Part shown: positions 1 through 64,000 of the stretch, one piece after another
Layout: the number at the start of each line of letters is the position of its first letter
Position numbering within the stretch: the stretch's first letter is position 1
Sequence record: MT446416.1
Length of the DNA stretch: 64,000 nt
Direction: 5' to 3' (one strand)
Source of the DNA: Escherichia virus TH47
Notes under the pieces: model-generated
Databases searched by the model: none
What the model was told of the DNA's origin: nothing
Seen by the model: the letters and a program-made list of their open reading frames with translations, nothing else
Program-made: the position numbers and the translations under genes

Positions 1-375
1 GCTATTATTATCGATATACACCTTCACTCCACTTTCAAGATAATCATTTTCTTTGGAGTTGAAGTTTCTAATAGCAAACTTGACTCCATTTGTTGTATCC
101 GTGAATACATATCGTTCAGCACCGTAGAATGTTCTACCACGAAATAAACTGCCGTCTTCCCACTTCCAACGACTGGAATCATAATCATTAACGTAATCAA
201 TGATTAATGGTAGCAAAGGGTGTTTGCTCAATTTATATTTTGCTTCTAACAGAACACGACGATCTTGATCTGTATTGATACTATCTTTAAGTGAAAAACT
301 TTTTGATATAATTTTAAAGATAATTTCATGCCAAATTAAAGTACTGTTTTGTTTTCCAACTGGGCCAAAAAACAT
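1..375 (-). CDS. hypothetical protein, N-terminal part only (gene runs off the window start)
   Basis: ATG at 373-375 with GAGGA 6 nt upstream; frame stays open to position 1 (about 125 codons); immediately downstream of the stop of the 388-954 gene. Confidence 0.45.
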   Translation of the reverse strand, partial: MFFGPVGKQNSTLIWHEIIFKIISKSFSLKDSINTDQDRRVLLEAKYKLSKHPLLPLIIDYVNDYDSSRWKWEDGSLFRGRTFYGAERYVFTDTTNGVKFAIRNFNSKENDYLESGVKVYIDNNS

Positions 376-387
376 ATTCATTCCTCA

Positions 388-954
388 TTAATATAAATCA
401 GTAATGTCTTTGTATGCATTAAACTGTTTTTGTTGTAATGAAAGTTCATTGAGTTTAGTTACCATTTTATCTACACCGATACGTGTATAGAAAATAATAA
501 ATGAATCTAAATTGCCTAGAGTAATTCTTGAACTGAAATTTGAAAGTTTTCTTGCATAAACATAAATTTCTTCTTCACTTGGTAAACGTTTCTCAATCAG
601 CAAGTTTTCCACAACATTCGGCTCATAAACAATCTCGAACTCTACGCCTATCACAGTATCTTGAATGATATCAGTATATGAACCACCGAAAAAAAACTCT
701 CTTGGTTTGGTTCTCCAACGAGGACTAAATGGGTCAGATGCGTATTCTTTTACAAATTTGTAAAAGGACATTTTACTGAGCATATACTTCATCTCAATTA
801 GTGCTTTGCGGTCATCATCAGTTTTAAACTCTGCTTTGAGCGATGGACTTTTACACAGTAACTTAACTAAATTGTTGTACATCTTTAATGTACGTTGGTC
901 TTTCATTTCTTTGATTTTGTGACGCTTTGGTGGTGGTAGTAAAGATTTGACCAT
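388..954 (-). CDS. hypothetical protein
   Basis: 188-aa ORF, AGGAGGA Shine-Dalgarno upstream of the ATG; no recognisable motif. Confidence 0.55.
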   Translation of the reverse strand: MVKSLLPPPKRHKIKEMKDQRTLKMYNNLVKLLCKSPSLKAEFKTDDDRKALIEMKYMLSKMSFYKFVKEYASDPFSPRWRTKPREFFFGGSYTDIIQDTVIGVEFEIVYEPNVVENLLIEKRLPSEEEIYVYARKLSNFSSRITLGNLDSFIIFYTRIGVDKMVTKLNELSLQQKQFNAYKDITDLY

Positions 955-987
955 AATTTCCTCCTGTATTTTCTAGTATTATACACA

Positions 988-1016
988 TAAAAGAAAAGCC
1001 CGTCAATAGACGAGCT
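988..1016 (-). terminator. rho-independent terminator (minus-strand sense)
   Basis: Stem AGCCCGTC/GACGAGCT (one G-U pair) with a 4-nt loop, followed on the minus strand by TTTCTTTT; 9 nt after the stop of the 1025-3754 gene. Confidence 0.5.
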
Positions 1017-1024
1017 TAAAATTT

Positions 1025-3754
1025 TTAATGCCAACGTGTACCAGAGCTTGAAGGAACACCAGAACTTGCAGGGATAGCAGAACCACGCTTGGTTGTACTA
1101 GGTCTGTATGTCAAGAATCGTGTTACCTTTTCAGTATCAATTGACGTGATACTCGTACTTCCAGTAACAATATCACCTACGTATACGTTTGTCAATGTCT
1201 CATCAAGAAGAGTTGTACTGATAACGTATGCCGCTTTTCTTGTGTTACGGTTCATTTGAATGTAAAGATAAAAAGTACTGTTAGCTGGGTTAGTTTTAAT
1301 AGTACTTAATTCTATATTTTGAATCGCTAATCTATCAAACATACCACCAAGGAATACCGGAACTTCACGGGTGAAGTACACAGTGAAACCTTCAGCAACA
1401 TCTTGTGAAACTACTACGATTTTATCTTGTACAGTTCCTGAACCATCAATCAACCCATCCATCTGTGCTGATGTTGTCCCAAAGAGACTAAACACTGCTT
1501 TGGTTTGATAATCTGAATCTTGTAGATGATAGTATCCAAATCCAACACCTGGTATAACTCCGTGCTGGAATGCATTGCCATTATCTATGTAGCTGGATGA
1601 CATAAAACGGTTAGATGTAATCAAACCATTCACTGTTTTAGCAATCATCAATTTGAATTGAGCATTACCCGGTTGTGAAAACTGATGAACTGCATCAACA
1701 CCAATATAACCAAAACCAGAATATTTAGCAACAGTTAGACCTGTACAGCGTTTCATATAGGCTTCGGTTACAATACCTGTTACAGAATTAAGTGTTTCGT
1801 ATCTAGAACTCACCATAGTCGCAGAACTAATATTGGTTCCTGAAACAGTGACATCAACTTCAGAATATATTGCATAACCTTGGTTATTGCCTAAGTTATA
1901 TGCAGAAACCACCGCAATAGATTTTGAGAAAGAACTATCTGGTACATAATATAAAGCAATTTTACCAGAAAATGCTCCTACTATTCCAATATTAGCAAGT
2001 ATTTCTTGTTTTAATGTTTCCAGAACATTATCATCAATTGTATAAGAACCATCAAATTCTAAAGTATCTGGGTTAAACAAACCACCACTTGTTTTGTATA
2101 CACCTTCAATGAATGATGTCCCATAACATTTAACTGAACCGTCAGTATCAATTAGTGAAATCATACCTGTATATTTGAAATCATCACCAAGACGAATTCG
2201 ATTAGCTTGTGGAGCAAAACCATTAAGTGTTGTATTGTTTTGTACTGAATTGAACTGGAAGGTTGGATCAGTACCAATTTCAGAAAATACTGTATTGTTA
2301 TAACCATATGACTCACCTTCATATGTTCCAGAACATGCTAACAGTACTTTACGTTTATCAATAAAACGTGTTCCTAAAAGGTTTTCACCTACTGCACTAC
2401 CATATGTTGGGGCAACGTTTACAAATTTGGAATTGTTCGCTTTACGAGTACTGGCAATCCAACTATCATATGGTGTTCCTGTTACGTTGTAAACCTGAAT
2501 ACCATAGGTTTCAGATGAACTCCAACGAGCACGAGTGCTGAATACTAAACCGTCATAGGTTTGGCATATAGAACCAACGTTACCTAATAGTGGAACACCT
2601 AACTGTGTACCCATGAAGTTATTCATCTCAATTGCAAATGGGTTTGTTAGTGTGAATCCATCAACATCATTATATCCCGCAGCTATTGGTGCTCTACTAC
2701 TTCCATCAATTGATAATGATTTAGAGTTGATAGTGTAAACAAAACTAAAACCACTAGCATAAACAGTACTAATATATAGATTTGATACTAAACGGTTAGT
2801 TGGGAATAATGTAATTCTAATCTTTGATAAATCGGGACTTACGTTTGCTTGTATATTATAATCTGTATAATCTGAATATTCAACTCGTGTAACTGGTGAA
2901 GTGCATTCAAATAATGAATCACTGCTAGTTCCAACTGAATATAATCTTTCATAAATTTTCAAATTATTAGCACTTGTGTAGTTAACACTTCTTAAGGTTT
3001 GACCAGAAAAACCAGTAACCTTAGCAAAAGTACTCATAGTACCATCTTTAATACTACTTGTATCAACAGTATATAATGTTAAAGCCAAACCATAGTTTGC
3101 TATAGTAGTGTCTTTGCACCACACAAATACTTTATCATTAACGATATGTGCATATAATGGTTTATCTGTACCAAATGCTGTACCAGCGATAGAAGCGTGA
3201 ATATGTGCAACTTCGTTAAATGTACCATTTGTTAAAGTGAAAATATAATTACTTGCACTTGATAGACTAACTAGCAATTCATAACCATTCGTTCCGATGA
3301 ATTGTTTAACATTTTCAGTACTTGGAAGAATTCTAGGATGATATTTTGATGTAGTACTGATAACACTACTTTGTGTTAGTACATCAATATTACGTAAATC
3401 ACGAATAAATGCGTAGTAATATCCTTCAGTACTACCATTTGTACCAGCACGTAAAACCACACCAGTACCATCATCTTCGACTATTGTTGGTTGCATACGG
3501 TATACATTTGAAAGCGATGTTGCACCTTCGTATGAACCATTAACGTTTAAAGGTAGATAATCCATTTCCCCTATACGGGAGATTGGTAACATATCAAGTA
3601 TTTTTTGAACTTCTGATCTTTTATAAATTGGATAGTCAACAATACCTGTATTTGCGTCTGGTGCTGTACCATTAAAAGTACGCATAGCGTACTTTCCACC
3701 AATTGCCAAATTTCCAAGTATAGCAGCACTACCAATGATGCGTTTGGATGACAT
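1025..3754 (-). CDS. tail-fibre-like structural protein (paralog 3, 909 aa)
   Basis: Long Ser/Thr/Gly/Asn-rich ORF; shares an N-terminal LPIS-x-G-x(3)-YLP motif and a C-terminal module of about 110 aa (VYFT...RPSTT-x-GS-x-P-x-S-x-G-x-P...GT-x-W) with the 3771-4358 and 4371-7067 proteins. Confidence 0.6.
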   Translation of the reverse strand: MSSKRIIGSAAILGNLAIGGKYAMRTFNGTAPDANTGIVDYPIYKRSEVQKILDMLPISRIGEMDYLPLNVNGSYEGATSLSNVYRMQPTIVEDDGTGVVLRAGTNGSTEGYYYAFIRDLRNIDVLTQSSVISTTSKYHPRILPSTENVKQFIGTNGYELLVSLSSASNYIFTLTNGTFNEVAHIHASIAGTAFGTDKPLYAHIVNDKVFVWCKDTTIANYGLALTLYTVDTSSIKDGTMSTFAKVTGFSGQTLRSVNYTSANNLKIYERLYSVGTSSDSLFECTSPVTRVEYSDYTDYNIQANVSPDLSKIRITLFPTNRLVSNLYISTVYASGFSFVYTINSKSLSIDGSSRAPIAAGYNDVDGFTLTNPFAIEMNNFMGTQLGVPLLGNVGSICQTYDGLVFSTRARWSSSETYGIQVYNVTGTPYDSWIASTRKANNSKFVNVAPTYGSAVGENLLGTRFIDKRKVLLACSGTYEGESYGYNNTVFSEIGTDPTFQFNSVQNNTTLNGFAPQANRIRLGDDFKYTGMISLIDTDGSVKCYGTSFIEGVYKTSGGLFNPDTLEFDGSYTIDDNVLETLKQEILANIGIVGAFSGKIALYYVPDSSFSKSIAVVSAYNLGNNQGYAIYSEVDVTVSGTNISSATMVSSRYETLNSVTGIVTEAYMKRCTGLTVAKYSGFGYIGVDAVHQFSQPGNAQFKLMIAKTVNGLITSNRFMSSSYIDNGNAFQHGVIPGVGFGYYHLQDSDYQTKAVFSLFGTTSAQMDGLIDGSGTVQDKIVVVSQDVAEGFTVYFTREVPVFLGGMFDRLAIQNIELSTIKTNPANSTFYLYIQMNRNTRKAAYVISTTLLDETLTNVYVGDIVTGSTSITSIDTEKVTRFLTYRPSTTKRGSAIPASSGVPSSSGTRWH

Positions 3755-3770
3755 ATTCTTTTTCCTTTAA

Positions 3771-4358
3771 TTACCAGTCTAATGTACCAGTTTGTGTTGG
3801 ATTTCCAGTACTGACTGGGAAAGATGAACCTTTTTGTGTTGTACTTGGTCTGTATGTATTGAATCGTGATACGCGTTCAATGTTGATAGCAGTAATACCA
3901 GAAGTTCCAACGGTAATAGTCCCGATGAACATTATAATCTGTGATTCTTGTAATTGTGAAGTTGAGATTCTATAAATTGGCTCACCCAGTACTAAAGTAG
4001 CGTATACATATTGTGTTTGTGTTCCTGATGCCACTGTTGGTGCTGTCACTGCAACAACAGGGTAATTATAAAGATAGCCTCCGATGAATGCAGGTATCTC
4101 TCGGTTAAAACGTAATGAATAACCGCTTGATGTAATTGACAAACTAGATACATCATAAAGTTCACCATATTGTGATAATGGTAAACCGTTAACAATAGAA
4201 TCAACTTCATCTTTTGTTAAGAGGGGGAATGTACATTCCCCATTTGCGTCTGTTCGATACGATACGTCATTAATATCACTAATAGATAGTCCAGTGTTTT
4301 TATTCTGGACTACGATTTGTGACATAGCTTCGATATCGGATCTTATAATATATGCCAT
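3771..4358 (-). CDS. short tail-fibre paralog (195 aa; N-terminal motif plus shared C-terminal module only)
   Basis: C-terminus RFNTYRPSTTQKGSSFPVSTGNPTQTGTLDW aligns with the C-termini of both large neighbours; 16-nt gap to the next gene with an AAAGGA Shine-Dalgarno. Confidence 0.55.
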   Translation of the reverse strand: MAYIIRSDIEAMSQIVVQNKNTGLSISDINDVSYRTDANGECTFPLLTKDEVDSIVNGLPLSQYGELYDVSSLSITSSGYSLRFNREIPAFIGGYLYNYPVVAVTAPTVASGTQTQYVYATLVLGEPIYRISTSQLQESQIIMFIGTITVGTSGITAINIERVSRFNTYRPSTTQKGSSFPVSTGNPTQTGTLDW

Positions 4359-4370
4359 AAGATTAATCCT

Positions 4371-7067
4371 TTACCAATTGATTGTTCCTGTTTGTGACGG
4401 TAGACCATAACTAACTGGGAATGAAGAACCAGCAGCTTCAAGCGACGCACCGAAAATATCCAATCTTGAACGTTTTTGTATGTTAACATTTGATATTTGT
4501 AGTGAGTTTGTTTGTATAGTACCTATCCAGAAAATATTATATGCTGTAGTACCAGTCTCTGAAATAACATCAGTTGTTATTACATATTTTGCATTACCTT
4601 GTTCCATTTTAACATATACATGAAATAATGTGTTTGCCGGATTAGCCTTAACTGTAGTTAAGTTTATACTAGTAATAGGTAATGTAAATGCTTTACCAGA
4701 AAGAATTACTGGAGTTTCTTCTGTGAAGTACACAATAAAACCTTGAGCAACGTCTTGTGAAACTACGTTAATCGGTGCACCTTGAGCAGTCCAGTTATTA
4801 TAATCAGCAATTGTAGTACCACATTTTTGGAAAGTCATTTTGTTTACATAGTCTATTGCTTGGAAATAACCAAAACCAATACCAGGTAAAGCTGCTGGTT
4901 GAATACCTTGCTCATAACTTGCATGTGAACCACTGATAATAAAACTATCAAATTGTGCAGTTGCTTTTGTTACATATGCTCTGAATTGGTGTGTGTTTGT
5001 ATTACCAATAGTTGGGTGAGATAATGGGTCAGAACCACCTATGAAGTAGAAAGAACCACCATCATATATTGTTAAACCAACAGAAGACGATGCAAAACTA
5101 CCATTACCATTTGGTGTAAAGTTACTTCCGTAAACGTTTTCTAGTACTAAACGCTTGAAGGTAATTGTAGTGATATTACCTGAACGTGTATTCACATTCA
5201 CTTCAGCAATTCTAATATAGTTCTGATATGTATTTGTAACTGTACTTAGCATTACGAATGCAGGTATATCAGTTTGTTGTGGAACAAACAATGTCATATC
5301 TTTATAAGCAGCAGGAGATAAGTTCCAGTCGCTTAGTACTTTAGCGTATTCAGCATTTCTGAAATTATCAAGTACTGATTGAGTAACACTAATGATACCA
5401 GTTCCGTTCATATTTTTATCATATGATAGTGATTGGGAATATCTCTGACCTACCATGAATATCCCACCATTTGTAGTAACATTATTACCACTAATGGAAC
5501 TAATAAAAACTCTGTTGTTAGTGTTATCTGTCACATTAGCACGTTCTGTTGTTGGCTCATAACCTTGTATGGTTCCACGTGATAAAGAATTAAACGTAAA
5601 GTTAGGAGTACTTTTATGAACTGCATAAGATGGACGGAATGCACCAGAACCAGTTGAACGAGAATACTGTTTAGTACTGTTCCCTGGAAGCAATTCTACT
5701 CCGTTAATAAAAGAACCAACTGCTGAACCAAATGAAGGACGGACTATACCATTTCTGAAATCAGTTGAAATGTTCGCACGTACATTGATCATGCTATATA
5801 TTGATTGCGAAGTAAATTTAGCTTTCTGCATAAGTAATGGTTCTGCTAAGTTTGGACATGCAGTACAGAATACATCACCTGTATTCAGATAATAATATGA
5901 ACTGTAAATATTTCTTGCACCGTTATGGTCATATAACGGATCTTTGTTGAGAACATTACCAGTAGCAACCAATGCCGAACCTGTGTTTGTGACAACCAAT
6001 GGTGCAGCAAATGTACCAATATCGTTCCCAGTATCCAAGTTACATTGTTTAGTACTCATGTTAAAATTGAAACTATAACTATGCTGTGGTCGGGTATTGT
6101 AGTTTGCCATAGTGAACCATGCGTCACCATTCATTCTGAATCGGAAGTTCTGCGTTCCTGGCTCCTGAGCAACATATAAATCGATAGATGTCATATAAAT
6201 CCCCATACCAGCCAAATTTTGTGGTACATAGACATAGGGCTTATCAGCTATATTAGTTGAGTTAACATGGTCAGTAATGATTATATTATTCTGAGAAGTA
6301 TATGTAGTATTGTAAAAAGTTTTTGTTGTCCACCCCGTGATTCGGGTAGCAGTATAAGTACCGTTTGCAATATTCAACACAACACGAACAACAACAATCT
6401 GTAGTTTGTTATTTTCATTAAGGACGTTGAATACATAAACTGAACCGTCTTCTGCCATCATAGCATACTCAATCCCACCTTCAGGTGAAATATCAGCTTG
6501 GTTCACAAAAAGACCACTATGTTGTGTATCATCCAATGTACCATTCGTTACTGATATAAACAACCCATTAGTACTGGTAGATGTGTCATTGTAACGACCT
6601 AACAGTATTTTTGAATCGGTATTGTATAAACCAATAGCAACACGGTTTGCCCCGAAATAGCCAGGCTTATACTGACGGCTTGTATTAACAGTACGACTCA
6701 TATCGGTAACTGATAATGCGTTCGCTAGGTAAGAATAAAACAAACCTTCAACACTACCGTTTGTACCACTACGTAATAGTACTAATGTGCCATCGTTTTC
6801 TAAAAGTATTTTGTTTCTACGTTGGGATTGGTTTTCTGATGCACCATTAAAATCACCAGATACCCCAGCAGGTAGATAGTTATGTGTACCATAATGCGAG
6901 ATTGGAAGTAAACTAATTACATCAAGTAATTCTTCTTTGGAATATGTATCAATTTCCATATTACCATTAGCATCAAATACTTGATCATTGATGCCCTGTA
7001 CTGTTCTTTTCCCTTTAACTGTCACATTATGAGTGACGTCTAAGCCACCATATATTTTCTTTGACAT
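4371..7067 (-). CDS. tail-fibre-like structural protein (paralog 1, 898 aa)
   Basis: Same N-terminal and C-terminal modules as 1025-3754; AAGGGA Shine-Dalgarno upstream of the ATG. Confidence 0.6.
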   Translation of the reverse strand: MSKKIYGGLDVTHNVTVKGKRTVQGINDQVFDANGNMEIDTYSKEELLDVISLLPISHYGTHNYLPAGVSGDFNGASENQSQRRNKILLENDGTLVLLRSGTNGSVEGLFYSYLANALSVTDMSRTVNTSRQYKPGYFGANRVAIGLYNTDSKILLGRYNDTSTSTNGLFISVTNGTLDDTQHSGLFVNQADISPEGGIEYAMMAEDGSVYVFNVLNENNKLQIVVVRVVLNIANGTYTATRITGWTTKTFYNTTYTSQNNIIITDHVNSTNIADKPYVYVPQNLAGMGIYMTSIDLYVAQEPGTQNFRFRMNGDAWFTMANYNTRPQHSYSFNFNMSTKQCNLDTGNDIGTFAAPLVVTNTGSALVATGNVLNKDPLYDHNGARNIYSSYYYLNTGDVFCTACPNLAEPLLMQKAKFTSQSIYSMINVRANISTDFRNGIVRPSFGSAVGSFINGVELLPGNSTKQYSRSTGSGAFRPSYAVHKSTPNFTFNSLSRGTIQGYEPTTERANVTDNTNNRVFISSISGNNVTTNGGIFMVGQRYSQSLSYDKNMNGTGIISVTQSVLDNFRNAEYAKVLSDWNLSPAAYKDMTLFVPQQTDIPAFVMLSTVTNTYQNYIRIAEVNVNTRSGNITTITFKRLVLENVYGSNFTPNGNGSFASSSVGLTIYDGGSFYFIGGSDPLSHPTIGNTNTHQFRAYVTKATAQFDSFIISGSHASYEQGIQPAALPGIGFGYFQAIDYVNKMTFQKCGTTIADYNNWTAQGAPINVVSQDVAQGFIVYFTEETPVILSGKAFTLPITSINLTTVKANPANTLFHVYVKMEQGNAKYVITTDVISETGTTAYNIFWIGTIQTNSLQISNVNIQKRSRLDIFGASLEAAGSSFPVSYGLPSQTGTINW

Positions 7068-7100
7068 ACATATCCCTTGTAATTTAGATATTAGTTACTG

Positions 7101-7108
7101 TATTTATG
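7101..7108 (-). promoter_or_regulatory. candidate T4-late-type promoter (CATAAATA on the minus strand)
   Basis: Minus-strand CATAAATA about 35 nt upstream of the first tail-fibre ATG, between the nrdG terminator and the fibre operon; T4 late consensus is TATAAATA. Confidence 0.3.
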
Positions 7109-7116
7109 AATGTACT

Positions 7117-7137
7117 AAAAAAGCACCCATTGGGTGC
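7117..7137 (-). terminator. rho-independent terminator
   Basis: GCACCC-ATT-GGGTGC hairpin followed on the minus strand by TTTTTT; 7 nt after the nrdG stop. Confidence 0.55.
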
Positions 7138-7143
7138 TTGTGT

Positions 7144-7614
7144 TTAAAAGTCTTTATTTTTATATAAAATTCGTTGGTTATTTGAACCACGAAAAGGTAA
7201 TGTTAAATTCTTTTCTTCTGAAACAAATTTACCATCAACTAATACATCTAAGTACTGAAGAATGTCTTTAGCATGATTATCCATAATCTCTTCTAACGTA
7301 TATCCACTCCAGCACCAAATAGTTTTATTGGGATAAGTCTCTTTTACAATCTTACATAGTTCTAAAATTGTTTCTATGTTCTTTTTCATTAGAGGATCTC
7401 CACCAAGGAGGGATAATCCACTAACGTAAGGCTTACTGAGTTCAGCTAAAATTATATCAATTGTATCAGTACTGAACTCTTGTCCACTTCGGTAGTCCCA
7501 TGCATGTTCTGAGTAACATCCGGGGCATCCATGTGAACAACCGCTTACGAAAAGTGAACATCTAACACCTTCACCATTTATCAAATCATCTTTGAAAATT
7601 GCCATATAATTCAT
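7144..7614 (-). CDS. nrdG: anaerobic ribonucleotide reductase activating protein (radical SAM)
   Basis: N-terminal CSHGCPGCYS cysteine cluster (CxxxCxxC-type radical SAM motif); about 156 aa; adjacent to nrdD and grcA; ATGA start/stop overlap with the upstream gene. Confidence 0.85.
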   Translation of the reverse strand: MNYMAIFKDDLINGEGVRCSLFVSGCSHGCPGCYSEHAWDYRSGQEFSTDTIDIILAELSKPYVSGLSLLGGDPLMKKNIETILELCKIVKETYPNKTIWCWSGYTLEEIMDNHAKDILQYLDVLVDGKFVSEEKNLTLPFRGSNNQRILYKNKDF

Positions 7615-8597
7615 TTAATATTCCTTACTAGGTTATTTAAAATCTCCACATGGTTTTCATCATAACGTATTCTGATAAACTGTATATTATTGTCTATACA
7701 GAACTTTGTTTTTATATTGTCATTAATTTGTCTATTAATAAATTCTTTCTCCCCTCCCCAATGTTCAAAAATTTCATAATGTTGTTTACCATCATATTCT
7801 ATTAATATATTATAATCATTCAAATATATGTCAAATGGTAATTTTTGTTTGTTGTAACATTCAGGGAATTTTTTTTCTCGTTCAAAAGATATATTATTTT
7901 TTGTCAATATTTCAATTATATCATACATAGCTTTTGATGTGCTAGTATGTAACGCACACTCTGGGCATCCTCTTCCTGAGTTTAATGATGTTGGTGTAAT
8001 ATTAAATTCATGACCTTTTTCACAAATTGCAATACTAGGAGTTCTTACATTTATATATTTGAATTTATTAAAATTGTAATCTTTGAATTTATTATTTGAT
8101 TTTATTTTTGATATAAAATAATCTGAATCAATATTATGTTTTCTCCCATTTTTCATTTTACAAAGTTCACATCCAGTATTTCCTCTCAAGAAGGTTCTTG
8201 CTCTCAATGTTTTGGATTTTTTATGGATATTACACATAACTGTTATATTATCAACCATGCGAGTATAATCACTGATTAGTGTGAATTTATCTCCATAAAT
8301 TTTATTCATTTCTTGTATGAATTCATATTTTGATTTTGTTATTTTATTATCAGAACATTTTTTACAGCCCTTCCCACTTAAAAGTATATTTGGTGTTGAA
8401 TAAAAATCCGTTTTACATATGTTACAGTGGACATGTATTTTACATTGTGACCCGCCGTATTCATTTAAAAATGTGAATTTTTGTCCATGTATTAACAAAA
8501 TCTTATTAATGAATTCTTCATGTGTAAGTTTACGTGGCATTATTAAAACTCCTTTGACATTTGTGATGTTTATAAATGCCAAAGGGTATATCCTCAT
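7611..8597 (-). CDS. putative free-standing homing-endonuclease-like protein (zinc-ribbon repeats plus C-terminal DUF559/Vsr-like nuclease motif)
   Basis: Three L-x-x-G-x-G-C-x-x-C repeats and a C-terminal ...ILIEYDGKQHYE... motif; more AT-rich than its neighbours and contains no AGTACT. Confidence 0.45.
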   Translation of the reverse strand: MRIYPLAFINITNVKGVLIMPRKLTHEEFINKILLIHGQKFTFLNEYGGSQCKIHVHCNICKTDFYSTPNILLSGKGCKKCSDNKITKSKYEFIQEMNKIYGDKFTLISDYTRMVDNITVMCNIHKKSKTLRARTFLRGNTGCELCKMKNGRKHNIDSDYFISKIKSNNKFKDYNFNKFKYINVRTPSIAICEKGHEFNITPTSLNSGRGCPECALHTSTSKAMYDIIEILTKNNISFEREKKFPECYNKQKLPFDIYLNDYNILIEYDGKQHYEIFEHWGGEKEFINRQINDNIKTKFCIDNNIQFIRIRYDENHVEILNNLVRNIK

Positions 8598-8927
8598 TTA
8601 ATTATCGTCTGGTAATTCATCTAGTATTGCACTCACTATTTCAACGAGAACATCACCATGACATGATTTTGGTTTACAGAAACAACCAAGACGTTTCCCT
8701 GCTAATTCAAGTAAATCATCAATTTTAACTTCGCCATTAGAAATACGTTCAATTATGTATTCTCTGAACTTTTCGATTGATTCTTCCCTTGTAGCAACAA
8801 TGAACTCGGCCTTAGTCTGTTTATCATTGATATGGGTAAATGGGTTACCCCATTTAGACCCACGACCAATGTACACATCATACGGTTCTTTGTATTTGTT
8901 AACCACAATTGGCTTTAAATCCATCAA
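8598..8927 (-). CDS. DUF4326-family protein
   Basis: [12 protein letters not shown] ... [13 protein letters not shown] signature. Confidence 0.6.
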
Positions 8928-9283
8928 ATTTCCTTTGTAAAGGTACGAGAAATTACATCATCTTGTTGTTCTTTTGTTAGTGAATTGAAACGAACAGCAT
9001 AACCACTAACACGAATAGTAAGTTGCGGATACTTTTCTGGATTGTTTTGTGCATCAATGAGTTGTTCTTTAGATAAAACATTTACATTCAAATGTTGACC
9101 ACCCTCAATAACTGGTTCATGTTTGACCTGTACATCACGTAGAACCTCACCATCAAAAGTACTCAATAGTACTTCATCATCTTCGGAAAAAGTTTTAGAT
9201 ACTACAATTTTTACAACATCATCTTCTTTTAGAAAAATAGTACCACGATGTTCACCTGACATTACCTGTTTAGCTTCTAACAT
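8924..9283 (-). CDS. grcA: autonomous glycyl-radical cofactor (GrcA/YfiD-like)
   Basis: C-terminal ...[11 protein letters not shown]...[35 protein letters not shown] matches the glycyl-radical motif (RVSGYAV) and flanks as I recall them for E. coli GrcA; AAGGAG Shine-Dalgarno. Confidence 0.85.
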
Positions 9284-9351
9284 ATATTTCTCCTTAATTT
9301 TATTTCAGTGTTTTTTTAATATTCTATCATCAAACGATATTTTATAAACAA

Positions 9352-9386
9352 ATGAACAAAAAAAATAGATTCTTTGTTCATTTTTT
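9352..9386. terminator. hairpin with flanking T-runs (terminator-like, orientation ambiguous)
   Basis: ATGAACAAA / TTTGTTCAT 9-bp stem with a 12-nt A-rich loop, followed by TTTTTTC on the plus strand; lies between nrdD and grcA. Confidence 0.35.
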
Positions 9387-9404
9387 CATTTCATAATTAG
9401 TTTA

Positions 9405-9439
9405 CTCGATTTAATTTTAAATATTTATGTTAAATCGAG
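9405..9439. repeat. perfect 10-bp inverted repeat (CTCGATTTAA / TTAAATCGAG) with a 15-nt spacer
   Basis: Read directly from the sequence, 8 nt downstream of the nrdD stop; no T-run follows on the minus strand. Confidence 0.4.
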
Positions 9440-9446
9440 ACAATTA

Positions 9447-10331
9447 TTATAAATGGCGAATTCTCTGAATCACTTCATCTTGCTTTCCTTTATTGAATGG
9501 GCGACTATTTGGTGCACTAAGATATCCGCTAACTCTTCGAATAACTGACATAGATTTTTCATCTCTATTATTACAAACTGGACAGTGGAAACCGTTTTTA
9601 TCGACGCTGAATTCACCTTCAAAATTACATTTATGACAATGATCAACTGGCTGGTTTATTCCAAAATATGGAATTTTTTCATAGGCATAATTGATTAATG
9701 TTTCAAGTGCTTGAATGTTGTTTGTTAAGTTTGGTGTTTCGACATAGCTAATATTACCACCATTGCTTAGATAAGCAAAGTTTTCCTCATAATCCCACTT
9801 TTCAAAAGCAGAACTTTCAACCCATACTGGTTGATGGAATGAATTTGTAATATAATTACGTTTTAGTACTGAAGGGTACTTAGATTCGATGCAACGTGCA
9901 AATTTGTAGCAAAGTGACTCTGCTGGGGTTCCATATAGACTAAAAGCTATGTTACTCTCTTTTTTGAACTCATCGCATTTAACTTTCATATAATTCAGTA
10001 CTGACATACAAAACTCCTTACTGATAGAACCAGTGAGGATTTCTGAACATTCAACAAGTCCAACATAACCAATACTAATACTAGCATAACCATTGTAAAA
10101 TAGTTTGTCAATAGTTTCTTCTGCACCTAAACGTGCTAATGCACCTTCCATGAACAAAATTGGATTCTGTTTCGCTTTAGTGCCTTTTAAACGCTCTACA
10201 CGGTTCATCTGAGCACGATATGCAATATTCATATGCTCATCTATCTTATCAAAAAACTCTCCATCTGAGGCACTTTCAAGAGCAATTAACGGTAGGTTGA
10301 TTGAGACAACCATTTGTACCTTCACTTTCAT
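9447..10331 (-). CDS. nrdD: anaerobic ribonucleoside-triphosphate reductase, C-terminal exon (ORF extends into the intron; true exon probably begins near 10310)
   Basis: C-terminal zinc ribbon CHKCNFEG...CPVCNN followed by the glycyl-radical motif RRVSGYL; the first codons (MKVKVQM) are probably intron sequence. Confidence 0.8.
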   Translation of the reverse strand: MKVKVQMVVSINLPLIALESASDGEFFDKIDEHMNIAYRAQMNRVERLKGTKAKQNPILFMEGALARLGAEETIDKLFYNGYASISIGYVGLVECSEILTGSISKEFCMSVLNYMKVKCDEFKKESNIAFSLYGTPAESLCYKFARCIESKYPSVLKRNYITNSFHQPVWVESSAFEKWDYEENFAYLSNGGNISYVETPNLTNNIQALETLINYAYEKIPYFGINQPVDHCHKCNFEGEFSVDKNGFHCPVCNNRDEKSMSVIRRVSGYLSAPNSRPFNKGKQDEVIQRIRHL

Positions 10332-10354
10332 GAAGGATTAGAGTACACCATACT

Positions 10355-11194
10355 CTAACGAAGAGGAAATGACATATAACCAAGTTTATTTGATAGTTCT
10401 TTATATCCAGAACCGTTATTGATATTTGCAACAGTTTTTCTTCCTACATTTAAACATTTTGCAATTTCGGAATAATTTTTATCTGTATTAATTAGCATAT
10501 CAATAATCTTAGAAACTGTTTTAATAGAATGACGTTTTGATGAATTTTGTGGTTTAAAAATTGGGTATTCAAGTGATTTATTTCGATAGATTACTCCATT
10601 ATTAACATTACAAATGGTGACATTTGAAACATTATATATTTTTGCAATTTCTATACTAGAAACACCATTTCTTAATAACTCATAAATTGAATCTATATTA
10701 TCTTCAATCTTATTTCTTTTGTTATCTCTAATAGGGTATGTTTCATTTATTTGATACCAAGTTTCGCCACAATTTATATCACTAACACAGCCGTATGGGA
10801 CATTTAAAGTTTTTGCTATTTCTACAAATGAAAGATCTTTATGTGATTTGATATATTCTATAATTTTGATAGCATCAATTTCAGTTATTTTACTTCCATT
10901 GAAGGTTTGGTTACCACCTAATGTTGAGTTGTAACCATTCTTATAACTATCATAAATTTCAATATATTTTATTTCTTCATCATTAAGATTATTTAAATCA
11001 ATATTAGTTTTTAAAATTTGAAATGTAAAATTTTCAAAGCCAAATTTTTTAATAGCTTTACTAATACATGATTTTTCATCATTGTTGTTACAGTGTTCCA
11101 CCCATCTTTTCATCGGTGGATATAAAACAGTTTGTCCAATATAAACTTTATTAGTTACTATACACTCTATTTTATATATGCTTCCTTTTCTCAT
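10355..11194 (-). CDS. intron-encoded GIY-YIG homing endonuclease (I-TevII-like)
   Basis: N-terminal IYKIECIVTNKVYIGQT...W..H GIY-YIG motif; GGAGGA Shine-Dalgarno; lies inside the nrdD interruption. Confidence 0.75.
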   Translation of the reverse strand: MRKGSIYKIECIVTNKVYIGQTVLYPPMKRWVEHCNNNDEKSCISKAIKKFGFENFTFQILKTNIDLNNLNDEEIKYIEIYDSYKNGYNSTLGGNQTFNGSKITEIDAIKIIEYIKSHKDLSFVEIAKTLNVPYGCVSDINCGETWYQINETYPIRDNKRNKIEDNIDSIYELLRNGVSSIEIAKIYNVSNVTICNVNNGVIYRNKSLEYPIFKPQNSSKRHSIKTVSKIIDMLINTDKNYSEIAKCLNVGRKTVANINNGSGYKELSNKLGYMSFPLR

Positions 11195-11218
11195 TATATA
11201 TCCTCCATAAAATATTAT

Positions 11219-11226
11219 TTATGGAA
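11219..11226 (-). promoter_or_regulatory. candidate late-type promoter (CATAAATA) inside the intron, upstream of the homing endonuclease ORF
   Basis: Minus-strand CATAAATA about 24 nt upstream of the endonuclease ATG; same variant as upstream of the tail-fibre operon. Confidence 0.25.
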
Positions 11227-11456
11227 GTTTTAATATTAGAGTCACGTATTATACTCGTTGAACCTTCCACCATTCTAAAATGATAGCTTGGCTGCTGATT
11301 TCCCATTTTTTGTGCATATGAACTGATTTACAACTTTTCATATATCCATAATTCTTTTTTCTACTCTCGTAACATTCACGTTTATCTATTAAGATTGCGT
11401 TGTAGTGATTATGGCTTTAGGGGGTTCCAGCATGTTAACGTGTTTGCTATTACTGC

Positions 11457-12452
11457 TCACGCAGCAAAGGGGCATGTATGTCTACCCAAGTTGAAACGAC
11501 CGTTATATTGCTCATTTCCATTTGAATCTTCCCATTTTCCTAAGAATGAACGACAGCCCATCGGTGTTACAGCAGTGCTATTACTTCCCGTCACTTTGTG
11601 ATTTAATGGAACTGAAACAAAGTCTGGGTAGATTCTCTTCGATGCACAACGCATTGCCAACTGTTTCATGTCATAGTTGCAATCATCGCTATTCATGTTG
11701 ATTCCGTCCTGTAAAAAGAAAATTACTTTAGGAAACACTGGAGTAATCTTATCTTTGCCTAAACCATTCTCATGTACTTTTAAGTACTGTTCAGTGATTA
11801 ATTTGCCAAATTTTGAAGTATTCAGTCCTAAACTAAGAGAAATGAATGCTGCTTGTCCGTTTGTACTAATCATTGAATTTGTCTGGTAAAGTAAGGTTTG
11901 ACACCCATCATAGACTTCTTTTCGTAATTCTTCCTCAATGTATTCAGTACTGAGATTATATGCCTTTTGCTTCGCTAATAGCTTATCCCACGACTTTTGG
12001 ACGTAAGGTTCAAGACCAACGTCAATATGAGCCAATGATTGACCACCGTACTGGGAACTAGCAACAGCCTGAACAATTTGTGTCAGTACTGTACATGCTA
12101 CACTAAAACTCTTTGGTTCTTCAATTTTTGCACAACCAATGGTAAATCCATTTTTTAGCATATCTGGGTAGTTAACCAAGCAACAGTTAGTTAATGGGCT
12201 GATATAGTAGTCTAAATCATGAATGTGACCATAACCATCATTATGCCACTGCATTAGCTCCTTTGGAATAACATCTTGTGAATAATGTTTAGATAGGATA
12301 CCAGCAAGTAAATCCCTGTGTGTATTGACGCATTTCGCATCTTTGTTTGCATTTTCATTTGTAAGATCAGTATTGCTCTGATTTAGGAAATTTGTTACGT
12401 CAGTATATAATTTATCTAATTGCATTTTACTTTCCTTGTATTTTGAAATCAT
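11457..12452 (-). CDS. nrdD: anaerobic ribonucleoside-triphosphate reductase, N-terminal exon (ORF reads through into the intron; 5' splice site probably near 11484)
   Basis: ...PMGCRSFLGKWEDSNGNEQYNGRFNLG; continuity with the downstream exon ORF; the last 8 codons (RHTCPFAA) are probably intronic. Confidence 0.8.
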   Translation of the reverse strand: MISKYKESKMQLDKLYTDVTNFLNQSNTDLTNENANKDAKCVNTHRDLLAGILSKHYSQDVIPKELMQWHNDGYGHIHDLDYYISPLTNCCLVNYPDMLKNGFTIGCAKIEEPKSFSVACTVLTQIVQAVASSQYGGQSLAHIDVGLEPYVQKSWDKLLAKQKAYNLSTEYIEEELRKEVYDGCQTLLYQTNSMISTNGQAAFISLSLGLNTSKFGKLITEQYLKVHENGLGKDKITPVFPKVIFFLQDGINMNSDDCNYDMKQLAMRCASKRIYPDFVSVPLNHKVTGSNSTAVTPMGCRSFLGKWEDSNGNEQYNGRFNLGRHTCPFAA

Positions 12453-12563
12453 CTGGGGGTGAAGTTATTTAACATCACCAGACACCATTATAGCGTCAGA
12501 ACAGGGTATTTCTCTTGATCTATATCAAGGAAAGGTCACATTGCTTTTTATTTGCACAAATAG

Positions 12564-12584
12564 AAAAAGCACCTCTAGGGTGCT
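12564..12584 (-). terminator. rho-independent terminator
   Basis: AGCACC-loop-GGTGCT hairpin followed on the minus strand by TTTTT; between the small ORFs and the nrdD start. Confidence 0.5.
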
Positions 12585-12701
12585 TTAAAGTACTGCTAAT
12601 ATAAAAACTGCCCAAATTAGCAGTACTACATTGGTTGGAGCGGCAAAAAACATATATGCAGCAAGTGCACTGCATCCGATTACAAGTTTAGCTAGTCTCA
12701 T
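12585..12701 (-). CDS. small hydrophobic peptide (38 aa, MRLAKLVIGCSALAAYMFFAAPTNVVLLIWAVFILAVL)
   Basis: Not in the ORF track (below its size cutoff); ATG at 12699-12701; two predicted hydrophobic segments; contains a perfect 12-bp inverted repeat; a terminator follows immediately. Confidence 0.25.
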   Translation of the reverse strand: MRLAKLVIGCSALAAYMFFAAPTNVVLLIWAVFILAVL

Positions 12702-12873
12702 CTGGACTCCATGTAATAGTCACAGTAAATGTGCCTTCTTGGAAACCAAACTCATCTTGTGGGATTTGTCCAGCTAATGGGTTAAATCTTGAATCGAATG
12801 CTTCATGTACGTCTCGCTGAATATCATAGAGACTTTCACCATCGTATTCTTTTTTAAAGATTTCATTCTGCAT
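12688..12873 (-). CDS. hypothetical protein (61 aa)
   Basis: Minus-strand ORF in an operon-like array. Confidence 0.4.
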   Translation of the reverse strand: MQNEIFKKEYDGESLYDIQRDVHEAFDSRFNPLAGQIPQDEFGFQEGTFTVTITWSPDETS

Positions 12874-13273
12874 TTATACGTACCGACCCTCGTATTCTGT
12901 CTGGATATCCATCAAATAGATCAATGAATTGGTTTAACGCATAAGTACTGAAGAATGGATTATTCTTTGCAATTTCTATGCGTTTTTCAATATCCATTAA
13001 TATAATCTCTGGTCTACTGAAATTACCTTTACGTCTATATGTTAGTAAACGCTCTTTGTGTCCTCTGAACTGAAATTCAAAATATGTTGATGATGTGTAA
13101 TCACTTCCATCAGGAATCGGAATTGAAAAATCAACATTGTACTTATAACCAATTGCGAAAAAATAACCACCATCTTCTAACGGTATAGTTGCATCATTTA
13201 GATGAAAATCGATTTCATCTCCTAACATATCAAATATTTTGGTACTTAGAGACATAAAATCATCGACTAACAT
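12863..13273 (-). CDS. hypothetical protein
   Basis: 136-aa ORF, packed with neighbours. Confidence 0.5.
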   Translation of the reverse strand: MLVDDFMSLSTKIFDMLGDEIDFHLNDATIPLEDGGYFFAIGYKYNVDFSIPIPDGSDYTSSTYFEFQFRGHKERLLTYRRKGNFSRPEIILMDIEKRIEIAKNNPFFSTYALNQFIDLFDGYPDRIRGSVRINAE

Positions 13274-13284
13274 GTCTTTTTACC

Positions 13285-13503
13285 TTATCTTATAACTCGA
13301 CAGTAGTACTGAATAATGTAAGGAAATAAAGGATTATTTACGTATGTTGCAAAATTAGCTATTGTAACTTTTTTATAGTAAAAGTTGTGAATTGTTATAA
13401 TAGTGTGAGGATCTATTGAATCTCTATTAGAGAGTTCAACATAACGCCCACACTTCATATAAGCCTTACCATAATAATCGTAAATTATATCGTATTTTTC
13501 CAT
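13285..13503 (-). CDS. hypothetical protein
   Basis: 72-aa ORF. Confidence 0.45.
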   Translation of the reverse strand: MEKYDIIYDYYGKAYMKCGRYVELSNRDSIDPHTIITIHNFYYKKVTIANFATYVNNPLFPYIIQYYCRVIR

Positions 13504-13863
13504 TTACTCAGGATCTTTATTTTTATCAACTGTGTTGTTTTTATTCAAATCAATTTGCAAAGCCATTGCAGCTTCAGCATTTTCTTCATGTGTACCATTG
13601 AATTTATACCCATTCTTGATGAGATTCACTGTGTAGTACTTATTATAAAGAAATGCCCATACGATCATGGCAATAGAACCTACAATCCAAAAAGACACTG
13701 CGTTTAGGATGAAGTAAATTACAAATGCACCGATAAACGTAATAAAGTCACCACGGAACAATGCAGGGAAAGGTCCAAAAAATAATGTGGTCCAAGAAAA
13801 ACCATAGAAGCCATCTTTTCGTTGTCCTACCTTTTCATTTTTTAAAGAAATTGTTTTAGCCAT
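13504..13863 (-). CDS. small membrane protein
   Basis: Two hydrophobic helices (FITFIGAFVIYFILNAVSFWIVGSIAMIVWAF). Confidence 0.55.
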   Translation of the reverse strand: MAKTISLKNEKVGQRKDGFYGFSWTTLFFGPFPALFRGDFITFIGAFVIYFILNAVSFWIVGSIAMIVWAFLYNKYYTVNLIKNGYKFNGTHEENAEAAMALQIDLNKNNTVDKNKDPE

Positions 13864-13872
13864 TTTAATCTC

Positions 13873-14097
13873 CTACTTATTATTTGAGTTTGGAATACAG
13901 TACACAAATACTAGATTACTAAAGTGTTCAGTACTAGAATATTTTGCTAAATCTGTTATATGGAAGTTGACATCTTTGAATTTACCATTCTCATATGTCG
14001 TTATTTGTAAACAGTGTGTGGGTCTGAAAATATAAAAATAAAATATATCATCTTCAGTCACAACTGTATGGTTTTGGTAGCGTTCGATTTTCTTCAT
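13873..14097 (-). CDS. hypothetical protein
   Basis: Start moved to the ATG at 14095-14097 (MKKIERY...), which makes an ATGA overlap with the stop of the upstream gene. Confidence 0.45.
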   Translation of the reverse strand: MKKIERYQNHTVVTEDDIFYFYIFRPTHCLQITTYENGKFKDVNFHITDLAKYSSTEHFSNLVFVYCIPNSNNK

Positions 14098-14462
14098 GTA
14101 TGAATAATTTCTTTGACCCCATATTCCAGAATTGCCAACGTACAAATCTCACAAGGCTTGGCAGAAACGGGAATTCCATCTTTACTAACCCGTGCAATTA
14201 ATAATGTGTGAACATCAGCCCTTGCTGCGAGTAAACAGCTTATTTCAGCATGTAACCATATTGCATCATTTCTTCCAGCTTTAACTGCAAAGTTTTTCTG
14301 CTTAGGGTGAGTCCGTGTATAAGAATTGGTGCGAGTTGCCAGTACTCGACCTTTTTTATCAAGTGCACGAGCAATAATACGATACCGTTTATAATTACCT
14401 ACTTGTTCAATCGGTGGCATCTGGCGTAATTCTTCGATTAGTTTCTCCAATTTACTATTCAT
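14094..14462 (-). CDS. small zinc-dependent deaminase-like protein (CDA fold)
   Basis: HAE ... PCEIC zinc-binding signature of cytidine/dCMP deaminase superfamily; only 122 aa. Confidence 0.55.
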   Translation of the reverse strand: MNSKLEKLIEELRQMPPIEQVGNYKRYRIIARALDKKGRVLATRTNSYTRTHPKQKNFAVKAGRNDAIWLHAEISCLLAARADVHTLLIARVSKDGIPVSAKPCEICTLAILEYGVKEIIHT

Positions 14463-15085
14463 AAGTCTAAGTCTATACCCTTTTCAATAGATTTCTCTAG
14501 AACCCAAAGTTTACATTCTTCACTCTCCAAATGCATCTTTGCCTCTTTCTGTTGTTCTATTGTACAATACTTTATAAATTCACGCAAGGCTTCTATTGTA
14601 CTTTTTATATTTTTTATGTCTTCGAGAATTGTTTCTTTGGCTTCGGCATCAATTACAGATGAACTCCACCCGTGACGTTCTTCCCAAACTGTTTTTGTTG
14701 GATTGTAAATTGATGATGTAGAAATGACCACATGGATCTTATTAAACGTATCGTCTGCTTCTTGTTGGGTGTAATCACCATAAGTGTTTAGCACATTTTT
14801 GTATAGTTCATCGATTGCCTCATCATAAGTATCACCACCGCAATCTAACTCATAATCATGTGCTTGTACCCATTCATCATCTTGCTCAATGTACATAGGT
14901 GAGATGAATTCTACCCAAAATTGTGTCTTTGTATTCAGAGCTTTAAATGATTCAATGCGGTTTGTGATTGGACACACATCATGTGGTTCGATATCAATCC
15001 TTGGGGGAACCATATCTCTGTTGATGAATTTAGGATGGCCCAAAATCCACCAGTACTTTTCTGATGTAGTCATAGTAATCTCCAA
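14459..15085 (-). CDS. hypothetical protein
   Basis: 208-aa ORF. Confidence 0.55.
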   Translation of the reverse strand: MEITMTTSEKYWWILGHPKFINRDMVPPRIDIEPHDVCPITNRIESFKALNTKTQFWVEFISPMYIEQDDEWVQAHDYELDCGGDTYDEAIDELYKNVLNTYGDYTQQEADDTFNKIHVVISTSSIYNPTKTVWEERHGWSSSVIDAEAKETILEDIKNIKSTIEALREFIKYCTIEQQKEAKMHLESEECKLWVLEKSIEKGIDLDL

Positions 15086-15119
15086 TTAAAAAGTACCGCC
15101 CACTGTGGCAGTACTGATA

Positions 15120-15479
15120 TTAAATGTAACGTTTCTTTTTATAATCATACCCTACTGCTTTGTAAAAGTCAAACAACGAAGCATGTTCAAATGTAGGTAA
15201 TAGATCATATGGGTGCTGATAGTTCGCAATACCAACAACTGTCAGCATCGTTTCAGACGTTCGTGTGTTATCACTATCCCATTCATCTAAACGCCAAAGT
15301 GAGCAAAGTACCTCTCGTTCATGTTGCTTACCCAGAAAGAATTCAGCTTCACGGTCACGAAATGCACCTACACTGATAGTACTTTTGTACCAGTCTTCTT
15401 CACCATAAGCTGGCATACGGATAATGTGTTTTTCTTGAGCTTCACCAAAGCGATGAAGAAATGCCACATAATCACTCAT
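15120..15479 (-). CDS. hypothetical protein
   Basis: 119-aa ORF. Confidence 0.5.
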   Translation of the reverse strand: MSDYVAFLHRFGEAQEKHIIRMPAYGEEDWYKSTISVGAFRDREAEFFLGKQHEREVLCSLWRLDEWDSDNTRTSETMLTVVGIANYQHPYDLLPTFEHASLFDFYKAVGYDYKKKRYI

Positions 15480-15646
15480 AATTTATAACCCATTACAGGT
15501 TTGGTATGATCCGGTTCGTAAGACTTTTCAGTACTGAACCCTCTGAAATTACCACGACCTGGCTTCGGACAAGCCATCCCTTCTACACCGTGCTTACCCT
15601 GAACCTTTCCGCAGTTTTTGCATTTGTATCCAATAACTTCTTTCAT
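15476..15646 (-). CDS. small zinc-ribbon protein (56 aa, MKEVIGYKCKNCGKVQGKHGVEGMACPKPGRG...)
   Basis: Not in the ORF track; CxxC...CP cysteine pairs; start and stop overlap both neighbours (translational coupling). Confidence 0.35.
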   Translation of the reverse strand: MKEVIGYKCKNCGKVQGKHGVEGMACPKPGRGNFRGFSTEKSYEPDHTKPVMGYKL

Positions 15647-15876
15647 TGTGCATCCTTTGGAATAGTGTTAAGGCGTGTACGGTTTACAATCTTCCTGCAC
15701 ATGAGATTAAGATCTTGCCCATGACGCATCTCATGGCAAGCATACAATGTGCCATCATAGTTAAGTTTAGTCAAATTCTGTCGAATGAACTCTGCATCAG
15801 CCTCCTGAACTTTAGGTGCACAACCACAGAGAGTAATGGATACAAATATTGTTAATGTAATGAATATATTTTTCAT
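15643..15876 (-). CDS. small secreted or lipoprotein-like protein
   Basis: Start moved to the ATG at 15874-15876 (track start is GTG); MKNIFITLTIFVSITLCGC signal-peptide-like N-terminus. Confidence 0.45.
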   Translation of the reverse strand: MKNIFITLTIFVSITLCGCAPKVQEADAEFIRQNLTKLNYDGTLYACHEMRHGQDLNLMCRKIVNRTRLNTIPKDAQ

Positions 15877-15886
15877 GATATTTTTC

Positions 15887-16327
15887 TCATTTTGGGCTAT
15901 AACCACTTTTAATTTTAGAAATTACTTTCTTCTCGAAGAACTTACGTGCTTCTTCAATAGTTTTGAATTCTTCACCATCTGTGGTACTGCTTTTACCAAT
16001 AGCACCATACTCAATAATTACTTCACACACTGGAGCATTCAATTCAATATTATAGAATTTGTTTGAAGAACCGTGAACATATTCCAAATGTACATTATCA
16101 GGAATGTTCTGCACATAATCATAGTTCTTGAAGATAATATCAATCATATTTTCTTCACCGCGTTCAGGAAATAGTTCAGTATTATTCAGTACTAAACGCT
16201 GTGCAGCACGGAACATATCAAAATATCGTTCGCCTTTTTTCAGTTCTTTTATATCAGAACAGAAATGACCATAGTATTCTACATAATCATTCCAAGGATA
16301 AATTCCTTCATCAGCAGTTTCAAACAC
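15887..16327 (-). CDS. hypothetical protein
   Basis: 146-aa ORF. Confidence 0.5.
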   Translation of the reverse strand: MFETADEGIYPWNDYVEYYGHFCSDIKELKKGERYFDMFRAAQRLVLNNTELFPERGEENMIDIIFKNYDYVQNIPDNVHLEYVHGSSNKFYNIELNAPVCEVIIEYGAIGKSSTTDGEEFKTIEEARKFFEKKVISKIKSGYSPK

Positions 16328-16349
16328 GTAAGTTTCATCTTGTGGAACT

Positions 16350-16883
16350 TTAAAACCACGAGTTTTTTGGATGAGAAATTAAGCACAGTGAAATATTATG
16401 ACCTATATCTGAATCATCAGTAATACTACCACCAACCATATGAACAACATTTTTAATAATTTTAAAATCTACATCTTCAATAATTTTAAAATCTACATCT
16501 TCAATATCATGATACATTAAATGTTCTTCAATATTACTTACTAGTAATGAATTACCATTTCCGGCATCGAATTCAAAAATGAAAAGTTCTACACAATCTT
16601 CTTCTTTCATTTCAATAGTATCACTGAGTTTAATATACTCATTTTTTACTTGTTCAATATTTTCATGAGAACCAAAACTATAACGAGAACTGATATAACT
16701 ACTACCGTCTAACCATCCCATATCCCAATGTTCTTCTGACATGTATTCGGAGCTATAGAAATCAGTCAAATCATCTCTCTGAGTACAAACAGTAAGAGAA
16801 CGAACATTACTAAGACCTTGAACTTCAAGATTCAGTACTGTAGTATTGCCTATTTTTTGTTCAGAAATAATTTTAGTTTTCAT
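16350..16883 (-). CDS. hypothetical protein containing an in-frame 8-aa tandem duplication (IEDVDFKI x2)
   Basis: 177-aa ORF; holds the 24-bp tandem repeat at 16457-16504. Confidence 0.5.
   Translation of the reverse strand: MKTKIISEQKIGNTTVLNLEVQGLSNVRSLTVCTQRDDLTDFYSSEYMSEEHWDMGWLDGSSYISSRYSFGSHENIEQVKNEYIKLSDTIEMKEEDCVELFIFEFDAGNGNSLLVSNIEEHLMYHDIEDVDFKIIEDVDFKIIKNVVHMVGGSITDDSDIGHNISLCLISHPKNSWF
16457..16504. repeat. perfect 24-bp tandem duplication (TAATTTTAAAATCTACATCTTCAA x2)
   Basis: Read directly; in-frame within the 16350-16883 CDS. Confidence 0.9.
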
Positions 16884-16894
16884 TAAAAAAAAAC

Positions 16895-17734
16895 CTATTG
16901 AATTGATTTACGCCATTTGGCTAGTTTAACATTCATGTAAGTAAGGAACTCACGTTCCATCTCTTCTGGACTCATATTATCGCATTGCAAAGCGAACATG
17001 TCAAGTGCACAAATGCAAAGATCTACAGCTTCACCTTTGACACCATCTTTACCTGCTTCTTTATATGATAACCCATCACGGATGTTCATTTCAAGTGTCA
17101 TTTCACCAAGTTCTTCATTTATTTTACGAAGAACATAATCATCAGTTCTTGACGCATCGAAACCTTTAGCACCAAGCATTGAACTCATTTGGAACATATT
17201 ATTCAGTGCTGGTTGGCTGAAATCAATATCATTGATATTAGTAAGAGTTCTTCCCCAAGTAGGATTGGTATTGTATGGTGAAAGTTCTAAGTCAACAGAA
17301 TCAGTTAATTCAACATTTGTGGTCTTACTATTGAAATCATTAATTGCTTTAAGTTCATTCTTAGAACAACAATCTTTGAAATTATTAATATCTAAATCAT
17401 ATCGTTGAAGTGCTTGCTGTAATTCATCAATCCTACGTTGGTGCTTATCAGTATCTTTATGATTCTTATAAGCATATGCTAGACGATAAATCAATAGACG
17501 AACTTCACCTGCTTTGGTGATAGTATAGGTATGTGTTGCATTATCATAATCACTTTCCCATTTCTGACCAGCATATTCATACCAAAGTTCATTAGTTTCC
17601 CATTTAATGAAATCGAATTCTAACAAACTGTCAATCAACTTAGCCAAATTACCACTGTACTCACGGCTAATGATATTGAAACCACCATTGTACTTTGCAA
17701 GGTACAGAATCTTTTCTTGTGATACATTTTTCAT
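16895..17734 (-). CDS. protein with a C-terminal all-alpha NTP-pyrophosphohydrolase-like region (MazG / T4 gp56 dCTPase-like)
   Basis: C-terminal INEELGEM...GEAVDL...MSPEEME pattern resembles the EExGE motifs of MazG/gp56-type enzymes; the first 180 aa are unassigned. Confidence 0.4.
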   Translation of the reverse strand: MKNVSQEKILYLAKYNGGFNIISREYSGNLAKLIDSLLEFDFIKWETNELWYEYAGQKWESDYDNATHTYTITKAGEVRLLIYRLAYAYKNHKDTDKHQRRIDELQQALQRYDLDINNFKDCCSKNELKAINDFNSKTTNVELTDSVDLELSPYNTNPTWGRTLTNINDIDFSQPALNNMFQMSSMLGAKGFDASRTDDYVLRKINEELGEMTLEMNIRDGLSYKEAGKDGVKGEAVDLCICALDMFALQCDNMSPEEMEREFLTYMNVKLAKWRKSIQ

Positions 17735-18063
17735 TACATGTAATCCTTAATGTATTTTAGCAGTTTAGATTTCTCTTCGGTACTTAATGATTTCTTGTTC
17801 ATTAAGTGTTTCATTTCTTGACGTTCAATTTCTTCACATCTTTTAGATTCAGCTTCAATTCGTGTATTATATTCTTCGTCAGTTTCTTCTCTGGTCCAAA
17901 TTACATTGTATCCATCGAATCCTCCGTAACCACCGTCTGGTGAAAGACTAATGTATCCCTTGTACTCTGAACGGTACTTATTAAGAGTGTCAATAAAGGT
18001 ATCAATGCCACACTGTTCAATTTCAATATAACCAATCACTACAGCAACTTCAATTTTGTTCAT
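17734..18063 (-). CDS. hypothetical protein
   Basis: 109-aa ORF. Confidence 0.5.
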   Translation of the reverse strand: MNKIEVAVVIGYIEIEQCGIDTFIDTLNKYRSEYKGYISLSPDGGYGGFDGYNVIWTREETDEEYNTRIEAESKRCEEIERQEMKHLMNKKSLSTEEKSKLLKYIKDYM

Positions 18064-18090
18064 AATATACCTATATAAAAATAGGGAGCA

Positions 18091-18648
18091 TTAGCTCCCT
18101 TTGTATTGATGTTTACGTTTAGTACTGTATTTCCAGCCAGTACTGTGTCTTGTTCTGATATCGTCCCAATACGATGGTAGTGAACGCATCTTACGTCTTC
18201 CACGTATTTCAGGTTCCCCCTCATCCTTCAGTACTGCACAAGCCATACGACGCTCTTGTTGGGTCTTAGGACGTTTGTATCGGGAGTGGTTATGTTTGTA
18301 CATATACGAACGCTTGTGTCGCCATTCAGTGTCACGAGCATTTCGTTTATGCTCCCAGTACTCATTATAGAGTATCATGTATTCACCCATAAGTAAATCA
18401 GGAGATACAAGTAATCCTTTTTCAGTACAAAGATAATAACCTACGAACTTTTCTGGATACATTTCGTAATAGAAACGGTTCTTCCAAAATGTTTCACGAT
18501 TCTTTTTGTTGAATTCAGCTAAATCGAATTTCATCTTACTGTGGAAACGGTCTATACCGTCATGTTCCGCAATGTACTCTAACAGATTATCAATAATCTC
18601 AACTTTACCTGAATCATGGTACAACGTAAATGTTTGGTCAAAAAACAT
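18091..18648 (-). CDS. hypothetical protein (basic C-terminus)
   Basis: 185-aa ORF. Confidence 0.5.
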   Translation of the reverse strand: MFFDQTFTLYHDSGKVEIIDNLLEYIAEHDGIDRFHSKMKFDLAEFNKKNRETFWKNRFYYEMYPEKFVGYYLCTEKGLLVSPDLLMGEYMILYNEYWEHKRNARDTEWRHKRSYMYKHNHSRYKRPKTQQERRMACAVLKDEGEPEIRGRRKMRSLPSYWDDIRTRHSTGWKYSTKRKHQYKGS

Positions 18649-18741
18649 ATATTTCTCCTTTAAGTTAAACTAACCTAATGGAATGTCATTCTTCCTTTAC
18701 TACATGTTCTCATGGTTTAATCCTTTTGTCAATATCTAGAA

Positions 18742-18770
18742 AGAAAAAATCCCTGCCAAATGACAGGGAT
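18742..18770 (-). terminator. rho-independent terminator
   Basis: TCCCTG...CAGGGA hairpin followed on the minus strand by TTTTTTCTTTC. Confidence 0.5.
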
Positions 18771-18873
18771 GAAAAACTGAAATAACACATGGAGTTCTTT
18801 TTAAATTAATAAAAAGTATTATTATTCTTATGAAAGTATTTATCATGAACTCCAGTTTATTGCTTCAAATGAA

Positions 18874-19062
18874 TCAATAACCTTTTTGTGCTACTAGCTC
18901 ACGGTATTGAGCACGAGTTAGAACACCTTGTTTACGTAGAGCTTGAAGACTTGTTAGGGTTTCTGCTTTACGTAGTTCGAAAGTACGTTGTTCTTTAGAT
19001 TGAGTAACTTTAACTTTCTTAACTTTAGCTACTGGTTCTTGTTTCTTAGGTTGCTTTGCCAT
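18874..19062 (-). CDS. small basic protein (62 aa)
   Basis: Lys/Arg-rich ORF followed by a terminator. Confidence 0.4.
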   Translation of the reverse strand: MAKQPKKQEPVAKVKKVKVTQSKEQRTFELRKAETLTSLQALRKQGVLTRAQYRELVAQKGY

Positions 19063-19128
19063 GAGTATTTCTCCTTTGTTGTTAACAATATTATTATATC
19101 ATGTATGGGACGAATGTCCCACACATTA

Positions 19129-20568
19129 TTACATATTTTCTTCTGCAAATTCTGCTAGTGGTGAACGAACGACACCTTCTAGTTCGATTACACGACAGCC
19201 GTCCCAGTTTTTAAATTTCTCAACAACATATGTTAAGCCGCTGTTAACTGGGCTAATGAATTTACTATCAATCTGTGCCAAGTTTCCAAGAATAATCACT
19301 TTGCAGTTCATGCCAGCACGAGTAAGGATTGTCTTAGCCTGAGCAGGTGTGATGTTCTGAAACTCATCCACAACCAGAATGGTGTTGGTAAATGAACGAC
19401 CGCGAATGAAGTTCAATGCTTTGAACTGAATAACATTACGCTTGATTATTTCCTCAATACTACCTTGTGGTGATGCATCATCTTTATGTAAGAATTCCAA
19501 AGCATCCAATGCAGGGCCACAATGTGGTAGCATTTTTTCCATTTCAGTGCCTGGTAAGAAACCGATTTCGGCCCATTGTGAATCTTGTGGTTTTGAGAAC
19601 ATAATACGGTCGTATTTCTTCTTCTCAAGAACCAATTCAAGTGCAGTCGCAATGGTAATTAGCGTTTTACCAGTACCAGCAGAGCCTAGCAGTACTGTTA
19701 GATGAACATCAGGATCTAGAATACTGTTGATTGCTAGTGCTTGCTGAATATTCTTAGCCTTGATATCCCACACTTTAGCACGTAAAGCAACTGATTGTCC
19801 AACGTCCTGGAATACAAGAATATCTTCTGGTGTTAAAGTACCGTCGTCTTCTTCAATTGCAGATTGACCTTCGTACACAAATAGAACATCAGCATTATCA
19901 TATAGGTAATCACCGATGCAAACATTTTGTGGCATGATATGTTCAATCAAGCTTTTAGGAATGTAGTGATACAAACGGCGACCAACTTGTTCAGATTGGA
20001 TAGACACATCAGTTAGATTGCTATACACATCCCAAAAATCTAGGTCTAGGTGATGTTGACCAATGTGAATCAAATCACTATCACCAATCACGATATCATG
20101 ACGGTAATCTTGAACTTCTACCCCGTAGCTTAGAGCCTTGATACGCATGTTGATATCACGGGTAACAAGTACTGAATCAGTTGCTAATGCTACTAAAATG
20201 ATTTTATCATCTGGTACTGTGCTTTTTAGAAGAGTTTGAACTTTCTCTTCGTCGCCAGTAGTACGAATTAGTGCTTCAGCTTCTTCGCTTGTAATAACAA
20301 ACAATTTGCTTTCAGGACTCATATTAGTATGAACATCGGCAATATTAACACCAGTACTACTAATTTCTTCATGTGATGCATCAGAAAGGATTGCTTCAAT
20401 GTTACGGATTGCAACACGAGCATCACGGGAAACATCCACATTACGACTTTTGATTGAATCCAATTCTTCAAGTACTGTGAACGGTAGAATGATAGCTGCT
20501 CCATCAAAAGCAATGGTAGCATTTGGATCAGATAGTAGTACGTTTGTGTCAATTGTATATTTTTTCAT
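19129..20568 (-). CDS. phoH: PhoH-like ATPase with N-terminal PIN domain
   Basis: Walker A VLLGSAGTGKTLIT in the C-terminal half; PIN-like acidic N-terminus (IDTNVLL...). Confidence 0.8.
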   Translation of the reverse strand: MKKYTIDTNVLLSDPNATIAFDGAAIILPFTVLEELDSIKSRNVDVSRDARVAIRNIEAILSDASHEEISSTGVNIADVHTNMSPESKLFVITSEEAEALIRTTGDEEKVQTLLKSTVPDDKIILVALATDSVLVTRDINMRIKALSYGVEVQDYRHDIVIGDSDLIHIGQHHLDLDFWDVYSNLTDVSIQSEQVGRRLYHYIPKSLIEHIMPQNVCIGDYLYDNADVLFVYEGQSAIEEDDGTLTPEDILVFQDVGQSVALRAKVWDIKAKNIQQALAINSILDPDVHLTVLLGSAGTGKTLITIATALELVLEKKKYDRIMFSKPQDSQWAEIGFLPGTEMEKMLPHCGPALDALEFLHKDDASPQGSIEEIIKRNVIQFKALNFIRGRSFTNTILVVDEFQNITPAQAKTILTRAGMNCKVIILGNLAQIDSKFISPVNSGLTYVVEKFKNWDGCRVIELEGVVRSPLAEFAEENM

Positions 20569-20629
20569 AAAACATCCTTGAGTTATGAGTACATCCTTGT
20601 ACTCGACTAATGGTTAGTGACTCGGAATA

Positions 20630-20932
20630 TTACATGCTCGGTTCGTATTCAACATAACATCTTGAACCACGAGCCTTTTCCTCCCAGCATTCCTGGTAAA
20701 CTAGTTGACCAATTGATACTGGATCTCTTGATAACCCATTACGAACTTCACCAGTACTGGTTTTATAAGTAAATGAGCATTTATTTTCATTACATTGACC
20801 TAATCCCGTTACAGTCGCTGTATTGTAATGAATATTATAACGTTTAGTGTTCTCATGATATGAACTGAACCACAGAACACCTATACCTAACAGTGTTGTG
20901 CAAATAAGACTCTTGATATGTGTTGAAATCAT
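20630..20932 (-). CDS. hypothetical protein with N-terminal hydrophobic (signal or anchor) segment
   Basis: 100-aa ORF. Confidence 0.45.
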   Translation of the reverse strand: MISTHIKSLICTTLLGIGVLWFSSYHENTKRYNIHYNTATVTGLGQCNENKCSFTYKTSTGEVRNGLSRDPVSIGQLVYQECWEEKARGSRCYVEYEPSM

Positions 20933-21249
20933 AGTGCATTAAACCCATTGGTTAAGTAAGTTTCAATATTAACTTTTCCAACTGGATTACTACTATGTAC
21001 ATAGTATTTAAATGGTTCTTTAATATTATGCTCAAACATATAATCAATTAGAAATTTGGCAAAAGTGTATCCAGTTTTCTCATCTGTACTCAAGTCACCC
21101 AAGTCATGGTCAAATGAGACAAATGCTGGAATTCCATTTTTGATTACGTATTCACATGCACTTTCGTAGTCACGACACAATACCATCTCTTGGTCAGGAT
21201 AATATTTTTGATAATCGCGAATATCATCCAAGAACATTGAGTACGACAT
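20929..21249 (-). CDS. hypothetical protein
   Basis: 106-aa ORF. Confidence 0.5.
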   Translation of the reverse strand: MSYSMFLDDIRDYQKYYPDQEMVLCRDYESACEYVIKNGIPAFVSFDHDLGDLSTDEKTGYTFAKFLIDYMFEHNIKEPFKYYVHSSNPVGKVNIETYLTNGFNAL

Positions 21250-21258
21250 TTTAAACTC

Positions 21259-21810
21259 CTATAGATAGCTGATTAGTAAGTTTTCTTTTTGTACAAGATA
21301 CTCCAATTCTTGTTTCGCAGTTCCGATGAAGTTCTGTGTCATAAGATTATTATATCCTGCTTCTCGATTTTGTCCCTTAGAATAACGTGAGATGTGACAT
21401 AAATTTACACCCGCCACCTCTGCACTAGCATGTTTGCCATATGCATAATTATCACGAAGTTTTTTAAGTTCAGCATAAGTCATTTCATAACTATAGCTAT
21501 GGGTGTGTCCCTCTGGAAACAATTCAAGTGATTTTAATGGAGACAGGCGACTTTTGTCAATGATATAGTTCATTTCTTCTTGAACTTCACGCTGTAACGC
21601 ATCTTCTAATGACTTATCAGTACTTTCAACTGTTCCACCACATGCACCCAACAATCCATCCCAACGCACTTGTAGGAGTACTAAGTTAACCACTGGAATA
21701 TCATTTAGTTCATAATCAGCGTATGGGGTACATTCTTTTGCATAAAAGAAACAGAATACAAAATTTGCACGTTTCCCCATTTGCCCCAGTGGTACTTCAG
21801 CTTTACTCAT
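21259..21810 (-). CDS. Nudix-hydrolase-like protein
   Basis: GGTVE...REVQEE resembles the Nudix box (G-x5-E-x7-REUxEE) but the spacing is not canonical. Confidence 0.4.
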   Translation of the reverse strand: MSKAEVPLGQMGKRANFVFCFFYAKECTPYADYELNDIPVVNLVLLQVRWDGLLGACGGTVESTDKSLEDALQREVQEEMNYIIDKSRLSPLKSLELFPEGHTHSYSYEMTYAELKKLRDNYAYGKHASAEVAGVNLCHISRYSKGQNREAGYNNLMTQNFIGTAKQELEYLVQKENLLISYL

Positions 21811-22559
21811 CGCATTCGTTCCTTAATTATAGTTTCAACCTGTGGAATTGCTTTCGTCGCAGGTTTGATGACCTTCTCATTAAAAAGAAAATCATTATCA
21901 TTTTTTCGGATGTTCACATTTACACTATAGCATGGAAGTGCACCAGCTAGTCTGGACCATACCAGTACTGTATCACTGCTTCCAATAACTACAACTGTAT
22001 CATTTTCGGTGAGACTTTTCAACACTTCATTTCGTTCTTCATAAATGGGGAGACGTACCCCATCAACGTAGCGATGGTACTCACCAATCATCACTACATT
22101 TGGTTTTGCAAAAACATCAGCTTTAGGGATATATGGTTCATAACCACAATTAATGACATTGTAATCATCAGTATTAATAGAAAAGTTCTCAATTACTTCA
22201 CATAGATTTCCGTGTAGTTTGAGTTCGGTTCCACCAATTCTAGTATATAGATCATCCATATTAGAAGTCATGTGTAAAAAACAATCACCATACAAATCTT
22301 CTAATGATTTAATAAAGTAATGCATTTCATTAGGATGACATTCTCCTAATTTTACACGCAATGTATTATAAAATGAATGAACTACATGATACTTAGAACT
22401 AAGTCGTGCAATGTTACAAACATCATTAATTTTGAAATTGTCCCACAACCCATCATCAAAGCGGAATGGTTCCATCCCGCTCTCAACTGAAAGACCTGCC
22501 CCTGAAATTATAAGTAATCTTTTGTTCCCAGCATTTTGTATAAATTTATCTGATATCAC
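21807..22559 (-). CDS. SIR2-family (sirtuin-like) protein
   Basis: ISGAGLSVESGMEPFR near the N-terminus matches the sirtuin GAGIS-x-ESGIP-x-FR NAD-binding motif; downstream LHG. Confidence 0.65.
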   Translation of the reverse strand: MISDKFIQNAGNKRLLIISGAGLSVESGMEPFRFDDGLWDNFKINDVCNIARLSSKYHVVHSFYNTLRVKLGECHPNEMHYFIKSLEDLYGDCFLHMTSNMDDLYTRIGGTELKLHGNLCEVIENFSINTDDYNVINCGYEPYIPKADVFAKPNVVMIGEYHRYVDGVRLPIYEERNEVLKSLTENDTVVVIGSSDTVLVWSRLAGALPCYSVNVNIRKNDNDFLFNEKVIKPATKAIPQVETIIKERMR

Positions 22560-22568
22560 ATTTACTCC

Positions 22569-22769
22569 TTATATAAAAAGTATCAAGTTTAATACTAAAA
22601 ATACAATGATAGCAATATGATAGACATACATCCACTTATTGTGTCCATGTTTATTACCATTCCTGAATTCTCGGTATAAACATTTAGTGTGATTGTATAA
22701 CACCACACAAATAAACACAACTATGAAACAAAAAATCCACTCGTAAATTATGTATGCCATCAGATACAC
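22569..22769 (-). CDS. small membrane protein (two predicted TM helices)
   Basis: 66-aa hydrophobic ORF. Confidence 0.4.
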   Translation of the reverse strand: MYLMAYIIYEWIFCFIVVFICVVLYNHTKCLYREFRNGNKHGHNKWMYVYHIAIIVFLVLNLILFI

Positions 22770-22791
22770 TCTCTCTTTATAATTATTATTC

Positions 22792-23385
22792 TCAGTATTT
22801 CAAAATATCAAACTCTGGACTAACGCTTGTTACATTATCACTAACAATTTTGAAAATAGACTCAACACGTTCATGTAACTGAACATTGGTTTCTTCTTGA
22901 ACTTCAATATATGCTGACATGGATGCAATTGCATGATAAGTCCCACTTCCGACAGCAGTAATTTGTGTTTTAGGTTGCAGTACTGAAAAGTCTTCTTGAA
23001 CTTCATAAATTGTGTGATTATGAAGGATGATGAACTGACCACCACCAACATCTTGTGAAGCATCACGAGCACCCCATTCATCTTTGAACATTTGACGAAT
23101 GATAGGAATAACTTTCAGTACTAGATACTGCGAAAAGGTTTCTCCTGCAACTTGTTCTGGTAGAGTTAGGTTGTAATTCAACAACTGCCCCATGCGGAAC
23201 GATGTAGTGTACCCTAACGCCATTACTTCTTTTGTGCGAGTAAGACCATCCTCATTGAGTTTAATGAACTCTTTCTCAAACACTTTAGGCTCAGTTTGAA
23301 CTGCTTTAGTGAATCCATTGCTTCCTAATTTATCACCAGCGATGAAGGAAGATGTGCCATTTGTGTGAGCGATAATACAAGTCAT
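22792..23385 (-). CDS. HslV/proteasome-beta-like Ntn-hydrolase
   Basis: Start moved to the ATG at 23383-23385 (AAGGAG Shine-Dalgarno, ATGA overlap with the upstream stop), giving an N-terminal Met-Thr; ...TAVGSGTYHAIA resembles the HslV GSG segment. Confidence 0.5.
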   Translation of the reverse strand: MTCIIAHTNGTSSFIAGDKLGSNGFTKAVQTEPKVFEKEFIKLNEDGLTRTKEVMALGYTTSFRMGQLLNYNLTLPEQVAGETFSQYLVLKVIPIIRQMFKDEWGARDASQDVGGGQFIILHNHTIYEVQEDFSVLQPKTQITAVGSGTYHAIASMSAYIEVQEETNVQLHERVESIFKIVSDNVTSVSPEFDILKY

Positions 23386-23642
23386 GAAATAACTCCTTGT
23401 GCAAAAAGTGCCGTATATAACCAGTATATCAGCAACCCTAGTGTAAGTAAACATGCTCCATAAGAAATCGATAGAACATAGTAAATTCCTGCTCCGAACT
23501 TGGATGCAAATTTGTGTGTACTGGAATCCATAAAACCACGTTTGTAGTCTTTATAGATGAAACATGTTAAAACTAATGTAATGCAATATACAATAGTTGT
23601 TGCATAAAAAACAAGAGATGTTAAGTTTTGTAAATTTGTCAT
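23382..23642 (-). CDS. small membrane protein
   Basis: 86-aa ORF with hydrophobic helices. Confidence 0.45.
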   Translation of the reverse strand: MTNLQNLTSLVFYATTIVYCITLVLTCFIYKDYKRGFMDSSTHKFASKFGAGIYYVLSISYGACLLTLGLLIYWLYTALFAQGVIS

Positions 23643-23736
23643 AGTTTATACACTCCTAGTGTATGTTAACTTATAACAAAGGGGATGTACCACTTTATCA
23701 TCCTCTTATTATAATATTATTATTTTGTATCTAATA

Positions 23737-24345
23737 CTAATGAATGATACTACCTAATTCGAACAACTGCTCTGGTGTAAGTCTTACAACTTCATCACCA
23801 CGAACTTTACTAACCTCCACTAACAATTCTGGAGGAATACCATTCGCTGCATATAACGCAAATAGAACACCAACCTTAGTTGATAGCTGTTCTGCAAAAA
23901 TAGTCATTTGGCGAACTGTTATGTATGTGTCATCACTATTTCGTGCTTTACTTTCGATTGACACATTATGTAGACCTAGAATTGAGTCCTTCATCATGTA
24001 TCTGTTTTCTATATTAGCACTAAAGAATGCGATAGTGCAAGAAGAATTACAATATCTTTCAACAATAATTGTTAAATTGTTATCATTGACAAAATTTCCT
24101 AGTGCCACTCCCGCATCAAAATCACCACCTGGTGACGTAATGATGATAGTGTCAAATGGGTGTGTTTCTCTAAAAACCATCAAACGGTTTACAGTATTTT
24201 CAGTTAAAGTTGAAATGAACTGAACTGTCTGTTTAGATTCATCATATCTAATGATACTTTTTCTTTCATCACCTGCACTTGCAGGAAAGTTAATTAAGAA
24301 AATAATAATAATAGATTGGATGATTTCTTTACATAATCGTACCAC
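23737..24345 (-). CDS. secreted ClpP/S49-superfamily protease-like protein
   Basis: N-terminal signal-peptide-like segment ending ASA; IITSPGGDFDAGVALGNFV resembles the ClpP/SppA SPGG segment. Confidence 0.45.
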   Translation of the reverse strand: MVRLCKEIIQSIIIIFLINFPASAGDERKSIIRYDESKQTVQFISTLTENTVNRLMVFRETHPFDTIIITSPGGDFDAGVALGNFVNDNNLTIIVERYCNSSCTIAFFSANIENRYMMKDSILGLHNVSIESKARNSDDTYITVRQMTIFAEQLSTKVGVLFALYAANGIPPELLVEVSKVRGDEVVRLTPEQLFELGSIIH

Positions 24346-24472
24346 TGGTTAACCCTCTTAGTTGATTGTTGATTACATAAATAATATTATAGGAAGATTT
24401 AACTTAAGTCAAATTGTTTTTTTATCACTTCACACATTCCCTCGCAGAATCACCCCACATTTGTACCTTCTT

Positions 24473-24502
24473 TTGTATGATTATATCACACTAATGTATA
24501 AT
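24473..24502 (+). promoter_or_regulatory. candidate sigma70-like promoter on the plus strand (TTGTAT-N18-TATAAT)
   Basis: Read in the 280-bp intergenic region; would start a transcript of about 120 nt ending at the 24605-24627 terminator. Confidence 0.25.
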
Positions 24503-24604
24503 GTCTATGCTTTTGTTAACAAATAACGTGGTAGTACTGAACTCGTTGTTGGTTCTAAGAGTTTTCCTGAAATTCAAACAAGTTGTGTACTAACAAAAGA
24601 AAAA

Positions 24605-24627
24605 GGAGCCTTATGGCTCCTTTTTTT
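24605..24627. terminator. bidirectional rho-independent terminator
   Basis: GGAGCC-TTAT-GGCTCC hairpin with TTTTTTT on the plus side and TTTTCTTTT on the minus side. Confidence 0.55.
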
Positions 24628-24892
24628 ATTCTACCGTATTAAGTTTCTGACAAATCATGTCAGCTTCAACACGGTCTTTATAATAAATGGTAAAACCAAA
24701 TTTACCAGTTACTTTATACTCTTTACAAGTTAAACAATTTACAATGTAGTACTTGTTGTTTTGTGCTGAAAATCGTACTTCATGATTACGCATCACAGGT
24801 TGAGTAGTATTATCATTTAATACAATCATCACTAAAAGTACAAGAATCACAACTGCAAATGGAATACCTAAAATCAAGAAAGTCAAAGTCAC
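24626..24892 (-). CDS. small membrane protein
   Basis: N-terminal TM helix (LTFLILGIPFAVVILVLLVMIVL). Confidence 0.45.
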   Translation of the reverse strand: MTLTFLILGIPFAVVILVLLVMIVLNDNTTQPVMRNHEVRFSAQNNKYYIVNCLTCKEYKVTGKFGFTIYYKDRVEADMICQKLNTVE

Positions 24893-25365
24893 AACCCCTT
24901 ATCATAAATGCAATTTACAATAATCCCAGCATCTTCCAGTACTTTAATAGCTTCTGGTGGAGTGCGAGGATAACTTTTGTGATAAATCACGCGTGCAATA
25001 CCACTTCCTGCAATCAACTTAGAACAAGTATAGCATGGTTGTAGCGTTGTGTAAAGTGTTGCTCCCTGACGTTCGGTAGGTGAACTGTATAACAATGCAT
25101 TCATTTCAGCATGGATTTCATGGATATTACTCCATTCATGGTGTTCATGCTTTGCGTCATCGCTAACCCAGTCTTGGAAACGTCCACCATTAACTAAGTG
25201 CTCATTAGCGTCACAGCAGTTCGGTTGCTTAGATGGAGTACCATTATAACCAGTACTCAATACTCGGTTATTTTTAACAATAACACAACCAACTTTCTGT
25301 GAAATGCATTTACTCTCTTCAGCCACGACTTCGGCTATCTTCAACCACGTCAAGTGTTTCATCAT
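24889..25365 (-). CDS. cd: dCMP deaminase
   Basis: HAEMNAL ... PCYTCSKLI zinc-binding motifs; N-terminus LKIAEVVAEESKC aligns with T4 Cd as I recall it. Confidence 0.85.
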   Translation of the reverse strand: MMKHLTWLKIAEVVAEESKCISQKVGCVIVKNNRVLSTGYNGTPSKQPNCCDANEHLVNGGRFQDWVSDDAKHEHHEWSNIHEIHAEMNALLYSSPTERQGATLYTTLQPCYTCSKLIAGSGIARVIYHKSYPRTPPEAIKVLEDAGIIVNCIYDKGL

Positions 25366-25846
25366 ATACTCCTAGGGATTGTAATTTGGCTTTACAGTTC
25401 GAATGAATTTTAAGAATACGAAGGTAGTTTAGTACATCTGATTCTTCAATGTCAAATGGTTTCGCAGCATAAACGTCCCATGCACCCATTAATTCTGCAC
25501 AGAACTTGATATCACCAGAACTCAGCAACTTGTCACGGAATTGTTTAAACTCGATTTCTTCATCGGATAATGAAAAACCCAAATCCATAAAACACATACC
25601 GCCAGCACTGAAGCATGACCCAGATGATGTACCAATTAAAATATCATCCATCCCATATAAGCCGTAAAAAATATTGGAGTACCAAGTACTAAGTTTACTT
25701 CGGTGATGATATTTAAGAACATTCTTCTTGATATTTACATCTAATGAATTAGCTGTTGATATCACTTTTTTGGTTAAAATAATAGTTTTGTTCAAATTAC
25801 TCAACCATACTTTAGTATCAGTTGGGCTAAGAGCAGTGTATTTCAT
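25319..25846 (-). CDS. hypothetical protein
   Basis: 175-aa ORF; 3' end overlaps the cd start by about 47 nt. Confidence 0.5.
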   Translation of the reverse strand: MKYTALSPTDTKVWLSNLNKTIILTKKVISTANSLDVNIKKNVLKYHHRSKLSTWYSNIFYGLYGMDDILIGTSSGSCFSAGGMCFMDLGFSLSDEEIEFKQFRDKLLSSGDIKFCAELMGAWDVYAAKPFDIEESDVLNYLRILKIHSNCKAKLQSLGVYDETLDVVEDSRSRG

Positions 25847-25847
25847 G

Positions 25848-26372
25848 TTAATCCTCTAAATTCCATTCATCAACCACAGTTGAGCATAATTCCATGTGAC
25901 GGAAATATTTATCATTAAGTGAATATGGACTCTTATAAAATTGTCTTACATCAGTGAATATATCATAGTTTCTATATATAAATGACATATTTTTATTCAT
26001 GAATTCTATAATCTTCCATAACTTTTCTGTATCGTTTTGTATAGTTTCTGCACTCAATCCCGTCAATTTCATTAGACGCTTGATTTTAAAGCCAGACTCT
26101 ATTGGCGTATTATTATGCTTGGTTAAGTAACTATAGTCAATGGAACTATATATTAGTTCAATACTATCAGTACTGGTTATTGTTCCTAGAAATGATTTTA
26201 AATTTCTATTCAACCAATACCATTTTTTGTTCTTGTTATAGCAAGAATACCATTTTTTAACTATATCTATTGCCTCTGAATTTAAAACCTCGACAAATTC
26301 ATCAATTAAAAACATGTGATTGAAAAATACATCACTTTGATCTTCAGATAATTTATATTGCTGCATATCCAT
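25848..26372 (-). CDS. hypothetical protein
   Basis: 174-aa ORF. Confidence 0.5.
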   Translation of the reverse strand: MDMQQYKLSEDQSDVFFNHMFLIDEFVEVLNSEAIDIVKKWYSCYNKNKKWYWLNRNLKSFLGTITSTDSIELIYSSIDYSYLTKHNNTPIESGFKIKRLMKLTGLSAETIQNDTEKLWKIIEFMNKNMSFIYRNYDIFTDVRQFYKSPYSLNDKYFRHMELCSTVVDEWNLED

Positions 26373-26449
26373 CTACCCTATTAACAATTACACCTTGGGT
26401 ATTTACCTTGTATGGATCAATTTTTGATCAATAATTTTTGATATACAGC

Positions 26450-26478
26450 AAATAAAATGGGAATCATGAAAGATTCCC
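26450..26478 (-). terminator. rho-independent terminator
   Basis: GGGAATC...GATTCCC hairpin followed on the minus strand by ATTTTATTTG. Confidence 0.5.
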
Positions 26479-26485
26479 TAAGTAA

Positions 26486-26932
26486 TTATTTCTGGAATGG
26501 AGTGTACTGGTACTGCTCACAATCAGATACAGTTAGTACACCTTCATCATAACCGTACTGGAGAATAAGATCAAATGCTTTATCAACCATAGCTACAACG
26601 TCTTTGTAACGAACGATGGTATGTGCCTGTTTCTCAACTGCTTTCATAATACCCATCAACATCCAGCGACCTTCATCAGTGTGAAGTTTAGCAAAACGAG
26701 GACGTTTAGTTGCTGCCATAATGTCAGTCCATTCTGCTTTAAACACTGATGGACGTTTAGGAATATCATACAGAGTTGTTGGGAATGTTACGTTGTTTTT
26801 TTTCATAGCTTCAGCTTGTGCAGCACGATAACCTTGACGGAATAGTGGGTGCTGTGATTTTAGCTGTTCATTGTTAAAAACTACTTTGTTTTTAAACGCG
26901 GCAGAACCTTCTTTGTATTGTGCATTAGACAT
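26486..26932 (-). CDS. hypothetical protein
   Basis: Start moved to the ATG at 26930-26932 (MSNAQYKEG...), 1 nt after the upstream stop. Confidence 0.5.
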   Translation of the reverse strand: MSNAQYKEGSAAFKNKVVFNNEQLKSQHPLFRQGYRAAQAEAMKKNNVTFPTTLYDIPKRPSVFKAEWTDIMAATKRPRFAKLHTDEGRWMLMGIMKAVEKQAHTIVRYKDVVAMVDKAFDLILQYGYDEGVLTVSDCEQYQYTPFQK

Positions 26933-26933
26933 A

Positions 26934-27224
26934 TTATTCTTTCCCCTCGTCAGTACTGATGAATTTTTTATCTGAGAATGTGCCATGTTCTTGACGCATA
27001 GCTTCTGCGTGTTGAACTGCGTTAATTGGATTAATGTTCTTTTTAATAAGAACTTCTTGCATTAGTTCGAGAACAATAGAAAAACCATTGAGTACTCGCT
27101 CTGCCTCGTCAACACCTTTCAATTCAATAGCCACTGCACTAATCTGATCTAATGCGGTATTTATAAACTCTGAATCATCTAACACATCATTGACTTCAGT
27201 ATTATTACGTACAAGAACTTTCAT
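26934..27224 (-). CDS. hypothetical protein
   Basis: Start moved to the ATG at 27222-27224 (MKVLVRNN...) with GGAG 5 nt upstream; the track start is TTG. Confidence 0.45.
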   Translation of the reverse strand: MKVLVRNNTEVNDVLDDSEFINTALDQISAVAIELKGVDEAERVLNGFSIVLELMQEVLIKKNINPINAVQHAEAMRQEHGTFSDKKFISTDEGKE

Positions 27225-27275
27225 ATAATCTCCAGAAATAAGATGCCCCAAATGAGGCATCAAATGAAATTCAAA

Positions 27276-27971
27276 TTAGACCCACTCTTCCACGCCACCG
27301 CGACGTTTGACGAGATACTTACCTTCTTCGTTGCGTGGACCAAGGATGATACCATCAATGAAACCATGTTCACCGTATTCGAGTGCTTCTTCAGCGTTCA
27401 ACCACAGGTCACGGTCAGCATCTTTCAGTAGTTGTTCGTGTGATACACCAACTGCTTCAGCAATTTCTTTCGTCAATAGTGTGTTCAATGCGTCAGAGTG
27501 TTTCAAAGAAATCTTCTGATCGGTAATCAGACCCTGAGTACCGGAACTCACTTGGTGACACATGAAGTAAGAACGCTTACCACCTAGACGGAAACCTTTA
27601 GTTCCAACTACTGATTGTGTATAGCAACCCATTGATGCTGCATAACCCATTACTACTGTACGGATAGGAGATACACAAGACTTAGCAATGTCAGCGATAC
27701 CCAAACCTGCGTGTACTGAACCACCAGGAGAACTAATGTAGAAGGTAATTGGTTCAGAACCCTGAGAATCCAACCACACCAATTGTTGCTTGATGATATG
27801 TGCCATTTGGTCATTGAAGTCAGTATCAAGGAAAATGATACGGTCTTGCATCATACGAGATGCTAGGTCATAAGTACGTTCTGCACCATTAACTTTTTCA
27901 ACTACATAAGGAATAGAAATGTTGCGAACTTCACCACCAGCATAACCACCAAAATTGAATTGTTCAACCAT
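27276..27971 (-). CDS. clpP: ATP-dependent Clp protease proteolytic subunit (ClpP-like)
   Basis: RIIFL...ISSPGGSVHAGLGI...GYAASMG...MCHQ matches the ClpP fold and Ser/His catalytic motifs; AGAGGA Shine-Dalgarno. Confidence 0.85.
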   Translation of the reverse strand: MVEQFNFGGYAGGEVRNISIPYVVEKVNGAERTYDLASRMMQDRIIFLDTDFNDQMAHIIKQQLVWLDSQGSEPITFYISSPGGSVHAGLGIADIAKSCVSPIRTVVMGYAASMGCYTQSVVGTKGFRLGGKRSYFMCHQVSSGTQGLITDQKISLKHSDALNTLLTKEIAEAVGVSHEQLLKDADRDLWLNAEEALEYGEHGFIDGIILGPRNEEGKYLVKRRGGVEEWV

Positions 27972-28030
27972 TGTTATTTTCCTCTATTGTTTCATTGATG
28001 TGAGTATTATATCACAGTGTTCGTATTTGT

Positions 28031-28414
28031 CTACAAGTTTCTTAAAAAATCTAGTAAACCGCAAATTGTATGTTTATTAAACATATCGTGGTCAATCTTT
28101 AACAACTTAACCATAGCATTATCATACACCGTAGAGTCGGTAATGTCAAACAAAGAATTTGTGTAATAACGTTCATTTTCTACATAAATGTATAATTCAT
28201 TTGATTTGTCAAGATCTTCATAGAAGTTAGCATCAAAGTACTCTGCATTTCCATCAATCCAAACCTCAACTGAATCATCATATAAGCAGTAGTTTCTTGC
28301 TTCTTTTGAATATATTTCCAGCTTTCTGGCTGCACTGGAGTAATGTTTATAACCATTAATCACGTACTTGATTTCATCATTGTACTCAATTATATATACA
28401 ACAACATTTTCCAT
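28031..28414 (-). CDS. hypothetical protein
   Basis: 127-aa ORF. Confidence 0.5.
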   Translation of the reverse strand: MENVVVYIIEYNDEIKYVINGYKHYSSAARKLEIYSKEARNYCLYDDSVEVWIDGNAEYFDANFYEDLDKSNELYIYVENERYYTNSLFDITDSTVYDNAMVKLLKIDHDMFNKHTICGLLDFLRNL

Positions 28415-28809
28415 CAGTACACCCCTATTGACGCAAGAGCATGAAGAAATTCATATCGTATACCAACTGGGATGTCATCAAAATCAATCTCAATCATTCT
28501 TAGTGAATTTGAAAATTGTTCGTATCTAAAGAACATATTAATTGATAAAGTACTGAATGGTAACACACCACCACGTCTATCATCATTAATTAGAACATAC
28601 ACCTTTCCCGTAAATGAATCTAAATCGTCTGCTTGTTTTACATCACTGGTGAAGTGATGCCTATCTTTCATCACAGTACCAGTACCATCAGGATTGTAGT
28701 ATTGGGTTTTGTCACAAGAGTATAGCATACGCATACCCAATCGTTGAAACATATAACAACTACCCAATATAACAAGCATTTTATCATCAATGTGAAGTGT
28801 ATGTATCAT
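28414..28809 (-). CDS. hypothetical protein
   Basis: 131-aa ORF. Confidence 0.5.
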   Translation of the reverse strand: MIHTLHIDDKMLVILGSCYMFQRLGMRMLYSCDKTQYYNPDGTGTVMKDRHHFTSDVKQADDLDSFTGKVYVLINDDRRGGVLPFSTLSINMFFRYEQFSNSLRMIEIDFDDIPVGIRYEFLHALASIGVY

Positions 28810-28818
28810 AACATTACC

Positions 28819-29610
28819 TTAGATTTCAAATACAAATTTAGGATCGTAATCGAAGTTCTCACATGCACCACTGTAAGATTCATAACCTCTTGGGTTACAA
28901 ATGATACGAGTTTTCCCAATATTGTAGTCAAAGCTACTATGAACGTGACCATGAATCCAAACATCAGCACCCAAATCTTCGATGTACTGGTCCATATCAG
29001 AACAATAACATCCATTCAGTGAGTCATTCTTGTATCTCGGAGATACACTCTGATAACTTGGTGCATGATGTGTTACCACCACAACCTTGAAATCATTATC
29101 ATTCATTAGACGAACTGTGTCAACTGAATTTTTGATAAATTGTTTATCCTGATAATGCATGAACTCAACATCATCAGGTTTGAACTTACGTTTCCACGGT
29201 TCTGATGTTGTTCCATGACGAATGTGTTTATAATCATTCATCTTTTGTTGAGCATCAAACTTAACCAGTGCATTGCCTTTATCAAAGTCAGTCCACAGTG
29301 TACTACCAACCAGCAGTACACCATCCAGCCATACAAATTTGTTTTGCAAAAAGATGAAATTTGGAATCTCATCTTGCATATCGGACAGTACTTTATTAGT
29401 CTTGTGAATGTTTGAACCGTAGTACTCATGATTACCAGGAACCAGTACTACATTTTTGAACTGCTTACACAGTGATTCGATACCAGTACGGTAACGACTG
29501 CGTTTAACTTCATCGAAGTCCCCAGCAATGATCAGTACTGTATCACTGTAATCACCACTATGGAGGTAATCAGTTCCACCGTGTACATCAGATGTTACGA
29601 CAAATTTCAT
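28819..29610 (-). CDS. calcineurin-like metallophosphoesterase
   Basis: DVHG, GDFD, GNHE and HGHVH motifs; start moved to the ATG at 29608-29610 with GGAGGT Shine-Dalgarno. Confidence 0.7.
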   Translation of the reverse strand: MKFVVTSDVHGGTDYLHSGDYSDTVLIIAGDFDEVKRSRYRTGIESLCKQFKNVVLVPGNHEYYGSNIHKTNKVLSDMQDEIPNFIFLQNKFVWLDGVLLVGSTLWTDFDKGNALVKFDAQQKMNDYKHIRHGTTSEPWKRKFKPDDVEFMHYQDKQFIKNSVDTVRLMNDNDFKVVVVTHHAPSYQSVSPRYKNDSLNGCYCSDMDQYIEDLGADVWIHGHVHSSFDYNIGKTRIICNPRGYESYSGACENFDYDPKFVFEI

Positions 29611-29624
29611 AATTACCTCCGTAG

Positions 29625-30482
29625 TTATTTTATTCTTACCCCACCCCAATTCTCATATATTTCAATGATTTTGTCAATGTCTAAAGGTGATGTGGTTTCG
29701 GTATATCCGTCTTTCATTTCACGAGCATCAAGTACATGTGAAAAAGTTCTTTTACATTCAGCTTCTGCTGATTTACATAACGTGACCGATTCAAACTCCC
29801 ATACGCCACAATTATTAACATCATAGATGGAATGTTTATTTTGGGATTTTTCTCTGGTTGTATAATTATTGGCAATACCATATTTTAATGCAATAGGAAC
29901 CCCACTGTCAAGTACTAAATTTATGTAACATTGTTGTTGGTTGTTTCCATTACATGAACACGACACTTTACCACTTTTGAGATTACCCTGTTGACATTCA
30001 CATACATCTCCACATACTGGACATTTATAAAACCAAAATATCGGATGTCCATGATTATTCAAACGCTTAGATCTCCAAAACTTTGTACATGGATGGTATT
30101 TGCCAGTACTAAGAAAATCGTTTATATGAATATTATCATCAAACAATCTACTCTGGCCTATTCTTTCATTACCACAATCATTACATGCTTTGTCATGAAA
30201 CAGTAAATTGTCAATAGATGTTGTATTCCAGTATCCATGTTTTTTGCAATGCATTTTTAAATGCACCAACCCTTTTTGACGCACGGAATCCCATGAATCG
30301 TAAAAACCAAGGAAAGTATATCCTAACTGATTGCATTTTTCATAAACTTTCATCGTATATTGATATTTTGTCTTTTTAGATGAATTTGAACAATCACATC
30401 CTATTTTACCTTTTGAAATATTACTTTTCATTGATGCAAATATTCCAGTTCCGTGACATTTTAGGATTTTGTTTACATACAT
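29625..30482 (-). CDS. Cys-rich zinc-ribbon protein with C-terminal T5orf172-like (GIY-YIG-related) domain; putative nuclease
   Basis: Multiple CxxC pairs; C-terminus ...ALKYGIANN...DGYTET resembles the T5orf172 domain; start uncertain (ATG at 30482 or 30431); overlaps the 30421-30705 ORF. Confidence 0.4.
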   Translation of the reverse strand: MYVNKILKCHGTGIFASMKSNISKGKIGCDCSNSSKKTKYQYTMKVYEKCNQLGYTFLGFYDSWDSVRQKGLVHLKMHCKKHGYWNTTSIDNLLFHDKACNDCGNERIGQSRLFDDNIHINDFLSTGKYHPCTKFWRSKRLNNHGHPIFWFYKCPVCGDVCECQQGNLKSGKVSCSCNGNNQQQCYINLVLDSGVPIALKYGIANNYTTREKSQNKHSIYDVNNCGVWEFESVTLCKSAEAECKRTFSHVLDAREMKDGYTETTSPLDIDKIIEIYENWGGVRIK

Positions 30483-30705
30483 CACATTGTTCAAAATACA
30501 TCTTAGTATAACCACCGACACCGGTTCTGACGAAACCAATTATAGAATCGTGGTTTGAACAATACTCATCAGTTTCAAGATTATTAATATCAAAATTTTT
30601 GGGAAGCCATTTGTATTTTTCTTCCCAAATTTTATATGATATTAATAATGGATCTCCGCTATTATATAAATTGAAATAATCCGTTATTTCTTTATCAATT
30701 TTCAT
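30421..30705 (-). CDS. hypothetical protein (possibly the frameshifted N-terminal part of the downstream Cys-rich gene)
   Basis: 94-aa ORF overlapping the next ORF by 62 nt in another frame. Confidence 0.35.
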   Translation of the reverse strand: MKIDKEITDYFNLYNSGDPLLISYKIWEEKYKWLPKNFDINNLETDEYCSNHDSIIGFVRTGVGGYTKMYFEQCDVCKQNPKMSRNWNICINEK

Positions 30706-32120
30706 TACTTTATAGAATTTAGTAGTTTAGTACTGAATACTTCAATTGAACTCTCTTTAATTTCAAGGATTCGTTCGAAGCTATCACCAGTATCTTTATC
30801 ATCACGTATACAATCAAATACAGGTAAAAACAAACTTGGTTCATTAGTTCTTTTATCATATACAATATCATTACAAATACAAGTTACAATTTTGTCATAT
30901 AATGAATTTCTGTTATTCCATATATCATCCAACATTTCATCAGTGAACCCAGTACCACAATTTGTTTTTAGAGTACCACATTCAGATTGAAGTGTCAATG
31001 CACCAAGTGTTCCTTTTCGTTTACCTGAACCTTCAATAAAATCTACAATACGCAAATCAACCTCCATTTTCAACTTCACTTTTAGGCACGTTGGTGATGT
31101 GTGTGATTTAAATACAGAGTCACAACTTTTAATAATACTACCCTCTTCACCACGTGACATTAGTTCAGTATTGTAATCAAATGCATCTTTGAAATTTTTG
31201 AATTTTTTAAATTCAACCATACGAACAAATGTATTATTAACTTCTGAAATGGCTTTGACTAAATGTTCTCTGCGTTCTATTAGTTTGCAATTCCATGAAC
31301 CATTATTATAATTATCTAATGGTATTGCATCCCATAAACAAAATGCCACACTTTGTGCTTCCAATAAAGTTATAGTATTTTTGCCATCACCAGCTTTGGA
31401 AATTATACCATTATTATATGTTCGGGGCATTACAGTTTCACCATCTTCACCACCAAGACACACACCCTCACCAATCAATGCAATACCATTAGCATACACA
31501 GGATCAATTTTAGCTAATTCCGAAGCAATAGCATTCAAAACATCATCTTTTGTTCCAAGAAAATCATATACTTTTGCATTTCTACTGGTGGTTACAATTA
31601 CACCATTTTTGATAGTGTGTGCAAGATAAGTTCCATCCATTTTAACATCGCTGTAAAAATAATCATAATCTTTTAAGTTGATGTTTTTAATAGTTTTCTC
31701 GGTAAGAAGACTACAACGCTGGTATGGAACTTCTGAAATAAAGCCTTTACCGAATACATCATTACAGTTCTTTTCCTGAATACCACAATCAAGGTTCTTG
31801 GTAAGCATTTTACGAAGAACTTCCTGATCATCTTCAGAAACAGCACCCAGTACTGAAGCAATGAAGTCACGTCCAGCATTTCCGGTCACACCACGTTTGT
31901 AAATGCATTCTAGCTTATCAATAGCTTCGTCTAATGTCATATGTTGATATACATCATCAGCTTGTGGTAGCTTTTTATACCCACTTACAATTGAAGGGTC
32001 TAGTGTATATTTCAGTACTTTTTGTAATGTTTGGTTATCTTTGTTTTGTTCAAGGATAGCTTTTTTACCCAGAGTACTGCTAGTATTTTTAATGCTTTCA
32101 AGAATTGCTAAAATGCTCAT
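30705..32120 (-). CDS. ATP-dependent DNA ligase (T4 gp30-like)
   Basis: N-terminus MSILAILESIKNTSSTLGKKAILEQNKDN parallels T4 ligase as I recall it; nucleotidyltransferase motif I VKMDGTY. Confidence 0.85.
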   Translation of the reverse strand: MSILAILESIKNTSSTLGKKAILEQNKDNQTLQKVLKYTLDPSIVSGYKKLPQADDVYQHMTLDEAIDKLECIYKRGVTGNAGRDFIASVLGAVSEDDQEVLRKMLTKNLDCGIQEKNCNDVFGKGFISEVPYQRCSLLTEKTIKNINLKDYDYFYSDVKMDGTYLAHTIKNGVIVTTSRNAKVYDFLGTKDDVLNAIASELAKIDPVYANGIALIGEGVCLGGEDGETVMPRTYNNGIISKAGDGKNTITLLEAQSVAFCLWDAIPLDNYNNGSWNCKLIERREHLVKAISEVNNTFVRMVEFKKFKNFKDAFDYNTELMSRGEEGSIIKSCDSVFKSHTSPTCLKVKLKMEVDLRIVDFIEGSGKRKGTLGALTLQSECGTLKTNCGTGFTDEMLDDIWNNRNSLYDKIVTCICNDIVYDKRTNEPSLFLPVFDCIRDDKDTGDSFERILEIKESSIEVFSTKLLNSIK

Positions 32121-32131
32121 TGTATATTCCC

Positions 32132-33334
32132 TTATAGATAATACTTTCCAATGTAAAGTGTATTACTTAGTGATAGCTGGACGTGACAAGGTTTTTCTTG
32201 GTAGTAACGAGTTGATGATGTTTTATTTTCTGTTGGTGGGAAGAAAGGAGAACGGTATCCATTCCATGTACCAAATGATACATGTTCGTTTAAATCCACA
32301 TCCATTGTCATAATGCCATTAGCATCAATTTCAACTGGATACGCACTGTATCGTTCAAATACATCAGTGTATTGAAGAATATAATCACCATTACGACCAT
32401 AATAACTTCTGGTTGTATTGTTCTTTACACCAAAGAAAACACGATATGCCTGTTCATCAACTTTACACATGAACGGTACGTTCTCGTTGAATCGTCCATT
32501 ACTCATTATATCATCAGGATTGATTTCTTCGTACTTTACTTTCAAATCTTGTGCTTTAAACGACTTATCACTTATCAGTACTGGAATATTGCTTTCACAT
32601 AATGGGTTACTGCGATTTCGTTGGATATTTTGCCAGAATGCATTAGCTTTAACAATTTCATCTTGAACTGTAGTTTTTACATTCAGTGCAGCACTTGGTT
32701 CTAACGCATAAGTTTCAAGACGAGCATTAAGAGCATATGTCCCACGAGTAGTATTATATACTAAGTGATACTTGGAACTCTTATCAGAAAATGAAAACTC
32801 TTTAGTTTTCTTGATACAAATAGCATTTACTTTACCACAATAATAGTAATCTTCCTTATTGTGTCTAAAACCATCACCCACTTTCAATTTAGAAACAACT
32901 TCTTTTTGATGTTCTTTCTTATTCTCCTTCTCAACCAATTTAGCAAAGGTTTTAGTTTTACCGTTAATTAGTTCTAAACTATTATTAAAGAACATAGGTT
33001 CAACAAATACACCCTTAACAATATCATTGTTGATGATAAGGTCGTTCATGTTTTTAGCACTCACCAAGAACTCGAAACCTTCAGGGTGACGTATGGTGAA
33101 GTATGTTTCACGAGCATGAACAGTGAGCTTATGTACCACAGAAAACCCAATTGTAGGCACATTATCAATCCATAGTGACGGTAGATTGTTTTTCTTAGCC
33201 CAGTACTCGGCCTTTTCTTTTTTAGTCTCAAACGCTTTTGTGTGTGATTTTGTGGCATCTATAATATAACCAGTAACTTGGTTATGATTTACATATGAAC
33301 GAGCCACAAATAACTTCTCTGGAAAATCCATCAA
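32132..33334 (-). CDS. hypothetical protein (400 aa)
   Basis: Large ORF; no motif recognised. Confidence 0.55.
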   Translation of the reverse strand: MMDFPEKLFVARSYVNHNQVTGYIIDATKSHTKAFETKKEKAEYWAKKNNLPSLWIDNVPTIGFSVVHKLTVHARETYFTIRHPEGFEFLVSAKNMNDLIINNDIVKGVFVEPMFFNNSLELINGKTKTFAKLVEKENKKEHQKEVVSKLKVGDGFRHNKEDYYYCGKVNAICIKKTKEFSFSDKSSKYHLVYNTTRGTYALNARLETYALEPSAALNVKTTVQDEIVKANAFWQNIQRNRSNPLCESNIPVLISDKSFKAQDLKVKYEEINPDDIMSNGRFNENVPFMCKVDEQAYRVFFGVKNNTTRSYYGRNGDYILQYTDVFERYSAYPVEIDANGIMTMDVDLNEHVSFGTWNGYRSPFFPPTENKTSSTRYYQEKPCHVQLSLSNTLYIGKYYL

Positions 33335-33750
33335 ACAGTCCTCATTGTACTAATTGCTTTTAATGTGTTAAACAATGCACCATATTTTACTTGCATTAGT
33401 TGATCCCCAGCAGGAAGATTCATACGCATAACAGACATGTCTTCAACCATTTCAGATGTACACAGTACTGCTACACATGTAGTTGCATCATTTAATCCGG
33501 CTTCATTGAATTTAGCGAATGGCACTTTTCCCTGCTTACAAAGGTCATCATAATAAGAATTTAACTTATCATGACCGCCAGCATTTAGTACTACAATAGT
33601 TTCGTGGTCATAATACCATTCATCAATAATAGTACTGAAAGCAGTACCTTCATATTCTTTAATTAGTTTTACGCCAGCATGAAATGCTTGAATTCCTGCT
33701 TGTACACCTTGGCAGTACATGTTTGTTAAGCAATATAATTTCATTTCCAT
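33331..33750 (-). CDS. hypothetical protein
   Basis: 139-aa ORF. Confidence 0.5.
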   Translation of the reverse strand: MEMKLYCLTNMYCQGVQAGIQAFHAGVKLIKEYEGTAFSTIIDEWYYDHETIVVLNAGGHDKLNSYYDDLCKQGKVPFAKFNEAGLNDATTCVAVLCTSEMVEDMSVMRMNLPAGDQLMQVKYGALFNTLKAISTMRTV

Positions 33751-33968
33751 ACCTCTTGTTTTTCTACAAACCCTTTACCATCACAATGTGGACAAGCATA
33801 ATAACTGCGATAGTCTTCAGATGGTACTTGTTGTGTTCCATTACATGTAGGGCATACTTTACGTGCACCAGAAATAATACGTTCATGATGTTCAGCTTGT
33901 TTCGCTGAATCAAAAATACGACCATCTTCAGTTTGGTATTTTTCTACCATAACTTGAATTACTTTCAT
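33741..33968 (-). CDS. small zinc-ribbon protein
   Basis: CPTCNG...CPHCDG. Confidence 0.45.
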   Translation of the reverse strand: MKVIQVMVEKYQTEDGRIFDSAKQAEHHERIISGARKVCPTCNGTQQVPSEDYRSYYACPHCDGKGFVEKQEVWK

Positions 33969-33978
33969 TTCTATTTCC

Positions 33979-34557
33979 TTATAAAAATGTTAAATCTTCA
34001 GTACTTAATTGTGATAATTTGCCATCATATTCAACTTCAACATATATTGTTTGGTCTGAAATTATAACTACTCTTCTAATAACACCATAAACCACGACAT
34101 TTTTGTTGTAATGGAATTTAACCTCTGCACCAATAAGTTTTTTTGATAGGAAGTTACGTACCTGTTTGATCTGGTCGGCAAGTATAGAATTGATGGTTTT
34201 TTTCATAATATATAAATCATACAATGATTTTTTAATATCATCATGCATATTATTAACTTTTGGATCAGTTTCATCAAGTGCATTGTGAACATTCACTTGC
34301 ATTTGAACTTCAACTTTAAGTTCTTCTTGTTCTTCAGGAATAACTTTTTCAGGTTCTGGTGTAACCTGATCACGTTTATCATTAATCATGAAGTTGATAT
34401 TACGTTCACCAAGTACTAATAAAGTAACAATGGTGAGTACTGGGGTCAGTACTAGACTAAGTAGTACATAGCCGATAACACTACGGTTGTAATTGTAGGC
34501 AAGCATACCTGCAATGACTACACCTAGTACACTAATAACTGCTGCGATTGTTAACAT
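33979..34557 (-). CDS. membrane-anchored protein
   Basis: Two N-terminal hydrophobic helices followed by a charged region. Confidence 0.5.
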   Translation of the reverse strand: MLTIAAVISVLGVVIAGMLAYNYNRSVIGYVLLSLVLTPVLTIVTLLVLGERNINFMINDKRDQVTPEPEKVIPEEQEELKVEVQMQVNVHNALDETDPKVNNMHDDIKKSLYDLYIMKKTINSILADQIKQVRNFLSKKLIGAEVKFHYNKNVVVYGVIRRVVIISDQTIYVEVEYDGKLSQLSTEDLTFL

Positions 34558-34870
34558 ATTCTACTCCTTTGTATATAAATTTACCAATATCTTCGATGTA
34601 TAAACAGATTCCACCGCGTTCGTTTAACACAAGCCAATCACCAAAACCGCAACGAATGTTTTGTATATTAAATTCTTCAATACCATCCGGTGAATACGCA
34701 ATGAATGGACATATTTCATCTGATATACCATTTACATAGTTATTACATATTAAATCAAATGTATGTGAACTATAAGAATTATCAGTACTGAAAATGTGCA
34801 TTAATGAATTAGATAGAATTACTATTGTTTTTTCCCACATTTTTAAAAAATCGTTATTCACAACAACCAC
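34532..34870 (-). CDS. hypothetical protein
   Basis: 112-aa ORF. Confidence 0.45.
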   Translation of the reverse strand: MVVVNNDFLKMWEKTIVILSNSLMHIFSTDNSYSSHTFDLICNNYVNGISDEICPFIAYSPDGIEEFNIQNIRCGFGDWLVLNERGGICLYIEDIGKFIYKGVEYVNNRSSY

Positions 34871-34918
34871 TCCATGTCAGTGTCGTAATGAAATTATATC
34901 ACCGAATCAAGATATGTC

Positions 34919-35224
34919 TCATGAGATTCGCATTTCATCCAGATATAAACTACATGCTTCGAAATTGTTGTCAGCACTTAAACCTAAATCAACCATCAGA
35001 CCACAATGCGTTCCACAGAATTTCTTTATGTATAGTTTCTTATTGTTTGTACCTAAGTCATAAACATATTCATTTTCGAAAATAGTTTTTAAATCATTAC
35101 AAATACTTTTTACTATCTTCATTACATCATTATGATACTCATATGGTATTCCATCTAGTTCATTAATGATAATAGCAAAACCATTGTCATAGAGCTTTAA
35201 TTTATTGAATGTATATGTATCCAT
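34919..35224 (-). CDS. hypothetical protein
   Basis: 101-aa ORF. Confidence 0.45.
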   Translation of the reverse strand: MDTYTFNKLKLYDNGFAIIINELDGIPYEYHNDVMKIVKSICNDLKTIFENEYVYDLGTNNKKLYIKKFCGTHCGLMVDLGLSADNNFEACSLYLDEMRIS

Positions 35225-35530
35225 TTAATATATAATCTCACTAGCTTCTGTTGTGTAAATGCCATTATCAGTCATTACCCTTACTGCAATCTTTATGTTT
35301 TTACCCATTTTGGCAACTATCAAACCAATGATAATACCATCCATCTCAAACTTATTATTTCCAGCAGGATATCTAACTTTAATTTTAATTTTATTATCAA
35401 TCAAGTATCTACGGATGATGTGGATTTCTGTTCTGAATAAATCCAAAAGAACTTCGCTCTGTTCCTTATCAGAACCATCAGCACAGCTATACAATAAATT
35501 TACTTGTTCAAATAATTTTTTTATATTCAT
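35225..35530 (-). CDS. hypothetical protein
   Basis: 101-aa ORF. Confidence 0.45.
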   Translation of the reverse strand: MNIKKLFEQVNLLYSCADGSDKEQSEVLLDLFRTEIHIIRRYLIDNKIKIKVRYPAGNNKFEMDGIIIGLIVAKMGKNIKIAVRVMTDNGIYTTEASEIIY

Positions 35531-35829
35531 AAAAAACTCACAGATTTAATATTACTAGTTGTATGTTTAAACACAGTATTATCAAACTTGTAAACAATAG
35601 TATTAAGAGATTTATAAAAATTAACATCAGTTATTACTGCTTTGGAACCATTGATTAAACACGATGATGACGGTAATTTATTTTCTAATATATTCTTTTC
35701 ATCTGAACAAAGTGTTCCAATACAATCATAATATAAAGGTTCACCAACTTTATCAGTACTAAGAAAATCGAAAGCAAGATCATCTATTAGTTTTATGTAT
35801 TTGAATAAATCTTGATAGTACTCATTCAT
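35527..35829 (-). CDS. hypothetical protein
   Basis: Start moved to the ATG at 35827-35829 with AGAGGA Shine-Dalgarno. Confidence 0.45.
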   Translation of the reverse strand: MNEYYQDLFKYIKLIDDLAFDFLSTDKVGEPLYYDCIGTLCSDEKNILENKLPSSSCLINGSKAVITDVNFYKSLNTIVYKFDNTVFKHTTSNIKSVSFL

Positions 35830-36082
35830 GGTCGATCCTCTTGAATTTAGCATTATTCGAATAAGTATATGAATGTCCAAAATCATTTACACCATGCACA
35901 TTCAATACACCGTCGATGAAATAGATTCGGTCGATTGTTAGTTCACGTTTATAATCTGAATTATCATACCAACACAGAACACGAATACCTTTGTACTTTG
36001 TAGTTAGCTCTTTTTCTAAATCAGTAATTAGACTATTGATAAGATTACCTATCTGTGTTATATCTGTGTGAAATTTATCCAT
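35822..36082 (-). CDS. hypothetical protein
   Basis: 86-aa ORF. Confidence 0.45.
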   Translation of the reverse strand: MDKFHTDITQIGNLINSLITDLEKELTTKYKGIRVLCWYDNSDYKRELTIDRIYFIDGVLNVHGVNDFGHSYTYSNNAKFKRIDHE

Positions 36083-36271
36083 TACAATAATCCTCTCACA
36101 TAAAACATTGATGAAAATAGATAATCATCAGTACTGGAATTTAGTAGTTTATCAAAATTATAATTTTTATGTTTATTTTCATACAAAGACATTCTATAGA
36201 ATCTTTCTATATTTTCTAAGTAGTCTTTTCGCAATAACATCTGTGTTGTTACATTCACTATAATGTACCTT

Positions 36272-36301
36272 AAAAGAAAAAGGGACCAAATTATGATCCC
36301 T
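36272..36301 (-). terminator. rho-independent terminator
   Basis: AGGGA...TCCCT hairpin followed on the minus strand by TTTTTCTTTT. Confidence 0.45.
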
Positions 36302-36326
36302 CAAAAATTATAATCCATAAAAATAT

Positions 36327-37067
36327 TCATTCTCTCCACTTTTGACCACGTTGCCAATCTGGATCATTCAAACGTGGGTCATTTTCATTTTGTGTATTAG
36401 TAACTTTACCACTTTTATGAACTAACCAAATTCGTTTTGACGCGACCGAAGAATATTTTTGTTTTTGAACATCAGTTCTCTTTTTACCAGTGTTTGATTT
36501 CTTTATATTGTTGGACCATGATGTTTTTTCTTCATCTGTCATTTTATATGTACAGGGTTTACCATGCATAGGATTTTTATCTCCAGGGAAACAACCTTTC
36601 ATCCTCTGACTCATTTGAATACGTGTTTCTTCTGATACAGATTTACCTTTATTCCAAGCCACAACACCTGAAGAATATCGCTTCTTTTGTGCCGTTGATA
36701 TTTGTTTTTTCCAATTTTCTTTATCAATTACGCCGTAGCCACCTTCTCCACCACGTTTGATGTTATATGTGTCGCTTCTTTGTATAAATTGTTCATTAAC
36801 AATTTCTCTTTCTTTGTTATACATTTCTTCTTTATTATCAAAAATATAAAGTATTTCTTTATTGAATTTTTCAATTCCATATTTCTTAATGGATTTCTTT
36901 ATCAGAACACCTGAACCCATATATTCATCATTTATGTCATCAGTCATATGAGCACCAATATAAATTTTATTATTAATTAAATTGGTTATTTTATATATAA
37001 TATAATAGTGCATATAGAAAGTCCTTTTTGTCATATATGCACTATTTATTTTATCAAAAACGTCCAA
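36327..37067 (-). CDS. free-standing GIY-YIG homing endonuclease (Seg-like)
   Basis: YYIIYKITNLINNKIYIGAH...YMGSG GIY-YIG motif; repeated basic DNA-binding-like modules in the C-terminal half; contains no AGTACT. Confidence 0.7.
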   Translation of the reverse strand: MDVFDKINSAYMTKRTFYMHYYIIYKITNLINNKIYIGAHMTDDINDEYMGSGVLIKKSIKKYGIEKFNKEILYIFDNKEEMYNKEREIVNEQFIQRSDTYNIKRGGEGGYGVIDKENWKKQISTAQKKRYSSGVVAWNKGKSVSEETRIQMSQRMKGCFPGDKNPMHGKPCTYKMTDEEKTSWSNNIKKSNTGKKRTDVQKQKYSSVASKRIWLVHKSGKVTNTQNENDPRLNDPDWQRGQKWRE

Positions 37068-37986
37068 AATCTACTTGAAATACCTTCAAACCAAGTAGCT
37101 TACGCCACATGAACGTCACGGCTTCGCGGTCATCATATACCTTTTTAACATCGTATTGATTAACCACATTTTTCATGTACAGGTCGAATTTAACAACATC
37201 ATCAGGACGTTTATCATCGATGCCTCGCATAAACAATGCATCGTAAGGAACACCCCAATTCTTAAGCCACTGTTCGGTGTCAGTACGACACCCTTCAGTA
37301 CGCCCACTCATGACGATAATCTTGCGTTTATGAAAAACTGCTTCTGCGATAATAGACAAAATAACTTCTTCGTCTGGTGTATCCTGGAGTACAGTACTTT
37401 CATCGAACGGGTTACGGCCCCATTTATGAGCAAGAGTTCCATCGATATCAACGATGATAGCAGCTTCGCGTGAATTACCATAGTAACCAATGTGTAATGC
37501 CTTACTATAATAGTACGTATCTGCCATTGTGTCAATGATATTATCTTGTACTGAACGCTCACGCTGGAGGTTATATTTCTTACAAAGTTTTACGAACTCT
37601 TTAATCTTAAAGAATTCATGAACATCTGCACCACGGTCTTCATTAGGTACAAAATCATCATAGAAGTTCTTTTCTTTGTAATCATAACCATTATCTTTAG
37701 CCCACATTTTCCATTGATCACGGAAATGTGGTTTAAGGTTCGTATCGGATACGATGATATTCCAACTATTCTCCGCTGCTGAATTTGCTGCACTGAACTG
37801 TAAATTAGTTACGTACTTCTCATTAGCATCATTGAATTTGTAAGCATCATGTGACCCAGCCATAGATTCACGAATATCATCACGGTTGATGTTGATAGTC
37901 TTGGATTTGGCTTTTTTAATCTCTTGCACTGCCCATGTAGTTTTACCACACCCAGGCAATCCAACTGTTAGTGTGATAGTTGGCAT
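37054..37986 (-). CDS. pseT: polynucleotide 5'-kinase / 3'-phosphatase
   Basis: N-terminal P-loop GLPGCGKTT and NINRDD; C-terminal HAD motif IVDIDGTL; 310 aa, same architecture as T4 Pnk. Confidence 0.85.
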   Translation of the reverse strand: MPTITLTVGLPGCGKTTWAVQEIKKAKSKTININRDDIRESMAGSHDAYKFNDANEKYVTNLQFSAANSAAENSWNIIVSDTNLKPHFRDQWKMWAKDNGYDYKEKNFYDDFVPNEDRGADVHEFFKIKEFVKLCKKYNLQRERSVQDNIIDTMADTYYYSKALHIGYYGNSREAAIIVDIDGTLAHKWGRNPFDESTVLQDTPDEEVILSIIAEAVFHKRKIIVMSGRTEGCRTDTEQWLKNWGVPYDALFMRGIDDKRPDDVVKFDLYMKNVVNQYDVKKVYDDREAVTFMWRKLLGLKVFQVDFGRF

Positions 37987-37989
37987 CCT

Positions 37990-38319
37990 TTAATCCTCTA
38001 AAAATTTAACATGCTCTATATTATGATAGGTGAGCCATTCCTGTGGCGTTCCCTTGCGTATTAAAACACCAACATACGCAATACCATTAATTAGACCATT
38101 ACTATCAGTATTCACATCAACTTTCACAATCTCGGAATCGTACCAGTGTTTGAATGTGTAATCCCAACATCTGACTTTCTTTCCAATAAGATTGCTCTTG
38201 TATTTGTCAATCATTTCATCGACGATAGTTTGTACTGAATTTTTAATTTCAGCTTCTACTGACTTTATATATAGTAAATTACTTTGTGCATTGTTTATCA
38301 TTATATTTTCCAATCCCAA
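37990..38319 (-). CDS. hypothetical protein
   Basis: 109-aa ORF. Confidence 0.5.
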   Translation of the reverse strand: MGLENIMINNAQSNLLYIKSVEAEIKNSVQTIVDEMIDKYKSNLIGKKVRCWDYTFKHWYDSEIVKVDVNTDSNGLINGIAYVGVLIRKGTPQEWLTYHNIEHVKFLED

Positions 38320-38515
38320 ATCGCTTGGAGATTTTCACAAGTACAGATTCATCACAACGAATACTAGCAGTATCATTGGTTGAACTGTACTTTAATGGGG
38401 TCCACTGTAATTGAGATTCTTCTAGGAACTTGATACATCTGAAATAATCTTTTAAGGAAAGAAATTTAACTACTGACATATCCTGAACAATACTATGCTG
38501 AACTTCAACTTTCAT
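38279..38515 (-). CDS. hypothetical protein
   Basis: 78-aa ORF. Confidence 0.4.
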   Translation of the reverse strand: MKVEVQHSIVQDMSVVKFLSLKDYFRCIKFLEESQLQWTPLKYSSTNDTASIRCDESVLVKISKRFGIGKYNDKQCTK

Positions 38516-38524
38516 ATGAACTCC

Positions 38525-38782
38525 TTATAGTGGGTCGAATTTATTTTCACGTTTCGATGTATAGCGAGTTACATCATGTATTCTCGGCTTAACATCTTTT
38601 GGTTTCCTTTTCTTCTTGTATTCAGTACTACTACACCCGAAAGTATTCTCGATTCGTTTCTTACTAATCTTCACACCTTTCTTAGAGCGTTTGTGCTGTA
38701 ATTCATCGATTTCTTCTTGTATTTTCCTGAATTCTGTCGGAGAAAGGGAACCGTCATTTTTATACTTAGGTTTAGCCATCAC
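38525..38782 (-). CDS. small basic protein
   Basis: 85-aa Lys/Arg-rich ORF. Confidence 0.45.
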   Translation of the reverse strand: MMAKPKYKNDGSLSPTEFRKIQEEIDELQHKRSKKGVKISKKRIENTFGCSSTEYKKKRKPKDVKPRIHDVTRYTSKRENKFDPL

Positions 38783-38808
38783 TTCTCCTTGTGCTAGGCT
38801 AGATAGTA

Positions 38809-39951
38809 CTAAAAATCCTTTAGTACAATTTTCATGTACTTAATAAGAGTCTCTTTGTAATCGACTTTCTTATTGTTGTACATTGCAAAGGCCAAGCCCT
38901 GACGATTCAGTTCATTAGTTAAACACTCCTGAACCTTCTTAGCGAATTCCTTTCGCTCCAAGTGCTTGTGTTCCTTGACGAAGCTTTCAACTTCATCTTG
39001 TAAAGCATTATAGCACGAAAAGACTAGTTGTTCCATTCTTAATATCTTTTGAGTAGCATATTCGTCAGTACTGAACAACTGTTTTAAATCATCACTCGAA
39101 CCATTTAATACAGCTTCATATAAATGGGAATCGAATATAATACTGTCTTTCGTTAAATGCAAAGAACAATACCAGTCGGTTTTGATTTTGCACATTGTAC
39201 CATTATTTAGGATGCACACAAAACCTTCAATGTCAAGCATTTTCTTAACTTCTTCAACACTTTCTTTGAATGTAGTACGAACAGGGAAAGTGTAATGAAT
39301 ATCTTTACCTGTCATATTAGTACTGTACTGTGCAAGGCATGGAAACTTATTACGTAATGCAGAACCACATAATAGTTCACCACTCTTGCGATGGCGAACG
39401 TTTAGTACAAATAATTGTTCAACCTGGTATGGTAATACAATTCGGTACTCTGGACTTGTATACTCCAGATTAACAGTATAGCCCAAACGGTCTGCTTCGT
39501 CAATGTATTGATACAAATTTTGGTTCTCGGTGAGAAGACGAGTGCTGTTAATCGCATGGTCTGAATACAATGCAGTATGTGATTTACAACGAATCTCACC
39601 ATCATTATCACGGTAAGTACTGATCACTGAACCATCCAACTTAGGCATCACTACCGCAATGTCATCGCAGGTGGTATCAGCAGGGAACATTGTAGCAGGA
39701 TTCTCGTAAGCATTGAAGAACTTTTTCATAGTACGAGCAGCACAACGAATCATATTACCTTCTTCATCAATTTCCCACATAGATCCACGGGTTTCTAATG
39801 CATTGGGTTGCATGAAATCAGTATATGATGCTAGACGATAACTGAATACACGATACGTTCCACCAGCAGGACTTTTATGATCCACATAAAAGAAAGCCTC
39901 ACGGGTATTACATAAGTGCATTAAATCTTCATATATTTGTAAAAGGGTCAT
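38809..39951 (-). CDS. rnlA: RNA ligase 1 (T4 gp63-like)
   Basis: Adenylation motif MPKLDGSV; extended similarity to T4 Rnl1 as I recall it (FFY...SYRLASY...RG..WE, KIKTDWY.SLH, GSSDDLK). Confidence 0.9.
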   Translation of the reverse strand: MTLLQIYEDLMHLCNTREAFFYVDHKSPAGGTYRVFSYRLASYTDFMQPNALETRGSMWEIDEEGNMIRCAARTMKKFFNAYENPATMFPADTTCDDIAVVMPKLDGSVISTYRDNDGEIRCKSHTALYSDHAINSTRLLTENQNLYQYIDEADRLGYTVNLEYTSPEYRIVLPYQVEQLFVLNVRHRKSGELLCGSALRNKFPCLAQYSTNMTGKDIHYTFPVRTTFKESVEEVKKMLDIEGFVCILNNGTMCKIKTDWYCSLHLTKDSIIFDSHLYEAVLNGSSDDLKQLFSTDEYATQKILRMEQLVFSCYNALQDEVESFVKEHKHLERKEFAKKVQECLTNELNRQGLAFAMYNNKKVDYKETLIKYMKIVLKDF

Positions 39952-40256
39952 TTTATTACCTCTATATCTACATCTGTGCCATAGTAGGAAACGTAACCAT
40001 TATCTGACTTACATTGAATTGATAACTCTGATTCATAGTATGTTACTTTGATCACTGTTAGTACTTTTTCTTCAATTTCTCCCGTTAAATAATCCATTTC
40101 ACGAACACGAACGTTGGTTCCTTTTGGGAGTTCTTGTGCAATTTTATTAACAAGTTCAAAAGCAGCTTCTTCAAGTGTGTGCAACAATTGCAATCTATCT
40201 TGGATATTCATATTATTTCCACCAAGTTGTATCTCGACCACCAGACAAAGATTCAT
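39948..40256 (-). CDS. hypothetical protein
   Basis: 102-aa ORF. Confidence 0.5.
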   Translation of the reverse strand: MNLCLVVEIQLGGNNMNIQDRLQLLHTLEEAAFELVNKIAQELPKGTNVRVREMDYLTGEIEEKVLTVIKVTYYESELSIQCKSDNGYVSYYGTDVDIEVIK

Positions 40257-40902
40257 TGTACTGATGCCTGAAATTAGTATTTGGATTATTTGTCATTGTA
40301 CTAATAAAATCAAATTTAACATTCTCTTGAATGTAATTAATAACATTATCTTTAAATTTAATAGTACTGAAGTCTAAATCTAAATGTTCATACAATACCG
40401 GATGACAAAACTCATGTGTACGCAATGATGGCATGGTATCCTTAATGTATTGCACAGTGTTAATCATTGCATTATATTCAGGCATAGCACGCATCATCAT
40501 TAGCTGAAAGTGTTCTTCCTCTGACATTGATTCATCCAAATCAATAACGACTTCATCATTTTTAGAGTCAAATACTTTAATGTCACTCTTTGTTGGATCA
40601 AGCATAGCCCACTCTGGATACAGGCATGTTTTCCAAAAAGGATTATTGCACTGAAACATACTAATGAGATTTTGATCTTTATCAAAAATAGCAAATCCAA
40701 GATCCGAACTTGGCTGTACTTCACATACACAAATATCGTAAGGAGATTCTTCAGTACTGAATGATCCAACTACATTTGATATATGTGAATATGGAGTTTC
40801 TCTTGATTTTAATTCAAAGGCTCTCTCCATACGATTAACCTGTGGTTGTAATGTAATTACACCCCTCAGTACATATAAAATTCTATCTAAATCTTTAATC
40901 AA
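40213..40902 (-). CDS. FQ-motif family member (dispersed copy)
   Basis: SEEEHFQLMMM motif. Confidence 0.5.
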   Translation of the reverse strand: MIKDLDRILYVLRGVITLQPQVNRMERAFELKSRETPYSHISNVVGSFSTEESPYDICVCEVQPSSDLGFAIFDKDQNLISMFQCNNPFWKTCLYPEWAMLDPTKSDIKVFDSKNDEVVIDLDESMSEEEHFQLMMMRAMPEYNAMINTVQYIKDTMPSLRTHEFCHPVLYEHLDLDFSTIKFKDNVINYIQENVKFDFISTMTNNPNTNFRHQYNESLSGGRDTTWWK

Positions 40903-41477
40903 AATTCTATCCCCGTATCGGTTAATTTCGTTCCGTCCATATACTTAACAATTATTTCAATGCGTCGATCAGTACTCATTTTTTGAAGATCATTGTAGTA
41001 CAATTTAAATTCTTCAAAGAACTCAAGTGGTGGAATATCGTATAAAGTACTAATCTGGAAGTGCTCATGTAATCCAAAATCCAATATATCAATCTTAGGT
41101 ATAAGTCCATCGGCTGCTGCACCTTCTGGTGTACTGCTGTCTGCTACATAAAACATAGAATTACCATGACGCTGGATAACGAATACGCAATCATCTTCAC
41201 TTATATAAATCATATTTCCAAGGCATGGATCGTTATCACACCAATTGTCATGGACGAATTGATCAACTTGAAGTAAATCGTGTATAATTCCTCGACCACT
41301 ATCATCGATTCTAATATGTAAACCAGAATCACTTTTGCTCAACCAGCGGTATTTTGAATCACATCCTGATTCCATAACTGGATATTTTGAAAAATTCATA
41401 TCAGTACCATTATAAAACCAATCGTGCCACTCATTACGCATACTAATCAGCTTAGTACTTAATTCTAATACATTCAT
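40899..41477 (-). CDS. FQ-motif family member (dispersed copy)
   Basis: HEHFQISTLYDIPP motif, closest to 57529-58110. Confidence 0.5.
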   Translation of the reverse strand: MNVLELSTKLISMRNEWHDWFYNGTDMNFSKYPVMESGCDSKYRWLSKSDSGLHIRIDDSGRGIIHDLLQVDQFVHDNWCDNDPCLGNMIYISEDDCVFVIQRHGNSMFYVADSSTPEGAAADGLIPKIDILDFGLHEHFQISTLYDIPPLEFFEEFKLYYNDLQKMSTDRRIEIIVKYMDGTKLTDTGIEF

Positions 41478-41484
41478 TTTAGTT

Positions 41485-41787
41485 TTATCCTCTTAGTTTA
41501 ATAGTACTGGCTGGATAATCTACCATAGTACTATCTGGTAATCCTATACAGTAATAAGGAAAATATCCCATCTTTATATTAATACCAATTAACATTCCAG
41601 TTTTATATGAAGTATTAATTTCATAGTGGTCGTCTATATCAACTGCCAGTCCATATAAGGATATATTACAATCCTTGATGTATCGTTCAAAGATTTTATA
41701 CATTGATGGGTATAAAGTTCCATTGGATTCTTTTACTACATCAGCCAACAACTTTATAGTACTGTTAATTAAATCTATACTGAGCAT
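41485..41787 (-). CDS. hypothetical protein
   Basis: 100-aa ORF. Confidence 0.45.
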   Translation of the reverse strand: MLSIDLINSTIKLLADVVKESNGTLYPSMYKIFERYIKDCNISLYGLAVDIDDHYEINTSYKTGMLIGINIKMGYFPYYCIGLPDSTMVDYPASTIKLRG

Positions 41788-41800
41788 CTTTGTACCTGCG

Positions 41801-41838
41801 AAAAAAGACCAGCAAACGCTGGCCTATATTTTTATTTT
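41801..41838. terminator. terminator-like hairpin with T-runs on both sides
   Basis: GACCAGC-AAAC-GCTGGCC hairpin flanked by AAAAAA and TTTTTATTTT. Confidence 0.45.
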
Positions 41839-42116
41839 AACTCACTACAAGTGTATATACCGACAGTATCATCAGAAAATGTAATATAGAAATACACACC
41901 ACGGGTATCAAATGAAATTTCATCAATTGTACCTGTTTTATTCATAGTCTTATGTGTAACTTCTTTATTCACATAAAGGTATAAACTATTAAATTCCTTT
42001 GAATATTCATCAATCATATTGCTAAAATAATTGCAGTATGACATATCAGTATTATAAATTTCATTATACAAAGAAATATACTGGTAGAATGTCCAAGCAT
42101 GTGAGTTAAAATCCAT
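41832..42116 (-). CDS. hypothetical protein
   Basis: 94-aa ORF. Confidence 0.45.
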   Translation of the reverse strand: MDFNSHAWTFYQYISLYNEIYNTDMSYCNYFSNMIDEYSKEFNSLYLYVNKEVTHKTMNKTGTIDEISFDTRGVYFYITFSDDTVGIYTCSELK

Positions 42117-42125
42117 AACAGTTCC

Positions 42126-42854
42126 TTAGAAATATACCATACCCATCAATTCTGAATCTTCAGGGCGAGTATAACCTTGTTTCTTAACTTTAAAGTAGAA
42201 GGATTCATTATCTTCTAAATTATAACGTTTCTTTAAGCAACGGGTGTATGTTTGGCAATTAGGTGAAACCCATTCATAAACATGAACACCATTTTCATCA
42301 TAACCATTAATACTACAACGGTTTCCTTCGTGTTTCTTGAAGTTTTTACTCTTCTCAGTGAATTCTTTTACCGATGTAGTGGATGGTTTTTTATATTCAA
42401 ATGGAACTTCTGTTATACGAAAATAGAAATATTGGTCGTCTTCATCATATCCAACTAGCACTGTGTTAGTTTCACGTACATTGTAATGATTCTTACTTTT
42501 CAATTCATTTTCATATATATCTTTTAATACCTCATCGAATACAATATCACTTGCTGCATTTGGGTCTGAAACCCCACTAATACGGCGTTCAATAATAAAA
42601 TCGGTGAATTTGCGGTCTTCTGAAATATCTTCATTCATATAAAGACTTACGAACTTATCCTTGTATGTCTTTACGCTATATTGTTTGCTTTGAACTTCAC
42701 TATAAACATCAGCTAACATGTTAGCTTGTCCACATTGTATACCGCTAGATGAATATGCCGCAGCATGTTCAGCCATAACAGATGTTAACATTTGGAAATT
42801 TGCAATATTGAGTTGATTCGCCATTTCTGTTGCAAATTTTATATTATCTATCAT
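42126..42854 (-). CDS. hypothetical protein
   Basis: 242-aa ORF; contains no AGTACT. Confidence 0.5.
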   Translation of the reverse strand: MIDNIKFATEMANQLNIANFQMLTSVMAEHAAAYSSSGIQCGQANMLADVYSEVQSKQYSVKTYKDKFVSLYMNEDISEDRKFTDFIIERRISGVSDPNAASDIVFDEVLKDIYENELKSKNHYNVRETNTVLVGYDEDDQYFYFRITEVPFEYKKPSTTSVKEFTEKSKNFKKHEGNRCSINGYDENGVHVYEWVSPNCQTYTRCLKKRYNLEDNESFYFKVKKQGYTRPEDSELMGMVYF

Positions 42855-42879
42855 TTCACATTCCTTGTGTTTATGATTT

Positions 42880-43812
42880 TCATATTTTTAATTTATTTTC
42901 GAGTAAACATTTACATACATAATCAATAACAAGATTTATGTCTTGTAAATCAAATGTTTCAGTATACCCATCACCAAAATAATCCTTTGGCAATTTACTA
43001 CTATTTTTAAGCAGATTTAAAATATTATATTCTACACTTTTAATAACTTCGGTATTTCCAGTAAAATAATATAATTCCTCTACTATAAAATTAGTTTTTG
43101 ACCTAATACTAATTAGTCTTGATTTATCAATCTTTGTAGAAATACCAACTTTATATTTTATTAAAATATTTTGTTCATATATTCCTAAAATATATAATTT
43201 ACTTTCTTCTGGGATTGGTCTGATACAATTGCAGTTAAGAGATCCACATTTAACTCTACTATAATTAATATATTTGTCAAAATTACACGCTGTACAATAA
43301 AATCTAACCTTATATTGTGTACCACGGTATGTAGATTTATCCATATATATTGTATTTGAGTAATCTTTTATTTTATTCATAATAGTGTTATATGCTTCGT
43401 CGATATCTAACGGCATACAATATGATGAATGACATTTACAATATGAACCTCTAGACTTAACATCATGCACCGTCATATATCTTTCAAACGCACAATCGTC
43501 ACAATAAAATCTAGATTTGTTTTTTGTAGTTGTGAATGTGGAAATATCTAATTTTAATTTTGAATTAATTTCACCCAATTTATTATATAAAGTTTTAAAT
43601 GTGGGACAGTGACAAAATATTCCATTTTTGTACACATTCCTAACTATGATATTTTTACTAAACCCACATTCATCACAGAAAAAAGTTGATTTGTTTGATA
43701 TGGTAGTGTATGTTGTTCTATCCATTTTTACCGATGAACCAATTGAACTCAATTTTTCATCAACCAGTCTGAATACTTCAGAATCTGGCTTTTTACTTGG
43801 CACTTTACACAC
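42880..43812 (-). CDS. zinc-ribbon-repeat protein with C-terminal T5orf172-like (GIY-YIG-related) domain; putative homing-endonuclease-like nuclease
   Basis: Three F-x-C-x-x-C ... C-x-C repeats; C-terminus LYILGIY...KYKVGISTKIDKSRL...EYNILNLL...GDGYTETFDL resembles the T5orf172 domain; contains no AGTACT. Confidence 0.5.
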   Translation of the reverse strand: MCKVPSKKPDSEVFRLVDEKLSSIGSSVKMDRTTYTTISNKSTFFCDECGFSKNIIVRNVYKNGIFCHCPTFKTLYNKLGEINSKLKLDISTFTTTKNKSRFYCDDCAFERYMTVHDVKSRGSYCKCHSSYCMPLDIDEAYNTIMNKIKDYSNTIYMDKSTYRGTQYKVRFYCTACNFDKYINYSRVKCGSLNCNCIRPIPEESKLYILGIYEQNILIKYKVGISTKIDKSRLISIRSKTNFIVEELYYFTGNTEVIKSVEYNILNLLKNSSKLPKDYFGDGYTETFDLQDINLVIDYVCKCLLENKLKI

Positions 43813-43852
43813 TCCTTGTGTTAGTTATTGTTCCTCATCCAATATTATATCA

Positions 43853-44164
43853 CTACTTGAGCCATTGTCCCGCTTTGTAACAATAAAGATTCTCAAATTT
43901 AAAGTTCTCTATATCACATTCCTCACGTACTCGATTCTTGTTCCAGAATAAAATACGAATCCTTTCATAATCACGATAAACACTAATAATGCTTCTGTGT
44001 TTAGATTTATAATATTCTTTTACAATATCAAGATACATTGACCTAAGTAACGATTTCACTGGATAAGACAAATCCTGTGCCGTAGTAATAAAGTAAATCA
44101 TCTTCATTGTTTCAGCAATAAGAACTTCATTTGTTGTATTTGTCATTGTAATCCTTACATACAC
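43853..44164 (-). CDS. hypothetical protein
   Basis: 103-aa ORF. Confidence 0.45.
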   Translation of the reverse strand: MYVRITMTNTTNEVLIAETMKMIYFITTAQDLSYPVKSLLRSMYLDIVKEYYKSKHRSIISVYRDYERIRILFWNKNRVREECDIENFKFENLYCYKAGQWLK

Positions 44165-44309
44165 TATGTAAAGTAAATCCTAAACCAACACCAACAATTG
44201 GGAATAGTAAATTAACATACCATGTGTTCATTGTTAAAAAGGAATAAGCACCTGAAGCTGTCAGTACTGCAATAGAAAAAAGACTCCAGATAAAAAATAA
44301 TGCTCTCAT
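44127..44309 (-). CDS. small membrane protein
   Basis: 60-aa hydrophobic ORF. Confidence 0.35.
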   Translation of the reverse strand: MRALFFIWSLFSIAVLTASGAYSFLTMNTWYVNLLFPIVGVGLGFTLHSVCKDYNDKYNK

Positions 44310-44596
44310 AAAAATGTTACCTCGTTAGATGAGTAGTTACGATATATTTGTGAATTATGTTCCACACCATGAATTGTTATATGCCCGTTGTAGAAAAAAG
44401 TAATATCTACAACTTTGAGTTCTTTACGTTTTTTAGTACTGAAATATCTACCCACTAACGCAGCATATATATAATCCCTGTACTCTTGAGTAATGAATTT
44501 ATACATATTATGATTTGCACTACACTTTTCATCATAAGTATTAGTATATTCTTTCATCAGTAGAGCATATGTTTTTTGTATTAATATGATATTCAT
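44306..44596 (-). CDS. hypothetical protein
   Basis: 96-aa ORF. Confidence 0.45.
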   Translation of the reverse strand: MNIILIQKTYALLMKEYTNTYDEKCSANHNMYKFITQEYRDYIYAALVGRYFSTKKRKELKVVDITFFYNGHITIHGVEHNSQIYRNYSSNEVTFL

Positions 44597-44793
44597 CTGT
44601 AGTTTAATATTGAAATGGGAAGACTATATATATGTGCGTAAAGTTTATCAACTCTTTCCATATTCACTTTTAAAGTACTTCCAATACGACTGATGCTATC
44701 TATACGATAAAGCACGTCATTCAGCATCATTACGGTATCGGTGTAATCTTCACTAAGAGATTCAATGTAGATATCTTCAAGTTTCACATCCAT
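44593..44793 (-). CDS. hypothetical protein (start uncertain)
   Basis: The track ORF begins at a GTG at 44979 and would overlap the zinc-ribbon ORF; shortened to the internal ATG at 44793. Confidence 0.3.
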   Translation of the reverse strand: MDVKLEDIYIESLSEDYTDTVMMLNDVLYRIDSISRIGSTLKVNMERVDKLYAHIYSLPISILNYR

Positions 44794-44848
44794 GCGTGGT
44801 ATATCTAAATCCCTCAATAAACGCAGTGTTTGCACGATCAGTTCAGCT

Positions 44849-45049
44849 TTAGTAATGAATACGCTCACATGCCAGACAATAAATGCACTCAATGTCAGGT
44901 CGCCATGATTTATCGAAATCTTTGTGCTGTTCTTCAGTGTATTCCGCATCATCATTGATAGGAAAGAAATCCCCAGCACCAGAGGCCCAGTCTGAATCTA
45001 AACGGAAACGAGCTAATTGAGTACTGTTGCAATATGGACATTTATTCAA
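44849..45049 (-). CDS. small zinc-ribbon protein (TTG start)
   Basis: CPYC...CIYCLAC; no in-frame ATG, but the TTG has AAGGA 7 nt upstream. Confidence 0.35.
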   Translation of the reverse strand: MNKCPYCNSTQLARFRLDSDWASGAGDFFPINDDAEYTEEQHKDFDKSWRPDIECIYCLACERIHY

Positions 45050-45326
45050 AATTTATTCCTTCTAACTGATATACGTTTAATGAAAATGACCCACTATTAT
45101 TATCGCATCTGAAACACAGTGTTAAAGAACCATTATAACTCACGACATCCGTACATATACATTTTTCACCATTGGATATGATAGATTTTCCTATATATAA
45201 ATCTCTTACTATAGTACGGTAATGTTGCCATAAAAAATAATACACACTTTCATAGTACTCATCTTTTACATATGACAAGTATAAGAATTTATAAAATACT
45301 TGTATTTCCTTTAAGTTGTTTTTCAT
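45042..45326 (-). CDS. member 5 of a five-gene tandem paralog family (shared N-terminal M-x-N-x-x-IQFTYK-x-LY motif)
   Basis: MKNNLKEIQVFYKFLYLSY. Confidence 0.5.
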   Translation of the reverse strand: MKNNLKEIQVFYKFLYLSYVKDEYYESVYYFLWQHYRTIVRDLYIGKSIISNGEKCICTDVVSYNGSLTLCFRCDNNSGSFSLNVYQLEGINFE

Positions 45327-45600
45327 TCTCCAACTCCAGTAAATTTACACCAATCCAATCAACATCACTATCAGTACTTAATTCCAATCGTAGCTTACCG
45401 CTATGACTAACAATATCGCGGAATTTGTATATTTTATTATCACGAACTATACACAAATCATGGTAATATTCATGTAATTCATCCAAAAACTTTATCCATA
45501 CCGAACGATAGATTTCACCGTAGAGATATTCTCCAGCATCAACCGTAGCGTATTGGATATACAAAAATTTGTATGTGAATTGTATATCATTAATATTCAT
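45289..45600 (-). CDS. member 4 of the five-gene tandem paralog family
   Basis: MNINDIQFTYKFLYIQY. Confidence 0.5.
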   Translation of the reverse strand: MNINDIQFTYKFLYIQYATVDAGEYLYGEIYRSVWIKFLDELHEYYHDLCIVRDNKIYKFRDIVSHSGKLRLELSTDSDVDWIGVNLLELENEKQLKGNTSIL

Positions 45601-45610
45601 ATGTCAACTC

Positions 45611-45922
45611 TTATAGGTCCGTTAACTTCAAAACTTTGATCTCCATAAATTCCCTATCAGTTTTTTCAAGAAATTCTACATGGATAATACCTTGATAAGA
45701 TTTTACACCTGAATATTCAAATATGTCATCTCCATCAGTGTAAGTACTGTAATTCTTTTTTATATATTCAGCAATAGAATCTAAGTAATCATAGTAATTA
45801 TTAATAAATGGTGATTCTTTTGATTCGACATGTTCACCAATCTTCCCACTAAAAAGATACATGTCATACAAACCATATATATTTTTATACGTGAATTGAA
45901 CATCATTCAAATTTAATTTCAA
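45611..45922 (-). CDS. member 3 of the five-gene tandem paralog family
   Basis: MKLNLNDVQFTYKNIYGLY. Confidence 0.5.
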   Translation of the reverse strand: MKLNLNDVQFTYKNIYGLYDMYLFSGKIGEHVESKESPFINNYYDYLDSIAEYIKKNYSTYTDGDDIFEYSGVKSYQGIIHVEFLEKTDREFMEIKVLKLTDL

Positions 45923-46179
45923 GGGAATATCTCCAGAGGAACACTCGTAAATCCAAAATCAGTGTAGAACTGTACCTCTACTTTACCATCGAGCTTAATG
46001 ATTATATCTGAAAATTCTGCATGATCGTTGTTGATAATTACAGTACTGAATTTTTCTTTAATCCTCTCACGCACAGTATTAATCATTTCAATACATGTAT
46101 TTTCTAAAAATATACTATTATTTTTATCTGCTAGGTCACGAATGCACTTGAATGTTAATTGGAAATCTTTATAATTCAT
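45919..46179 (-). CDS. member 2 of the five-gene tandem paralog family
   Basis: MNYKDFQLTFKCIRDL. Confidence 0.5.
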   Translation of the reverse strand: MNYKDFQLTFKCIRDLADKNNSIFLENTCIEMINTVRERIKEKFSTVIINNDHAEFSDIIIKLDGKVEVQFYTDFGFTSVPLEIFP

Positions 46180-46445
46180 ATATTCACCAAATCAACAGAG
46201 AATAAGTCGTTATCAAATTTATATGAAAGTACTAATCTACCATCAAAACTATCGACACTAAGTATCTTTCGTTTTTTCCCATTAATGAAAATTTCAGTAT
46301 CAATAAAATACTCACGTAATTCTTCTAGGTAATTTGACCATAATTTATGAGTAAACGCATATTTATTAATTGTGTTAGTACTTCTGTGATTATGGTGTAA
46401 TTTAAATAATTCCATATAAGTGAATTGTATATGTTTGTAATTCAT
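46176..46445 (-). CDS. member 1 of the five-gene tandem paralog family
   Basis: MNYKHIQFTYMELFKL. Confidence 0.5.
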   Translation of the reverse strand: MNYKHIQFTYMELFKLHHNHRSTNTINKYAFTHKLWSNYLEELREYFIDTEIFINGKKRKILSVDSFDGRLVLSYKFDNDLFSVDLVNI

Positions 46446-46454
46446 ATTTCCCCT

Positions 46455-46484
46455 TACAAAAATAGCCCGAACTTATGTCGGGCT
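46455..46484 (-). terminator. rho-independent terminator
   Basis: AGCCCGA...TCGGGCT hairpin followed on the minus strand by ATTTTTGT. Confidence 0.5.
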
Positions 46485-46491
46485 ATATGTG

Positions 46492-47109
46492 TTATTCATC
46501 GTCATCATCATCGTCGTCGAGATCTAGGTAAATGCCATCATCACCATCATCGAAGTACTCAACCACTACACCAGGAATGTTCAGTGCTGTGAACATCGCA
46601 TCATATTTTTCATCAGATGGGATAAGAACAAACTCATCAATACTTTGAATTTCAGGCATACGATCTTCAGGAATACCCATTTGCAACAAGGATTGGATGA
46701 TTTTTTCCTTGTATTCTAGGAACTTCTCTTCTGATTCGAAATCCATAATAAGTTGTGCTACATAACCATCTTCGTTACCAAATGCGATTGACATTTGTGC
46801 ATCAGTACCGACATATGACCATGTACGCTTGCCAGTATTTTTCTCAATGAAGTTCTGAATTTCAAGAACGATTTCATGACGAGAACTATTGGCAATGTTG
46901 TTAAGGTTAGCAACACCAGCAATAATTTCTGAACTATCATTGGATTCTTCGAATGTACCATAGTCACCTAATACATATTGAACACCATCACAATGTAATG
47001 CATATGCATAATCCAAATCAGCAAGTGAATCACACTTACCACGGATTGGGCGTAGGGAAAGCCCTAGGCGAAGATAACGAAAGTATGTATTAGTATTTGT
47101 ATTTGTCAA
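46492..47109 (-). CDS. hypothetical protein with poly-Asp/Glu C-terminal tail
   Basis: C-terminus ...YFDDGDDGIYLDLDDDDDDDE; start taken as the TTG at 47107-47109 with AAGGAG 7 nt upstream; the first in-frame ATG is far downstream. Confidence 0.4.
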   Translation of the reverse strand: MTNTNTNTYFRYLRLGLSLRPIRGKCDSLADLDYAYALHCDGVQYVLGDYGTFEESNDSSEIIAGVANLNNIANSSRHEIVLEIQNFIEKNTGKRTWSYVGTDAQMSIAFGNEDGYVAQLIMDFESEEKFLEYKEKIIQSLLQMGIPEDRMPEIQSIDEFVLIPSDEKYDAMFTALNIPGVVVEYFDDGDDGIYLDLDDDDDDDE

Positions 47110-47377
47110 CGTAATGCTCCTTAACAATATAAAAGTAGTTGCTGTTGTTGTCAAAAAAGATGACTAATCCTTTGTAGACATTTACACCAATCTTGATTTG
47201 GCATATTTTATTCGATTTACAAGCCTCAGTCAATAACATCTTGTGCTCTTTACTGAAAGTGTGGAATAGTGGTTTTACATGCCACATCTCCACACCATCT
47301 AGTACTGGAAAATGTTCACTGAATTTGATCATTGATTCTTGTAAAAAATAACCTGTTAGATTCGAATCATCAGACAT
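47090..47377 (-). CDS. hypothetical protein
   Basis: Start moved to the first ATG (47375-47377); the track start is TTG. Confidence 0.4.
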   Translation of the reverse strand: MSDDSNLTGYFLQESMIKFSEHFPVLDGVEMWHVKPLFHTFSKEHKMLLTEACKSNKICQIKIGVNVYKGLVIFFDNNSNYFYIVKEHYVDKYKY

Positions 47378-47663
47378 GTAAGTTCGCCAGGAAGTCAATT
47401 ACTTCTTCATGTGTTAACTTATCACTACGCTCTAGAACATTGATGATGAATGGTGTTTGACTATATAATTCAGCCAGAAACGCAACTTCATCAGATGTAT
47501 AAGAATATCCCATAGGAACAACTTGTGCAGTCCAGTTTCCTAAAGTTTTGTTTGCAATGATTGCAACCACCGTATTACCTTTGAATTCAACATGGATTGA
47601 ACGGAAACCCGAATCCTCATTCTGATCCCAAAGTACTGGGTTAGTTTTAAACAGTACTGACAT
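47370..47663 (-). CDS. hypothetical protein
   Basis: 97-aa ORF. Confidence 0.45.
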   Translation of the reverse strand: MSVLFKTNPVLWDQNEDSGFRSIHVEFKGNTVVAIIANKTLGNWTAQVVPMGYSYTSDEVAFLAELYSQTPFIINVLERSDKLTHEEVIDFLANLHV

Positions 47664-47665
47664 AG

Positions 47666-48199
47666 TTATTTCCTCATGTATTTTATTACATCTTCAAATA
47701 GTTTAGTTTTCAGTGCATCATCATTACCAGGTAGAAAAGTACTGAAGCTATTAAAATCTTCATTCTTGGCAAACTCACGCATCTGTGTGGAACTGTAGCG
47801 ACTTACATTTCGGTCAATTCCAGCTTGAACTGCCTTGATTGAACAAAAATTATATAACTTCCCATTGTACGTGTCAAGCGTTTTTTGGAATGGTTCAAGT
47901 CTGTCTGAACCACATATGAAAAGAACATCTAAGTACTTTCCATCCAGTTCTCTCATTATATCAAACAGATTATCTTCTGTATAGATATTTTCTTGTACAG
48001 ATGGGTAAAATCCTTCTGTATAGTACATTTTCAGTTCAGGAGGTAATGGGTTTTTGACGGCATCAGTACTGGTACTAAGGAATATTTTCAAATCAGCATT
48101 GTACTGTTCTTGTAGTGCTTGGGCTTTTTCAAACACTAAACCATGTCCATTGTGGACTGGGTTACATCTCATGAATGTCACTACGCATGTTTCTTTCAT
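47666..48199 (-). CDS. HxGH-motif nucleotidyltransferase (cytidylyltransferase-like fold; possible NMN/NaMN adenylyltransferase)
   Basis: FMRCNPVHNGH near the N-terminus matches the (H/T)xGH signature; downstream SSTQMR resembles the ISSTxxR motif. Confidence 0.5.
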   Translation of the reverse strand: MKETCVVTFMRCNPVHNGHGLVFEKAQALQEQYNADLKIFLSTSTDAVKNPLPPELKMYYTEGFYPSVQENIYTEDNLFDIMRELDGKYLDVLFICGSDRLEPFQKTLDTYNGKLYNFCSIKAVQAGIDRNVSRYSSTQMREFAKNEDFNSFSTFLPGNDDALKTKLFEDVIKYMRK

Positions 48200-48720
48200 A
48201 TGTTCTTCATCACCTGACCAAGAGATTTAAGATAGTTGATTTTAGCTGGAGTCAAATACTTATCCAGTACTATTAAACAACTAGGGAATGGAGCACTGTC
48301 CGTCTTTTTATCTGGTTCTTCAGGGATACCGAATTTTAAGCGACCTTTTATAAAACAAATACAGTCGCATTCTTTTGATGCATAGTTCTGAAACGCAACC
48401 GTATCGGTACGTGAAGGTACAAGTATCAGTACTGTAGCACCTTTGTTATATGCATCAACTGCCTTAGATAACCACGTTTTCAAATCACTGTACGGTGGGT
48501 TGAGCCACACGATATTGTTTCCCCAGTCCTGTTCAAGTGAATTGTCTTCTGGTGTAAAGAACTTATCACACAATGCTGTTTCTTTAACACATGCTGCATC
48601 TAGTGTAAATTCCCAGAGTTCATCCAAATCTTCAAAGAAATCCTTTGGAGTAGTCCAGTTATCTTTTCCAGTACTGAAATGTACTGATTGTTTTTTCTTC
48701 GAAGCATCCTTCTTCGACAT
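48196..48720 (-). CDS. phage-type DNA N6-adenine methyltransferase (small Dam-like)
   Basis: NPPYS catalytic motif (the DPPY/NPPY family signature of N6-adenine MTases); about 170 aa. Confidence 0.65.
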   Translation of the reverse strand: MSKKDASKKKQSVHFSTGKDNWTTPKDFFEDLDELWEFTLDAACVKETALCDKFFTPEDNSLEQDWGNNIVWLNPPYSDLKTWLSKAVDAYNKGATVLILVPSRTDTVAFQNYASKECDCICFIKGRLKFGIPEEPDKKTDSAPFPSCLIVLDKYLTPAKINYLKSLGQVMKNI

Positions 48721-48736
48721 ACATAATTTCCTTTGA

Positions 48737-49282
48737 TTATAGACAGTTAAGTACTATGTCATCAAAAGTACTACTGTCAATGTTGTATTCATATAAAAAT
48801 TTAAAATGTGATCCATAACGCATCATCAGATTAAACTCTTCTTCAGTATTAAATTTGTAATCATGAAGAGTTTCAAGGGTACATGTTAAACCTAAAAACT
48901 CAATAATTTCTGATGTTACATCATTTCCTGAATTGAAGTATTTAACCCAAACACATTTTCCTTGTGGGTTGAATTTTCTATATTCTCCTTCTAGTTCTCC
49001 ATTGACGATATGTGCTTTCGCACTGATTAGATTATTACTATAACGCTCTTCGTAGTAGTTCCCATAACGAGCTTTAAGAATTGTAGGCTTCTTGGTTGGG
49101 AATAACTTAATGGAAGTTAATTCAAAACCGCACTGCAACTCTTTGATGTACGAAATACATCCCTTTTCTTTAATCACAACAAAACCAGTAAAATTCTCCT
49201 GGTCTTGGTTCTGATTGTCTGAATCAACAAATTCTAGTGTTTTATAAGTGACGCTTTTAGATTTTTTAATAAATGACATCAT
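48737..49282 (-). CDS. FQ-motif family member (degenerate motif TEEEFNLMMRY)
   Basis: Start moved to the ATG pair at 49277-49282 with AGGA Shine-Dalgarno; the track start at 49369 is TTG. Confidence 0.45.
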   Translation of the reverse strand: MMSFIKKSKSVTYKTLEFVDSDNQNQDQENFTGFVVIKEKGCISYIKELQCGFELTSIKLFPTKKPTILKARYGNYYEERYSNNLISAKAHIVNGELEGEYRKFNPQGKCVWVKYFNSGNDVTSEIIEFLGLTCTLETLHDYKFNTEEEFNLMMRYGSHFKFLYEYNIDSSTFDDIVLNCL

Positions 49283-49962
49283 TATTCCTATGGAAACATC
49301 AATGACTGTCCATGGCGTTGACTTCATCAACACCAGTCGAATTATACACGCTTCGCATGTATAATTCAACGAAAGTACTATGATTTGTTTTAATTAATAT
49401 TGACGGGGTTTGCTTGAGCATATTTCATCCCCCCGCAGGGGAAAGAACAAAAAAGTTTGACGCTGGTGGCCTTCACATAGTTCATATCACGAATTCTCTT
49501 ACGAGGCGAAAGCGGGTTGCTCTGTTTCTCTCTATCGCGGTTCTTGTAGCAACGGTCGTCGGTCTTAAACATCCCGACACATAATACAAATACCATATGA
49601 CCAGTACTTGTATTTGATTTCACGAATTTTGGACGCAACTATTTTGTATAAATTACGACCGCAAATTTCTCATGAAATCTCCCTTAGATAATTGGTAAGG
49701 TGCGATCCTTATATGTCTATCGAGGAACTCTCTTTATCCTATTGGAGTTCTTTATACAGCCGCATTGCCGTGAGTGGTTCAAACTATGCCATCATCTAAC
49801 GGGTTTCATTTGCTGTTCGTACTGAAAGGACTACTCATCTACCCTCTACTTTTCGAGTGGATTAGGCTTCAATCATTTCCATATGGAACCTTTCAGGATT
49901 AAAAAAAGGTGACAACATATTCTGCTGTCACCTTACATTATATCATAAACTTATGGTATGTC
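49283..49962 (-). other. ORF-free, GC-richer intergenic island of about 680 bp (candidate structured RNA, regulatory or origin region)
   Basis: No ATG-initiated ORF with a Shine-Dalgarno on either strand; local GC about 40-55 percent versus about one-third elsewhere; palindrome TTCCATATGGAA at 49877-49888; CCCCGCAGGGG hairpin; no tRNA T-loop found. Confidence 0.3.
49901..49932 (-). terminator. rho-independent terminator
   Basis: GGTGACA / TGTCACC 7-bp stem followed on the minus strand by TTTTTTT; 30 nt after the stop of the 49963-50826 gene. Confidence 0.6.
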
Positions 49963-50826
49963 TCAGTTGTATTCTGTTTTTTCAGTGAAATTCGTTAAGA
50001 TATCTGCACTTAAGCTTCTCATAACCTCAATCTTACTTGGCATGAACCTGTGCTTGTTTTTTACATACAACTCATCATCTTCAATGAAAGATGTGAACAT
50101 GAATACCATATCTTCACGTGGAATTGAGAGAATATTACAGTTTTCATTTTCAGTAACAGGGGAATCCCCGTAGTACTTAGAGAATGCAGTACTTTGACGA
50201 CCGATTATGATAGAATTTCGGATTAGAAAATTACTACAGTACTGAAAATCTTTGTAGTACTTGTCAAGGATATATGGCATTATCGCTTCTTTCACTTCTT
50301 CATATCCATTTGAACTATCAATTTCAGTACAATAATCTTCTCGGTCTTTTTTCCCTCGATGATTATCAAACTCGTACTCAAAGAATAAATTTTTATTTGA
50401 TGAATCTGAATCATTTAAACCAACTGATCCACTATAGTATGAATTTCGTGAATTTCTATCCTTCATTCGATCATCCGGGCATGATGCATACATAGAAATG
50501 TCATGTGTTGACGTACCGATATAAATTTTCTTAGTAATGTGATTGTACGCGATGTAATCATAATCTTGTACTCCAGTGAGCATTAACTGGAACATCAATT
50601 CATCAGGAACATCAATTAACGGGTACTCAAACTTCGAATATCTACTACGACAGAAATTCTTTTCAAATGCTCGGTGTGCGATGAAATCTTTTAGATTTGT
50701 AATAGATTCATGCTCATGTGTATTACTGGTGCGTACATTGACATTAGTAGACGAGCAATACCCTTCAGATTCTTCTGCGTAGACATAAAAACCCTTACTG
50801 TAGTCAACGATTAGATAAAGTTTCAT
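49963..50826 (-). CDS. FQ-motif family member (287 aa)
   Basis: PDELMFQLMLTG motif. Confidence 0.55.
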   Translation of the reverse strand: MKLYLIVDYSKGFYVYAEESEGYCSSTNVNVRTSNTHEHESITNLKDFIAHRAFEKNFCRSRYSKFEYPLIDVPDELMFQLMLTGVQDYDYIAYNHITKKIYIGTSTHDISMYASCPDDRMKDRNSRNSYYSGSVGLNDSDSSNKNLFFEYEFDNHRGKKDREDYCTEIDSSNGYEEVKEAIMPYILDKYYKDFQYCSNFLIRNSIIIGRQSTAFSKYYGDSPVTENENCNILSIPREDMVFMFTSFIEDDELYVKNKHRFMPSKIEVMRSLSADILTNFTEKTEYN

Positions 50827-50837
50827 ATATCTCCAGA

Positions 50838-50870
50838 CAAAAAAAAGGACGAGATATTATATCCAGTCCT
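50838..50870 (-). terminator. rho-independent terminator
   Basis: AGGAC...GTCCT stem followed on the minus strand by TTTTTTTT. Confidence 0.5.
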
Positions 50871-50878
50871 TTGGTTTA

Positions 50879-51184
50879 TTAGTGGCTTGCCCAGCAGTAA
50901 ACAGGACGTAGATTTTCCATTGGGTTTACTTCAGGCTTCAGTACTGTAACACGAACTTCATACGGAGTACCATCTGCATGATGGAACGTTTCGTAATGAA
51001 TACTCTCAATGAAGGTTTCATATTCTTCTTGAGAACGTGAACGAACTGATGGGGAATATTTCTTTTTGGTATCTGATTTTAGCGTAACACTTACTAGTTC
51101 TGTTTCTTCACCTTCTTCAAGTTTATTGAAATCGAACTCTGGTACACCTTCAAACATATCAAATTTCATTCCGTTGTCTTCCAT
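50879..51184 (-). CDS. hypothetical protein
   Basis: 101-aa ORF. Confidence 0.5.
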   Translation of the reverse strand: MEDNGMKFDMFEGVPEFDFNKLEEGEETELVSVTLKSDTKKKYSPSVRSRSQEEYETFIESIHYETFHHADGTPYEVRVTVLKPEVNPMENLRPVYCWASH

Positions 51185-51235
51185 TTTAAATTCCTTTTTA
51201 TATAATGTTAGTTAGATAGTTTTTAATAAATCAGA

Positions 51236-51622
51236 TTAGATTACGTCATACGGTAGAGTACCGTGACGGAATTTATCAAGTTGTGCAAGAACTTCTTTAC
51301 GTTCGACAATCTCTGGCACATCTTCTTGCAGTTGGTCACATACTTCAACGATGAAATCCCAATCGCTCTCACAACTCACACGTACTGCTTCAATTGTTTT
51401 CCAATCAGCACTAATTTCACCTTCAGGATTTACATACGAAGGCCATACCTTTCCATAGTCTTGTACTGATTTGTCGTTAAGAACACGAATAGCATTGAAA
51501 ATCTGTCCAGTACTGAAGTGTTTAGTATTCTTCATGTCTTCTAAGCAACATAGCTTAGGTTCACCCTGGACTTCAATCAGAAGTACACCACCAATCGCTT
51601 TTAGAACAGAACTTGTATTCAT
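51236..51622 (-). CDS. hypothetical protein
   Basis: 128-aa ORF. Confidence 0.5.
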   Translation of the reverse strand: MNTSSVLKAIGGVLLIEVQGEPKLCCLEDMKNTKHFSTGQIFNAIRVLNDKSVQDYGKVWPSYVNPEGEISADWKTIEAVRVSCESDWDFIVEVCDQLQEDVPEIVERKEVLAQLDKFRHGTLPYDVI

Positions 51623-51695
51623 CTATATCTCCATTTATCAAAAAAAAAGATGTGAACATTATATCACAAGGAATTGTTATGTCCACAATATTTTA

Positions 51696-51989
51696 TCAAA
51701 TAGTCAAACTTTCGTGCCAGTTATTGAAATCGTTAATAGCCAGCATAAACATATTCTCATCATTAAATTCTAGAATATGTTCATTGTATAAGTAGCTAAT
51801 GTACTTATTACTACAGTGTTTGCTATTCATAATTAGCATTTCAACTGCACGTTCATACGAACATGGGCTGAGATACAATTTTGTTCCATCAGGATGCTCA
51901 ATCTCCACTGCACCAGGTGGAATAAAACGTTCACCAGTATAAGGGATATACGGTTCTGTTTTGAAAATAAGTTTGAATTTAGTATCCAT
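51696..51989 (-). CDS. hypothetical protein
   Basis: 97-aa ORF. Confidence 0.45.
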   Translation of the reverse strand: MDTKFKLIFKTEPYIPYTGERFIPPGAVEIEHPDGTKLYLSPCSYERAVEMLIMNSKHCSNKYISYLYNEHILEFNDENMFMLAINDFNNWHESLTI

Positions 51990-52005
51990 ACCAAATCCTC
52001 CATAA

Positions 52006-52863
52006 TTACATTGTTTCTTTTATGTTGCACAACATAGTATTAACTATGTTCATCTTCCCGCCTAACTTGAAGTAATATTCCAATTTATTAATAATATTAC
52101 TTTTTAATATCTCAAATAGTTGATATTCATTTGTTTCGAAACCAAGTTCGAATTGAAAAGTATATAAATTGTTGAATAGATGTACTAAAGATGCATCCGG
52201 TGAATGCATTGTAAATGTGTAGTTGGCACGATAACCAGTACTAATCACTACTTCTGATATATCACCTTTCATGTATATGTCAATATTGTACATCATTGGT
52301 CTGCCTGTTGCAATATCTTTCATGCGAAAGAATGCAGTGCTACGATAAACAACACCTTCTTCTGTAACTTTTTCTTGAATAGTGATATTTGAAACGTCAC
52401 TCTCTTTGAATTTGGACTCGAATGAATGTGTGTAGCTTGTTTTTTCATTATCCGCGTGCATAGTACATGTGTACTTTCCAAAATCATCTCTAGATGTATA
52501 TGATTTATCACTGGCGGTTTTATAGAACGAAACCCCATTGATGTGTTCTTCTTTGTACATCATAGTGTCATTGGATTTGTAGTATGAACAATTAGGTGTT
52601 GAAAGAGATTCAAAAATGTTCACATCATGACAGTAAGAAATAGAAGAATCGCTATACAGTACTACATCACGAATTGCAACTTCTTTTGAAGTACCTTTTT
52701 TGACAGAAATTTGAAAGTCATTGCATGGGAAGATTCTATATCCATCGTATGTATCTGATGTACTGATGCCAAATGGTGTTGGGGAATTTAGAAATTCGTT
52801 GATATGTTCAAGTACTGAATACTTTTTGAAATTGCGAAAGTCAGTGCTATCTAACATATACAA
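52006..52863 (-). CDS. hypothetical protein
   Basis: 285-aa ORF. Confidence 0.5.
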   Translation of the reverse strand: MYMLDSTDFRNFKKYSVLEHINEFLNSPTPFGISTSDTYDGYRIFPCNDFQISVKKGTSKEVAIRDVVLYSDSSISYCHDVNIFESLSTPNCSYYKSNDTMMYKEEHINGVSFYKTASDKSYTSRDDFGKYTCTMHADNEKTSYTHSFESKFKESDVSNITIQEKVTEEGVVYRSTAFFRMKDIATGRPMMYNIDIYMKGDISEVVISTGYRANYTFTMHSPDASLVHLFNNLYTFQFELGFETNEYQLFEILKSNIINKLEYYFKLGGKMNIVNTMLCNIKETM

Positions 52864-52874
52864 TCTCCATAAAT

Positions 52875-52909
52875 TTGGACAAAAAATTAGTCGAGAATAA
52901 ATCTCGACT
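52875..52909 (-). terminator. terminator-like hairpin
   Basis: AGTCGAGA-ATAAA-TCTCGACT 8-bp stem followed on the minus strand by AATTTTTTG; overlaps the 3' end of the small ORF. Confidence 0.4.
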
Positions 52910-53018
52910 TGTGTTTTACTTTACCATTCTTCATTGCTTTCTTACGGTCCACATGTGTTTGAGGTTTATTAAACTCATTCATATGCTTTTGTACAAAGTT
53001 GTTTACATTTTTAGCCAT
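52887..53018 (-). CDS. small basic protein (43 aa, MAKNVNNFVQKHMNEFNKPQTHVDRKKAMKNGKVKHKSRFILD)
   Basis: Not in the ORF track; ATG at 53016-53018 with GGAG 5 nt upstream; lies in an otherwise empty 157-bp gap. Confidence 0.25.
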   Translation of the reverse strand: MAKNVNNFVQKHMNEFNKPQTHVDRKKAMKNGKVKHKSRFILD

Positions 53019-53020
53019 AC

Positions 53021-53494
53021 TTACTCCAAATCGGGATCTTTAACTGTTAGGCTTTCAATATCACTTGCGTAAAGAACTACATTAGTTTGTGTCTCTGATA
53101 CTTTAAAATCATGATAACTATCTTTCACTTTAAAATTATCCAAAATAAACCCTTTACTACAACACATCATGATTTTATCATCTTTGATAGTGTATGTATT
53201 CTTTTTCTTACGCACTTCAGATTGTGGGGTAATATTATCATTATTACGAATAACACAATCAATGTACTCGTCATTTGTACTCATAGGCATACCCATAATA
53301 AACGAATTGCTAGTACTGATTGTTAGTATAAAAACATTAGTATTTGGATTGTGAAAGAAGTCGTGCATAGTTTTACTGCATAAAAACAAACACTGAATTA
53401 TGTCCTTTACATTGAACATTATATCATGAACTTTGAATGCGTCCAACTCTAAAATGTCATCTATCTTTCCATTCTCAACAGTTTTAATCTCCAT
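53021..53494 (-). CDS. hypothetical protein at the downstream end of the 53-64 kb paralog array (no FQ motif seen)
   Basis: 157-aa ORF. Confidence 0.5.
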   Translation of the reverse strand: MEIKTVENGKIDDILELDAFKVHDIMFNVKDIIQCLFLCSKTMHDFFHNPNTNVFILTISTSNSFIMGMPMSTNDEYIDCVIRNNDNITPQSEVRKKKNTYTIKDDKIMMCCSKGFILDNFKVKDSYHDFKVSETQTNVVLYASDIESLTVKDPDLE

Positions 53495-53536
53495 GATCTA
53501 TCCTTGATCTTCAAAGGCACTCCATGTGCACATATA

Positions 53537-54037
53537 TTAGGTCACAGCTTTGTATTTCTCCATTGCTTCGGTGATATTCAATACTGCTTGCGGTACGTCA
53601 CTTTTGTTGTATGCAGTGGTTAGTTTTTCCATGTTATTGAGAAGACTAAGAAACAATGGAAGTACTTCTGCATTGTCACTGAAGTTGCAATCATTGACAG
53701 TACTCAATTGGAATAACTCACCCGCATCAACATTGAGTGTGTTGTATTCTTTAACAATGTTTTCTTCAGTATTGAAGATGTAGAATACAGTCCCCATGTG
53801 GTGTAAGTATACACCAGTTTCATTCTGAATATGACATGGGGTGATTACAATTGCTGTGTTATCAATATTATTTACTATTGTCAAACGCAGACTATGTAAC
53901 CCAAAGATTACAGTACAATCCTTTGTACTGTGTTGGATCTGGTCACTAGTAAAGGAAGACCCACTATATATTTTAGATCCATTTAGTATTTCTTTGATAA
54001 TTTTAAATGAATACTTCATCGAATTAGTTAAAAGCAT
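53537..54037 (-). CDS. FQ-motif family member
   Basis: GELFQLST. Confidence 0.55.
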   Translation of the reverse strand: MLLTNSMKYSFKIIKEILNGSKIYSGSSFTSDQIQHSTKDCTVIFGLHSLRLTIVNNIDNTAIVITPCHIQNETGVYLHHMGTVFYIFNTEENIVKEYNTLNVDAGELFQLSTVNDCNFSDNAEVLPLFLSLLNNMEKLTTAYNKSDVPQAVLNITEAMEKYKAVT

Positions 54038-54437
54038 GAACTTTACCTTTAAGTAAATTAATTAATGTTCGCATAGATTCAGTACTGACAGTACCAAAAT
54101 CAACACCTAAGCACTCGTATTGAAAGAACTCAATAGAATCAATTGAGTCCAAAGGAATATCAACAACCTGATTCCCTATACCAGACATAGTAACATTGCT
54201 TTTATTAATCGTCAAGAAGTTTTTTGTATAAGTGTTAAATTTTAGAGAAATCGCGTCGGGGTGCTTTGTAACAATGCAGTACTGGGAACCGTAGACATAT
54301 AGTACTTTACTTTCACTAAGATACGTTTTAAAAAAATGAATCCCATTGAAGTATTTCTCATTGGCGACCATCGCCGCGATTAGTTCATCTGTTGTTGTTA
54401 ACCTTGTTTCGTTCTTCGTTAAACTGTTGAAAAGCAT
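54024..54437 (-). CDS. FQ-motif family member
   Basis: SIEFFQYE; AAGGT Shine-Dalgarno. Confidence 0.5.
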   Translation of the reverse strand: MLFNSLTKNETRLTTTDELIAAMVANEKYFNGIHFFKTYLSESKVLYVYGSQYCIVTKHPDAISLKFNTYTKNFLTINKSNVTMSGIGNQVVDIPLDSIDSIEFFQYECLGVDFGTVSTESMRTLINLLKGKVHAFN

Positions 54438-54858
54438 AGAATACTACCTTAACCATTTGTAGTGTTTCAGACATTACTTCTGATGAAAATTCAACATCAT
54501 TGAATTTCAGCATAGTGTTCTGTGTAAAGAATGTTGCTTCTAAGTCTTCCAGATTGAAAGGTTCATCAAACAAATTAGTACTGAACATGTCAGTCTTCTT
54601 CTTGTATGTGAACAGGAATTTGGAATTATAACGAAGAACTACTTCATCTTTATTGACCAAAATACGTGCAATGTTCTGACGTGTCAATGTGGTAATGTTT
54701 AAATTGAACACGTTCTTGCGTGTTTCAGTGATATCAACAAAATACCCATCTCCCTGATGGATATTACATCGTACATCCAACCCTTTCTGTACTGTATTGA
54801 ACAGTGCATCTTGAATAAAATAATTTGCTGTATCGATGTTTCCTAAAATGTCTAACAT
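54385..54858 (-). CDS. probable FQ-motif family member (degenerate motif)
   Basis: EATFFTQNT. Confidence 0.45.
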   Translation of the reverse strand: MLDILGNIDTANYFIQDALFNTVQKGLDVRCNIHQGDGYFVDITETRKNVFNLNITTLTRQNIARILVNKDEVVLRYNSKFLFTYKKKTDMFSTNLFDEPFNLEDLEATFFTQNTMLKFNDVEFSSEVMSETLQMVKVVFYAFQQFNEERNKVNNNR

Positions 54859-55370
54859 AACTTCTCCTTGATTGCTGTCATATTTAGAAGAAATTCTTCA
54901 AGCAATTCCTCTGTAACATACTCAACATACCAGAATATCATAATATCTTTTGAAAGTCGAGTATTCTTAAAAATATCTACTAACTCTTTGTAGTACTCAA
55001 GATCATATACATCTTTTATAATTAGTGAGTACTGAAATAGTGATTCTTCAGTTAACTTAAATTCTGGATATAGTAAGTCATTAAATTCTAATGATTCTGA
55101 TTGTACTTTTATTTTAGTGAAGTCATTTGTTAATCCACCATTACATCCATATAATGCAGCGTAATTCACGAACTTGGCTTTTGGATTAAAATCAAGAACA
55201 GTTTCACCATTATATGACAATCGGTGGAACGCCGTGAACTTTGTAATTTGCCACGGTAGCTTAATACCTAAGTCATTTATGTCTTTATTATTGTACATAA
55301 GAACAGTGAATATTTCAGCAATCTTCAATAATAATTTAGTACGTGCTAGTACTGTCATAGGTTCAATCAT
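54852..55370 (-). CDS. FQ-motif family member
   Basis: EESLFQYS. Confidence 0.55.
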   Translation of the reverse strand: MIEPMTVLARTKLLLKIAEIFTVLMYNNKDINDLGIKLPWQITKFTAFHRLSYNGETVLDFNPKAKFVNYAALYGCNGGLTNDFTKIKVQSESLEFNDLLYPEFKLTEESLFQYSLIIKDVYDLEYYKELVDIFKNTRLSKDIMIFWYVEYVTEELLEEFLLNMTAIKEKLC

Positions 55371-55783
55371 TATACACCTTCATATTCATCAAGGAAATCT
55401 TCGATGATCATTTCTGCATCATCCATATGCATAGCATCTACTTCAACAATGCGAACCTTAGATGCATCCCAAATCATATAGCTAGGAACTGTATCTGGTT
55501 CGTAATCGTTCTTGTACTGAACAGCATCGTAACCCTTAGAATTACAATGTTCAATCAGCCCACGCCACTCATCATCACTACCTAAATCTTCCCATAGAAG
55601 CACGTTATCAACATCAACTTCTAATGTATGCAAGTATACTGTATTAGCGTCAACAACGTTCAGTGGGCTTCTCAGCTTGCGTAATGCAGCTTCTAAAGCA
55701 CTGTGCTTGCCTCCCATATGAAGGCCACCATACGGGATATAAAAGTTATCAATTTTTACAGTACTCGCATGATACAGTTTCAT
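55370..55783 (-). CDS. hypothetical protein inside the array (no FQ motif seen)
   Basis: 137-aa ORF. Confidence 0.5.
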   Translation of the reverse strand: MKLYHASTVKIDNFYIPYGGLHMGGKHSALEAALRKLRSPLNVVDANTVYLHTLEVDVDNVLLWEDLGSDDEWRGLIEHCNSKGYDAVQYKNDYEPDTVPSYMIWDASKVRIVEVDAMHMDDAEMIIEDFLDEYEGV

Positions 55784-55792
55784 AATTCATTC

Positions 55793-56377
55793 CTATTTCA
55801 GTACTTTGACCAGGGCTTTAACCGCTGTTTCAAGTTGTGCAAAGTCGTTGATTGTAAGATAATGAATACCCAATGTACTCATTTCTGAATCTATTTTACT
55901 ATACAAATCGAACATGTCAAGTAGATATTGATATGTATATGACTCCGATGACACGCATGATTCTTGAAATAGACGTTCTTCCATATCATTTACTACTTCG
56001 TCATTCACGTCTCGAATCACACCATCTTTGTATGTGTAGTAAATCTCATCCCATTCATCTGATAAGTGGAATAGTAAAGGCTTACCATTAAACATCTCAA
56101 GGTCATATGCATTGATTTCACTCAATAACATATCATCAGGATCAGGTGTGAAATCGAATTGGGCGAGTGACGAACCATCATAATCTTTAAGGAATACACC
56201 AATAGCATTCAATTTAACTTCGCCATAATTGCCATTCTTGAACTTCACACGAATATTAATATCAATGTTTTGAACAGTATCATCATCTTGGAACTGATAA
56301 TCAATTTTATACTTTTCCCAAAGTTTTTTAATATCTTTGAAGTACTTAATTTTACTTTCTATTTCTTTAAAGTTCAT
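55793..56377 (-). CDS. FQ-motif family member
   Basis: EERLFQES. Confidence 0.55.
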   Translation of the reverse strand: MNFKEIESKIKYFKDIKKLWEKYKIDYQFQDDDTVQNIDINIRVKFKNGNYGEVKLNAIGVFLKDYDGSSLAQFDFTPDPDDMLLSEINAYDLEMFNGKPLLFHLSDEWDEIYYTYKDGVIRDVNDEVVNDMEERLFQESCVSSESYTYQYLLDMFDLYSKIDSEMSTLGIHYLTINDFAQLETAVKALVKVLK

Positions 56378-56969
56378 CTGGAACCACCATCTCTTGTATG
56401 TTCTTGCATTTTTTCATTGCACAATTAGTATTTAAAATGATAGAGTACTTATGTAATGATTTAATTTTATAACACTCATTAAGTACTGAAATGATGCCCC
56501 ATAACTCTTCTACATCAATAGTGATAGGTTCACTAGTACTAAGTTGCATTAGTGCTGCTTCCACATCATCTTTGTTATTGATTTTGAACTGTATGCCACG
56601 TTTCAGTATTTTGGTTTTTGGATTATACTCTGCCATTACATCACCTTCAGGGTAACCCTCGTGTAATAATAATGTTGTCTCATAATCTCCACAATTGAAA
56701 TTAATTTCATCATAGTCAGGAACACAAATCATTCCTTCACCATATTGATTATCTACTGATTCGATTGTTAAAATACGCTGATGTTCATTACTCAGGATAA
56801 TAGAATCGTGCCAGTACTGCGTAGTGAATTTACTACGTTTCTTTTGACAGCACATACTTGACATGGGGCCATACTTTTTATATAGGGACTTCTTGAATGC
56901 TATCGCACCAGGAGCCACCTTAATAACTTCTCGAATTAGGTCAATAGCTTCTTGATAACTTTTTCTCAT
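56367..56969 (-). CDS. FQ-motif family member (variant)
   Basis: EAALMQLST; start moved to the ATG at 56967-56969 (ATGA overlap with the upstream stop). Confidence 0.45.
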   Translation of the reverse strand: MRKSYQEAIDLIREVIKVAPGAIAFKKSLYKKYGPMSSMCCQKKRSKFTTQYWHDSIILSNEHQRILTIESVDNQYGEGMICVPDYDEINFNCGDYETTLLLHEGYPEGDVMAEYNPKTKILKRGIQFKINNKDDVEAALMQLSTSEPITIDVEELWGIISVLNECYKIKSLHKYSIILNTNCAMKKCKNIQEMVVPDEL

Positions 56970-57517
56970 TTGTCGTACCCATATAAAATATGATCTAGTG
57001 TGCATTGTACTTCTTCATGGAAGAACAACGGGTAAATTTGTATCAATTTTTCTTTAAGTTCAAGTGAATGACATAGTTCCAGTGATTTAATACAATCTTC
57101 GTATTGAACTAAGCTATGTAATGTACTTAACTGAAAATGTTGTTCTTCAGAGTAAGCTAAATCATATACCAAATTATCATTTAATAGATTTGATTTAGTT
57201 GAAGGATCAAGTACTGTGTTGCTATGACCTACCCAGAAAAAAGCATTGGTGTTCATATTATTACAACCCCAACCTGTCCCCATTTTCTGGTGAATAGCAA
57301 AGACACAACTATCATAGAGATTAATACCAAGACGTTCTTCGTTGACATAAATCGTAACACCATCGATTGTCATGGTTATTTGGAAACGCATTGAACCTTC
57401 ACTTCGTGAACGTGCACAGAAGCCAAGATAACGGTTAATAATTGTATTGATTTTATCTGCCCATCCTTCCACATCTTTGGATGCACATAATTTAAAAAGA
57501 TCATGACTTTGGTTCAT
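56966..57517 (-). CDS. FQ-motif family member
   Basis: EEQHFQLST. Confidence 0.55.
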   Translation of the reverse strand: MNQSHDLFKLCASKDVEGWADKINTIINRYLGFCARSRSEGSMRFQITMTIDGVTIYVNEERLGINLYDSCVFAIHQKMGTGWGCNNMNTNAFFWVGHSNTVLDPSTKSNLLNDNLVYDLAYSEEQHFQLSTLHSLVQYEDCIKSLELCHSLELKEKLIQIYPLFFHEEVQCTLDHILYGYDK

Positions 57518-57528
57518 GTAGTTCTCCG

Positions 57529-58110
57529 TTAATCAAGCATAAGTGGCATCATCGCCCATATCTTTTTCATAATCATATCTTCAGTAAAAACAAACGTTTT
57601 AGGTGCAGTATATGATATTGACAACCCAAATGGAAGTACGATTGCATCATCAATTATATTATGAATATCAAACCATGTTTTTACACAATCATATGGTGGA
57701 AGTTCATGTATTGTACTTAACTGAAAGTATTGTTCTTCGCCAAAAGTACTGCAATCAATATCACAAATTTTAGTGAAATGATGATTCCATTTAGATATAA
57801 TACTGTTTTTATTATTGGACATATTAGTTCTATGCATGAAACCATTTCTGCTAATATAATTTGATATTGCGTTTTCTTCAATATCATTGCTTATTTTAAA
57901 ATTCATGTAAAAGTTGTAGTACACACTCGACGATTCTTTGAATTTTAAATGAAAATAACGATTGTTATTAATTTCCATTTCAATACAAAACACATCTGAA
58001 TCAAAACGATTAAACTTGTAATCGTTGTCTTCAGGTAGAGTCTGTAATTTTTTCATAACACCAAGCATAGGGTGCACTAAGCTTCTAATAAAATCATTAG
58101 TTATTTTCAT
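57529..58110 (-). CDS. FQ-motif family member
   Basis: EEQYFQLST. Confidence 0.55.
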   Translation of the reverse strand: MKITNDFIRSLVHPMLGVMKKLQTLPEDNDYKFNRFDSDVFCIEMEINNNRYFHLKFKESSSVYYNFYMNFKISNDIEENAISNYISRNGFMHRTNMSNNKNSIISKWNHHFTKICDIDCSTFGEEQYFQLSTIHELPPYDCVKTWFDIHNIIDDAIVLPFGLSISYTAPKTFVFTEDMIMKKIWAMMPLMLD

Positions 58111-58603
58111 AGTATTCCTTTAGAACTTTAAATGATTCAACAATACTATCTTGTGTGTAATTAGAACTATATACAATTGCATTTGATTTGATTGACCACA
58201 GATATGACATAAAGGTTATAACACTACTGCATGAACTTAATGTATTGTTTTGGAATTCATTTTCTTCAATGTTATCAGTACTGGTATTGATGAATTGGAT
58301 AGTATCTTGTTTCTGATTAGACATTGAAACTAAAGTACAATCAGTATAAGGAGTGTACAAAAACGTCTCATTACTAATTGAACTATCATTAGTATATGAT
58401 GGTTTGGTAATATAAATCAAACGCATGATATCACGCTCAAGACCCGATTTACTACTTTCCACTAAAGAAATCATATCTATATTTTTCATATGATCAACAT
58501 TGACATGGAACTTTTTGTTGAGAATTACATCTTTTGGAGAATTTTTATATGAAGATAAGATCTCATACATCTCAACTAATTCTCGTGCATTTAATAAACT
58601 CAT
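58097..58603 (-). CDS. FQ-motif family member
   Basis: EENEFQNNT. Confidence 0.5.
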   Translation of the reverse strand: MSLLNARELVEMYEILSSYKNSPKDVILNKKFHVNVDHMKNIDMISLVESSKSGLERDIMRLIYITKPSYTNDSSISNETFLYTPYTDCTLVSMSNQKQDTIQFINTSTDNIEENEFQNNTLSSCSSVITFMSYLWSIKSNAIVYSSNYTQDSIVESFKVLKEYYENN

Positions 58604-59028
58604 GTTTTGTCTCTTAATGAAAGAATATACTTAGTATAAACTGAAACTGAAATATGATTATATTTCATCATTAATTTATACACATAAGAAGCTAGTACTA
58701 AATCGTAAATTAATTTAGTATCATACAGTACTCCGTATTGTAAAGCAAGTGAATCAATATCATCTTTACTTTCAATATCCAGAAATGTACCGAAAATTGT
58801 AGTACCGTGAAGATGAAAAGTGGAATTAATGCAATCAATGCATTGATTGTCCAACAGTGTAGATGCAGATGCCCTTTGTGAATCCCAAATTGTCAGTACA
58901 TGTTTTTCATCAACAAACAAATCTATCCATGTTTTGTGTCGTTGCTTTTTTTGTGTTTTATAATTTTCTGGATTTGAAAGTGTAGTGTCAATTATATCCC
59001 ATATGTATAAGCATTCATCTCTTGTCAT
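58600..59028 (-). CDS. hypothetical protein inside the array (motif weak or absent)
   Basis: 142-aa ORF. Confidence 0.5.
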   Translation of the reverse strand: MTRDECLYIWDIIDTTLSNPENYKTQKKQRHKTWIDLFVDEKHVLTIWDSQRASASTLLDNQCIDCINSTFHLHGTTIFGTFLDIESKDDIDSLALQYGVLYDTKLIYDLVLASYVYKLMMKYNHISVSVYTKYILSLRDKT

Positions 59029-59606
59029 TATAGCACCTTATCCATTGCTGCATTTAATGCTTTTAAACGATCAACATTCAAAGTATTGAAGATGTACGTT
59101 CCTAAAATGTGGAAATCGAATTGGTTCTTTTTGTATGTGTGATAAATTAAACTACAAAAAACAACAGTACTAAGAACCTCTTCAGGTATAACGGTGCTCA
59201 TCTGAAACAGTTCTTCATCAACTGTACTTGATTCTGGATTGATAGCTTTTAACTCATACTCTTTATCACCGAATAGTACTTTAATATTATATAAAACACC
59301 AACAGTACTAATATGAAATGGATGGTGTGAAAAACTTCCATCATCATTAATTTGGATATCGGATCTAATCTCGCACTCTTCATTACTTTTACTATTATTT
59401 TTTACAATACAAATATTCCTGGCACCAGAAATAGTAAGAATACCGTGATCGTAATATTCTTTGGACAAACATTTAGATGAAAATGACACATCACGAATGA
59501 GGTAATGTTTGTTAATTTCTTTGGCACTACCAACAATGTGTAGCATCTTTGTACTGATATCATATAGCTGTTGGTGTCGGGCTGTCATATAACTATAAGC
59601 GTTCAT
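59028..59606 (-). CDS. FQ-motif family member
   Basis: DEELFQMST. Confidence 0.55.
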   Translation of the reverse strand: MNAYSYMTARHQQLYDISTKMLHIVGSAKEINKHYLIRDVSFSSKCLSKEYYDHGILTISGARNICIVKNNSKSNEECEIRSDIQINDDGSFSHHPFHISTVGVLYNIKVLFGDKEYELKAINPESSTVDEELFQMSTVIPEEVLSTVVFCSLIYHTYKKNQFDFHILGTYIFNTLNVDRLKALNAAMDKVL

Positions 59607-60177
59607 ATGTATCCTTGATGTTTTTGATTGCCGTGTGTAGCTCTTTTAATGTATCGGATTCACAGTTAATGAACTTACTATACATTACCAATTCACCAGT
59701 GTCAATAGCTTTTGCAGTTTCATAGCAAAGCATCATGTACTCAAACTCCTTGAAGTTGTCAAGTACTGATCTCTGGAAAATGTATGCTTCACGAATGTCT
59801 TCACTTTGATCTAGTTCTGGTGGAATTTCCAAATATGTATCATCCTCTACGTCATCAAAATTAGATTCAACAATTCGATTAATATCTTCGTGTAAAGCAT
59901 TGACAAATATCATGTTTGGGGTAATGGAACCGATTTGCTCACCATGCCTTGATGTACGGATATACATTGCCATAGTATCCCATGAACCTTTTTTTGTCGT
60001 TCCATAATCGTAAACTTTATAAGACTCCAGTGTCACTGAACCAAAACGATATGGTAATTTGCTTTCAACTTTAAGACGATAATTTCCAATAGGATCATGA
60101 ACGGTAATGTTGTGCTTATCAGATAGTTCTGCAATGTCATGCATCAATTTCATAATTTGAATGTGTTCAGCTTGCAT
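59593..60177 (-). CDS. FQ-motif family member
   Basis: EAYIFQRS. Confidence 0.5.
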   Translation of the reverse strand: MQAEHIQIMKLMHDIAELSDKHNITVHDPIGNYRLKVESKLPYRFGSVTLESYKVYDYGTTKKGSWDTMAMYIRTSRHGEQIGSITPNMIFVNALHEDINRIVESNFDDVEDDTYLEIPPELDQSEDIREAYIFQRSVLDNFKEFEYMMLCYETAKAIDTGELVMYSKFINCESDTLKELHTAIKNIKDTYERL

Positions 60178-60740
60178 TATAAGTCCTCTAATTTAACAGG
60201 TACATGTTCATTAATGAACTTCTTAAGAGCCAGTACTAGATCTTCTAATTCTTCTGTACTGAATTTTAAAATAGTTTTAAAGAATATCAATTCATTTCTT
60301 TCTATAATCTTTGGAATTTCATATGCTAACATAAGATTGCGAACAGTGTAAGCGTTATGTATGAGGTTCGCATTGAATAAAAGTACATCGTACTCGTCTT
60401 TTTTAATTTTATAATTGTACTCTTCAATTACTTCATGTGTGTATGTATTCTTATAAGCAATTTTATTTTTATGAAAGTTATAACCAACAGTAACACTTTC
60501 ATCATAAAATGTAGAACGATAATCTTGTTTTCTATCACCCGACGAAATGATGTGTAATGCTGTGTATTTGTCCTCAACATCTAACTCAATGTTTGCATAA
60601 CTGTTAACAGTTTCATTCTTTAGGACATTAATGTTATATTTCTCATTAATTTTAATGTGCTGGCGTGAACCATTATCTTCAATGAACTTAAAACAATGCT
60701 TTATCAACAATGTGATTTCTTTAATTAATTCAGTACTCAT
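60177..60740 (-). CDS. probable FQ-motif family member (degenerate motif)
   Basis: DVLLFNANL. Confidence 0.45.
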   Translation of the reverse strand: MSTELIKEITLLIKHCFKFIEDNGSRQHIKINEKYNINVLKNETVNSYANIELDVEDKYTALHIISSGDRKQDYRSTFYDESVTVGYNFHKNKIAYKNTYTHEVIEEYNYKIKKDEYDVLLFNANLIHNAYTVRNLMLAYEIPKIIERNELIFFKTILKFSTEELEDLVLALKKFINEHVPVKLEDL

Positions 60741-60827
60741 ATCTTCTCCTGTACTCTGTTAAAAGCGATTATAACACACCTGAATGCTCATGTAAAGCAC
60801 TAAACACAAAAAGACCCATAAGGGTCT

Positions 60828-61346
60828 TTATTTTGGTAAAACGCGGTCAAGGTACGCTAGATCCTCATCTTGGAGGTACGTTCCATCTATTGTTATGTAA
60901 TAGTTCTTAGGGATATCACAACCTATCTTCTCGTAAATTTGCATACATGATATCACATCTTCATCACAAATGGTACTCAATTGAAACAGTACTTCATCAG
61001 TTAGCGGCACAATATCATGTTTAGATATGGGGTTGGTATTTTCATTCAAAACAACATCAAACAAACTGGGAGTATTCTTTGACGAAATGTAACGATGCTT
61101 ACTACGAATTACCATTCTCGATAGTGAAATACTGGAACTCCATCTTGGGTCCACATCTTCGTATGATAGCGAAACTAACATTTCATAATAATCTTGGAAT
61201 TTCATTGATGCATAATATGTTTTTTCCTCACCGTACATTCCAAATGATTTGAATTCAATGTCACCTACATTGTGTGTATCACTCGCACTATTCACGAAAT
61301 TTAACAGACTGTTGATTAGTCTGATTAGAATATCATCTTTATTCAT
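60828..61346 (-). CDS. FQ-motif family member
   Basis: DEVLFQLST; start moved to the ATG at 61344-61346 (track start is TTG). Confidence 0.5.
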   Translation of the reverse strand: MNKDDILIRLINSLLNFVNSASDTHNVGDIEFKSFGMYGEEKTYYASMKFQDYYEMLVSLSYEDVDPRWSSSISLSRMVIRSKHRYISSKNTPSLFDVVLNENTNPISKHDIVPLTDEVLFQLSTICDEDVISCMQIYEKIGCDIPKNYYITIDGTYLQDEDLAYLDRVLPK

Positions 61347-61896
61347 TATCAGATAACTCCCTGTGCATGTCGTATAAATCTCGAAAGTCCTGATAGAAAT
61401 CTTTTTCTTCAAGAATATCTTTTAAACTAGGAATCTCAACCATAATCTCATCGATATCAGTTTCAATAGTAAAACCTGATTTATAATTTTGTAAGAGATA
61501 ACTAAAAGCAACAAGATAAAGAATTTCATTTGGTTTATGAATTAACATGTGTTGGAACATAACTGATTCTAAATCAGATTCAGTACTAAGGTCAGCATAA
61601 CATGTATCGTTGGTGTCAATTCGTACTTTACTTGAATTTGGATTCCATGTAAAGCAATGTGTTCCAACTGTTCCCAAACATCCTACTCTTGTACTATCAT
61701 TTGTTCCCAAAAAGATATCAAAATACGTTTCATCTGTATAATCGTATTTTTGTACTTTACCTTTTTTAAGGCATAAATCATTATCCTTTCGAAAAGTTTT
61801 AGATGATAGTGTATCAATGATGCACATTAATGTTTTTGCAAATGCAATACAATGACGTAATTCAAGTCTATGGAAATTATAATTAGTAAAATTCAT
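61339..61896 (-). CDS. FQ-motif family member (variant)
   Basis: ESVMFQHML. Confidence 0.5.
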   Translation of the reverse strand: MNFTNYNFHRLELRHCIAFAKTLMCIIDTLSSKTFRKDNDLCLKKGKVQKYDYTDETYFDIFLGTNDSTRVGCLGTVGTHCFTWNPNSSKVRIDTNDTCYADLSTESDLESVMFQHMLIHKPNEILYLVAFSYLLQNYKSGFTIETDIDEIMVEIPSLKDILEEKDFYQDFRDLYDMHRELSDNE

Positions 61897-62435
61897 AATT
61901 GTACCTTCAATATTTTATCAGCAATTGATATAACCTTGTCATTGAATACATTACCAATCTCAATTCTTATATACATCGCAGGTGGAATCTTTCCCTGAAG
62001 TGCATAATATGTTTGTATACCTAAGTACTCATTATTTGATAATGAAAATTTGATTCTCTCCATATCTATGTCTGATGTTGGTAAATCTAGTAGTTCATGG
62101 TTGTAGTCAACATTTTCAGTGTATATCTGTTCGACGTAATTTGAATAGTCACTACTAATGTAGATACTATCATCACGGATAATTACTTTATAATTAGAAG
62201 GTTTAAACTTATCTTTAGGAGAAAAGAAGACATCATCTATCTTCTCTTCTCGGACACCGAATAACAATTTACCATCGTACTTTACATCAAGCATACTATC
62301 TAGAATAGTAATTACACAATGATCATCAATGTTATGACGTAAAGAACGAGTCTTGTATTTTGGGTTAATGAAAATTTTCATTAATTTTATACAAATGTCA
62401 GTAATGCATTTTACATTATCATTTTCTATGTACAT
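61893..62435 (-). CDS. probable FQ-motif family member (degenerate motif)
   Basis: MERIKFSLS. Confidence 0.45.
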   Translation of the reverse strand: MYIENDNVKCITDICIKLMKIFINPKYKTRSLRHNIDDHCVITILDSMLDVKYDGKLLFGVREEKIDDVFFSPKDKFKPSNYKVIIRDDSIYISSDYSNYVEQIYTENVDYNHELLDLPTSDIDMERIKFSLSNNEYLGIQTYYALQGKIPPAMYIRIEIGNVFNDKVISIADKILKVQL

Positions 62436-62913
62436 CGTAAATCCTCTTTAATTCTTTTACATTTTTAATGAATACTTTCATTGCAGAAATCTCAAAAGCT
62501 AATGATTTAAATTTGCAGTACTTTTTAAAGTACGACATAATGAATAGCATCTTGAGTTCTTTTTCTGTGTAAATTAAAGTATTTTGAAAGTAACTTTCTT
62601 CTGATAAATCATCAATAAAAGGATATATAACTCCATTTGTTCTCAAGAACATGATACCTTCACTCCATGATCTAAATGAAATGTAATCAGTCTTACCACA
62701 TTCATATAAGGAGTTTATCATTCCGTCAATCATTAAGGAGAACTCAATACTGTATCCTAATCGTTGACACTTGTATCTCTTATCTTCTTTCTTTGTAATT
62801 ACGAAGTGGCGACCCAATGAGTCTTTGTTATCGAAAATGAAATCAACTGTCTCTAAACACTCCTTAGCGAACTTCATAGTTTCTCTGTACTTTCTGTTCA
62901 TTAGTCTCTCCAA
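62419..62913 (-). CDS. FQ-motif family member
   Basis: EESYFQNT. Confidence 0.55.
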   Translation of the reverse strand: MERLMNRKYRETMKFAKECLETVDFIFDNKDSLGRHFVITKKEDKRYKCQRLGYSIEFSLMIDGMINSLYECGKTDYISFRSWSEGIMFLRTNGVIYPFIDDLSEESYFQNTLIYTEKELKMLFIMSYFKKYCKFKSLAFEISAMKVFIKNVKELKRIYDVHRK

Positions 62914-63314
62914 ACTTTACCAGGGAAGTGTTTCTCGTAGAACTCATCATCACTTAACATATAATCAGGTGTTTCTACTTCTATGGGTTTGTAGAATGTT
63001 TCTGGGATGTGTGTAATTTTATTTGGTTGTACTTTATGTTCGCGTAAAACCTTCTGTATAGCTCCTAGGCGTTGTAAATCAATACAGGTGGGCAGAACTA
63101 AGCTGTACTGAAATAGCTCGTCAGGGGTCATTATAGACACATCCTTAGCTTGTTTGATTTTATTGTTGGTATCAATGAATATATCAAATCCAAGTACTGC
63201 ATTATAGCTTACATAGGTTGTTTTGTTTTTGTCAATAGCTGCACTTAAACTATATCCATATATTCCGTATCGGTCAACCATGCATCGTTGCATAATTTTA
63301 ATCATTTCGAACAT
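62901..63314 (-). CDS. FQ-motif family member
   Basis: PDELFQYS. Confidence 0.55.
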   Translation of the reverse strand: MFEMIKIMQRCMVDRYGIYGYSLSAAIDKNKTTYVSYNAVLGFDIFIDTNNKIKQAKDVSIMTPDELFQYSLVLPTCIDLQRLGAIQKVLREHKVQPNKITHIPETFYKPIEVETPDYMLSDDEFYEKHFPGKVWRD

Positions 63315-63663
63315 AATTTACCTCGTATGTGTTATAATTCCACGCTTTAACACTATCCATTTGTATATCCTGAACTTCATGGAAATATTTAAGTACCTTC
63401 TGGTATTCCATTAGTTCGTACACATCTTCAGTACTGACAGTACTCTCCTGAAACAATTCCTCTTCTGATAAAGTACTATAATCAGGGATTTTTATTTCAG
63501 AATATATCTCATTTATATATGAATCATTTTGGTAAATCTGTAGATAAAACTGATTATATTCAGGGATATAGGTTACGAAATGGTTCTCGTTGAATTCATA
63601 TCTTGAAGCAAAGTATTCATTGCCATCCGTCATGTACTGAATTGTTGTAGTATTATTATGCAT
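63298..63663 (-). CDS. FQ-motif family member
   Basis: EEELFQEST. Confidence 0.55.
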   Translation of the reverse strand: MHNNTTTIQYMTDGNEYFASRYEFNENHFVTYIPEYNQFYLQIYQNDSYINEIYSEIKIPDYSTLSEEELFQESTVSTEDVYELMEYQKVLKYFHEVQDIQMDSVKAWNYNTYEVNYVRND

Positions 63664-64000
63664 TTAAATAATCCACACATTTATAGTATACTGCTAAATC
63701 TAAAAAGAATCGTTGTTTGTATTTGTAATGATGAAGTAGTGCACCATAAAGTAATATAGCATTAAGTACTTTTGCATCATGAATACAAGACCATTGGAAG
63801 TACATTTCTTCAGTCATAAAAACTAACTCACTATAAGGGACAAACATTGCATCTCTAAATGTATCAATGTTAATCTTTAAATCAGACCCTTGGCAATATG
63901 AAATATATTCACCTTTGTAATGAAAGTCATTATCGTCAAAGTACTCAGCATATACTTGATTGCCCCTATTATTTTTAAAGGCAAGTCTTCCTTTGGTTGA
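63656..64000 (-). CDS. FQ-motif family member, 3' part (gene probably starts beyond the window end)
   Basis: EEMYFQWS; the frame stays open from the ATG at 63847 up to position 64000 with no stop, and in the other members the motif sits at least 55 residues from the N-terminus. Confidence 0.45.
   Translation of the reverse strand, partial: STKGRLAFKNNRGNQVYAEYFDDNDFHYKGEYISYCQGSDLKINIDTFRDAMFVPYSELVFMTEEMYFQWSCIHDAKVLNAILLYGALLHHYKYKQRFFLDLAVYYKCVDYLNA

Follow-up and report, generated by a model that had tools for sequence, protein, structure and literature searches.

Why should a phage carry a single six-base palindrome every few hundred bases? The question is raised by a 64,000-nt stretch of Escherichia virus TH47, a Rak2-like jumbo myovirus (MT446416.1; hereafter, the window), in which an exact count identified 175 copies of AGTACT (2.73/kb). 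Base composition predicts 21.5 copies in the window, and first- and second-order Markov models 16.8 and 31.7, respectively; the enrichment stands under all three and is about 8-fold relative to base composition. A preliminary description of this DNA had estimated about 150 or more copies against some 20 expected, and the exact figures (175 vs. about 22) make the case stronger. The extended palindrome CAGTACTG, which it placed at 35 copies or more, is present 38 times, with 0.6, 0.8 and 1.8 expected under base composition, first-order and second-order models, and TCAGTACTGA accounts for 10 of the 175 AGTACT copies. As to the reported recurrence of 12-mers, just two exact matches in the window (15527-15538 and 40750-40761; strandless) were found to TTCAGTACTGAA, the full 12-bp palindrome that represents the site consensus.

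No other 6-bp palindrome in the window comes close to AGTACT in over-representation, the runner-up being GTGCAC (2.2-fold), and CAGTAC, GTACTG and AGTACT head the enrichment ranking of 6-mers as a whole, the first two at about 10-fold each. Where the sixth base is not T, AGTAC still shows a 1.4- to 2.3-fold enrichment. Single-mismatch neighbors of AGTACT present mild enrichment, with no depletion found among them, and deviations from the motif are biased toward its outer positions. The flanks are symmetric out to +/-9: C at -1 (47% in the window) is mirrored by G at +1 (46%), positions -2 to -4 are T-rich and +2 to +4 A-rich, and A is favored at -7 to -9. The most disfavored base at -1 is G (5-9%).

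A signal at the DNA level

One account of this excess would trace it to base composition, codon usage, a preference for certain codon pairs or the repetition of a few protein motifs. AGT, ACT and GTA are indeed common codons, and a fourth-order Markov model yields 151 of the 175 copies, though its constituent 5-mers already contain the signal. Against this account, the 169 sites located within coding sequences far exceed the 44.1 +/- 5.8 obtained by shuffling synonymous codons within each gene (z=21.6) and the 23.8 +/- 4.9 obtained by shuffling codon order (z=29.8), and the same procedures return 3.9 and 0.9 copies of CAGTACTG vs. the 38 observed. Sites occur in all three frames, as AGT-ACT (82; Ser-Thr), xxA-GTA-CTx (61) and xAG-TAC-Txx (25), with 7 outside called ORFs, and non-coding DNA also carries the motif. 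Counts per gene fit a Poisson distribution over 116 genes (chi-square 92.7, 115 degrees of freedom), and relatives of similar GC content are depleted in AGTACT instead. The shuffles, the three frames and the depleted relatives refute the by-product reading, to which we assign practically no probability. The enrichment is a DNA-level rather than a protein-level signal, as had been claimed, and is unexplained by codon or amino-acid usage. Amino-acid usage is itself bent toward the motif: AGT-ACT encodes 82 of the 154 Ser-Thr pairs (20.9 expected), and the dipeptides Ser-Thr and Val-Leu, not Thr-Ser or Leu-Val, are over-used 1.6-fold.

Distribution and conservation of AGTACT sites

The comparative analysis outlined an enrichment of 5- to 9-fold, at 2.3-3.2 sites/kb, in four Enterobacterales-infecting genera (Asteriusvirus, the group of the window itself, Alcyoneusvirus and Mimasvirus), with a mean density of 2.9/kb, or about one site every 350 bases, over the 472 kb sampled, from which about 1,000 copies per genome are expected by extrapolation. 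Shared by all four genera, the enrichment is a long-standing trait of the core genome, in agreement with the preliminary description. The motif reaches 0.06/kb in E. coli K-12, 0.08/kb in T4 and zero in RB43 and in 20 kb of Enterobacter, and the host DNA sampled holds about 45-fold fewer copies per kb than the phage clade. No enrichment was found in the Pseudomonas relative PA5oct, T4, RB43, the sampled host DNA or 75 more distant relatives, and in these relatives, including some with similar GC content, AGTACT is mostly depleted. Every phage with the enrichment has, or seems to have, an Enterobacterales host. A literature search did not find an AGTACT signal described in phages, and the preliminary description likewise knew of none.

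Sequence comparisons show purifying selection on individual AGTACT sites, accompanied by turnover between genera. Sites are conserved above in-phase flanking 6-mers (77% vs. 46%, p=9e-14; 69% vs. 37%; 61% vs. 40%) and, at 66% nucleotide identity, 30% of them are shared, vs. 12% for all 6-mers. Substitutions at the sites match the genome-wide spectrum, with no C-to-T excess found. This ordinary spectrum and the mild enrichment of one-mismatch neighbors are as expected from mutation-selection balance; a repair or conversion drive would instead deplete those neighbors and alter the spectrum, which speaks against the repair hotspot proposed earlier as a candidate function.

Four insertions (3,847 bp in total), all absent from the 98% relative fEgEco12, contain no AGTACT sites vs. 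about 11 expected, substantiating the claim that acquired elements lack the motif; none of the largest AGTACT gaps in the window is significant individually. One insertion carries a homing-endonuclease gene and another a Seg-like gene; the ORFs of the remaining two have a weak assignment or none. The insertion at 7623-8596 (-), with a GC content of 0.26, is absent from both fEgEco12 and PBECO4, and its ORF (7611-8597) presents a treble-clef zinc-finger (DUF4379) match and a weak CapR match. Comparison with relatives delimits a 1,174-bp insertion at 10311-11484 (-) that splits nrdD exactly at residues 314/315 and holds a GIY-YIG ORF (10355-11194); its boundary bases are compatible with a group I intron, and Rfam models returned no match to it. 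The other two insertions map to 36302-37072 (-), with a Seg-like GIY-YIG/NUMOD3 ORF (36327-37067; weak Pfam match), and to 42872-43799 (-), with a GC content of 0.26 and an ORF (42880-43812) weakly matching CoiA_N. The whole 42.1-43.8 kb block had been considered acquired, which applies to this last insertion and not to the core gene at 42126-42854 (-). That gene lacks AGTACT in the window, and its 82%-identical fEgEco12 homolog carries sites, so its lack of the motif reflects chance or turnover, not foreign origin.

Fixed register in early promoters

The strongest functional clue to AGTACT lies outside the window, in the strong early-region sigma-70-type promoters of its relatives fEgEco12 and RaK2, where the motif occupies a fixed, operator-type register (TTGACA-N9/10-AGTACTG-TATAAT). 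One copy is located in the spacer, abutting the -10 element, and the G on its 3' side completes an upstream TG that, in CATAAT/TATTAT forms, is compatible with an extended -10; a second copy often abuts the -35 element, exactly 20 bp (two helical turns) upstream. In RaK2, 85 of 137 sites are intergenic (12.3/kb), and we identified at least 18 promoters of the form TTGACA-N9/10-AGTACTG-(n)TATAAT and 16 AGTACT pairs spaced exactly 20 bp. The early region of fEgEco12 presents 17 AGTACTG-(n)-YAWWWT sites, all on the coding strand and 14 of them with a clear TTGA -35, together with 12 perfect (12/12) sigma-70 consensus promoters, and one such AGTACT promoter was detected in the 121Q fragments examined. 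Pfam searches of 43 fEgEco12 early-region proteins revealed no recognizable DNA-binding domain. Intragenic sites of the window almost never precede a -10-like hexamer, and no -35 element was seen upstream of any.

An oriented variant and an unrelated carrier family

A conserved 8.6-kb block adjoining the window (fEgEco12 29,016-37,647) contains a single AGTACT copy; its coding strand has 46 AGTACA, distributed over all three frames, and no TGTACT. The base following AGTAC is A in 46 instances, C in 3, G in 2 and T in 1. The PBECO4 counterpart has identical polarity, and 24 of 38 sites are positionally conserved, vs. 40% for the flanks. A neighboring fEgEco12 block (20,857-26,616) shows the opposite polarity, weakly (9 TGTACT), and a dense AGTACT stretch lies between the two. 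Across the window, AGTACA favors the coding strand 2:1, and at its right end (52001-64000 (-)) the variant, which reads TGTACT in the + orientation, increases to 10, 6 and 9 copies per 4 kb vs. about 3 elsewhere, marking the margin of a gradient whose maximum falls in the AGTACT-free block just beyond the window.

The motif is also present, at 4-5 copies/kb, in siphovirus contigs of about 31-34 kb from an unrelated family. The flank rule is common to this family and the four jumbo-phage genera (C 44-62% and G 6-9% at -1), and in the small phages non-coding DNA carries site clusters, with 2-3 copies falling inside 20-36 bp. Between both sets of phages, detectable protein sharing is limited to a mobile HNH/AP2 endonuclease and a lysozyme domain. 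Neither a methyltransferase (Pfam and PHROGs searches of 41 ORFs) nor a recognizable primase, helicase or recombination nuclease of jumbo-phage type was detected in these siphoviruses.

A predicted reader and its alternatives

The occurrence of AGTACT in two unrelated families and its fixed place in promoters point to a putative reader protein; the promoter register, the small siphovirus carriers and the oriented AGTACA block are new here. We propose, with a probability of roughly 0.45, that AGTACT, in its fullest form TTCAGTACTGAA, is a selected duplex site for a putative two-fold symmetric protein encoded by phage or host. Selection holds the site at 2-4 copies/kb across the whole phage genome, and at early promoters the putative reader would serve as an operator protein, in the simplest case by turning off early transcription. 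Since intragenic copies in the window almost all lack promoter elements, genome-wide copies would need a second role: about 1,000 mostly intragenic copies would make phage DNA distinguishable from host DNA by motif density, so that the reader or a partner could selectively coat, organize, silence or protect it, a task that modified bases perform in other phages. Several points weigh against this proposal, among them the second role that the intragenic copies would require and the lack of a recognizable DNA-binding domain in the 43 early-region fEgEco12 proteins searched. A purely symmetric reader does not predict the oriented variant of the AGTACA block; a genome with some 1,000 ScaI-type sites would be highly exposed to any restriction enzyme specific for AGTACT unless those sites were modified or occupied; and the two families sharing the motif have almost no protein in common. 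A more tentative possibility is that the motif constitutes a sequence-encoded self-mark with a single predicted reader, which may be an Enterobacterales host protein or one that is injected or produced very early, and which would act as a switch at early promoters while coating or protecting phage DNA selectively. The 350-kb myoviruses and ~32-kb siphoviruses would have converged on this mark, or the small phages would mimic that of the jumbo phages, and the AGTACA block would be a region needing to escape, or polarize, the reader.

We consider it unlikely that the functional unit is the half-site (C)AGTAC, read on one strand by a moving or single-strand machine, with the palindrome as the cheapest two-orientation form and the oriented variant used where one orientation suffices. 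Candidates would be a primase acting on the template of the lagging strand, a helicase-nuclease signal of the Chi type or an RNA motif in transcripts. The enrichment of CAGTAC, GTACTG and AGTAC before bases other than T, the conserved polarity of AGTACA in fEgEco12 and PBECO4 and its coding-strand bias in the window are consistent with a half-site, and the dense palindromic stretch flanked by blocks of opposite polarity resembles a divergence point such as an origin. Yet position 6 in the block is specifically A, indicating that the palindrome is avoided there and not merely unneeded, an outcome that half-site reading fails to predict, and flank symmetry to +/-9 is typical of a dimer reading duplex DNA. 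Furthermore, promoter-spacer and 20-bp-spaced copies sit upstream of the transcript, in conflict with an RNA signal, and the small siphoviruses lack recognizable jumbo-type machinery. Less likely still is a methylation-linked iterated palindrome, of the kind proposed for cyanobacterial HIP1, in which an AGTACT or GTAC methyltransferase would protect the sites, or linked mismatch repair would make and maintain them. In its favor, deviations from the motif concentrate at outer positions, as in HIP1, and other 6-bp palindromes are strongly avoided: in most loci, 50 kb of sequence contain no CAGCTG, CGTACG or GGTACC, while counts of CCATGG, AAGCTT and CTTAAG fall far under expectation. These phages hence seem reliant on site avoidance yet tolerate about 1,000 ScaI-type sites, suggesting that the sites are shielded, and several DNA methyltransferases have been described in the clade (PMC11895373, PMC5259590). 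Nevertheless, the window encodes a single methyltransferase, a Dam-like N6-adenine enzyme (48196-48720 (-); PF05869, E=3.5e-33), and none is detectable in the small phages in which the motif is densest. The lack of one-mismatch depletion and of a C-to-T excess makes a repair or conversion drive unlikely, the lack of enrichment in both sampled host chromosomes does the same for host-wide repair or mutational bias, and methylation alone leaves the fixed promoter register unexplained. The Dam-like enzyme had been put forward as a candidate for acting on the motif; its PF05869 assignment and the second AGTACT-rich family without a detectable methyltransferase make it an unlikely reader. PF05869 phage Dam proteins are mostly GATC-specific, GATC stands at 0.5x of expectation in the clade, and the gene is probably unrelated to AGTACT.

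It is very improbable that AGTACT recruits the host nucleoid-occlusion protein SlmA, with phage DNA blocking the FtsZ ring and causing filamentation. The SlmA site, GTGAGTACTCAC, has an AGTACT center (PMC3020112, PMC3116907), and Asteriusvirus Sharanji filaments infected cells, with DNA spread throughout and no known division inhibitor encoded (PMC11895373). The enriched phages are, moreover, Enterobacterales-linked, and the Pseudomonas relative PA5oct lacks the motif. SlmA nonetheless requires G1, T2 and a purine at position 3 (PMC3020112), and all loci examined contain 0 full sites (these bases flanking AGYRCT on both sides) and 2-5 half-sites each (4 in the window), with the consensus -1 G being the most disfavored base at AGTACT (5-9%), where C is preferred (43-57%).

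Comparison with known systems

The ScaI/Eco255I target comprises the same six bases, and the depletion of AGTACT in T4, RB43, PA5oct, E. coli and Enterobacter is as a restriction target predicts; such a target should be avoided, yet AGTACT is enriched 8-fold in the window. Within the sequence covered, no ScaI-type pair of cognate enzymes turned up, and the window yielded only the PF05869 Dam. Ten restriction enzymes, ScaI not among them, cut fEgEco12 DNA normally (PMC13070987). SlmA sites share with AGTACT the central six bases, their palindromic nature, a dimeric reader (a predicted one for AGTACT) and the host order, and differ in the outer bases G1, T2 and purine 3, absent or disfavored around AGTACT, and in number, with about 50 sites per host chromosome (PMC3116907) vs. 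about 1,000 per phage genome by extrapolation.

Like AGTACT, Chi, KOPS and USS/DUS are short words over-represented genome-wide, also within genes, in their case because a DNA-processing machine reads them. These are asymmetric, replication-oriented words, and uptake sequences belong to naturally competent bacteria, whereas AGTACT is palindromic with symmetric flanks and only the AGTACA block is oriented. The uptake-type, Chi-like and packaging roles raised in the preliminary description would be candidate analogies. T4 hydroxymethylcytosine, read by Alc, and SPO1 hydroxymethyluracil, for which TF1 prefers phage DNA and represses early promoters, exemplify self-marking with modified bases. Such marks resemble AGTACT in being phage-DNA-wide, near-absent in the host and coupled to early promoter control, the difference being that an AGTACT mark would consist of sequence.

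The closest analog is HIP1 (GCGATCGC) of cyanobacteria. Each is a short palindrome in which the core is conserved and the outer positions are weaker; both occur once per few hundred bases, intragenically in all frames and lineage-wide, are missing from recently acquired DNA and are maintained. Elhai reportedly observed in 2015 that HIP1 deviations are biased to outer positions, and is also said to have found that a cognate methyltransferase correlates with frequent HIP1. Three features of a HIP-type repeat were observed for AGTACT, namely a genome-wide excess, presence in all frames beyond codon usage, and sharing across the lineage with insertions free of the motif. The HIP1 model centers on a cognate methyltransferase, whereas no such link was found for AGTACT: the jumbo phages encode methyltransferases, and the small-phage family has none detectable. 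HIP1 is GC-rich and cellular, AGTACT is AT-rich and viral and, unlike HIP1, both occupies a fixed place in promoters and has a one-base variant that is oriented within one block of the genome.

AGTACT over-representation in the window

Exact counts bear out the very strong excess of AGTACT that the preliminary description had reported for the window, with 175 copies where base composition predicts 21.5 and a second-order Markov model 31.7. The same holds for the extended palindrome CAGTACTG, also described as enriched, which occurs 38 times against expectations of 0.6 and 1.8, respectively. AGTACT is the sole strongly over-represented 6-bp palindrome in the window, and CCATGG (1 copy), AAGCTT (4) and CTTAAG (5) are far too few for their expectations of 5-21. 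CAGCTG and CGTACG are absent from the window and from the Rak2-like loci L001-L006 and L090 (PBECO4), and GGTACC is absent from the window and the Rak2-like loci except RaK2 (8 copies), with 4-6 copies expected per 50 kb in each case. This depletion of many other 6-bp palindromes is typical restriction-site avoidance, and it throws the excess of AGTACT into sharper relief.

Gene calling yielded 116 genes in the window, all on the minus strand and covering 96% of it. AGTACT falls wholly within one called ORF in 168 instances (169 in the pooled coding sequences) and outside this arrangement in 7, and it is read in all three frames (82 AGT-ACT, 61 xxA-GTA-CTx and 25 xAG-TAC-Txx). Within-gene shuffling produced 44.1 +/- 5.8 copies when synonymous codons were exchanged and 23.8 +/- 4.9 when codon order was permuted, against the 169 observed. 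Both shuffles rule out an artefact of codon usage or composition and, together with the use of all three frames, substantiate the earlier claim of a signal at the DNA rather than the protein level. AGTACT also bends protein sequences: the Ser-Thr and Val-Leu dipeptides are over-used 1.6-fold, and the reversed Thr-Ser and Leu-Val are not. Leaving aside the motif-free insertions described below, per-gene counts are Poisson-distributed; this fit, along with the lack of pairs at the 20-bp spacing described below, speaks against regularly spaced or clustered sites in the window. The preferences flanking the motif are symmetric, with C at -1 in 47% of sites, G at +1 in 46% and G at -1 in just 5%, followed by a preference for T at -2 to -4 and for A at -7 to -9. 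Given this symmetry, the consensus is roughly TTCAGTACTGAA, although the full 12-mer is present just twice in the window.

Distribution across related phages

The window shares 98% identity with the Escherichia coli jumbo myoviruses WPEC3, fEgEco12, Ecwhy_1 and CMSTMSU, and 76% with Asteriusvirus PBECO4 and 121Q, all of them Rak2-like phages of 350-385 kb, and it corresponds to positions 41.7-105.7 kb of fEgEco12 in reversed orientation. The proposal that AGTACT marks a phage core genome held on comparison with related phages, in which enrichment ranges from 5.2- to 9.4-fold: fEgEco12 (9.4- and 6.9-fold in different loci), PBECO4 (6.9-fold), Klebsiella phage RaK2 and Cronobacter phage GAP32 (6.7-fold each), Pectobacterium phage CBB (6.6-fold) and 121Q (5.2-fold). 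Pooled over the clade, 1,369 copies were found in 472 kb of sampled sequence (2.9/kb). No enrichment was observed in the Pseudomonas relative PA5oct (3 observed, 17 expected), T4 (4 and 17), RB43 (0 and 9), 50 kb of E. coli K-12 (3 and 11.6) or 20 kb of an Enterobacter chromosome (0 and 4), and the phage-to-host ratio of AGTACT density per kb in the sampled DNA is about 45:1. Enrichment was likewise seen in none of 75 environmental relatives, whose tail-sheath proteins share no more than 54% identity with the query; about 30 of these, many of them short contigs, carry no AGTACT at all. Since PA5oct, T4, RB43 and the 75 distant relatives are not enriched, within this lineage the enrichment is limited to the enterobacterial Rak2-like clade.

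Other over-represented words were noted in these comparisons. CAGCTG reaches 4-16 times its expectation in several short contigs among the distant IMG/VR tail-sheath relatives (L022, L016, L064, L078 and L065), which show no AGTACT excess; this excess, rated modest, could reflect another iterated palindrome or a composition effect of the sheath gene. Chi octamers of E. coli (GCTGGTGG) are also in excess in Rak2-like loci (the window, L001, L006 and others), with 2-5 copies per 50-64 kb where about 0.3 would be expected, and GGTGGT- and CACCAG-type 6-mers are enriched 5-8-fold; a codon effect (Gly-Gly, Trp) possibly accounts for this.

Motif-free insertions

The preliminary description had also noted that recently acquired genes lack the motif. 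Insertion blocks were defined, independently of AGTACT, as window DNA without a match in fEgEco12. Four of them contain nuclease-like or unassigned ORFs: 7623-8596, 42872-43799, 10311-11484, which interrupts nrdD and carries a GIY-YIG ORF, and 36302-37072, a Seg-like gene block. Together they present no AGTACT in 3,847 bp, where about 11 would be expected, at a GC content of 0.26-0.30. The remaining non-matching blocks are diverged core genes with normal AGTACT density. The claim of acquired, motif-free DNA thus stands for these four blocks; of the 42.1-43.8 kb block originally proposed, only 42872-43799 is retained, and the gene at 42126-42854 belongs to the core, its homologue in fEgEco12 carrying AGTACT.

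The insertion in nrdD is exact, leaving residues 1-314 and 315-600 intact, and its boundary bases are group-I-like, with the exon ending in T and the insert in G. Searched against Rfam for group I introns, the insertion hit no intron family under either of the thresholds applied, including E<=1. An ATG belonging to the downstream half of nrdD lies seven codons before the junction, and nrdD may hence be a split gene rather than one interrupted by an intron.

Selection on AGTACT sites

Conservation of AGTACT was assessed against in-phase 6-mers located 12-24 bases away. For the window and PBECO4, 77% of sites are conserved versus 46% of flanking 6-mers (p=9e-14); the figures are 69% versus 37% for GAP32 and CBB, and 61% versus 40% for fEgEco12 and 121Q/PBECO4. 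In codon-aligned orthologues of fEgEco12 and GAP32, which share 66% nucleotide identity, 12 of 40 sites are in common, against a baseline of 12% for all 6-mers and 0.09 sites shared by chance. About 70% of the sites have turned over between genera, with density unchanged. None of the one-mismatch neighbours of AGTACT is depleted, most being mildly enriched, and the alternative alleles at polymorphic sites match the genome-wide substitution spectrum. The absence of a depleted neighbour and the ordinary substitution spectrum lead us to reject a conversion drive of the very-short-patch type acting from a specific neighbour. The pattern is consistent with functional sites at mutation-selection balance, and it is selection, rather than mutation bias, that keeps AGTACT in these genomes.

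AGTACT within early promoters

Dense AGTACT stretches in RaK2, 121Q and GAP32 were flagged by a scan of the sequence collection. The 220-240 kb region of RaK2 (locus L215) consists of small genes with long spacers, and 85 of its 137 AGTACT sites are intergenic, at a density of 12.3/kb versus 4.0/kb within genes. At least 18 sites are embedded in sigma-70-type promoters with the layout TTGACA-N9/10-(C)AGTACTG-(n)-TATAAT, whose TG upstream of the hexamer is completed by the G located 3' of AGTACT. Where the hexamer is CATAAT or TATTAT, this TG, flagged by the promoter scan, fits an extended -10 element, and where the hexamer is TATAAT the TG directly abuts it. Furthermore, about 14 RaK2 promoters present a second AGTACT fused to the -35 element (AGTACTTGACA), exactly 20 bp upstream; 16 pairs with exact 20-bp spacing were identified in RaK2, with almost none in other regions.

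The lineage of the window itself presents this arrangement as well. The first 20.8 kb of fEgEco12 (locus L216), comprising the terminal-repeat and early region past the right end of the window, contain 137 AGTACT (6.6/kb). Seventeen of these sites conform to AGTACTG-(n)-YAWWWT, all on the coding strand; 14 have a clear TTGA -35 element, and 12 perfect (12/12) consensus promoters were identified in the region. One promoter of this type was present in the 121Q fragments examined. The window itself contains neither AGTACT-type promoters nor pairs at the 20-bp promoter spacing, and almost all of its 175 sites are intragenic. The promoter register outside the window is the key clue. Operators for dimeric regulators classically comprise two palindromes in fixed register on the same helix face, overlapping the core promoter. 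The anatomy of these promoters supports a putative role of AGTACT as an early-promoter operator, which would resolve its function in part.

These early regions hold further repeated elements. Perfect extended palindromes centred on AGTACT (GGGAATCAGTACTGATTCCC, GGGATTCAGTACTGAATCCC and GGGTATCAGTACTGATACCC) are found in the RaK2 locus (e.g. L215 positions 8447, 11367, 12254 and 15601), several of them just 5' of ribosome-binding sites, and may serve as high-affinity operators or form RNA hairpins. In the fEgEco12 early region, a 28-base hairpin, AAAGGGATTGACTCCGGTCAGTCCCTTT, whose stem includes the -35-like hexamer TTGACT, is repeated at L216 positions 9491, 13489, 16758 and 19510 and followed by GCTATTATAT. 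The combination looks like a terminator and a promoter fused in one repeated element.

An oriented variant of the motif

Beyond the early region, fEgEco12 contains two blocks virtually free of AGTACT, 20,857-26,616 and 29,016-37,647 (one site each), separated by a 2.4-kb stretch with 15 copies; the probability of an 8.6-kb gap is about e^-27. PBECO4 retains the second block (L090:42548-50000; 80% identity), likewise without AGTACT, which indicates that the block is not a recent acquisition. In the fEgEco12 block AGTACA takes the place of the palindrome, with 46 instances (15.6-fold enrichment, 5.3/kb), exclusively on the coding strand and in all frames (17/14/12), flanked by C and G (CAGTACAG); the coding strand contains no TGTACT. 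The PBECO4 block presents 43 AGTACA with the same polarity, and 24 of 38 sites keep their position, versus 40% of flanking 6-mers. The 20,857-26,616 block shows the opposite polarity, weakly. Coding-strand AGTACA remains elevated for about 25 kb further, into the right end of the window (52001-64000), and over the whole window AGTACA occurs 66 times on the coding strand versus 34 on the other. In this part of the window, positions 53000-63700 of the minus strand contain about 20 consecutive ORFs of 137-212 aa, which look like an array of paralogous genes.

Candidate readers and an unrelated carrier

A full model of AGTACT must account for the oriented AGTACA block. It is chiefly on account of this block that a different reading, in which the functional unit is a half-site read on one strand, carries substantial weight. 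The identity of the putative protein recognizing AGTACT was also considered. The Dam-like methyltransferase encoded at 48196-48720 (minus strand), put forward in the preliminary description, was judged an unlikely reader: it belongs to PF05869, and GATC occurs at half of its expectation across the clade (0.5x; 95 observed versus 199 expected in the window) in spite of this Dam-family gene, with no visible link to AGTACT. Host SlmA recognizes GTGAGTACTCAC, whose central six bases are identical to AGTACT (PMC3020112), and Asteriusvirus infection leads to host filamentation (PMC11895373). SlmA was nonetheless rejected, as the outer bases it requires are absent and the G at -1 of its consensus is the most disfavoured base at AGTACT sites. 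A Pfam scan of 43 fEgEco12 early-region proteins detected no recognizable DNA-binding domain. Ten restriction enzymes, ScaI not among them, digest fEgEco12 DNA as usual (PMC13070987), indicating that this DNA is not bulk-modified.

The same collection scan identified AGTACT in a diverse family of small phages, represented by viral contigs of 25-34 kb from IMG/VR (loci L164-L171, L175-L177, L184, L187-L206, L117-L118 and L189; e.g. IMGVR_UViG_3300011647_000020 and IMGVR_UViG_2927261028_000001). Two other loci were set aside: L155, with a rigid extended context that is probably a repeated coding unit, and L110, with weak enrichment and no flank rule. The genes of the small phages include a structural module of the lambda-like siphovirus type, together with a lysozyme and endonucleases of the HNH and SegE-like types, and their terminases are 43-45% identical among themselves. 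AGTACT reaches 3-5/kb (1,042 sites in 258 kb pooled, GC 0.41) with flanks as in the jumbo phages (C at -1 in 44-62%, G in 6-9%; T at -3 and -4), and non-coding DNA presents clusters of two or three copies within 20-36 bp. As in the jumbo phages, other palindromes are avoided wholesale (GGTACC, 0; CTGCAG, 0; GGATCC, 2; 39 expected for each). No nucleotide relatives were found among 50,697 phage records, and the phage with the nearest terminase (40% identical) is not AGTACT-enriched. A tail-fibre segment, together with homologues of one small-phage gene in Enterobacter, Pantoea, Leclercia, Cronobacter, Yersinia and Hafnia, points to Enterobacterales as the probable hosts.

In local BLASTP searches the overlap between small and Rak2-like phages came down to a mobile HNH/AP2 endonuclease and a lysozyme domain, and TBLASTN, run against all phage records with 13 proteins of the small phages concatenated, returned no Rak2-like match. 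DNA methyltransferase, polymerase, primase and integrase genes were not detected in the small phages, and the lack of a detectable methyltransferase weakens the case for a phage methyltransferase as the cause of the enrichment. The presence of the motif in both families may mean that the putative reader is host-encoded, that it is a small, fast-evolving protein beyond the reach of sequence searches, or that the small phages mimic a mark of the jumbo phages. The protein most conserved between two small-phage subgroups (67% identity, versus 45% for the terminase) spans 186-188 aa (L176:4289-4852, minus strand; L213/L214:10001-10561). It contains the motif D...ExK, and its fold, predicted with confidence (pLDDT 90.7), matches PD-(D/E)XK nucleases only, and weakly; this motif and the weak matches suggest a nuclease of that type. 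Its gene also occurs solo on the chromosomes of Enterobacter huaxiensis, where it has low GC and is flanked by yccX and rlmI, and of other Enterobacterales. No link between this protein and AGTACT could be demonstrated.

Significance and comparison with known systems

Overall, AGTACT is rated as a genome signature that is real, under strong selection and not described before. Searches of the accessible literature returned nothing relevant on the motif, on the promoter strings or their architecture, or on the methylome of these phages, in agreement with the initial remark that no described phage feature with this motif was known. Phages usually lose short palindromes, which restriction enzymes cut. 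A single palindrome running opposite to the near-complete loss of many others implies a strong, unrecognized DNA-level function. The motif is 8-fold enriched and under purifying selection, bends the amino-acid sequence in hundreds of genes, forms part of early promoters and is common to two unrelated virus families that appear to infect one host order. It also provides a direct experimental handle on poorly understood jumbo phages; the Rak2-like phages have no phage nucleus, and at least fEgEco12 has no bulk base modification. In addition, AGTACT constitutes a simple metagenome marker for members of these phage groups, and a marker of foreign insertions in their genomes.

The closest known phenomenon is HIP1, the highly iterated palindrome of cyanobacteria, whose descriptive traits as an iterated palindrome AGTACT shares; unlike what has been proposed for HIP1, no link to a methyltransferase was found. 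AGTACT hence offers a second, independent system in which to address the decades-old question of why highly iterated palindromes exist. By analogy, AGTACT may function like the self-marks of T4 or SPO1, with the difference that those use a modified base and the AGTACT mark would use sequence instead.

Follow-up and report, generated by a model that had tools for sequence, protein, structure and literature searches.

Three paralogous low-copy virion proteins of an Asteriusvirus-type jumbo coliphage: probable shoulder-anchored propellers of the baseplate periphery and a retained member that has lost its centre

A three-gene block downstream of nrdG

We analysed a 64,000-nucleotide stretch of the Escherichia virus TH47 record MT446416.1 (hereafter the window), in which three adjacent open reading frames on the minus strand encode proteins of 898, 195 and 909 aa, just where an earlier sequence-only reading had placed them (Table 1). 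By DNA identity (97.7% to fEgEco12, WPEC3 and Ecwhy_1, and about 78% to PBECO4, 121Q and phAPEC6) the phage belongs to the Asteriusvirus-type jumbo coliphages. The triplet genes are labelled 'hypothetical' in most GenBank records, and are missing or fragmented in some. A search of the window for more copies of the family found none beyond these three.

Table 1. Genes, protein regions and flanking elements of the locus (positions within the window)
Feature	Position	Strand	Extent	Remarks
Paralog 1	4371-7067	minus	898 aa	phrog_3573; AF2 model; CBB gp147 orthology
Paralog 1, beta-propeller-type central region	5385-6812	minus	~aa 86-561	fastest-evolving part
Paralog 1, C-terminal shoulder-type module	4458-4745	minus	~aa 775-870	matches 195-aa protein and phrog_26864
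Paralog 1, conserved C-terminal tail	4374-4457	minus	aa 871-898	ends ...GSSFPVSYGLPSQTGTINW
Paralog 2	3771-4358	minus	195 aa	N-terminal 68 aa, shoulder module, C-terminal tail
Paralog 2, shoulder-type module	3855-4136	minus	~aa 75-168	
Paralog 3	1025-3754	minus	909 aa	architecture as in paralog 1
Paralog 3, C-terminal shoulder-type module	1115-1396	minus	~aa 787-880	matches 195-aa protein and phrog_26864
Paralog 3, conserved tail after the shoulder-type module	1028-1114	minus		
Terminator-like hairpin directly 3' of nrdG	7121-7139	minus		AAGCACCC-AAT-GGGTGCTT, then T run
Late-promoter-like element ATAAATAC	7100-7107	minus		~33 nt upstream of first ATG
Terminator-like hairpin	996-1017	minus		8 nt past paralog 3 stop; end of three-gene block

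Within the triplet the intergenic gaps measure 12 and 16 nt and contain Shine-Dalgarno-like sequences. Both the hairpin and the ATAAATAC element that had been noticed between nrdG and the first gene are present, and both are kept in phAPEC6, CBB and fHe-Yen9-04, with the position of ATAAATAC unchanged across four phage genera or species despite differing flanks. The element is similar to the T4 late promoter TATAAATA. Across the window, however, neither CATAAATA nor ATAAATAC is enriched, so that it is conservation only that speaks for the promoter part of the earlier description, and we treat ATAAATAC as a putative late promoter element. At the other end of the block, CBB and fHe-Yen9-04 also have hairpins at the site equivalent to 996-1017. 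Taken overall, the sigma-70 and terminator scans performed at chance level, and an Rfam search of positions 1-13000 matched no family. The 188-aa gene downstream of the triplet (388-954) is preceded by its own sigma-70-like promoter and was for this reason excluded from the transcription unit; its comparison with the same-position genes of CBB and fHe-Yen9-04 gave no clear homology (E 0.07). We propose that the block from 7139 to 996 constitutes a three-gene transcription unit, probably a late one, of this Asteriusvirus-type jumbo myophage.

Full-length paralogs and a centre-less ortholog

The 898- and 909-aa proteins can be aligned over their whole length (26% identity, E 1e-55), and a profile built from 898-aa orthologs alone extends without a break over residues 3-906 of the 909-aa protein (E 3e-107), pairwise similarity between the two centres being undetectable, through divergence, only at roughly residues 270-440. 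The large proteins are therefore full-length paralogs and their centres, which had been described as unrelated, are not. The similarity holds after SEG and composition correction, and the centres alone score 47 bits against a best of 22 bits for shuffled sequences; as the earlier reading had supposed, the shared termini thus reflect true homology rather than low complexity. Over its last ~120 aa the 195-aa protein matches the C-terminal ends of the 909-aa (E 7e-22) and 898-aa (E 1e-17) proteins at 32% identity, and its N-terminal ~65 aa match the N-termini of the large proteins weakly (E 2e-4 and 2e-5) and the middle paralog of CBB clearly (E 2e-12). Alignment thus bears out a C-terminal module common to all three, although the RPSTT string offered as part of its signature is absent from the 898-aa protein; likewise, the proposed N-terminal motif survives in the 195-aa protein as LPLSQYG, conforming to LPxSxxG, but its YLP part is missing.

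In paralog 1 the N-terminal LPISHYG..YLP peptide leads into a beta-propeller-type centre, which is followed by a beta-sandwich region, then by the shoulder module and finally by the tail. In an alignment of 39 orthologs, columns at the two ends have a mean identity of 0.61-0.75 and those in the centre one of 0.35-0.55, in agreement with the conserved ends and more variable middle originally pointed out, and no other stretch of the protein is as well conserved as the C-terminal tail (0.75), in which G880, G888, P890 and W898 are invariant. The three proteins belong to PHROGs 3573, 26864 and 7449, which are uncharacterised jumbo-phage virion protein families: phrog_3573 matches the 898-aa (E 4e-264) and 909-aa (E 9e-231) proteins, phrog_26864 matches the 195-aa protein (E 3e-83) as well as the paralog 1 module and residues 787-906 of paralog 3, and phrog_7449 matches both large proteins over ~820 residues (E 5e-38 for the 898-aa and 4e-31 for the 909-aa protein).

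At the same place after nrdG, CBB and fHe-Yen9-04 each encode three full-length paralogs (902/916/916 aa and 928/895/946 aa, respectively). Best matches to CBB are one-to-one, the 898-aa protein pairing with gp147 (47% identity), the 195-aa protein with gp148 at both of its ends, and the 909-aa protein with gp149 (36%), and these comparisons identify three full-length paralogs as the ancestral triplet. In a tree of the modules three clades are resolved, with the short forms nested in that of the middle paralog, and relative to CBB gp148, Yen g138, P0074 and P0076 the 195-aa protein lacks ~720 aa at a deletion junction located after residue 68. Matches, tree and junction together identify the 195-aa protein as an ortholog of the full-length middle paralog from which the whole centre was evidently lost in frame, and not as the minimal fusion of two modules that it had been taken for.

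This origin by a large internal deletion, together with the fact that the 195-aa ortholog was not found among the 49 proteins detected in JP4 virions, would also be compatible with a decaying, functionless remnant, a reading that we regard as extremely improbable. The frame is intact and translationally coupled within the operon, its length of ~195 aa hardly varies over 28 clusters that reach down to 41% identity and share 22 invariant residues, and dN/dS against phAPEC6 is 0.19, all of which indicates, at the sequence level, a functional gene under purifying selection. Analogous short forms are moreover widespread, and the one in Goslar is a stoichiometric virion protein. The module is carried by 496 cluster representatives, and in the best 150 of these protein lengths are bimodal (~55 below 260 aa and ~80 above 880 aa). 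Short forms across the family have the LP motif joined directly to the module, and at least two distinct deletion junctions are seen among them. Every Asteriusvirus record contains three module copies, Deimos-Minion encodes gp18 (420 aa, module only) alongside gp19 and gp20, and the family extends to Chimalliviridae and Agricanvirus. In one metagenomic relative the genes flanking the triplet encode a Peptidase_S74 spike and a beta-helix protein, and in Goslar the family genes adjoin the S74 fibre gene gp25.

Predicted folds and virion homologs

The AF2 monomer model of the 898-aa protein (pLDDT 84.7, pTM 0.77) is globular and all-beta and matches beta-propellers; a Foldseek search of the PDB with this model returned generic beta-propellers alone, with low TM-scores, and neither large protein, nor either family profile, gave a usable hit in PDB sequence searches. 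Resemblance of the propeller to sialidase, GH43/32/130 and AAL-type lectin propellers is a fold-level likeness only, at 5-12% identity, and the region yielded neither a Pfam match nor an identifiable sugar-binding or catalytic motif. In the triplet proteins a Pfam scan detected no fibre domain and no Peptidase_S74 (PF13884) even at E <=1, whereas it does detect S74 in the neighbouring spike genes of relatives. Given the globular model and the absence of a fibre domain from the Pfam results, the proteins are not tail fibres in the strict sense of an elongated trimeric fibre, and the label 'tail-fibre-like' they had been given is best dropped. In the 195-aa model, likewise a monomer prediction, the module is a shoulder-type beta-sandwich with the shoulder fold of receptor-binding proteins (RBPs) and TssK, and this assignment was carried over to the module of paralog 1. 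The tail of paralog 1 is disordered in the monomer model (pLDDT <50) and may serve as a docking peptide.

The shoulder fold is shared with the lactococcal p2 RBP, the phage 1358 RBP, SPP1 gp22, the A-1(L) long tail fibre, HFTV1 gp42 and TssK, at 5-15% identity and without detectable sequence homology. The A-1(L) fibre binds the baseplate wedge through its trimeric shoulder domain (PMC10966104). Known RBP and TssK shoulders are N-terminal and are followed by the receptor-binding part, whereas the triplet module stands at the C-terminus, or may be divided into two parts by the central region.

Orthologs of both large proteins have been detected at low abundance in virions, namely phAPEC6 gp323c, the 898-aa ortholog, with 4 peptides (PMC7247149), and JP4_233 and JP4_235, the 898- and 909-aa orthologs, with 2 peptides each and similar abundance (PMC12648861 supplement). 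We take the triplet to encode related low-copy virion proteins, and the virion mass spectrometry that the earlier reading had proposed as a check does detect orthologs of the large ones. The 195-aa protein contains few Lys and Arg residues. Its ortholog is not annotated in the phAPEC6 record and hence has no score in that proteome, and CBB gp148 and gp149 are labelled 'structural protein' yet are missing from the CBB mass-spectrometry table. The phAPEC6 and JP4 data are whole-virion proteomes; tail and head are separated for SPN3US gp168 alone, which mutant proteomics identifies as a tail or baseplate-fibre protein (PMC5105663).

SPN3US gp168 is matched by the family profile in two stretches, the propeller start and the shoulder module (E 4e-28; tblastn E 7e-7), and it is a virion tail protein from a multi-copy paralog family (PMC5105663). 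At 1727 aa it has ~540 extra N-terminal and ~325 extra C-terminal residues, so that its module is internal. The gp168 family comprises the 'baseplate/fiber' paralogs of phiKZ-related jumbo phages (phrog_7449), to which the triplet proteins are homologous. These relationships bear on whether the triplet might instead contribute to the 'hairy' whisker-like appendages, ~119 nm long, that cover phAPEC6 and CBB tails and capsids (PMC7247149, PMC5259590). The hairs are without assigned proteins, and the triplet proteins for their part are virion components of low abundance that have no assigned place; nevertheless, members of the family are found in Chimalliviridae and Agricanvirus as well, gp168 is assigned to the tail, the model is globular rather than drawn out to the length of a hair, and a low copy number is ill-suited to tail-covering appendages, all of which makes this an unlikely alternative to a baseplate location.

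The published link of SPN3US gp168 to phiKZ gp131 and ORF145 was not reproduced for the triplet family. phiKZ gp131, a fibre protein of the baseplate periphery, where the triplet proteins are probably located too, likewise belongs to a tandem paralog family and has a distal beta-propeller (seven-bladed and C-terminal) (PMC13250141); it anchors by its N-terminus, however, whereas the triplet propeller lies between two conserved ends. Neither phiKZ gp27, an outer-baseplate scaffold protein of 898 aa, nor gp26 is a homolog (hhalign probability 0.1% each), and the shared length of 898 aa is therefore a coincidence. The family HMMs also gave no match to phiKZ gp127-135, gp145 and gp146 or to EL ORF113 and ORF116. 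As no tested phiKZ baseplate or fibre protein matches the family profiles, the solved phiKZ baseplate offers no direct template.

A parallel to the long-plus-short arrangement is provided by the Chimalliviridae phage Goslar, where gp26 (867 aa) is a full-length homolog of the large proteins (E 7e-75), gp28 (169 aa) gives an hhalign alignment that begins at the LP motif and extends across the module (probability 90%, E 1.6e-6), and long and short forms lie in adjacent genes and have similar copy numbers. Unlike the triplet, Goslar has one long member rather than two, and the conserved C-terminal tail peptide is absent from both gp26 and gp28. Comparison of the adjacent Goslar gp27 gave no link to the family. 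By label-free quantification, accurate only to about two-fold, gp26, gp27 and gp28 are each estimated at ~9-22 copies per virion, on a scale on which the 12-copy portal reads 11-26, and gp28 is detected at 61% sequence coverage (bioRxiv 10.64898/2026.04.21.720040, Table S4). Neither gp26 nor gp28 has been located in the cryo-EM map of Goslar, in which the peripheral part of the baseplate is unresolved.

The presence of gp28 in virions also bears on the earlier suggestion that the C-terminal module may be an intramolecular chaperone, in which case it would assist trimer folding and later be removed, the 195-aa protein being a free chaperone acting in trans. Its C-terminal position and good conservation do recall S74-type domains, and neighbouring spike genes in relatives carry Peptidase_S74. 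The module itself, however, matches neither this nor any other Pfam family, its fold is that of a shoulder beta-sandwich, it is internal in SPN3US gp168 and Deimos-Minion gp20, and gp28, which has few residues beyond those of the module, is in virions at the copy number of gp26. We consider a chaperone role very unlikely.

Proposed assembly and its implications

Taking as established here the paralogy and orthology, the deletion, the fold assignments, the presence of orthologs and homologs in virions and the recurrence of short forms, we consider it reasonably probable that a three-gene late unit encodes paralogs of the baseplate periphery, in which shoulder-anchored propellers are accompanied by a 195-aa subunit without a payload that is kept in a likely mixed trimer. 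[quoted passage not shown] The propeller centre would form an exposed, fast-evolving payload, probably glycan- or surface-binding, held between a short N-terminal segment (a helix and the LPxSxxG strand) and the shoulder beta-sandwich with its tail peptide. The shoulder domain would act as the unit of oligomerisation and baseplate anchoring, by analogy with siphophage RBPs, the A-1(L) fibre and TssK. After the loss of ~720 residues the 195-aa protein would have kept the anchoring parts alone, and we propose that purifying selection maintains it because it still has a structural place to fill in the assembly, most likely that of one subunit in a mixed trimer of the three paralogs.

A different stoichiometry, which we judge somewhat unlikely, would have every paralog trimerise only with itself, so that the baseplate bears side appendages of three types, with the 195-aa homotrimer as a payload-less plug or adaptor at the docking site of a lost appendage. 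The known shoulder domains of the p2 RBP, TssK and the A-1(L) fibre are homotrimers, the paralog clades are separately conserved, and the JP4 abundances and Goslar copy numbers are too imprecise to rule out 18 copies of each. On the other hand, three module-bearing genes recur in all Asteriusvirus records, CBB, fHe-Yen9-04 and Deimos-Minion, and the near-equimolar Goslar gp26, gp27 and gp28, at about the level of the portal, are more simply accommodated by a 1:1:1 complex, although neither point is decisive.

A more specific version of the mixed trimer, which we put forward tentatively and as less probable than the general model, is that the N-terminal ~70 and C-terminal ~120 aa together form one discontinuous shoulder into which a ~700-aa propeller is inserted, with payloads being lost independently. 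The direct joining of the LP motif to the module in short forms and the multiple deletion junctions hint at such an arrangement. If it is true, the number of receptor-binding arms per anchor would be tuned via payload loss, giving three arms in CBB and fHe-Yen9-04, two arms in Asteriusvirus and Deimos-Minion, and a single arm in Goslar.

Overall, these results make an uncharacterised but widespread family easier to interpret, and do so without invoking a new kind of system or biological principle. Rak2-like jumbo coliphages are under development for therapy, and their triplet proteins are now given a testable architecture in which a propeller payload lies between two anchoring parts. The ties to SPN3US gp168 and Goslar gp26 and gp28 make these proteins candidates to account for density at the baseplate periphery that is unresolved in cryo-EM maps of jumbo phages. 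Finally, the payload-less paralog amounts to a natural experiment that separates the parts needed for assembly from those needed for function, a division that would be useful for host-range engineering by swapping of the central region.

Paralogy of the three proteins and origin of the short form

The three ORFs downstream of nrdG encode Ser-, Thr-, Gly- and Asn-rich proteins of 898, 195 and 909 aa, and no further copy of the family was found in the window. The two large proteins align end to end at 26% identity (E 1e-55), and their centres alone, the beta-propeller-type regions between the conserved ends, match at E 1e-9; their 47 bits compare with 22 bits for the best of 100 shuffles, and the outcome is the same whether or not SEG and composition correction are applied. 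When only 898-aa orthologs are used to build a profile, it aligns with the 909-aa protein over residues 3-906 in one stretch (E 3e-107). The sequence-only reading had taken these centres to be unrelated, which proved wrong; the shared termini it described are real, and the similarity is no artefact of low complexity. Among 39 orthologs conservation is 0.61-0.75 at both ends and 0.35-0.55 in the centre. The C-terminal ~120 residues of the 195-aa protein match both large C-termini (E 7e-22 and 1e-17) and at the N-termini there is a weak match over its first ~65 residues (E 2e-4 and 2e-5); of the N-terminal motif ascribed to all three proteins it retains LPLSQYG and lacks the YLP present next in the large ones.

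Pectobacterium phage CBB and Yersinia phage fHe-Yen9-04 carry three full-length paralogs at the same place after nrdG (902/916/916 and 928/895/946 aa, respectively). Best hits between the window and CBB are one-to-one and collinear, gp147 pairing with the 898-aa protein (47% identity) and gp149 with the 909-aa protein (36%), while gp148 residues 1-67 correspond to residues 1-67 of the 195-aa protein (41%, E 2e-12) and residues 798-916 to its residues 79-195 (44.5%, E 3e-31). In a neighbour-joining tree of C-terminal modules, which resolves three clades, the short forms fall within that of the middle paralogs, and alignment maps a deletion junction after residue 68, where the short protein lacks ~720 residues that the long middle paralogs have. 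The 195-aa protein is therefore a middle paralog that has lost its centre, and not the minimal fusion of two modules proposed earlier. A 199-aa relative (P0029) has eight extra junction residues, with 'LPVAVSG' following LPLSQYG, and thus a different deletion junction; in the module tree it clusters with a long form of 917 aa. Together these points suggest that the centre may have been lost independently more than once. Judged from sequence, the short protein is not decaying: across 28 clusters, down to 41% identity, its family stays at ~195 aa in length with 22 residues invariant, and dN/dS against phAPEC6 is 0.19 for its gene and 0.09 for the 898-aa gene.

Genomic setting of the block

At the DNA level the window shares 97.7% identity with Escherichia phages fEgEco12, WPEC3 and Ecwhy_1 and ~78% with PBECO4, 121Q and phAPEC6, and thus belongs to an Asteriusvirus-type (Rak2-like) jumbo myophage. 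The triplet starts 76 nt after nrdG and is closely packed, with spacers of 12 and 16 nt containing Shine-Dalgarno-like sequences. The upstream hairpin and octamer keep their positions in phAPEC6, CBB and fHe-Yen9-04, where the flanks have diverged. From this conservation and a likeness to the T4 late promoter, we infer that the octamer is a late promoter, and only infer it because the octamer is not enriched across the window; the order given in the earlier description (nrdG, terminator, late-promoter-like element, operon) holds.

Coordinates of features in the window
Feature	Position	Strand	Remark
Paralog 1, 898 aa	4371-7067	minus	ORF
Paralog 2, 195 aa	3771-4358	minus	ORF
Paralog 3, 909 aa	1025-3754	minus	ORF
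Hairpin with T run	7139-7121	minus	upstream of triplet
Octamer ATAAATAC	7107-7100	minus	upstream of paralog 1
Second hairpin	1017-996	minus	end of block
188-aa gene	388-954		phrog_18641, function unknown
Sigma-70-like promoter	978-1006		TTGACG-17-TATAAT, near-consensus
328-aa ORF	7611-8597		DUF4379
119-aa ORF	8924-9283		Gly_radical
nrdD, split	9447-12452
nrdD 3' half	9447-10331		Pfam NRDD positions 280-562
GIY-YIG + HTH ORF	10355-11194		homing-endonuclease-type
nrdD 5' half	11457-12452		Pfam NRDD positions 1-283

The promoter of the downstream 188-aa gene overlaps the triplet terminator, and this gene has no clear homology to the same-position genes of CBB and fHe-Yen9-04. On the nrdG side, the 328-aa ORF, with treble-clef zinc-finger motifs, overlaps the nrdG start by 4 nt and has no megablast match in phage records, even in relatives 97.7% identical on both flanks; it was probably acquired recently, as a mobile gene. 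The 119-aa ORF, scarcely more than a glycyl-radical domain (E 1e-17), lies between nrdD and a DUF4326 gene, its counterpart in relatives being annotated 'pyruvate formate-lyase', and may serve the anaerobic reductase as a spare glycyl-radical module. The nrdD gene, single and intact in JP4, phAPEC6 and CBB, is split around the endonuclease-type ORF and matches no Rfam intron family at gathering threshold; it may represent an intron, an intein-less split gene or a disrupted gene. In a metagenomic relative (Logan SRR18476386 contig, 119.9 kb; 2853-13540) genes for a 780-aa Peptidase_S74 spike protein and a 705-aa Beta_helix protein lie on either side of the triplet (902, 199 and 919 aa), which thus sits among tail-spike-type genes there; both flanking genes are absent from the same position in the window.

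Family distribution and predicted fold

The genes fall into uncharacterised PHROG families that already exist and into the gp168-type jumbo-phage paralog family, and near-identical sequences are already in GenBank. By tblastn the family occurs in 165 phage records, all those examined being jumbo phages, and by sequence it extends far beyond Rak2-like phages: profile searches recovered Deimos-Minion gp19 and gp20 plus a 420-aa module-only gp18, EL ORF114 and ORF115, Goslar gp26 plus a 169-aa gp28, and SPN3US gp168, where the module is internal. The alignment of Goslar gp28 with the 195-aa family extends from the N-terminal LPxSxxG (LP) motif across the module (hhalign probability 90%); no link to the family was found for gp27. 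An exhaustive profile search yielded 496 cluster representatives, with bimodal lengths among the best 150 of 496 (about 55 below 260 aa, about 80 above 880 aa), and every Asteriusvirus record holds three module copies. phiKZ gp26, gp27, gp127-135, gp145 and gp146 show no detectable relation, and the solved phiKZ baseplate therefore gives the triplet proteins no place.

Pfam searches of the triplet proteins gave no hits, and PDB sequence searches, including family profiles, no matches. AlphaFold2 models are confident for the 898-aa protein (family alignments; pLDDT 84.7, pTM 0.77) and for residues about 70-165 of the 195-aa protein, and the latter resembles shoulder domains by structure comparison; in A-1(L) it is the trimeric shoulder that binds the baseplate wedge (PMC10966104). 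Both monomer models leave the last ~28 residues disordered, and yet these form the most conserved stretch, a pattern that would suit a docking peptide. The two conserved ends may each contribute half of one shoulder domain, with the propeller inserted into it, an arrangement that fits short forms family-wide joining the LP motif directly to the module.

Virion presence and a proposed assembly

The 898-aa ortholog of phAPEC6, gp323c, was found in virions by 4 peptides (PMC7247149); the phAPEC6 record (MK817115, 4022-7355) omits the intact 195-aa and ~909-aa ORFs, so that this proteome could not report their products. In the CMSTMSU record (MH494197, 4019-9930) the three genes appear as about a dozen fragments, two of them called 'minor tail protein', and public annotation of the locus is unreliable. 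For JP4 (85% identical), the virion proteins listed by LC-MS/MS include both large orthologs (2 peptides each, similar low abundance) but not the 195-aa one (PMC12648861, supplement 2). Mutant proteomes led to the classification of SPN3US gp168 as a tail 'baseplate/fiber' protein (PMC5105663). Quantitative mass spectrometry of Goslar gives near-equal low/median/high copy numbers for gp26 (8.5/12.8/20.1), gp27 (9.2/13.8/21.6) and gp28 (9.5/14.3/22.4), with the 12-copy portal at 10.8/16.3/25.6 on the same scale (bioRxiv 10.64898/2026.04.21.720040, Table S4). Their genes adjoin (4860-8475 of the Goslar locus), and the Goslar cryo-EM model, in which the peripheral baseplate is unresolved, includes none of the three proteins; they are candidates for the density there.

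The sequence-only reading had also offered the C-terminal module as an intramolecular chaperone, which we disfavour: the module has another fold and no S74 signature, is internal in some homologs, and in Goslar gp28 stays in virions. The triplet proteins are best read as low-copy components of the baseplate periphery, in which the shoulder module would oligomerise and dock on the baseplate, probably with the N-terminal helix, LP strand and C-terminal tail peptide, the propeller would be the exposed, evolving part, and the 195-aa protein would be retained since assembly still needs its anchoring parts. Because three module-bearing genes recur and the Goslar long and short forms are equimolar, a 1:1:1 mixed trimer would be the simplest account, with three separate homotrimers as a serious rival. 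Overall, the new points are the shoulder-fold assignment at the C-terminus, the derivation of the 195-aa protein from the middle paralog by deletion, and the finding that sets of long and short forms recur across jumbo phages. They amount to a useful annotation and an assembly hypothesis that can be tested, not to a new kind of system.

Follow-up and report, generated by a model that had tools for sequence, protein, structure and literature searches.

Escherichia virus TH47 carries an old, phage-type GrcA-like gene in its anaerobic ribonucleotide reductase cluster

Two spare-part proteins for pyruvate formate-lyase (PFL) have been validated, namely E. coli YfiD (GrcA) and the phage T4 protein Y06I, and in both of them the radical is installed by PFL-AE (PMC8683613). 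Y06I, the product of T4 gene vs.6, restores oxygen-cleaved PFL in vitro (Wagner et al. 2001, as cited in PMC8683613). Residues 61–127 of YfiD duplicate residues 693–759 of PFL, while residues 1–60 are disordered by NMR, yet are needed for binding to cleaved PFL and for efficient activation (PMC8683613). Phage GrcA is thus a kind of protein that is already known, T4 Y06I having been characterised in 2001, and it is widespread: a tblastn search found homologues in 1,587 of 50,697 phage records, including those of T4-like phages (gene vs.6), T5-like phages and RaK2-like jumbo phages. Many phage records label the homologue "autonomous glycyl radical cofactor GrcA", and several GenBank records label it "pyruvate formate-lyase".

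Here, we describe the copy found in Escherichia virus TH47 (sequence record MT446416.1), in a stretch of 64,000 nucleotides that was analysed as a whole and is referred to below as the window. The gene and its parts are as follows:

8924..9283, minus strand: grcA-like gene (phage Y06I/vs.6 family), an ATG-to-TGA open reading frame of 119 amino acids, Pfam PF01228
9290..9295, minus strand: Shine-Dalgarno sequence AAGGAG, 6 nt 5' of the grcA ATG, read from the sequence
9128..9283, minus strand: N-terminal half (aa 1–52) with the phage-type motif Q-V-M-S-G-E-H-x-G-T-I ... (A/V)-(R/K)-I-(I/V), from the alignment with phage homologues
8927..9127, minus strand: C-terminal glycyl-radical domain (aa 53–119), equivalent to YfiD 61–127 and PFL 693–759, by HMMER against PflB and GrcA
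8993..9013, minus strand: glycyl-radical loop R-V-S-G-Y-A-V (aa 91–97), identical to the PFL G734 loop
9002..9004, minus strand: codon of the radical glycine G94, by its match to the PFL G734 loop

The glycyl-radical open reading frame that an earlier note on this DNA had described was present on the minus strand and encodes 119 residues. The C-terminus quoted in that note matched as well, except that the TH47 protein reads IEGGQ, VEGGQ being the E. coli GrcA residue. The Pfam Gly_radical model (PF01228) matched the protein with 64.9 bits, against a gathering cut-off of 22.2, and its best relatives among solved structures were residues 669–758 of E. coli PflB (E=2e-30) and GrcA (PDB 6owr, E=1e-29). 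In the loop, R91, S93, G94, Y95 and A96 were invariant among 52 homologues, and V92 and V97 nearly so. The stop codon of grcA overlaps the start of the downstream DUF4326 gene (TGATG).

The length of the protein was 119–122 amino acids among the phage groups examined. Compared to its jumbo-phage orthologues, TH47 grcA had a dN/dS (Nei-Gojobori) of 0.03 against UE-S1, 0.11 against ph0011, 0.21–0.22 against K64-1 and Munch, and 0.29 against fHe-Yen9-04. With its own Shine-Dalgarno sequence and ATG, a conserved length, a conserved loop and dN/dS between 0.03 and 0.29, grcA is therefore an intact gene under purifying selection, and the description of an intact, stand-alone protein of the GrcA/YfiD type holds.

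The phage profile phrog_1209 matched TH47 GrcA at E=2e-51, with residues 2–119 aligned to positions 1–121 of 121. The GrcA equivalog model of NCBIfam (TIGR04365) gave 125.2 bits, below its cut-off of 170, and the alignment covered only aa 25–118 on profile positions 30–125. The phage-type N-terminal motif, Q-I/V-x-x-G-x-H-x-G-T-I ... A-R-I-I-V-S-K-T-F, was found both in the alignment of jumbo and T4-like phages and in the consensus of 52 sequences. At the protein level, the copy in Escherichia phage UE-S1 (Asteriusvirus, 358 kb), annotated as "pyruvate formate-lyase", shares 99.2% identity with TH47 GrcA, and a protein identical to TH47 GrcA is already present on public metagenomic contigs of up to 352 kb; TH47 is thus a RaK2-like jumbo phage of E. 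coli. By these comparisons, TH47 GrcA is a full-length, ordinary member of the known phage Y06I/vs.6 family.

The closest described relative is T4 Y06I/vs.6, which, like TH47 GrcA, is a stand-alone protein of about 120 amino acids with an N-terminus of the type xKAxQIxxGxHxGTI...ARIIVSKTF, an RVSGYAV domain and a match to phrog_1209; overall identity between T4-like vs.6 proteins and TH47 GrcA is 55–61%. E. coli GrcA is likewise small and autonomous, with an identical glycyl loop and the same fold of the structured domain, but the TH47 protein is 8 amino acids shorter, its N-terminal half is only 24% identical, and that half is predicted to form ordered β-structure, whereas that of YfiD is disordered. 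PflB and TdcE share 80% and 75% identity, respectively, with the last 60 amino acids of TH47 GrcA, and the PflB-type segments NPEKYP and LTKEQQ are present in TH47 GrcA, but absent from E. coli GrcA. Unlike PflB and TdcE, which are enzymes of 760 amino acids, TH47 GrcA is an autonomous protein of 119 amino acids that lacks the barrel with the catalytic Cys418/Cys419. The T5-like phages (Epseptimavirus/Markadamsvirinae) encode proteins such as Eps7 AGC_0060 (122 aa), in which the C-terminal core (C-core) is 82–83% identical to that of TH47 GrcA and which share with it the signature LS(K/R)(E/D)QL.DAQ ... DVISRTFT, whereas the N-terminal region is only 29–31% identical.

An AlphaFold2 model of TH47 GrcA, for which 150 representatives from a HMMER search were used only to deepen the alignment, had a mean pLDDT of 82. 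Residues 1–50 were predicted to form a five-stranded β-domain, with block-mean pLDDT values of 89–94. The N-terminal half gave a weak match to a KOW/SH3-like fold (E=0.027). Since this half is 17–24% identical to its counterpart in bacterial GrcA and is predicted to be folded, rather than disordered as in YfiD, its docking on PFL could differ from that of YfiD. The difference is nevertheless no argument against a function in PFL rescue, since T4 Y06I, which has the same type of N-terminus, is functional together with the PFL and PFL-AE of E. coli.

All genes from nrdD to nrdG are on the minus strand. The genes and elements that surround grcA are:

11484..12452, minus strand: nrdD exon 1, for the N-terminal part of the class III ribonucleotide reductase, Pfam NRDD 1–283 of 562, with the boundary taken from blastn against UE-S1
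10311..11483, minus strand: intron-like insertion in nrdD, 1,173 nt, a precise insertion relative to UE-S1
10355..11194, minus strand: GIY-YIG homing endonuclease gene inside the nrdD insertion, TIGR01453 "group I intron endonuclease", score 58.9 with a cut-off of 56.05
9447..10310, minus strand: nrdD exon 2, for the C-terminal part and the NrdD glycyl loop RRVSGYLS, Pfam NRDD 280–562 and Gly_radical
9284..9446, minus strand: nrdD-grcA spacer, 163 nt, with two hairpins (by folding) and a promoter-like site
8598..8924, minus strand: DUF4326 gene, Pfam PF14216, 86 bits
7611..8597, minus strand: free-standing homing-endonuclease-like open reading frame of 328 amino acids between the DUF4326 gene and nrdG, phrog_559 "HNH endonuclease", E=2e-67
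7144..7614, minus strand: nrdG (radical-SAM activase of NrdD), Pfam Fer4_12 at 175 bits and Radical_SAM
7121..7139, minus strand: intrinsic-terminator-like hairpin after nrdG, a stem of 8 bp, 5 of them GC, with a T tract behind it

The earlier note had placed grcA next to nrdD and nrdG. The gene does lie inside the anaerobic ribonucleotide reductase cluster, with the end of nrdD 163 nt upstream, but nrdG is two genes away. When the two nrdD exons are joined, the resulting NrdD of 610 amino acids matches T4 NrdD (PDB 1h78) at E=9e-165, and its TNCC and MGCRSF active-site segments are conserved. At the junctions of the insertion, T is the last base of the upstream exon, and G that of the insertion itself. 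A search for Rfam group I introns gave no match, either in 6500..13500 (E<=0.1) or in the nrdD insertion alone (E<=10), and the evidence that the insertion is intron-like is indirect. (Rfam returned chance matches only: mir-1255 on a hairpin, a CRISPR repeat and DGCR5.) The spacer between nrdD and grcA folds with a minimum free energy of -28.1 kcal/mol (z=-3.3) and contains an extended -10-like site, TTTATA-16-TAGAAT, at 9348..9321. It is also present in UE-S1, whereas only about 10 nt separate the two genes in ph0011, K64-1 and Munch. The annotation of UE-S1 has a terminator at the same place after nrdG.

The gene order was compared among Asteriusvirus (UE-S1, ph0011 and contigs with identical GrcA), Alcyoneusvirus (K64-1), Eneladusvirus (fHe-Yen9-04) and Salmonella phage Munch. 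The order nrdD-grcA-nrdG, with the DUF4326 gene or other inserts between grcA and nrdG, was kept in all four of these jumbo-phage lineages. The DUF4326 gene occupies the same slot in UE-S1, ph0011 and K64-1, and in Munch grcA sits directly between nrdD and nrdG, overlapping the start of nrdG. The 328-residue endonuclease-like open reading frame was absent from UE-S1, ph0011, K64-1, Munch and the contigs with identical GrcA. Unlike in TH47, the gene lies away from the nrd genes in T4-like phages (RB14, in the vs.7-vs.6-vs.5 block, far from nrdD and nrdG) and in T5-like phages (Eps7, among early hypothetical genes). The function of GrcA thus does not require linkage to these genes. Searches of the open-access literature found nothing on GrcA of jumbo phages or Asteriusvirus, or on a formate link between phage GrcA and NrdD, and the conserved nrdD-grcA-(inserts)-nrdG order is a modest addition to what is known about phage GrcA.

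We consider it likely that TH47 GrcA, a member of the T4 Y06I/vs.6 family, is a functional glycyl-radical spare part that repairs PFL. By homology with E. coli YfiD/GrcA and T4 Y06I, traces of oxygen would cleave host PFL at its radical glycine, G734, and the C-terminal domain of TH47 GrcA (aa 53–119, with G94) would replace the lost C-terminus, with the N-terminal half presumably helping it to dock on the cleaved enzyme. The radical would then be placed on G94 by a radical-SAM activase, of which host PflA is the most likely one, and PFL would regain its activity. In RaK2-like jumbo phages, grcA may be co-expressed with the class III reductase, although co-transcription with nrdD is not certain because the hairpin-containing spacer of 163 nt separates the two genes in TH47. 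If PFL were kept alive during infection under micro-oxic or anaerobic conditions, NrdD would have formate as its reductant, and acetyl-CoA and ATP would be secured as well.

PFL is the cell's source of formate. Most characterised class III ribonucleotide reductases take formate as their reductant, and formate is treated as the cofactor of T4 NrdD (PMC4493059). We infer that PFL is the target and PflA the activase, and that PFL and the class III reductase are coupled through formate, the coupling because the nrdD-grcA-nrdG linkage is conserved, NrdD, as a close homologue of T4 NrdD, would use formate and PFL provides it. We also considered a more far-reaching arrangement, in which nrdD, grcA and nrdG would form a self-contained module for anaerobic dNTP synthesis: GrcA and PFL would supply formate, NrdG might radicalise both NrdD and GrcA, as both have an RVSGY loop, and the N-terminal β-domain would serve as an adaptor. 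If NrdG did activate GrcA, such a module would not have to rely on the repair system of the host, but we regard this arrangement as rather unlikely.

The earlier note had proposed that the phage secures glycyl-radical enzyme function, either of PFL or of NrdD itself. The former is best supported, given the precedent of T4 Y06I, a characterised phage protein that the note did not mention, while NrdD as a target was unsupported, with an identity of only 30%. In the latter case, GrcA would replace the C-terminus of oxygen-cleaved NrdD, or the phage NrdG, instead of host PflA, would radicalise GrcA. This would fit with the place of grcA, which lies between nrdD and nrdG in all the jumbo-phage lineages examined, and with the sequence RVSGY, common to GrcA and PFL, being shared by the NrdD loop, which reads RRVSGYL in TH47 and in five relatives; furthermore, spare parts for other glycyl-radical enzymes have been speculated to exist (PMC8683613). 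However, the last 60 amino acids of TH47 GrcA are 80% identical to the C-terminus of PflB, whereas the protein is far less similar to the C-terminal half of its own NrdD (24 identities in 80 positions, or 30%, with 26% gaps; E=5e-4). In NrdD, a Cys-rich segment (HCHKC...HCPVC) comes before the glycyl loop; GrcA has no such segment, and the best Foldseek matches of the C-terminal domain in the TH47 model were the YfiD NMR structure 6owr and PFL (1cm5 and 2pfl). Activation by NrdG is pure conjecture, and T4 Y06I is activated by PFL-AE, as described in PMC8683613. An NrdD-directed role of either sort is thus improbable, and PFL remains the preferred target.

The resemblance between TH47 GrcA and the host protein had been attributed to recent capture from an enterobacterial host. 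The C-terminal 60 amino acids are indeed 78% identical to those of E. coli GrcA, and exchange from host to phage does occur at this locus, as T4-like vs.6 has a host-derived C-core. In TH47, however, the C-core (60 codons) was only 67% identical to E. coli grcA at the nucleotide level, compared to 78% at the amino acid level; the same codon was used at just 45% of the conserved C-core residues, and synonymous sites were saturated (pS 0.77–0.79). When TH47 grcA was compared to 5,426 complete genomes of E. coli, no more than 172 nt of its 3' half aligned, at 69–70% identity. Composition likewise argues against recent capture: the GC content of TH47 grcA is 33% in both halves, matching the window average of 33.7%, whereas that of E. 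coli grcA is 48%, and the GC3 values are 14% and 41%, respectively.

The relationships among the proteins point in the same direction. Over the full 127 amino acids, the GrcA proteins of 80 species (Enterobacterales, Pasteurellaceae and allies) shared 81–100% identity with that of E. coli, whereas TH47 GrcA is only about 50% identical to bacterial GrcAs, with 17–24% in the N-terminal part (16 bacterial GrcAs) and 78–80% in the C-core. In a neighbour-joining protein tree (300 bootstraps), the bacterial GrcAs were monophyletic at 100%, with TH47 GrcA outside; it fell in a jumbo-phage clade with 80% bootstrap support, and grouped with two other Asteriusvirus copies at 100%. (In a tree of the N-terminal part only, the jumbo clade had 3% bootstrap support, too little to be given any weight.) Orthologues fill the same slot in the four jumbo-phage lineages, with dS of 0.7–1.2.

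The T4-like phages provided a positive control. The C-core of RB14 vs.6 was 100% identical to E. coli grcA at the amino acid level and 97% at the nucleotide level (dS 0.15), and its GC content was 49%, compared to 32% in the N-terminal part of the same gene. In a Klebsiella T4-like phage, the vs.6 C-core had a GC content of 56% and was nearest to Klebsiella grcA. The C-core of T4-like phages is thus host-derived, its 30-nt blocks being 93–100% identical to host grcA in nucleotides and its GC content host-like, whereas that of TH47 has a phage-like composition. Recent exchange with the host is therefore visible where it has happened, and it has not happened to TH47 grcA. With saturated synonymous sites, a phage-like GC content, a place in the jumbo-phage clade and a shared syntenic slot, the claim of recent capture failed; we consider such an origin highly improbable, and TH47 grcA is an old phage gene. 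The amino acid similarity of the C-core to the host protein is best explained by constraint, rather than by recent transfer, because host PFL has to accommodate this domain and the activase has to recognise it.

That the gene is a non-functional remnant, left over as the C-terminal end of a pflB or nrdD gene that has decayed, was the case named in the earlier note as a refutation, and it can be practically dismissed: while homology to PflB is limited to PflB 669–758 and the name "pyruvate formate-lyase" in several GenBank records might suggest such a fragment, the gene starts from an ATG of its own behind a strong Shine-Dalgarno sequence, has kept its length and has dN/dS well under 1, the protein matches the 121-position phage profile over its full length and has homologues in the 1,587 phage records noted above, and the gene is flanked by no pflB remnant, with no pflB-like sequence upstream, where the neighbour is a complete nrdD.

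TH47 GrcA carries little weight as a discovery, since phage GrcA has long been characterised and is annotated in many phage genomes. The jumbo-phage copy and the host-derived C-core of the T4-like phages do provide a natural comparison of how phages keep their compatibility with a host enzyme. Furthermore, the fixed position of grcA between nrdD and nrdG in the jumbo lineages examined suggests a testable coupling, in which PFL would make the formate that the class III ribonucleotide reductase would consume.

The nrdD gene of the window, which encodes a class III ribonucleotide reductase, is split by an intron-like insertion of 1,173 nt that carries an endonuclease gene of its own:

11484..12452, (-) strand, upstream exon of nrdD
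10311..11483, (-) strand, intron-like insertion
10355..11194, (-) strand, GIY-YIG endonuclease gene (TIGR01453) within the insertion
9447..10310, (-) strand, downstream exon of nrdD

The insertion is precise, with a T as the last base of the upstream exon and a G as its own last base, and it is missing both from the Asteriusvirus UE-S1 and from contigs that encode an identical GrcA. Joining of the exons yields an uninterrupted NrdD of 610 amino acids, in which the junction (NLG|VVS) falls two codons past the equivalent of T4 N311. The first ≈240 nt of the insertion are ≈70% similar to a segment inside nrdD as annotated in Vibrio phage PWH3a-P1, and similar to the same degree to regions of Staphylococcus phages that are either unannotated or lie in structural genes. 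Rfam searches of 6500..13500 (E ≤ 0.1) and of the insertion alone (E ≤ 10) found no group I intron. Since the borders of the insertion also carry in-frame stop and ATG codons, nrdD may alternatively be read, from its sequence, as a "gene in two pieces".

A second insertion, of ≈974 bp (about 7623..8596), separates the DUF4326 gene from nrdG, the gene for the NrdD activase, and is occupied by a long ORF:

8598..8924, (-) strand, DUF4326 gene (phrog_464)
7611..8597, (-) strand, ORF of 328 amino acids (phrog_559, "HNH endonuclease", E = 2e-67)

This insertion is not present in UE-S1 or in the other jumbo phages compared (ph0011, K64-1 and Munch); the GC content here is 26%. The ORF contains zinc-finger-like repeats and also matches homing-endonuclease families, and probably represents a free-standing homing endonuclease. 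The neighboring DUF4326 gene is translationally coupled to grcA through a TGATG overlap. Asteriusvirus and Alcyoneusvirus both keep it between grcA and nrdG, but Munch does not. Weak similarity (E = 5e-10) also links it to a phrog that bears the label "ribonucleotide reductase NrdA-like".

Between nrdD and grcA there is a structured spacer:

9284..9446, (-) strand, nrdD–grcA spacer with two predicted hairpins (MFE −28.1 kcal/mol, z = −3.3)

The first hairpin, with a 10-bp stem, immediately follows the nrdD stop codon on its 3' side, while the second has an A/U-rich 14-bp stem and is followed by a promoter-like site, TTTATA-16-TAGAAT. An Rfam match of the second hairpin to "mir-1255" was at chance level. 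UE-S1 shares this spacer, whereas in ph0011, K64-1 and Munch the gap is only ≈10 nt.

Downstream of nrdG, the similarity to UE-S1 drops:

4371..7067, (-) strand, ORF of 898 amino acids (UE-S1 counterpart, 7210..9909)

Nucleotide identity is only ≈76% here, compared to 92–96% in the nrdD–grcA region; by this comparison, the ORF is a site of local divergence. Its counterparts in relatives are annotated as hypothetical, with a tail protein at the neighboring position in K64-1.

The grcA homologues (vs.6) of two T4-like phages are mosaic genes:

L003 4001..4363, vs.6 of phage RB14
L091 301..663, vs.6 of Klebsiella phage phi1_146043

In both, a phage-like N-terminal part (GC 32–36%) gives way, starting at the EGGQHL codons, to a host-like remainder (GC 49–56%). 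This remainder is 93–100% identical in nucleotides to E. coli grcA per 30-nt block in RB14, while the phi1_146043 core is nearest to Klebsiella grcA. The mosaic composition and the host-matched cores suggest that vs.6 has recombined repeatedly with host grcA in T4-like phages.
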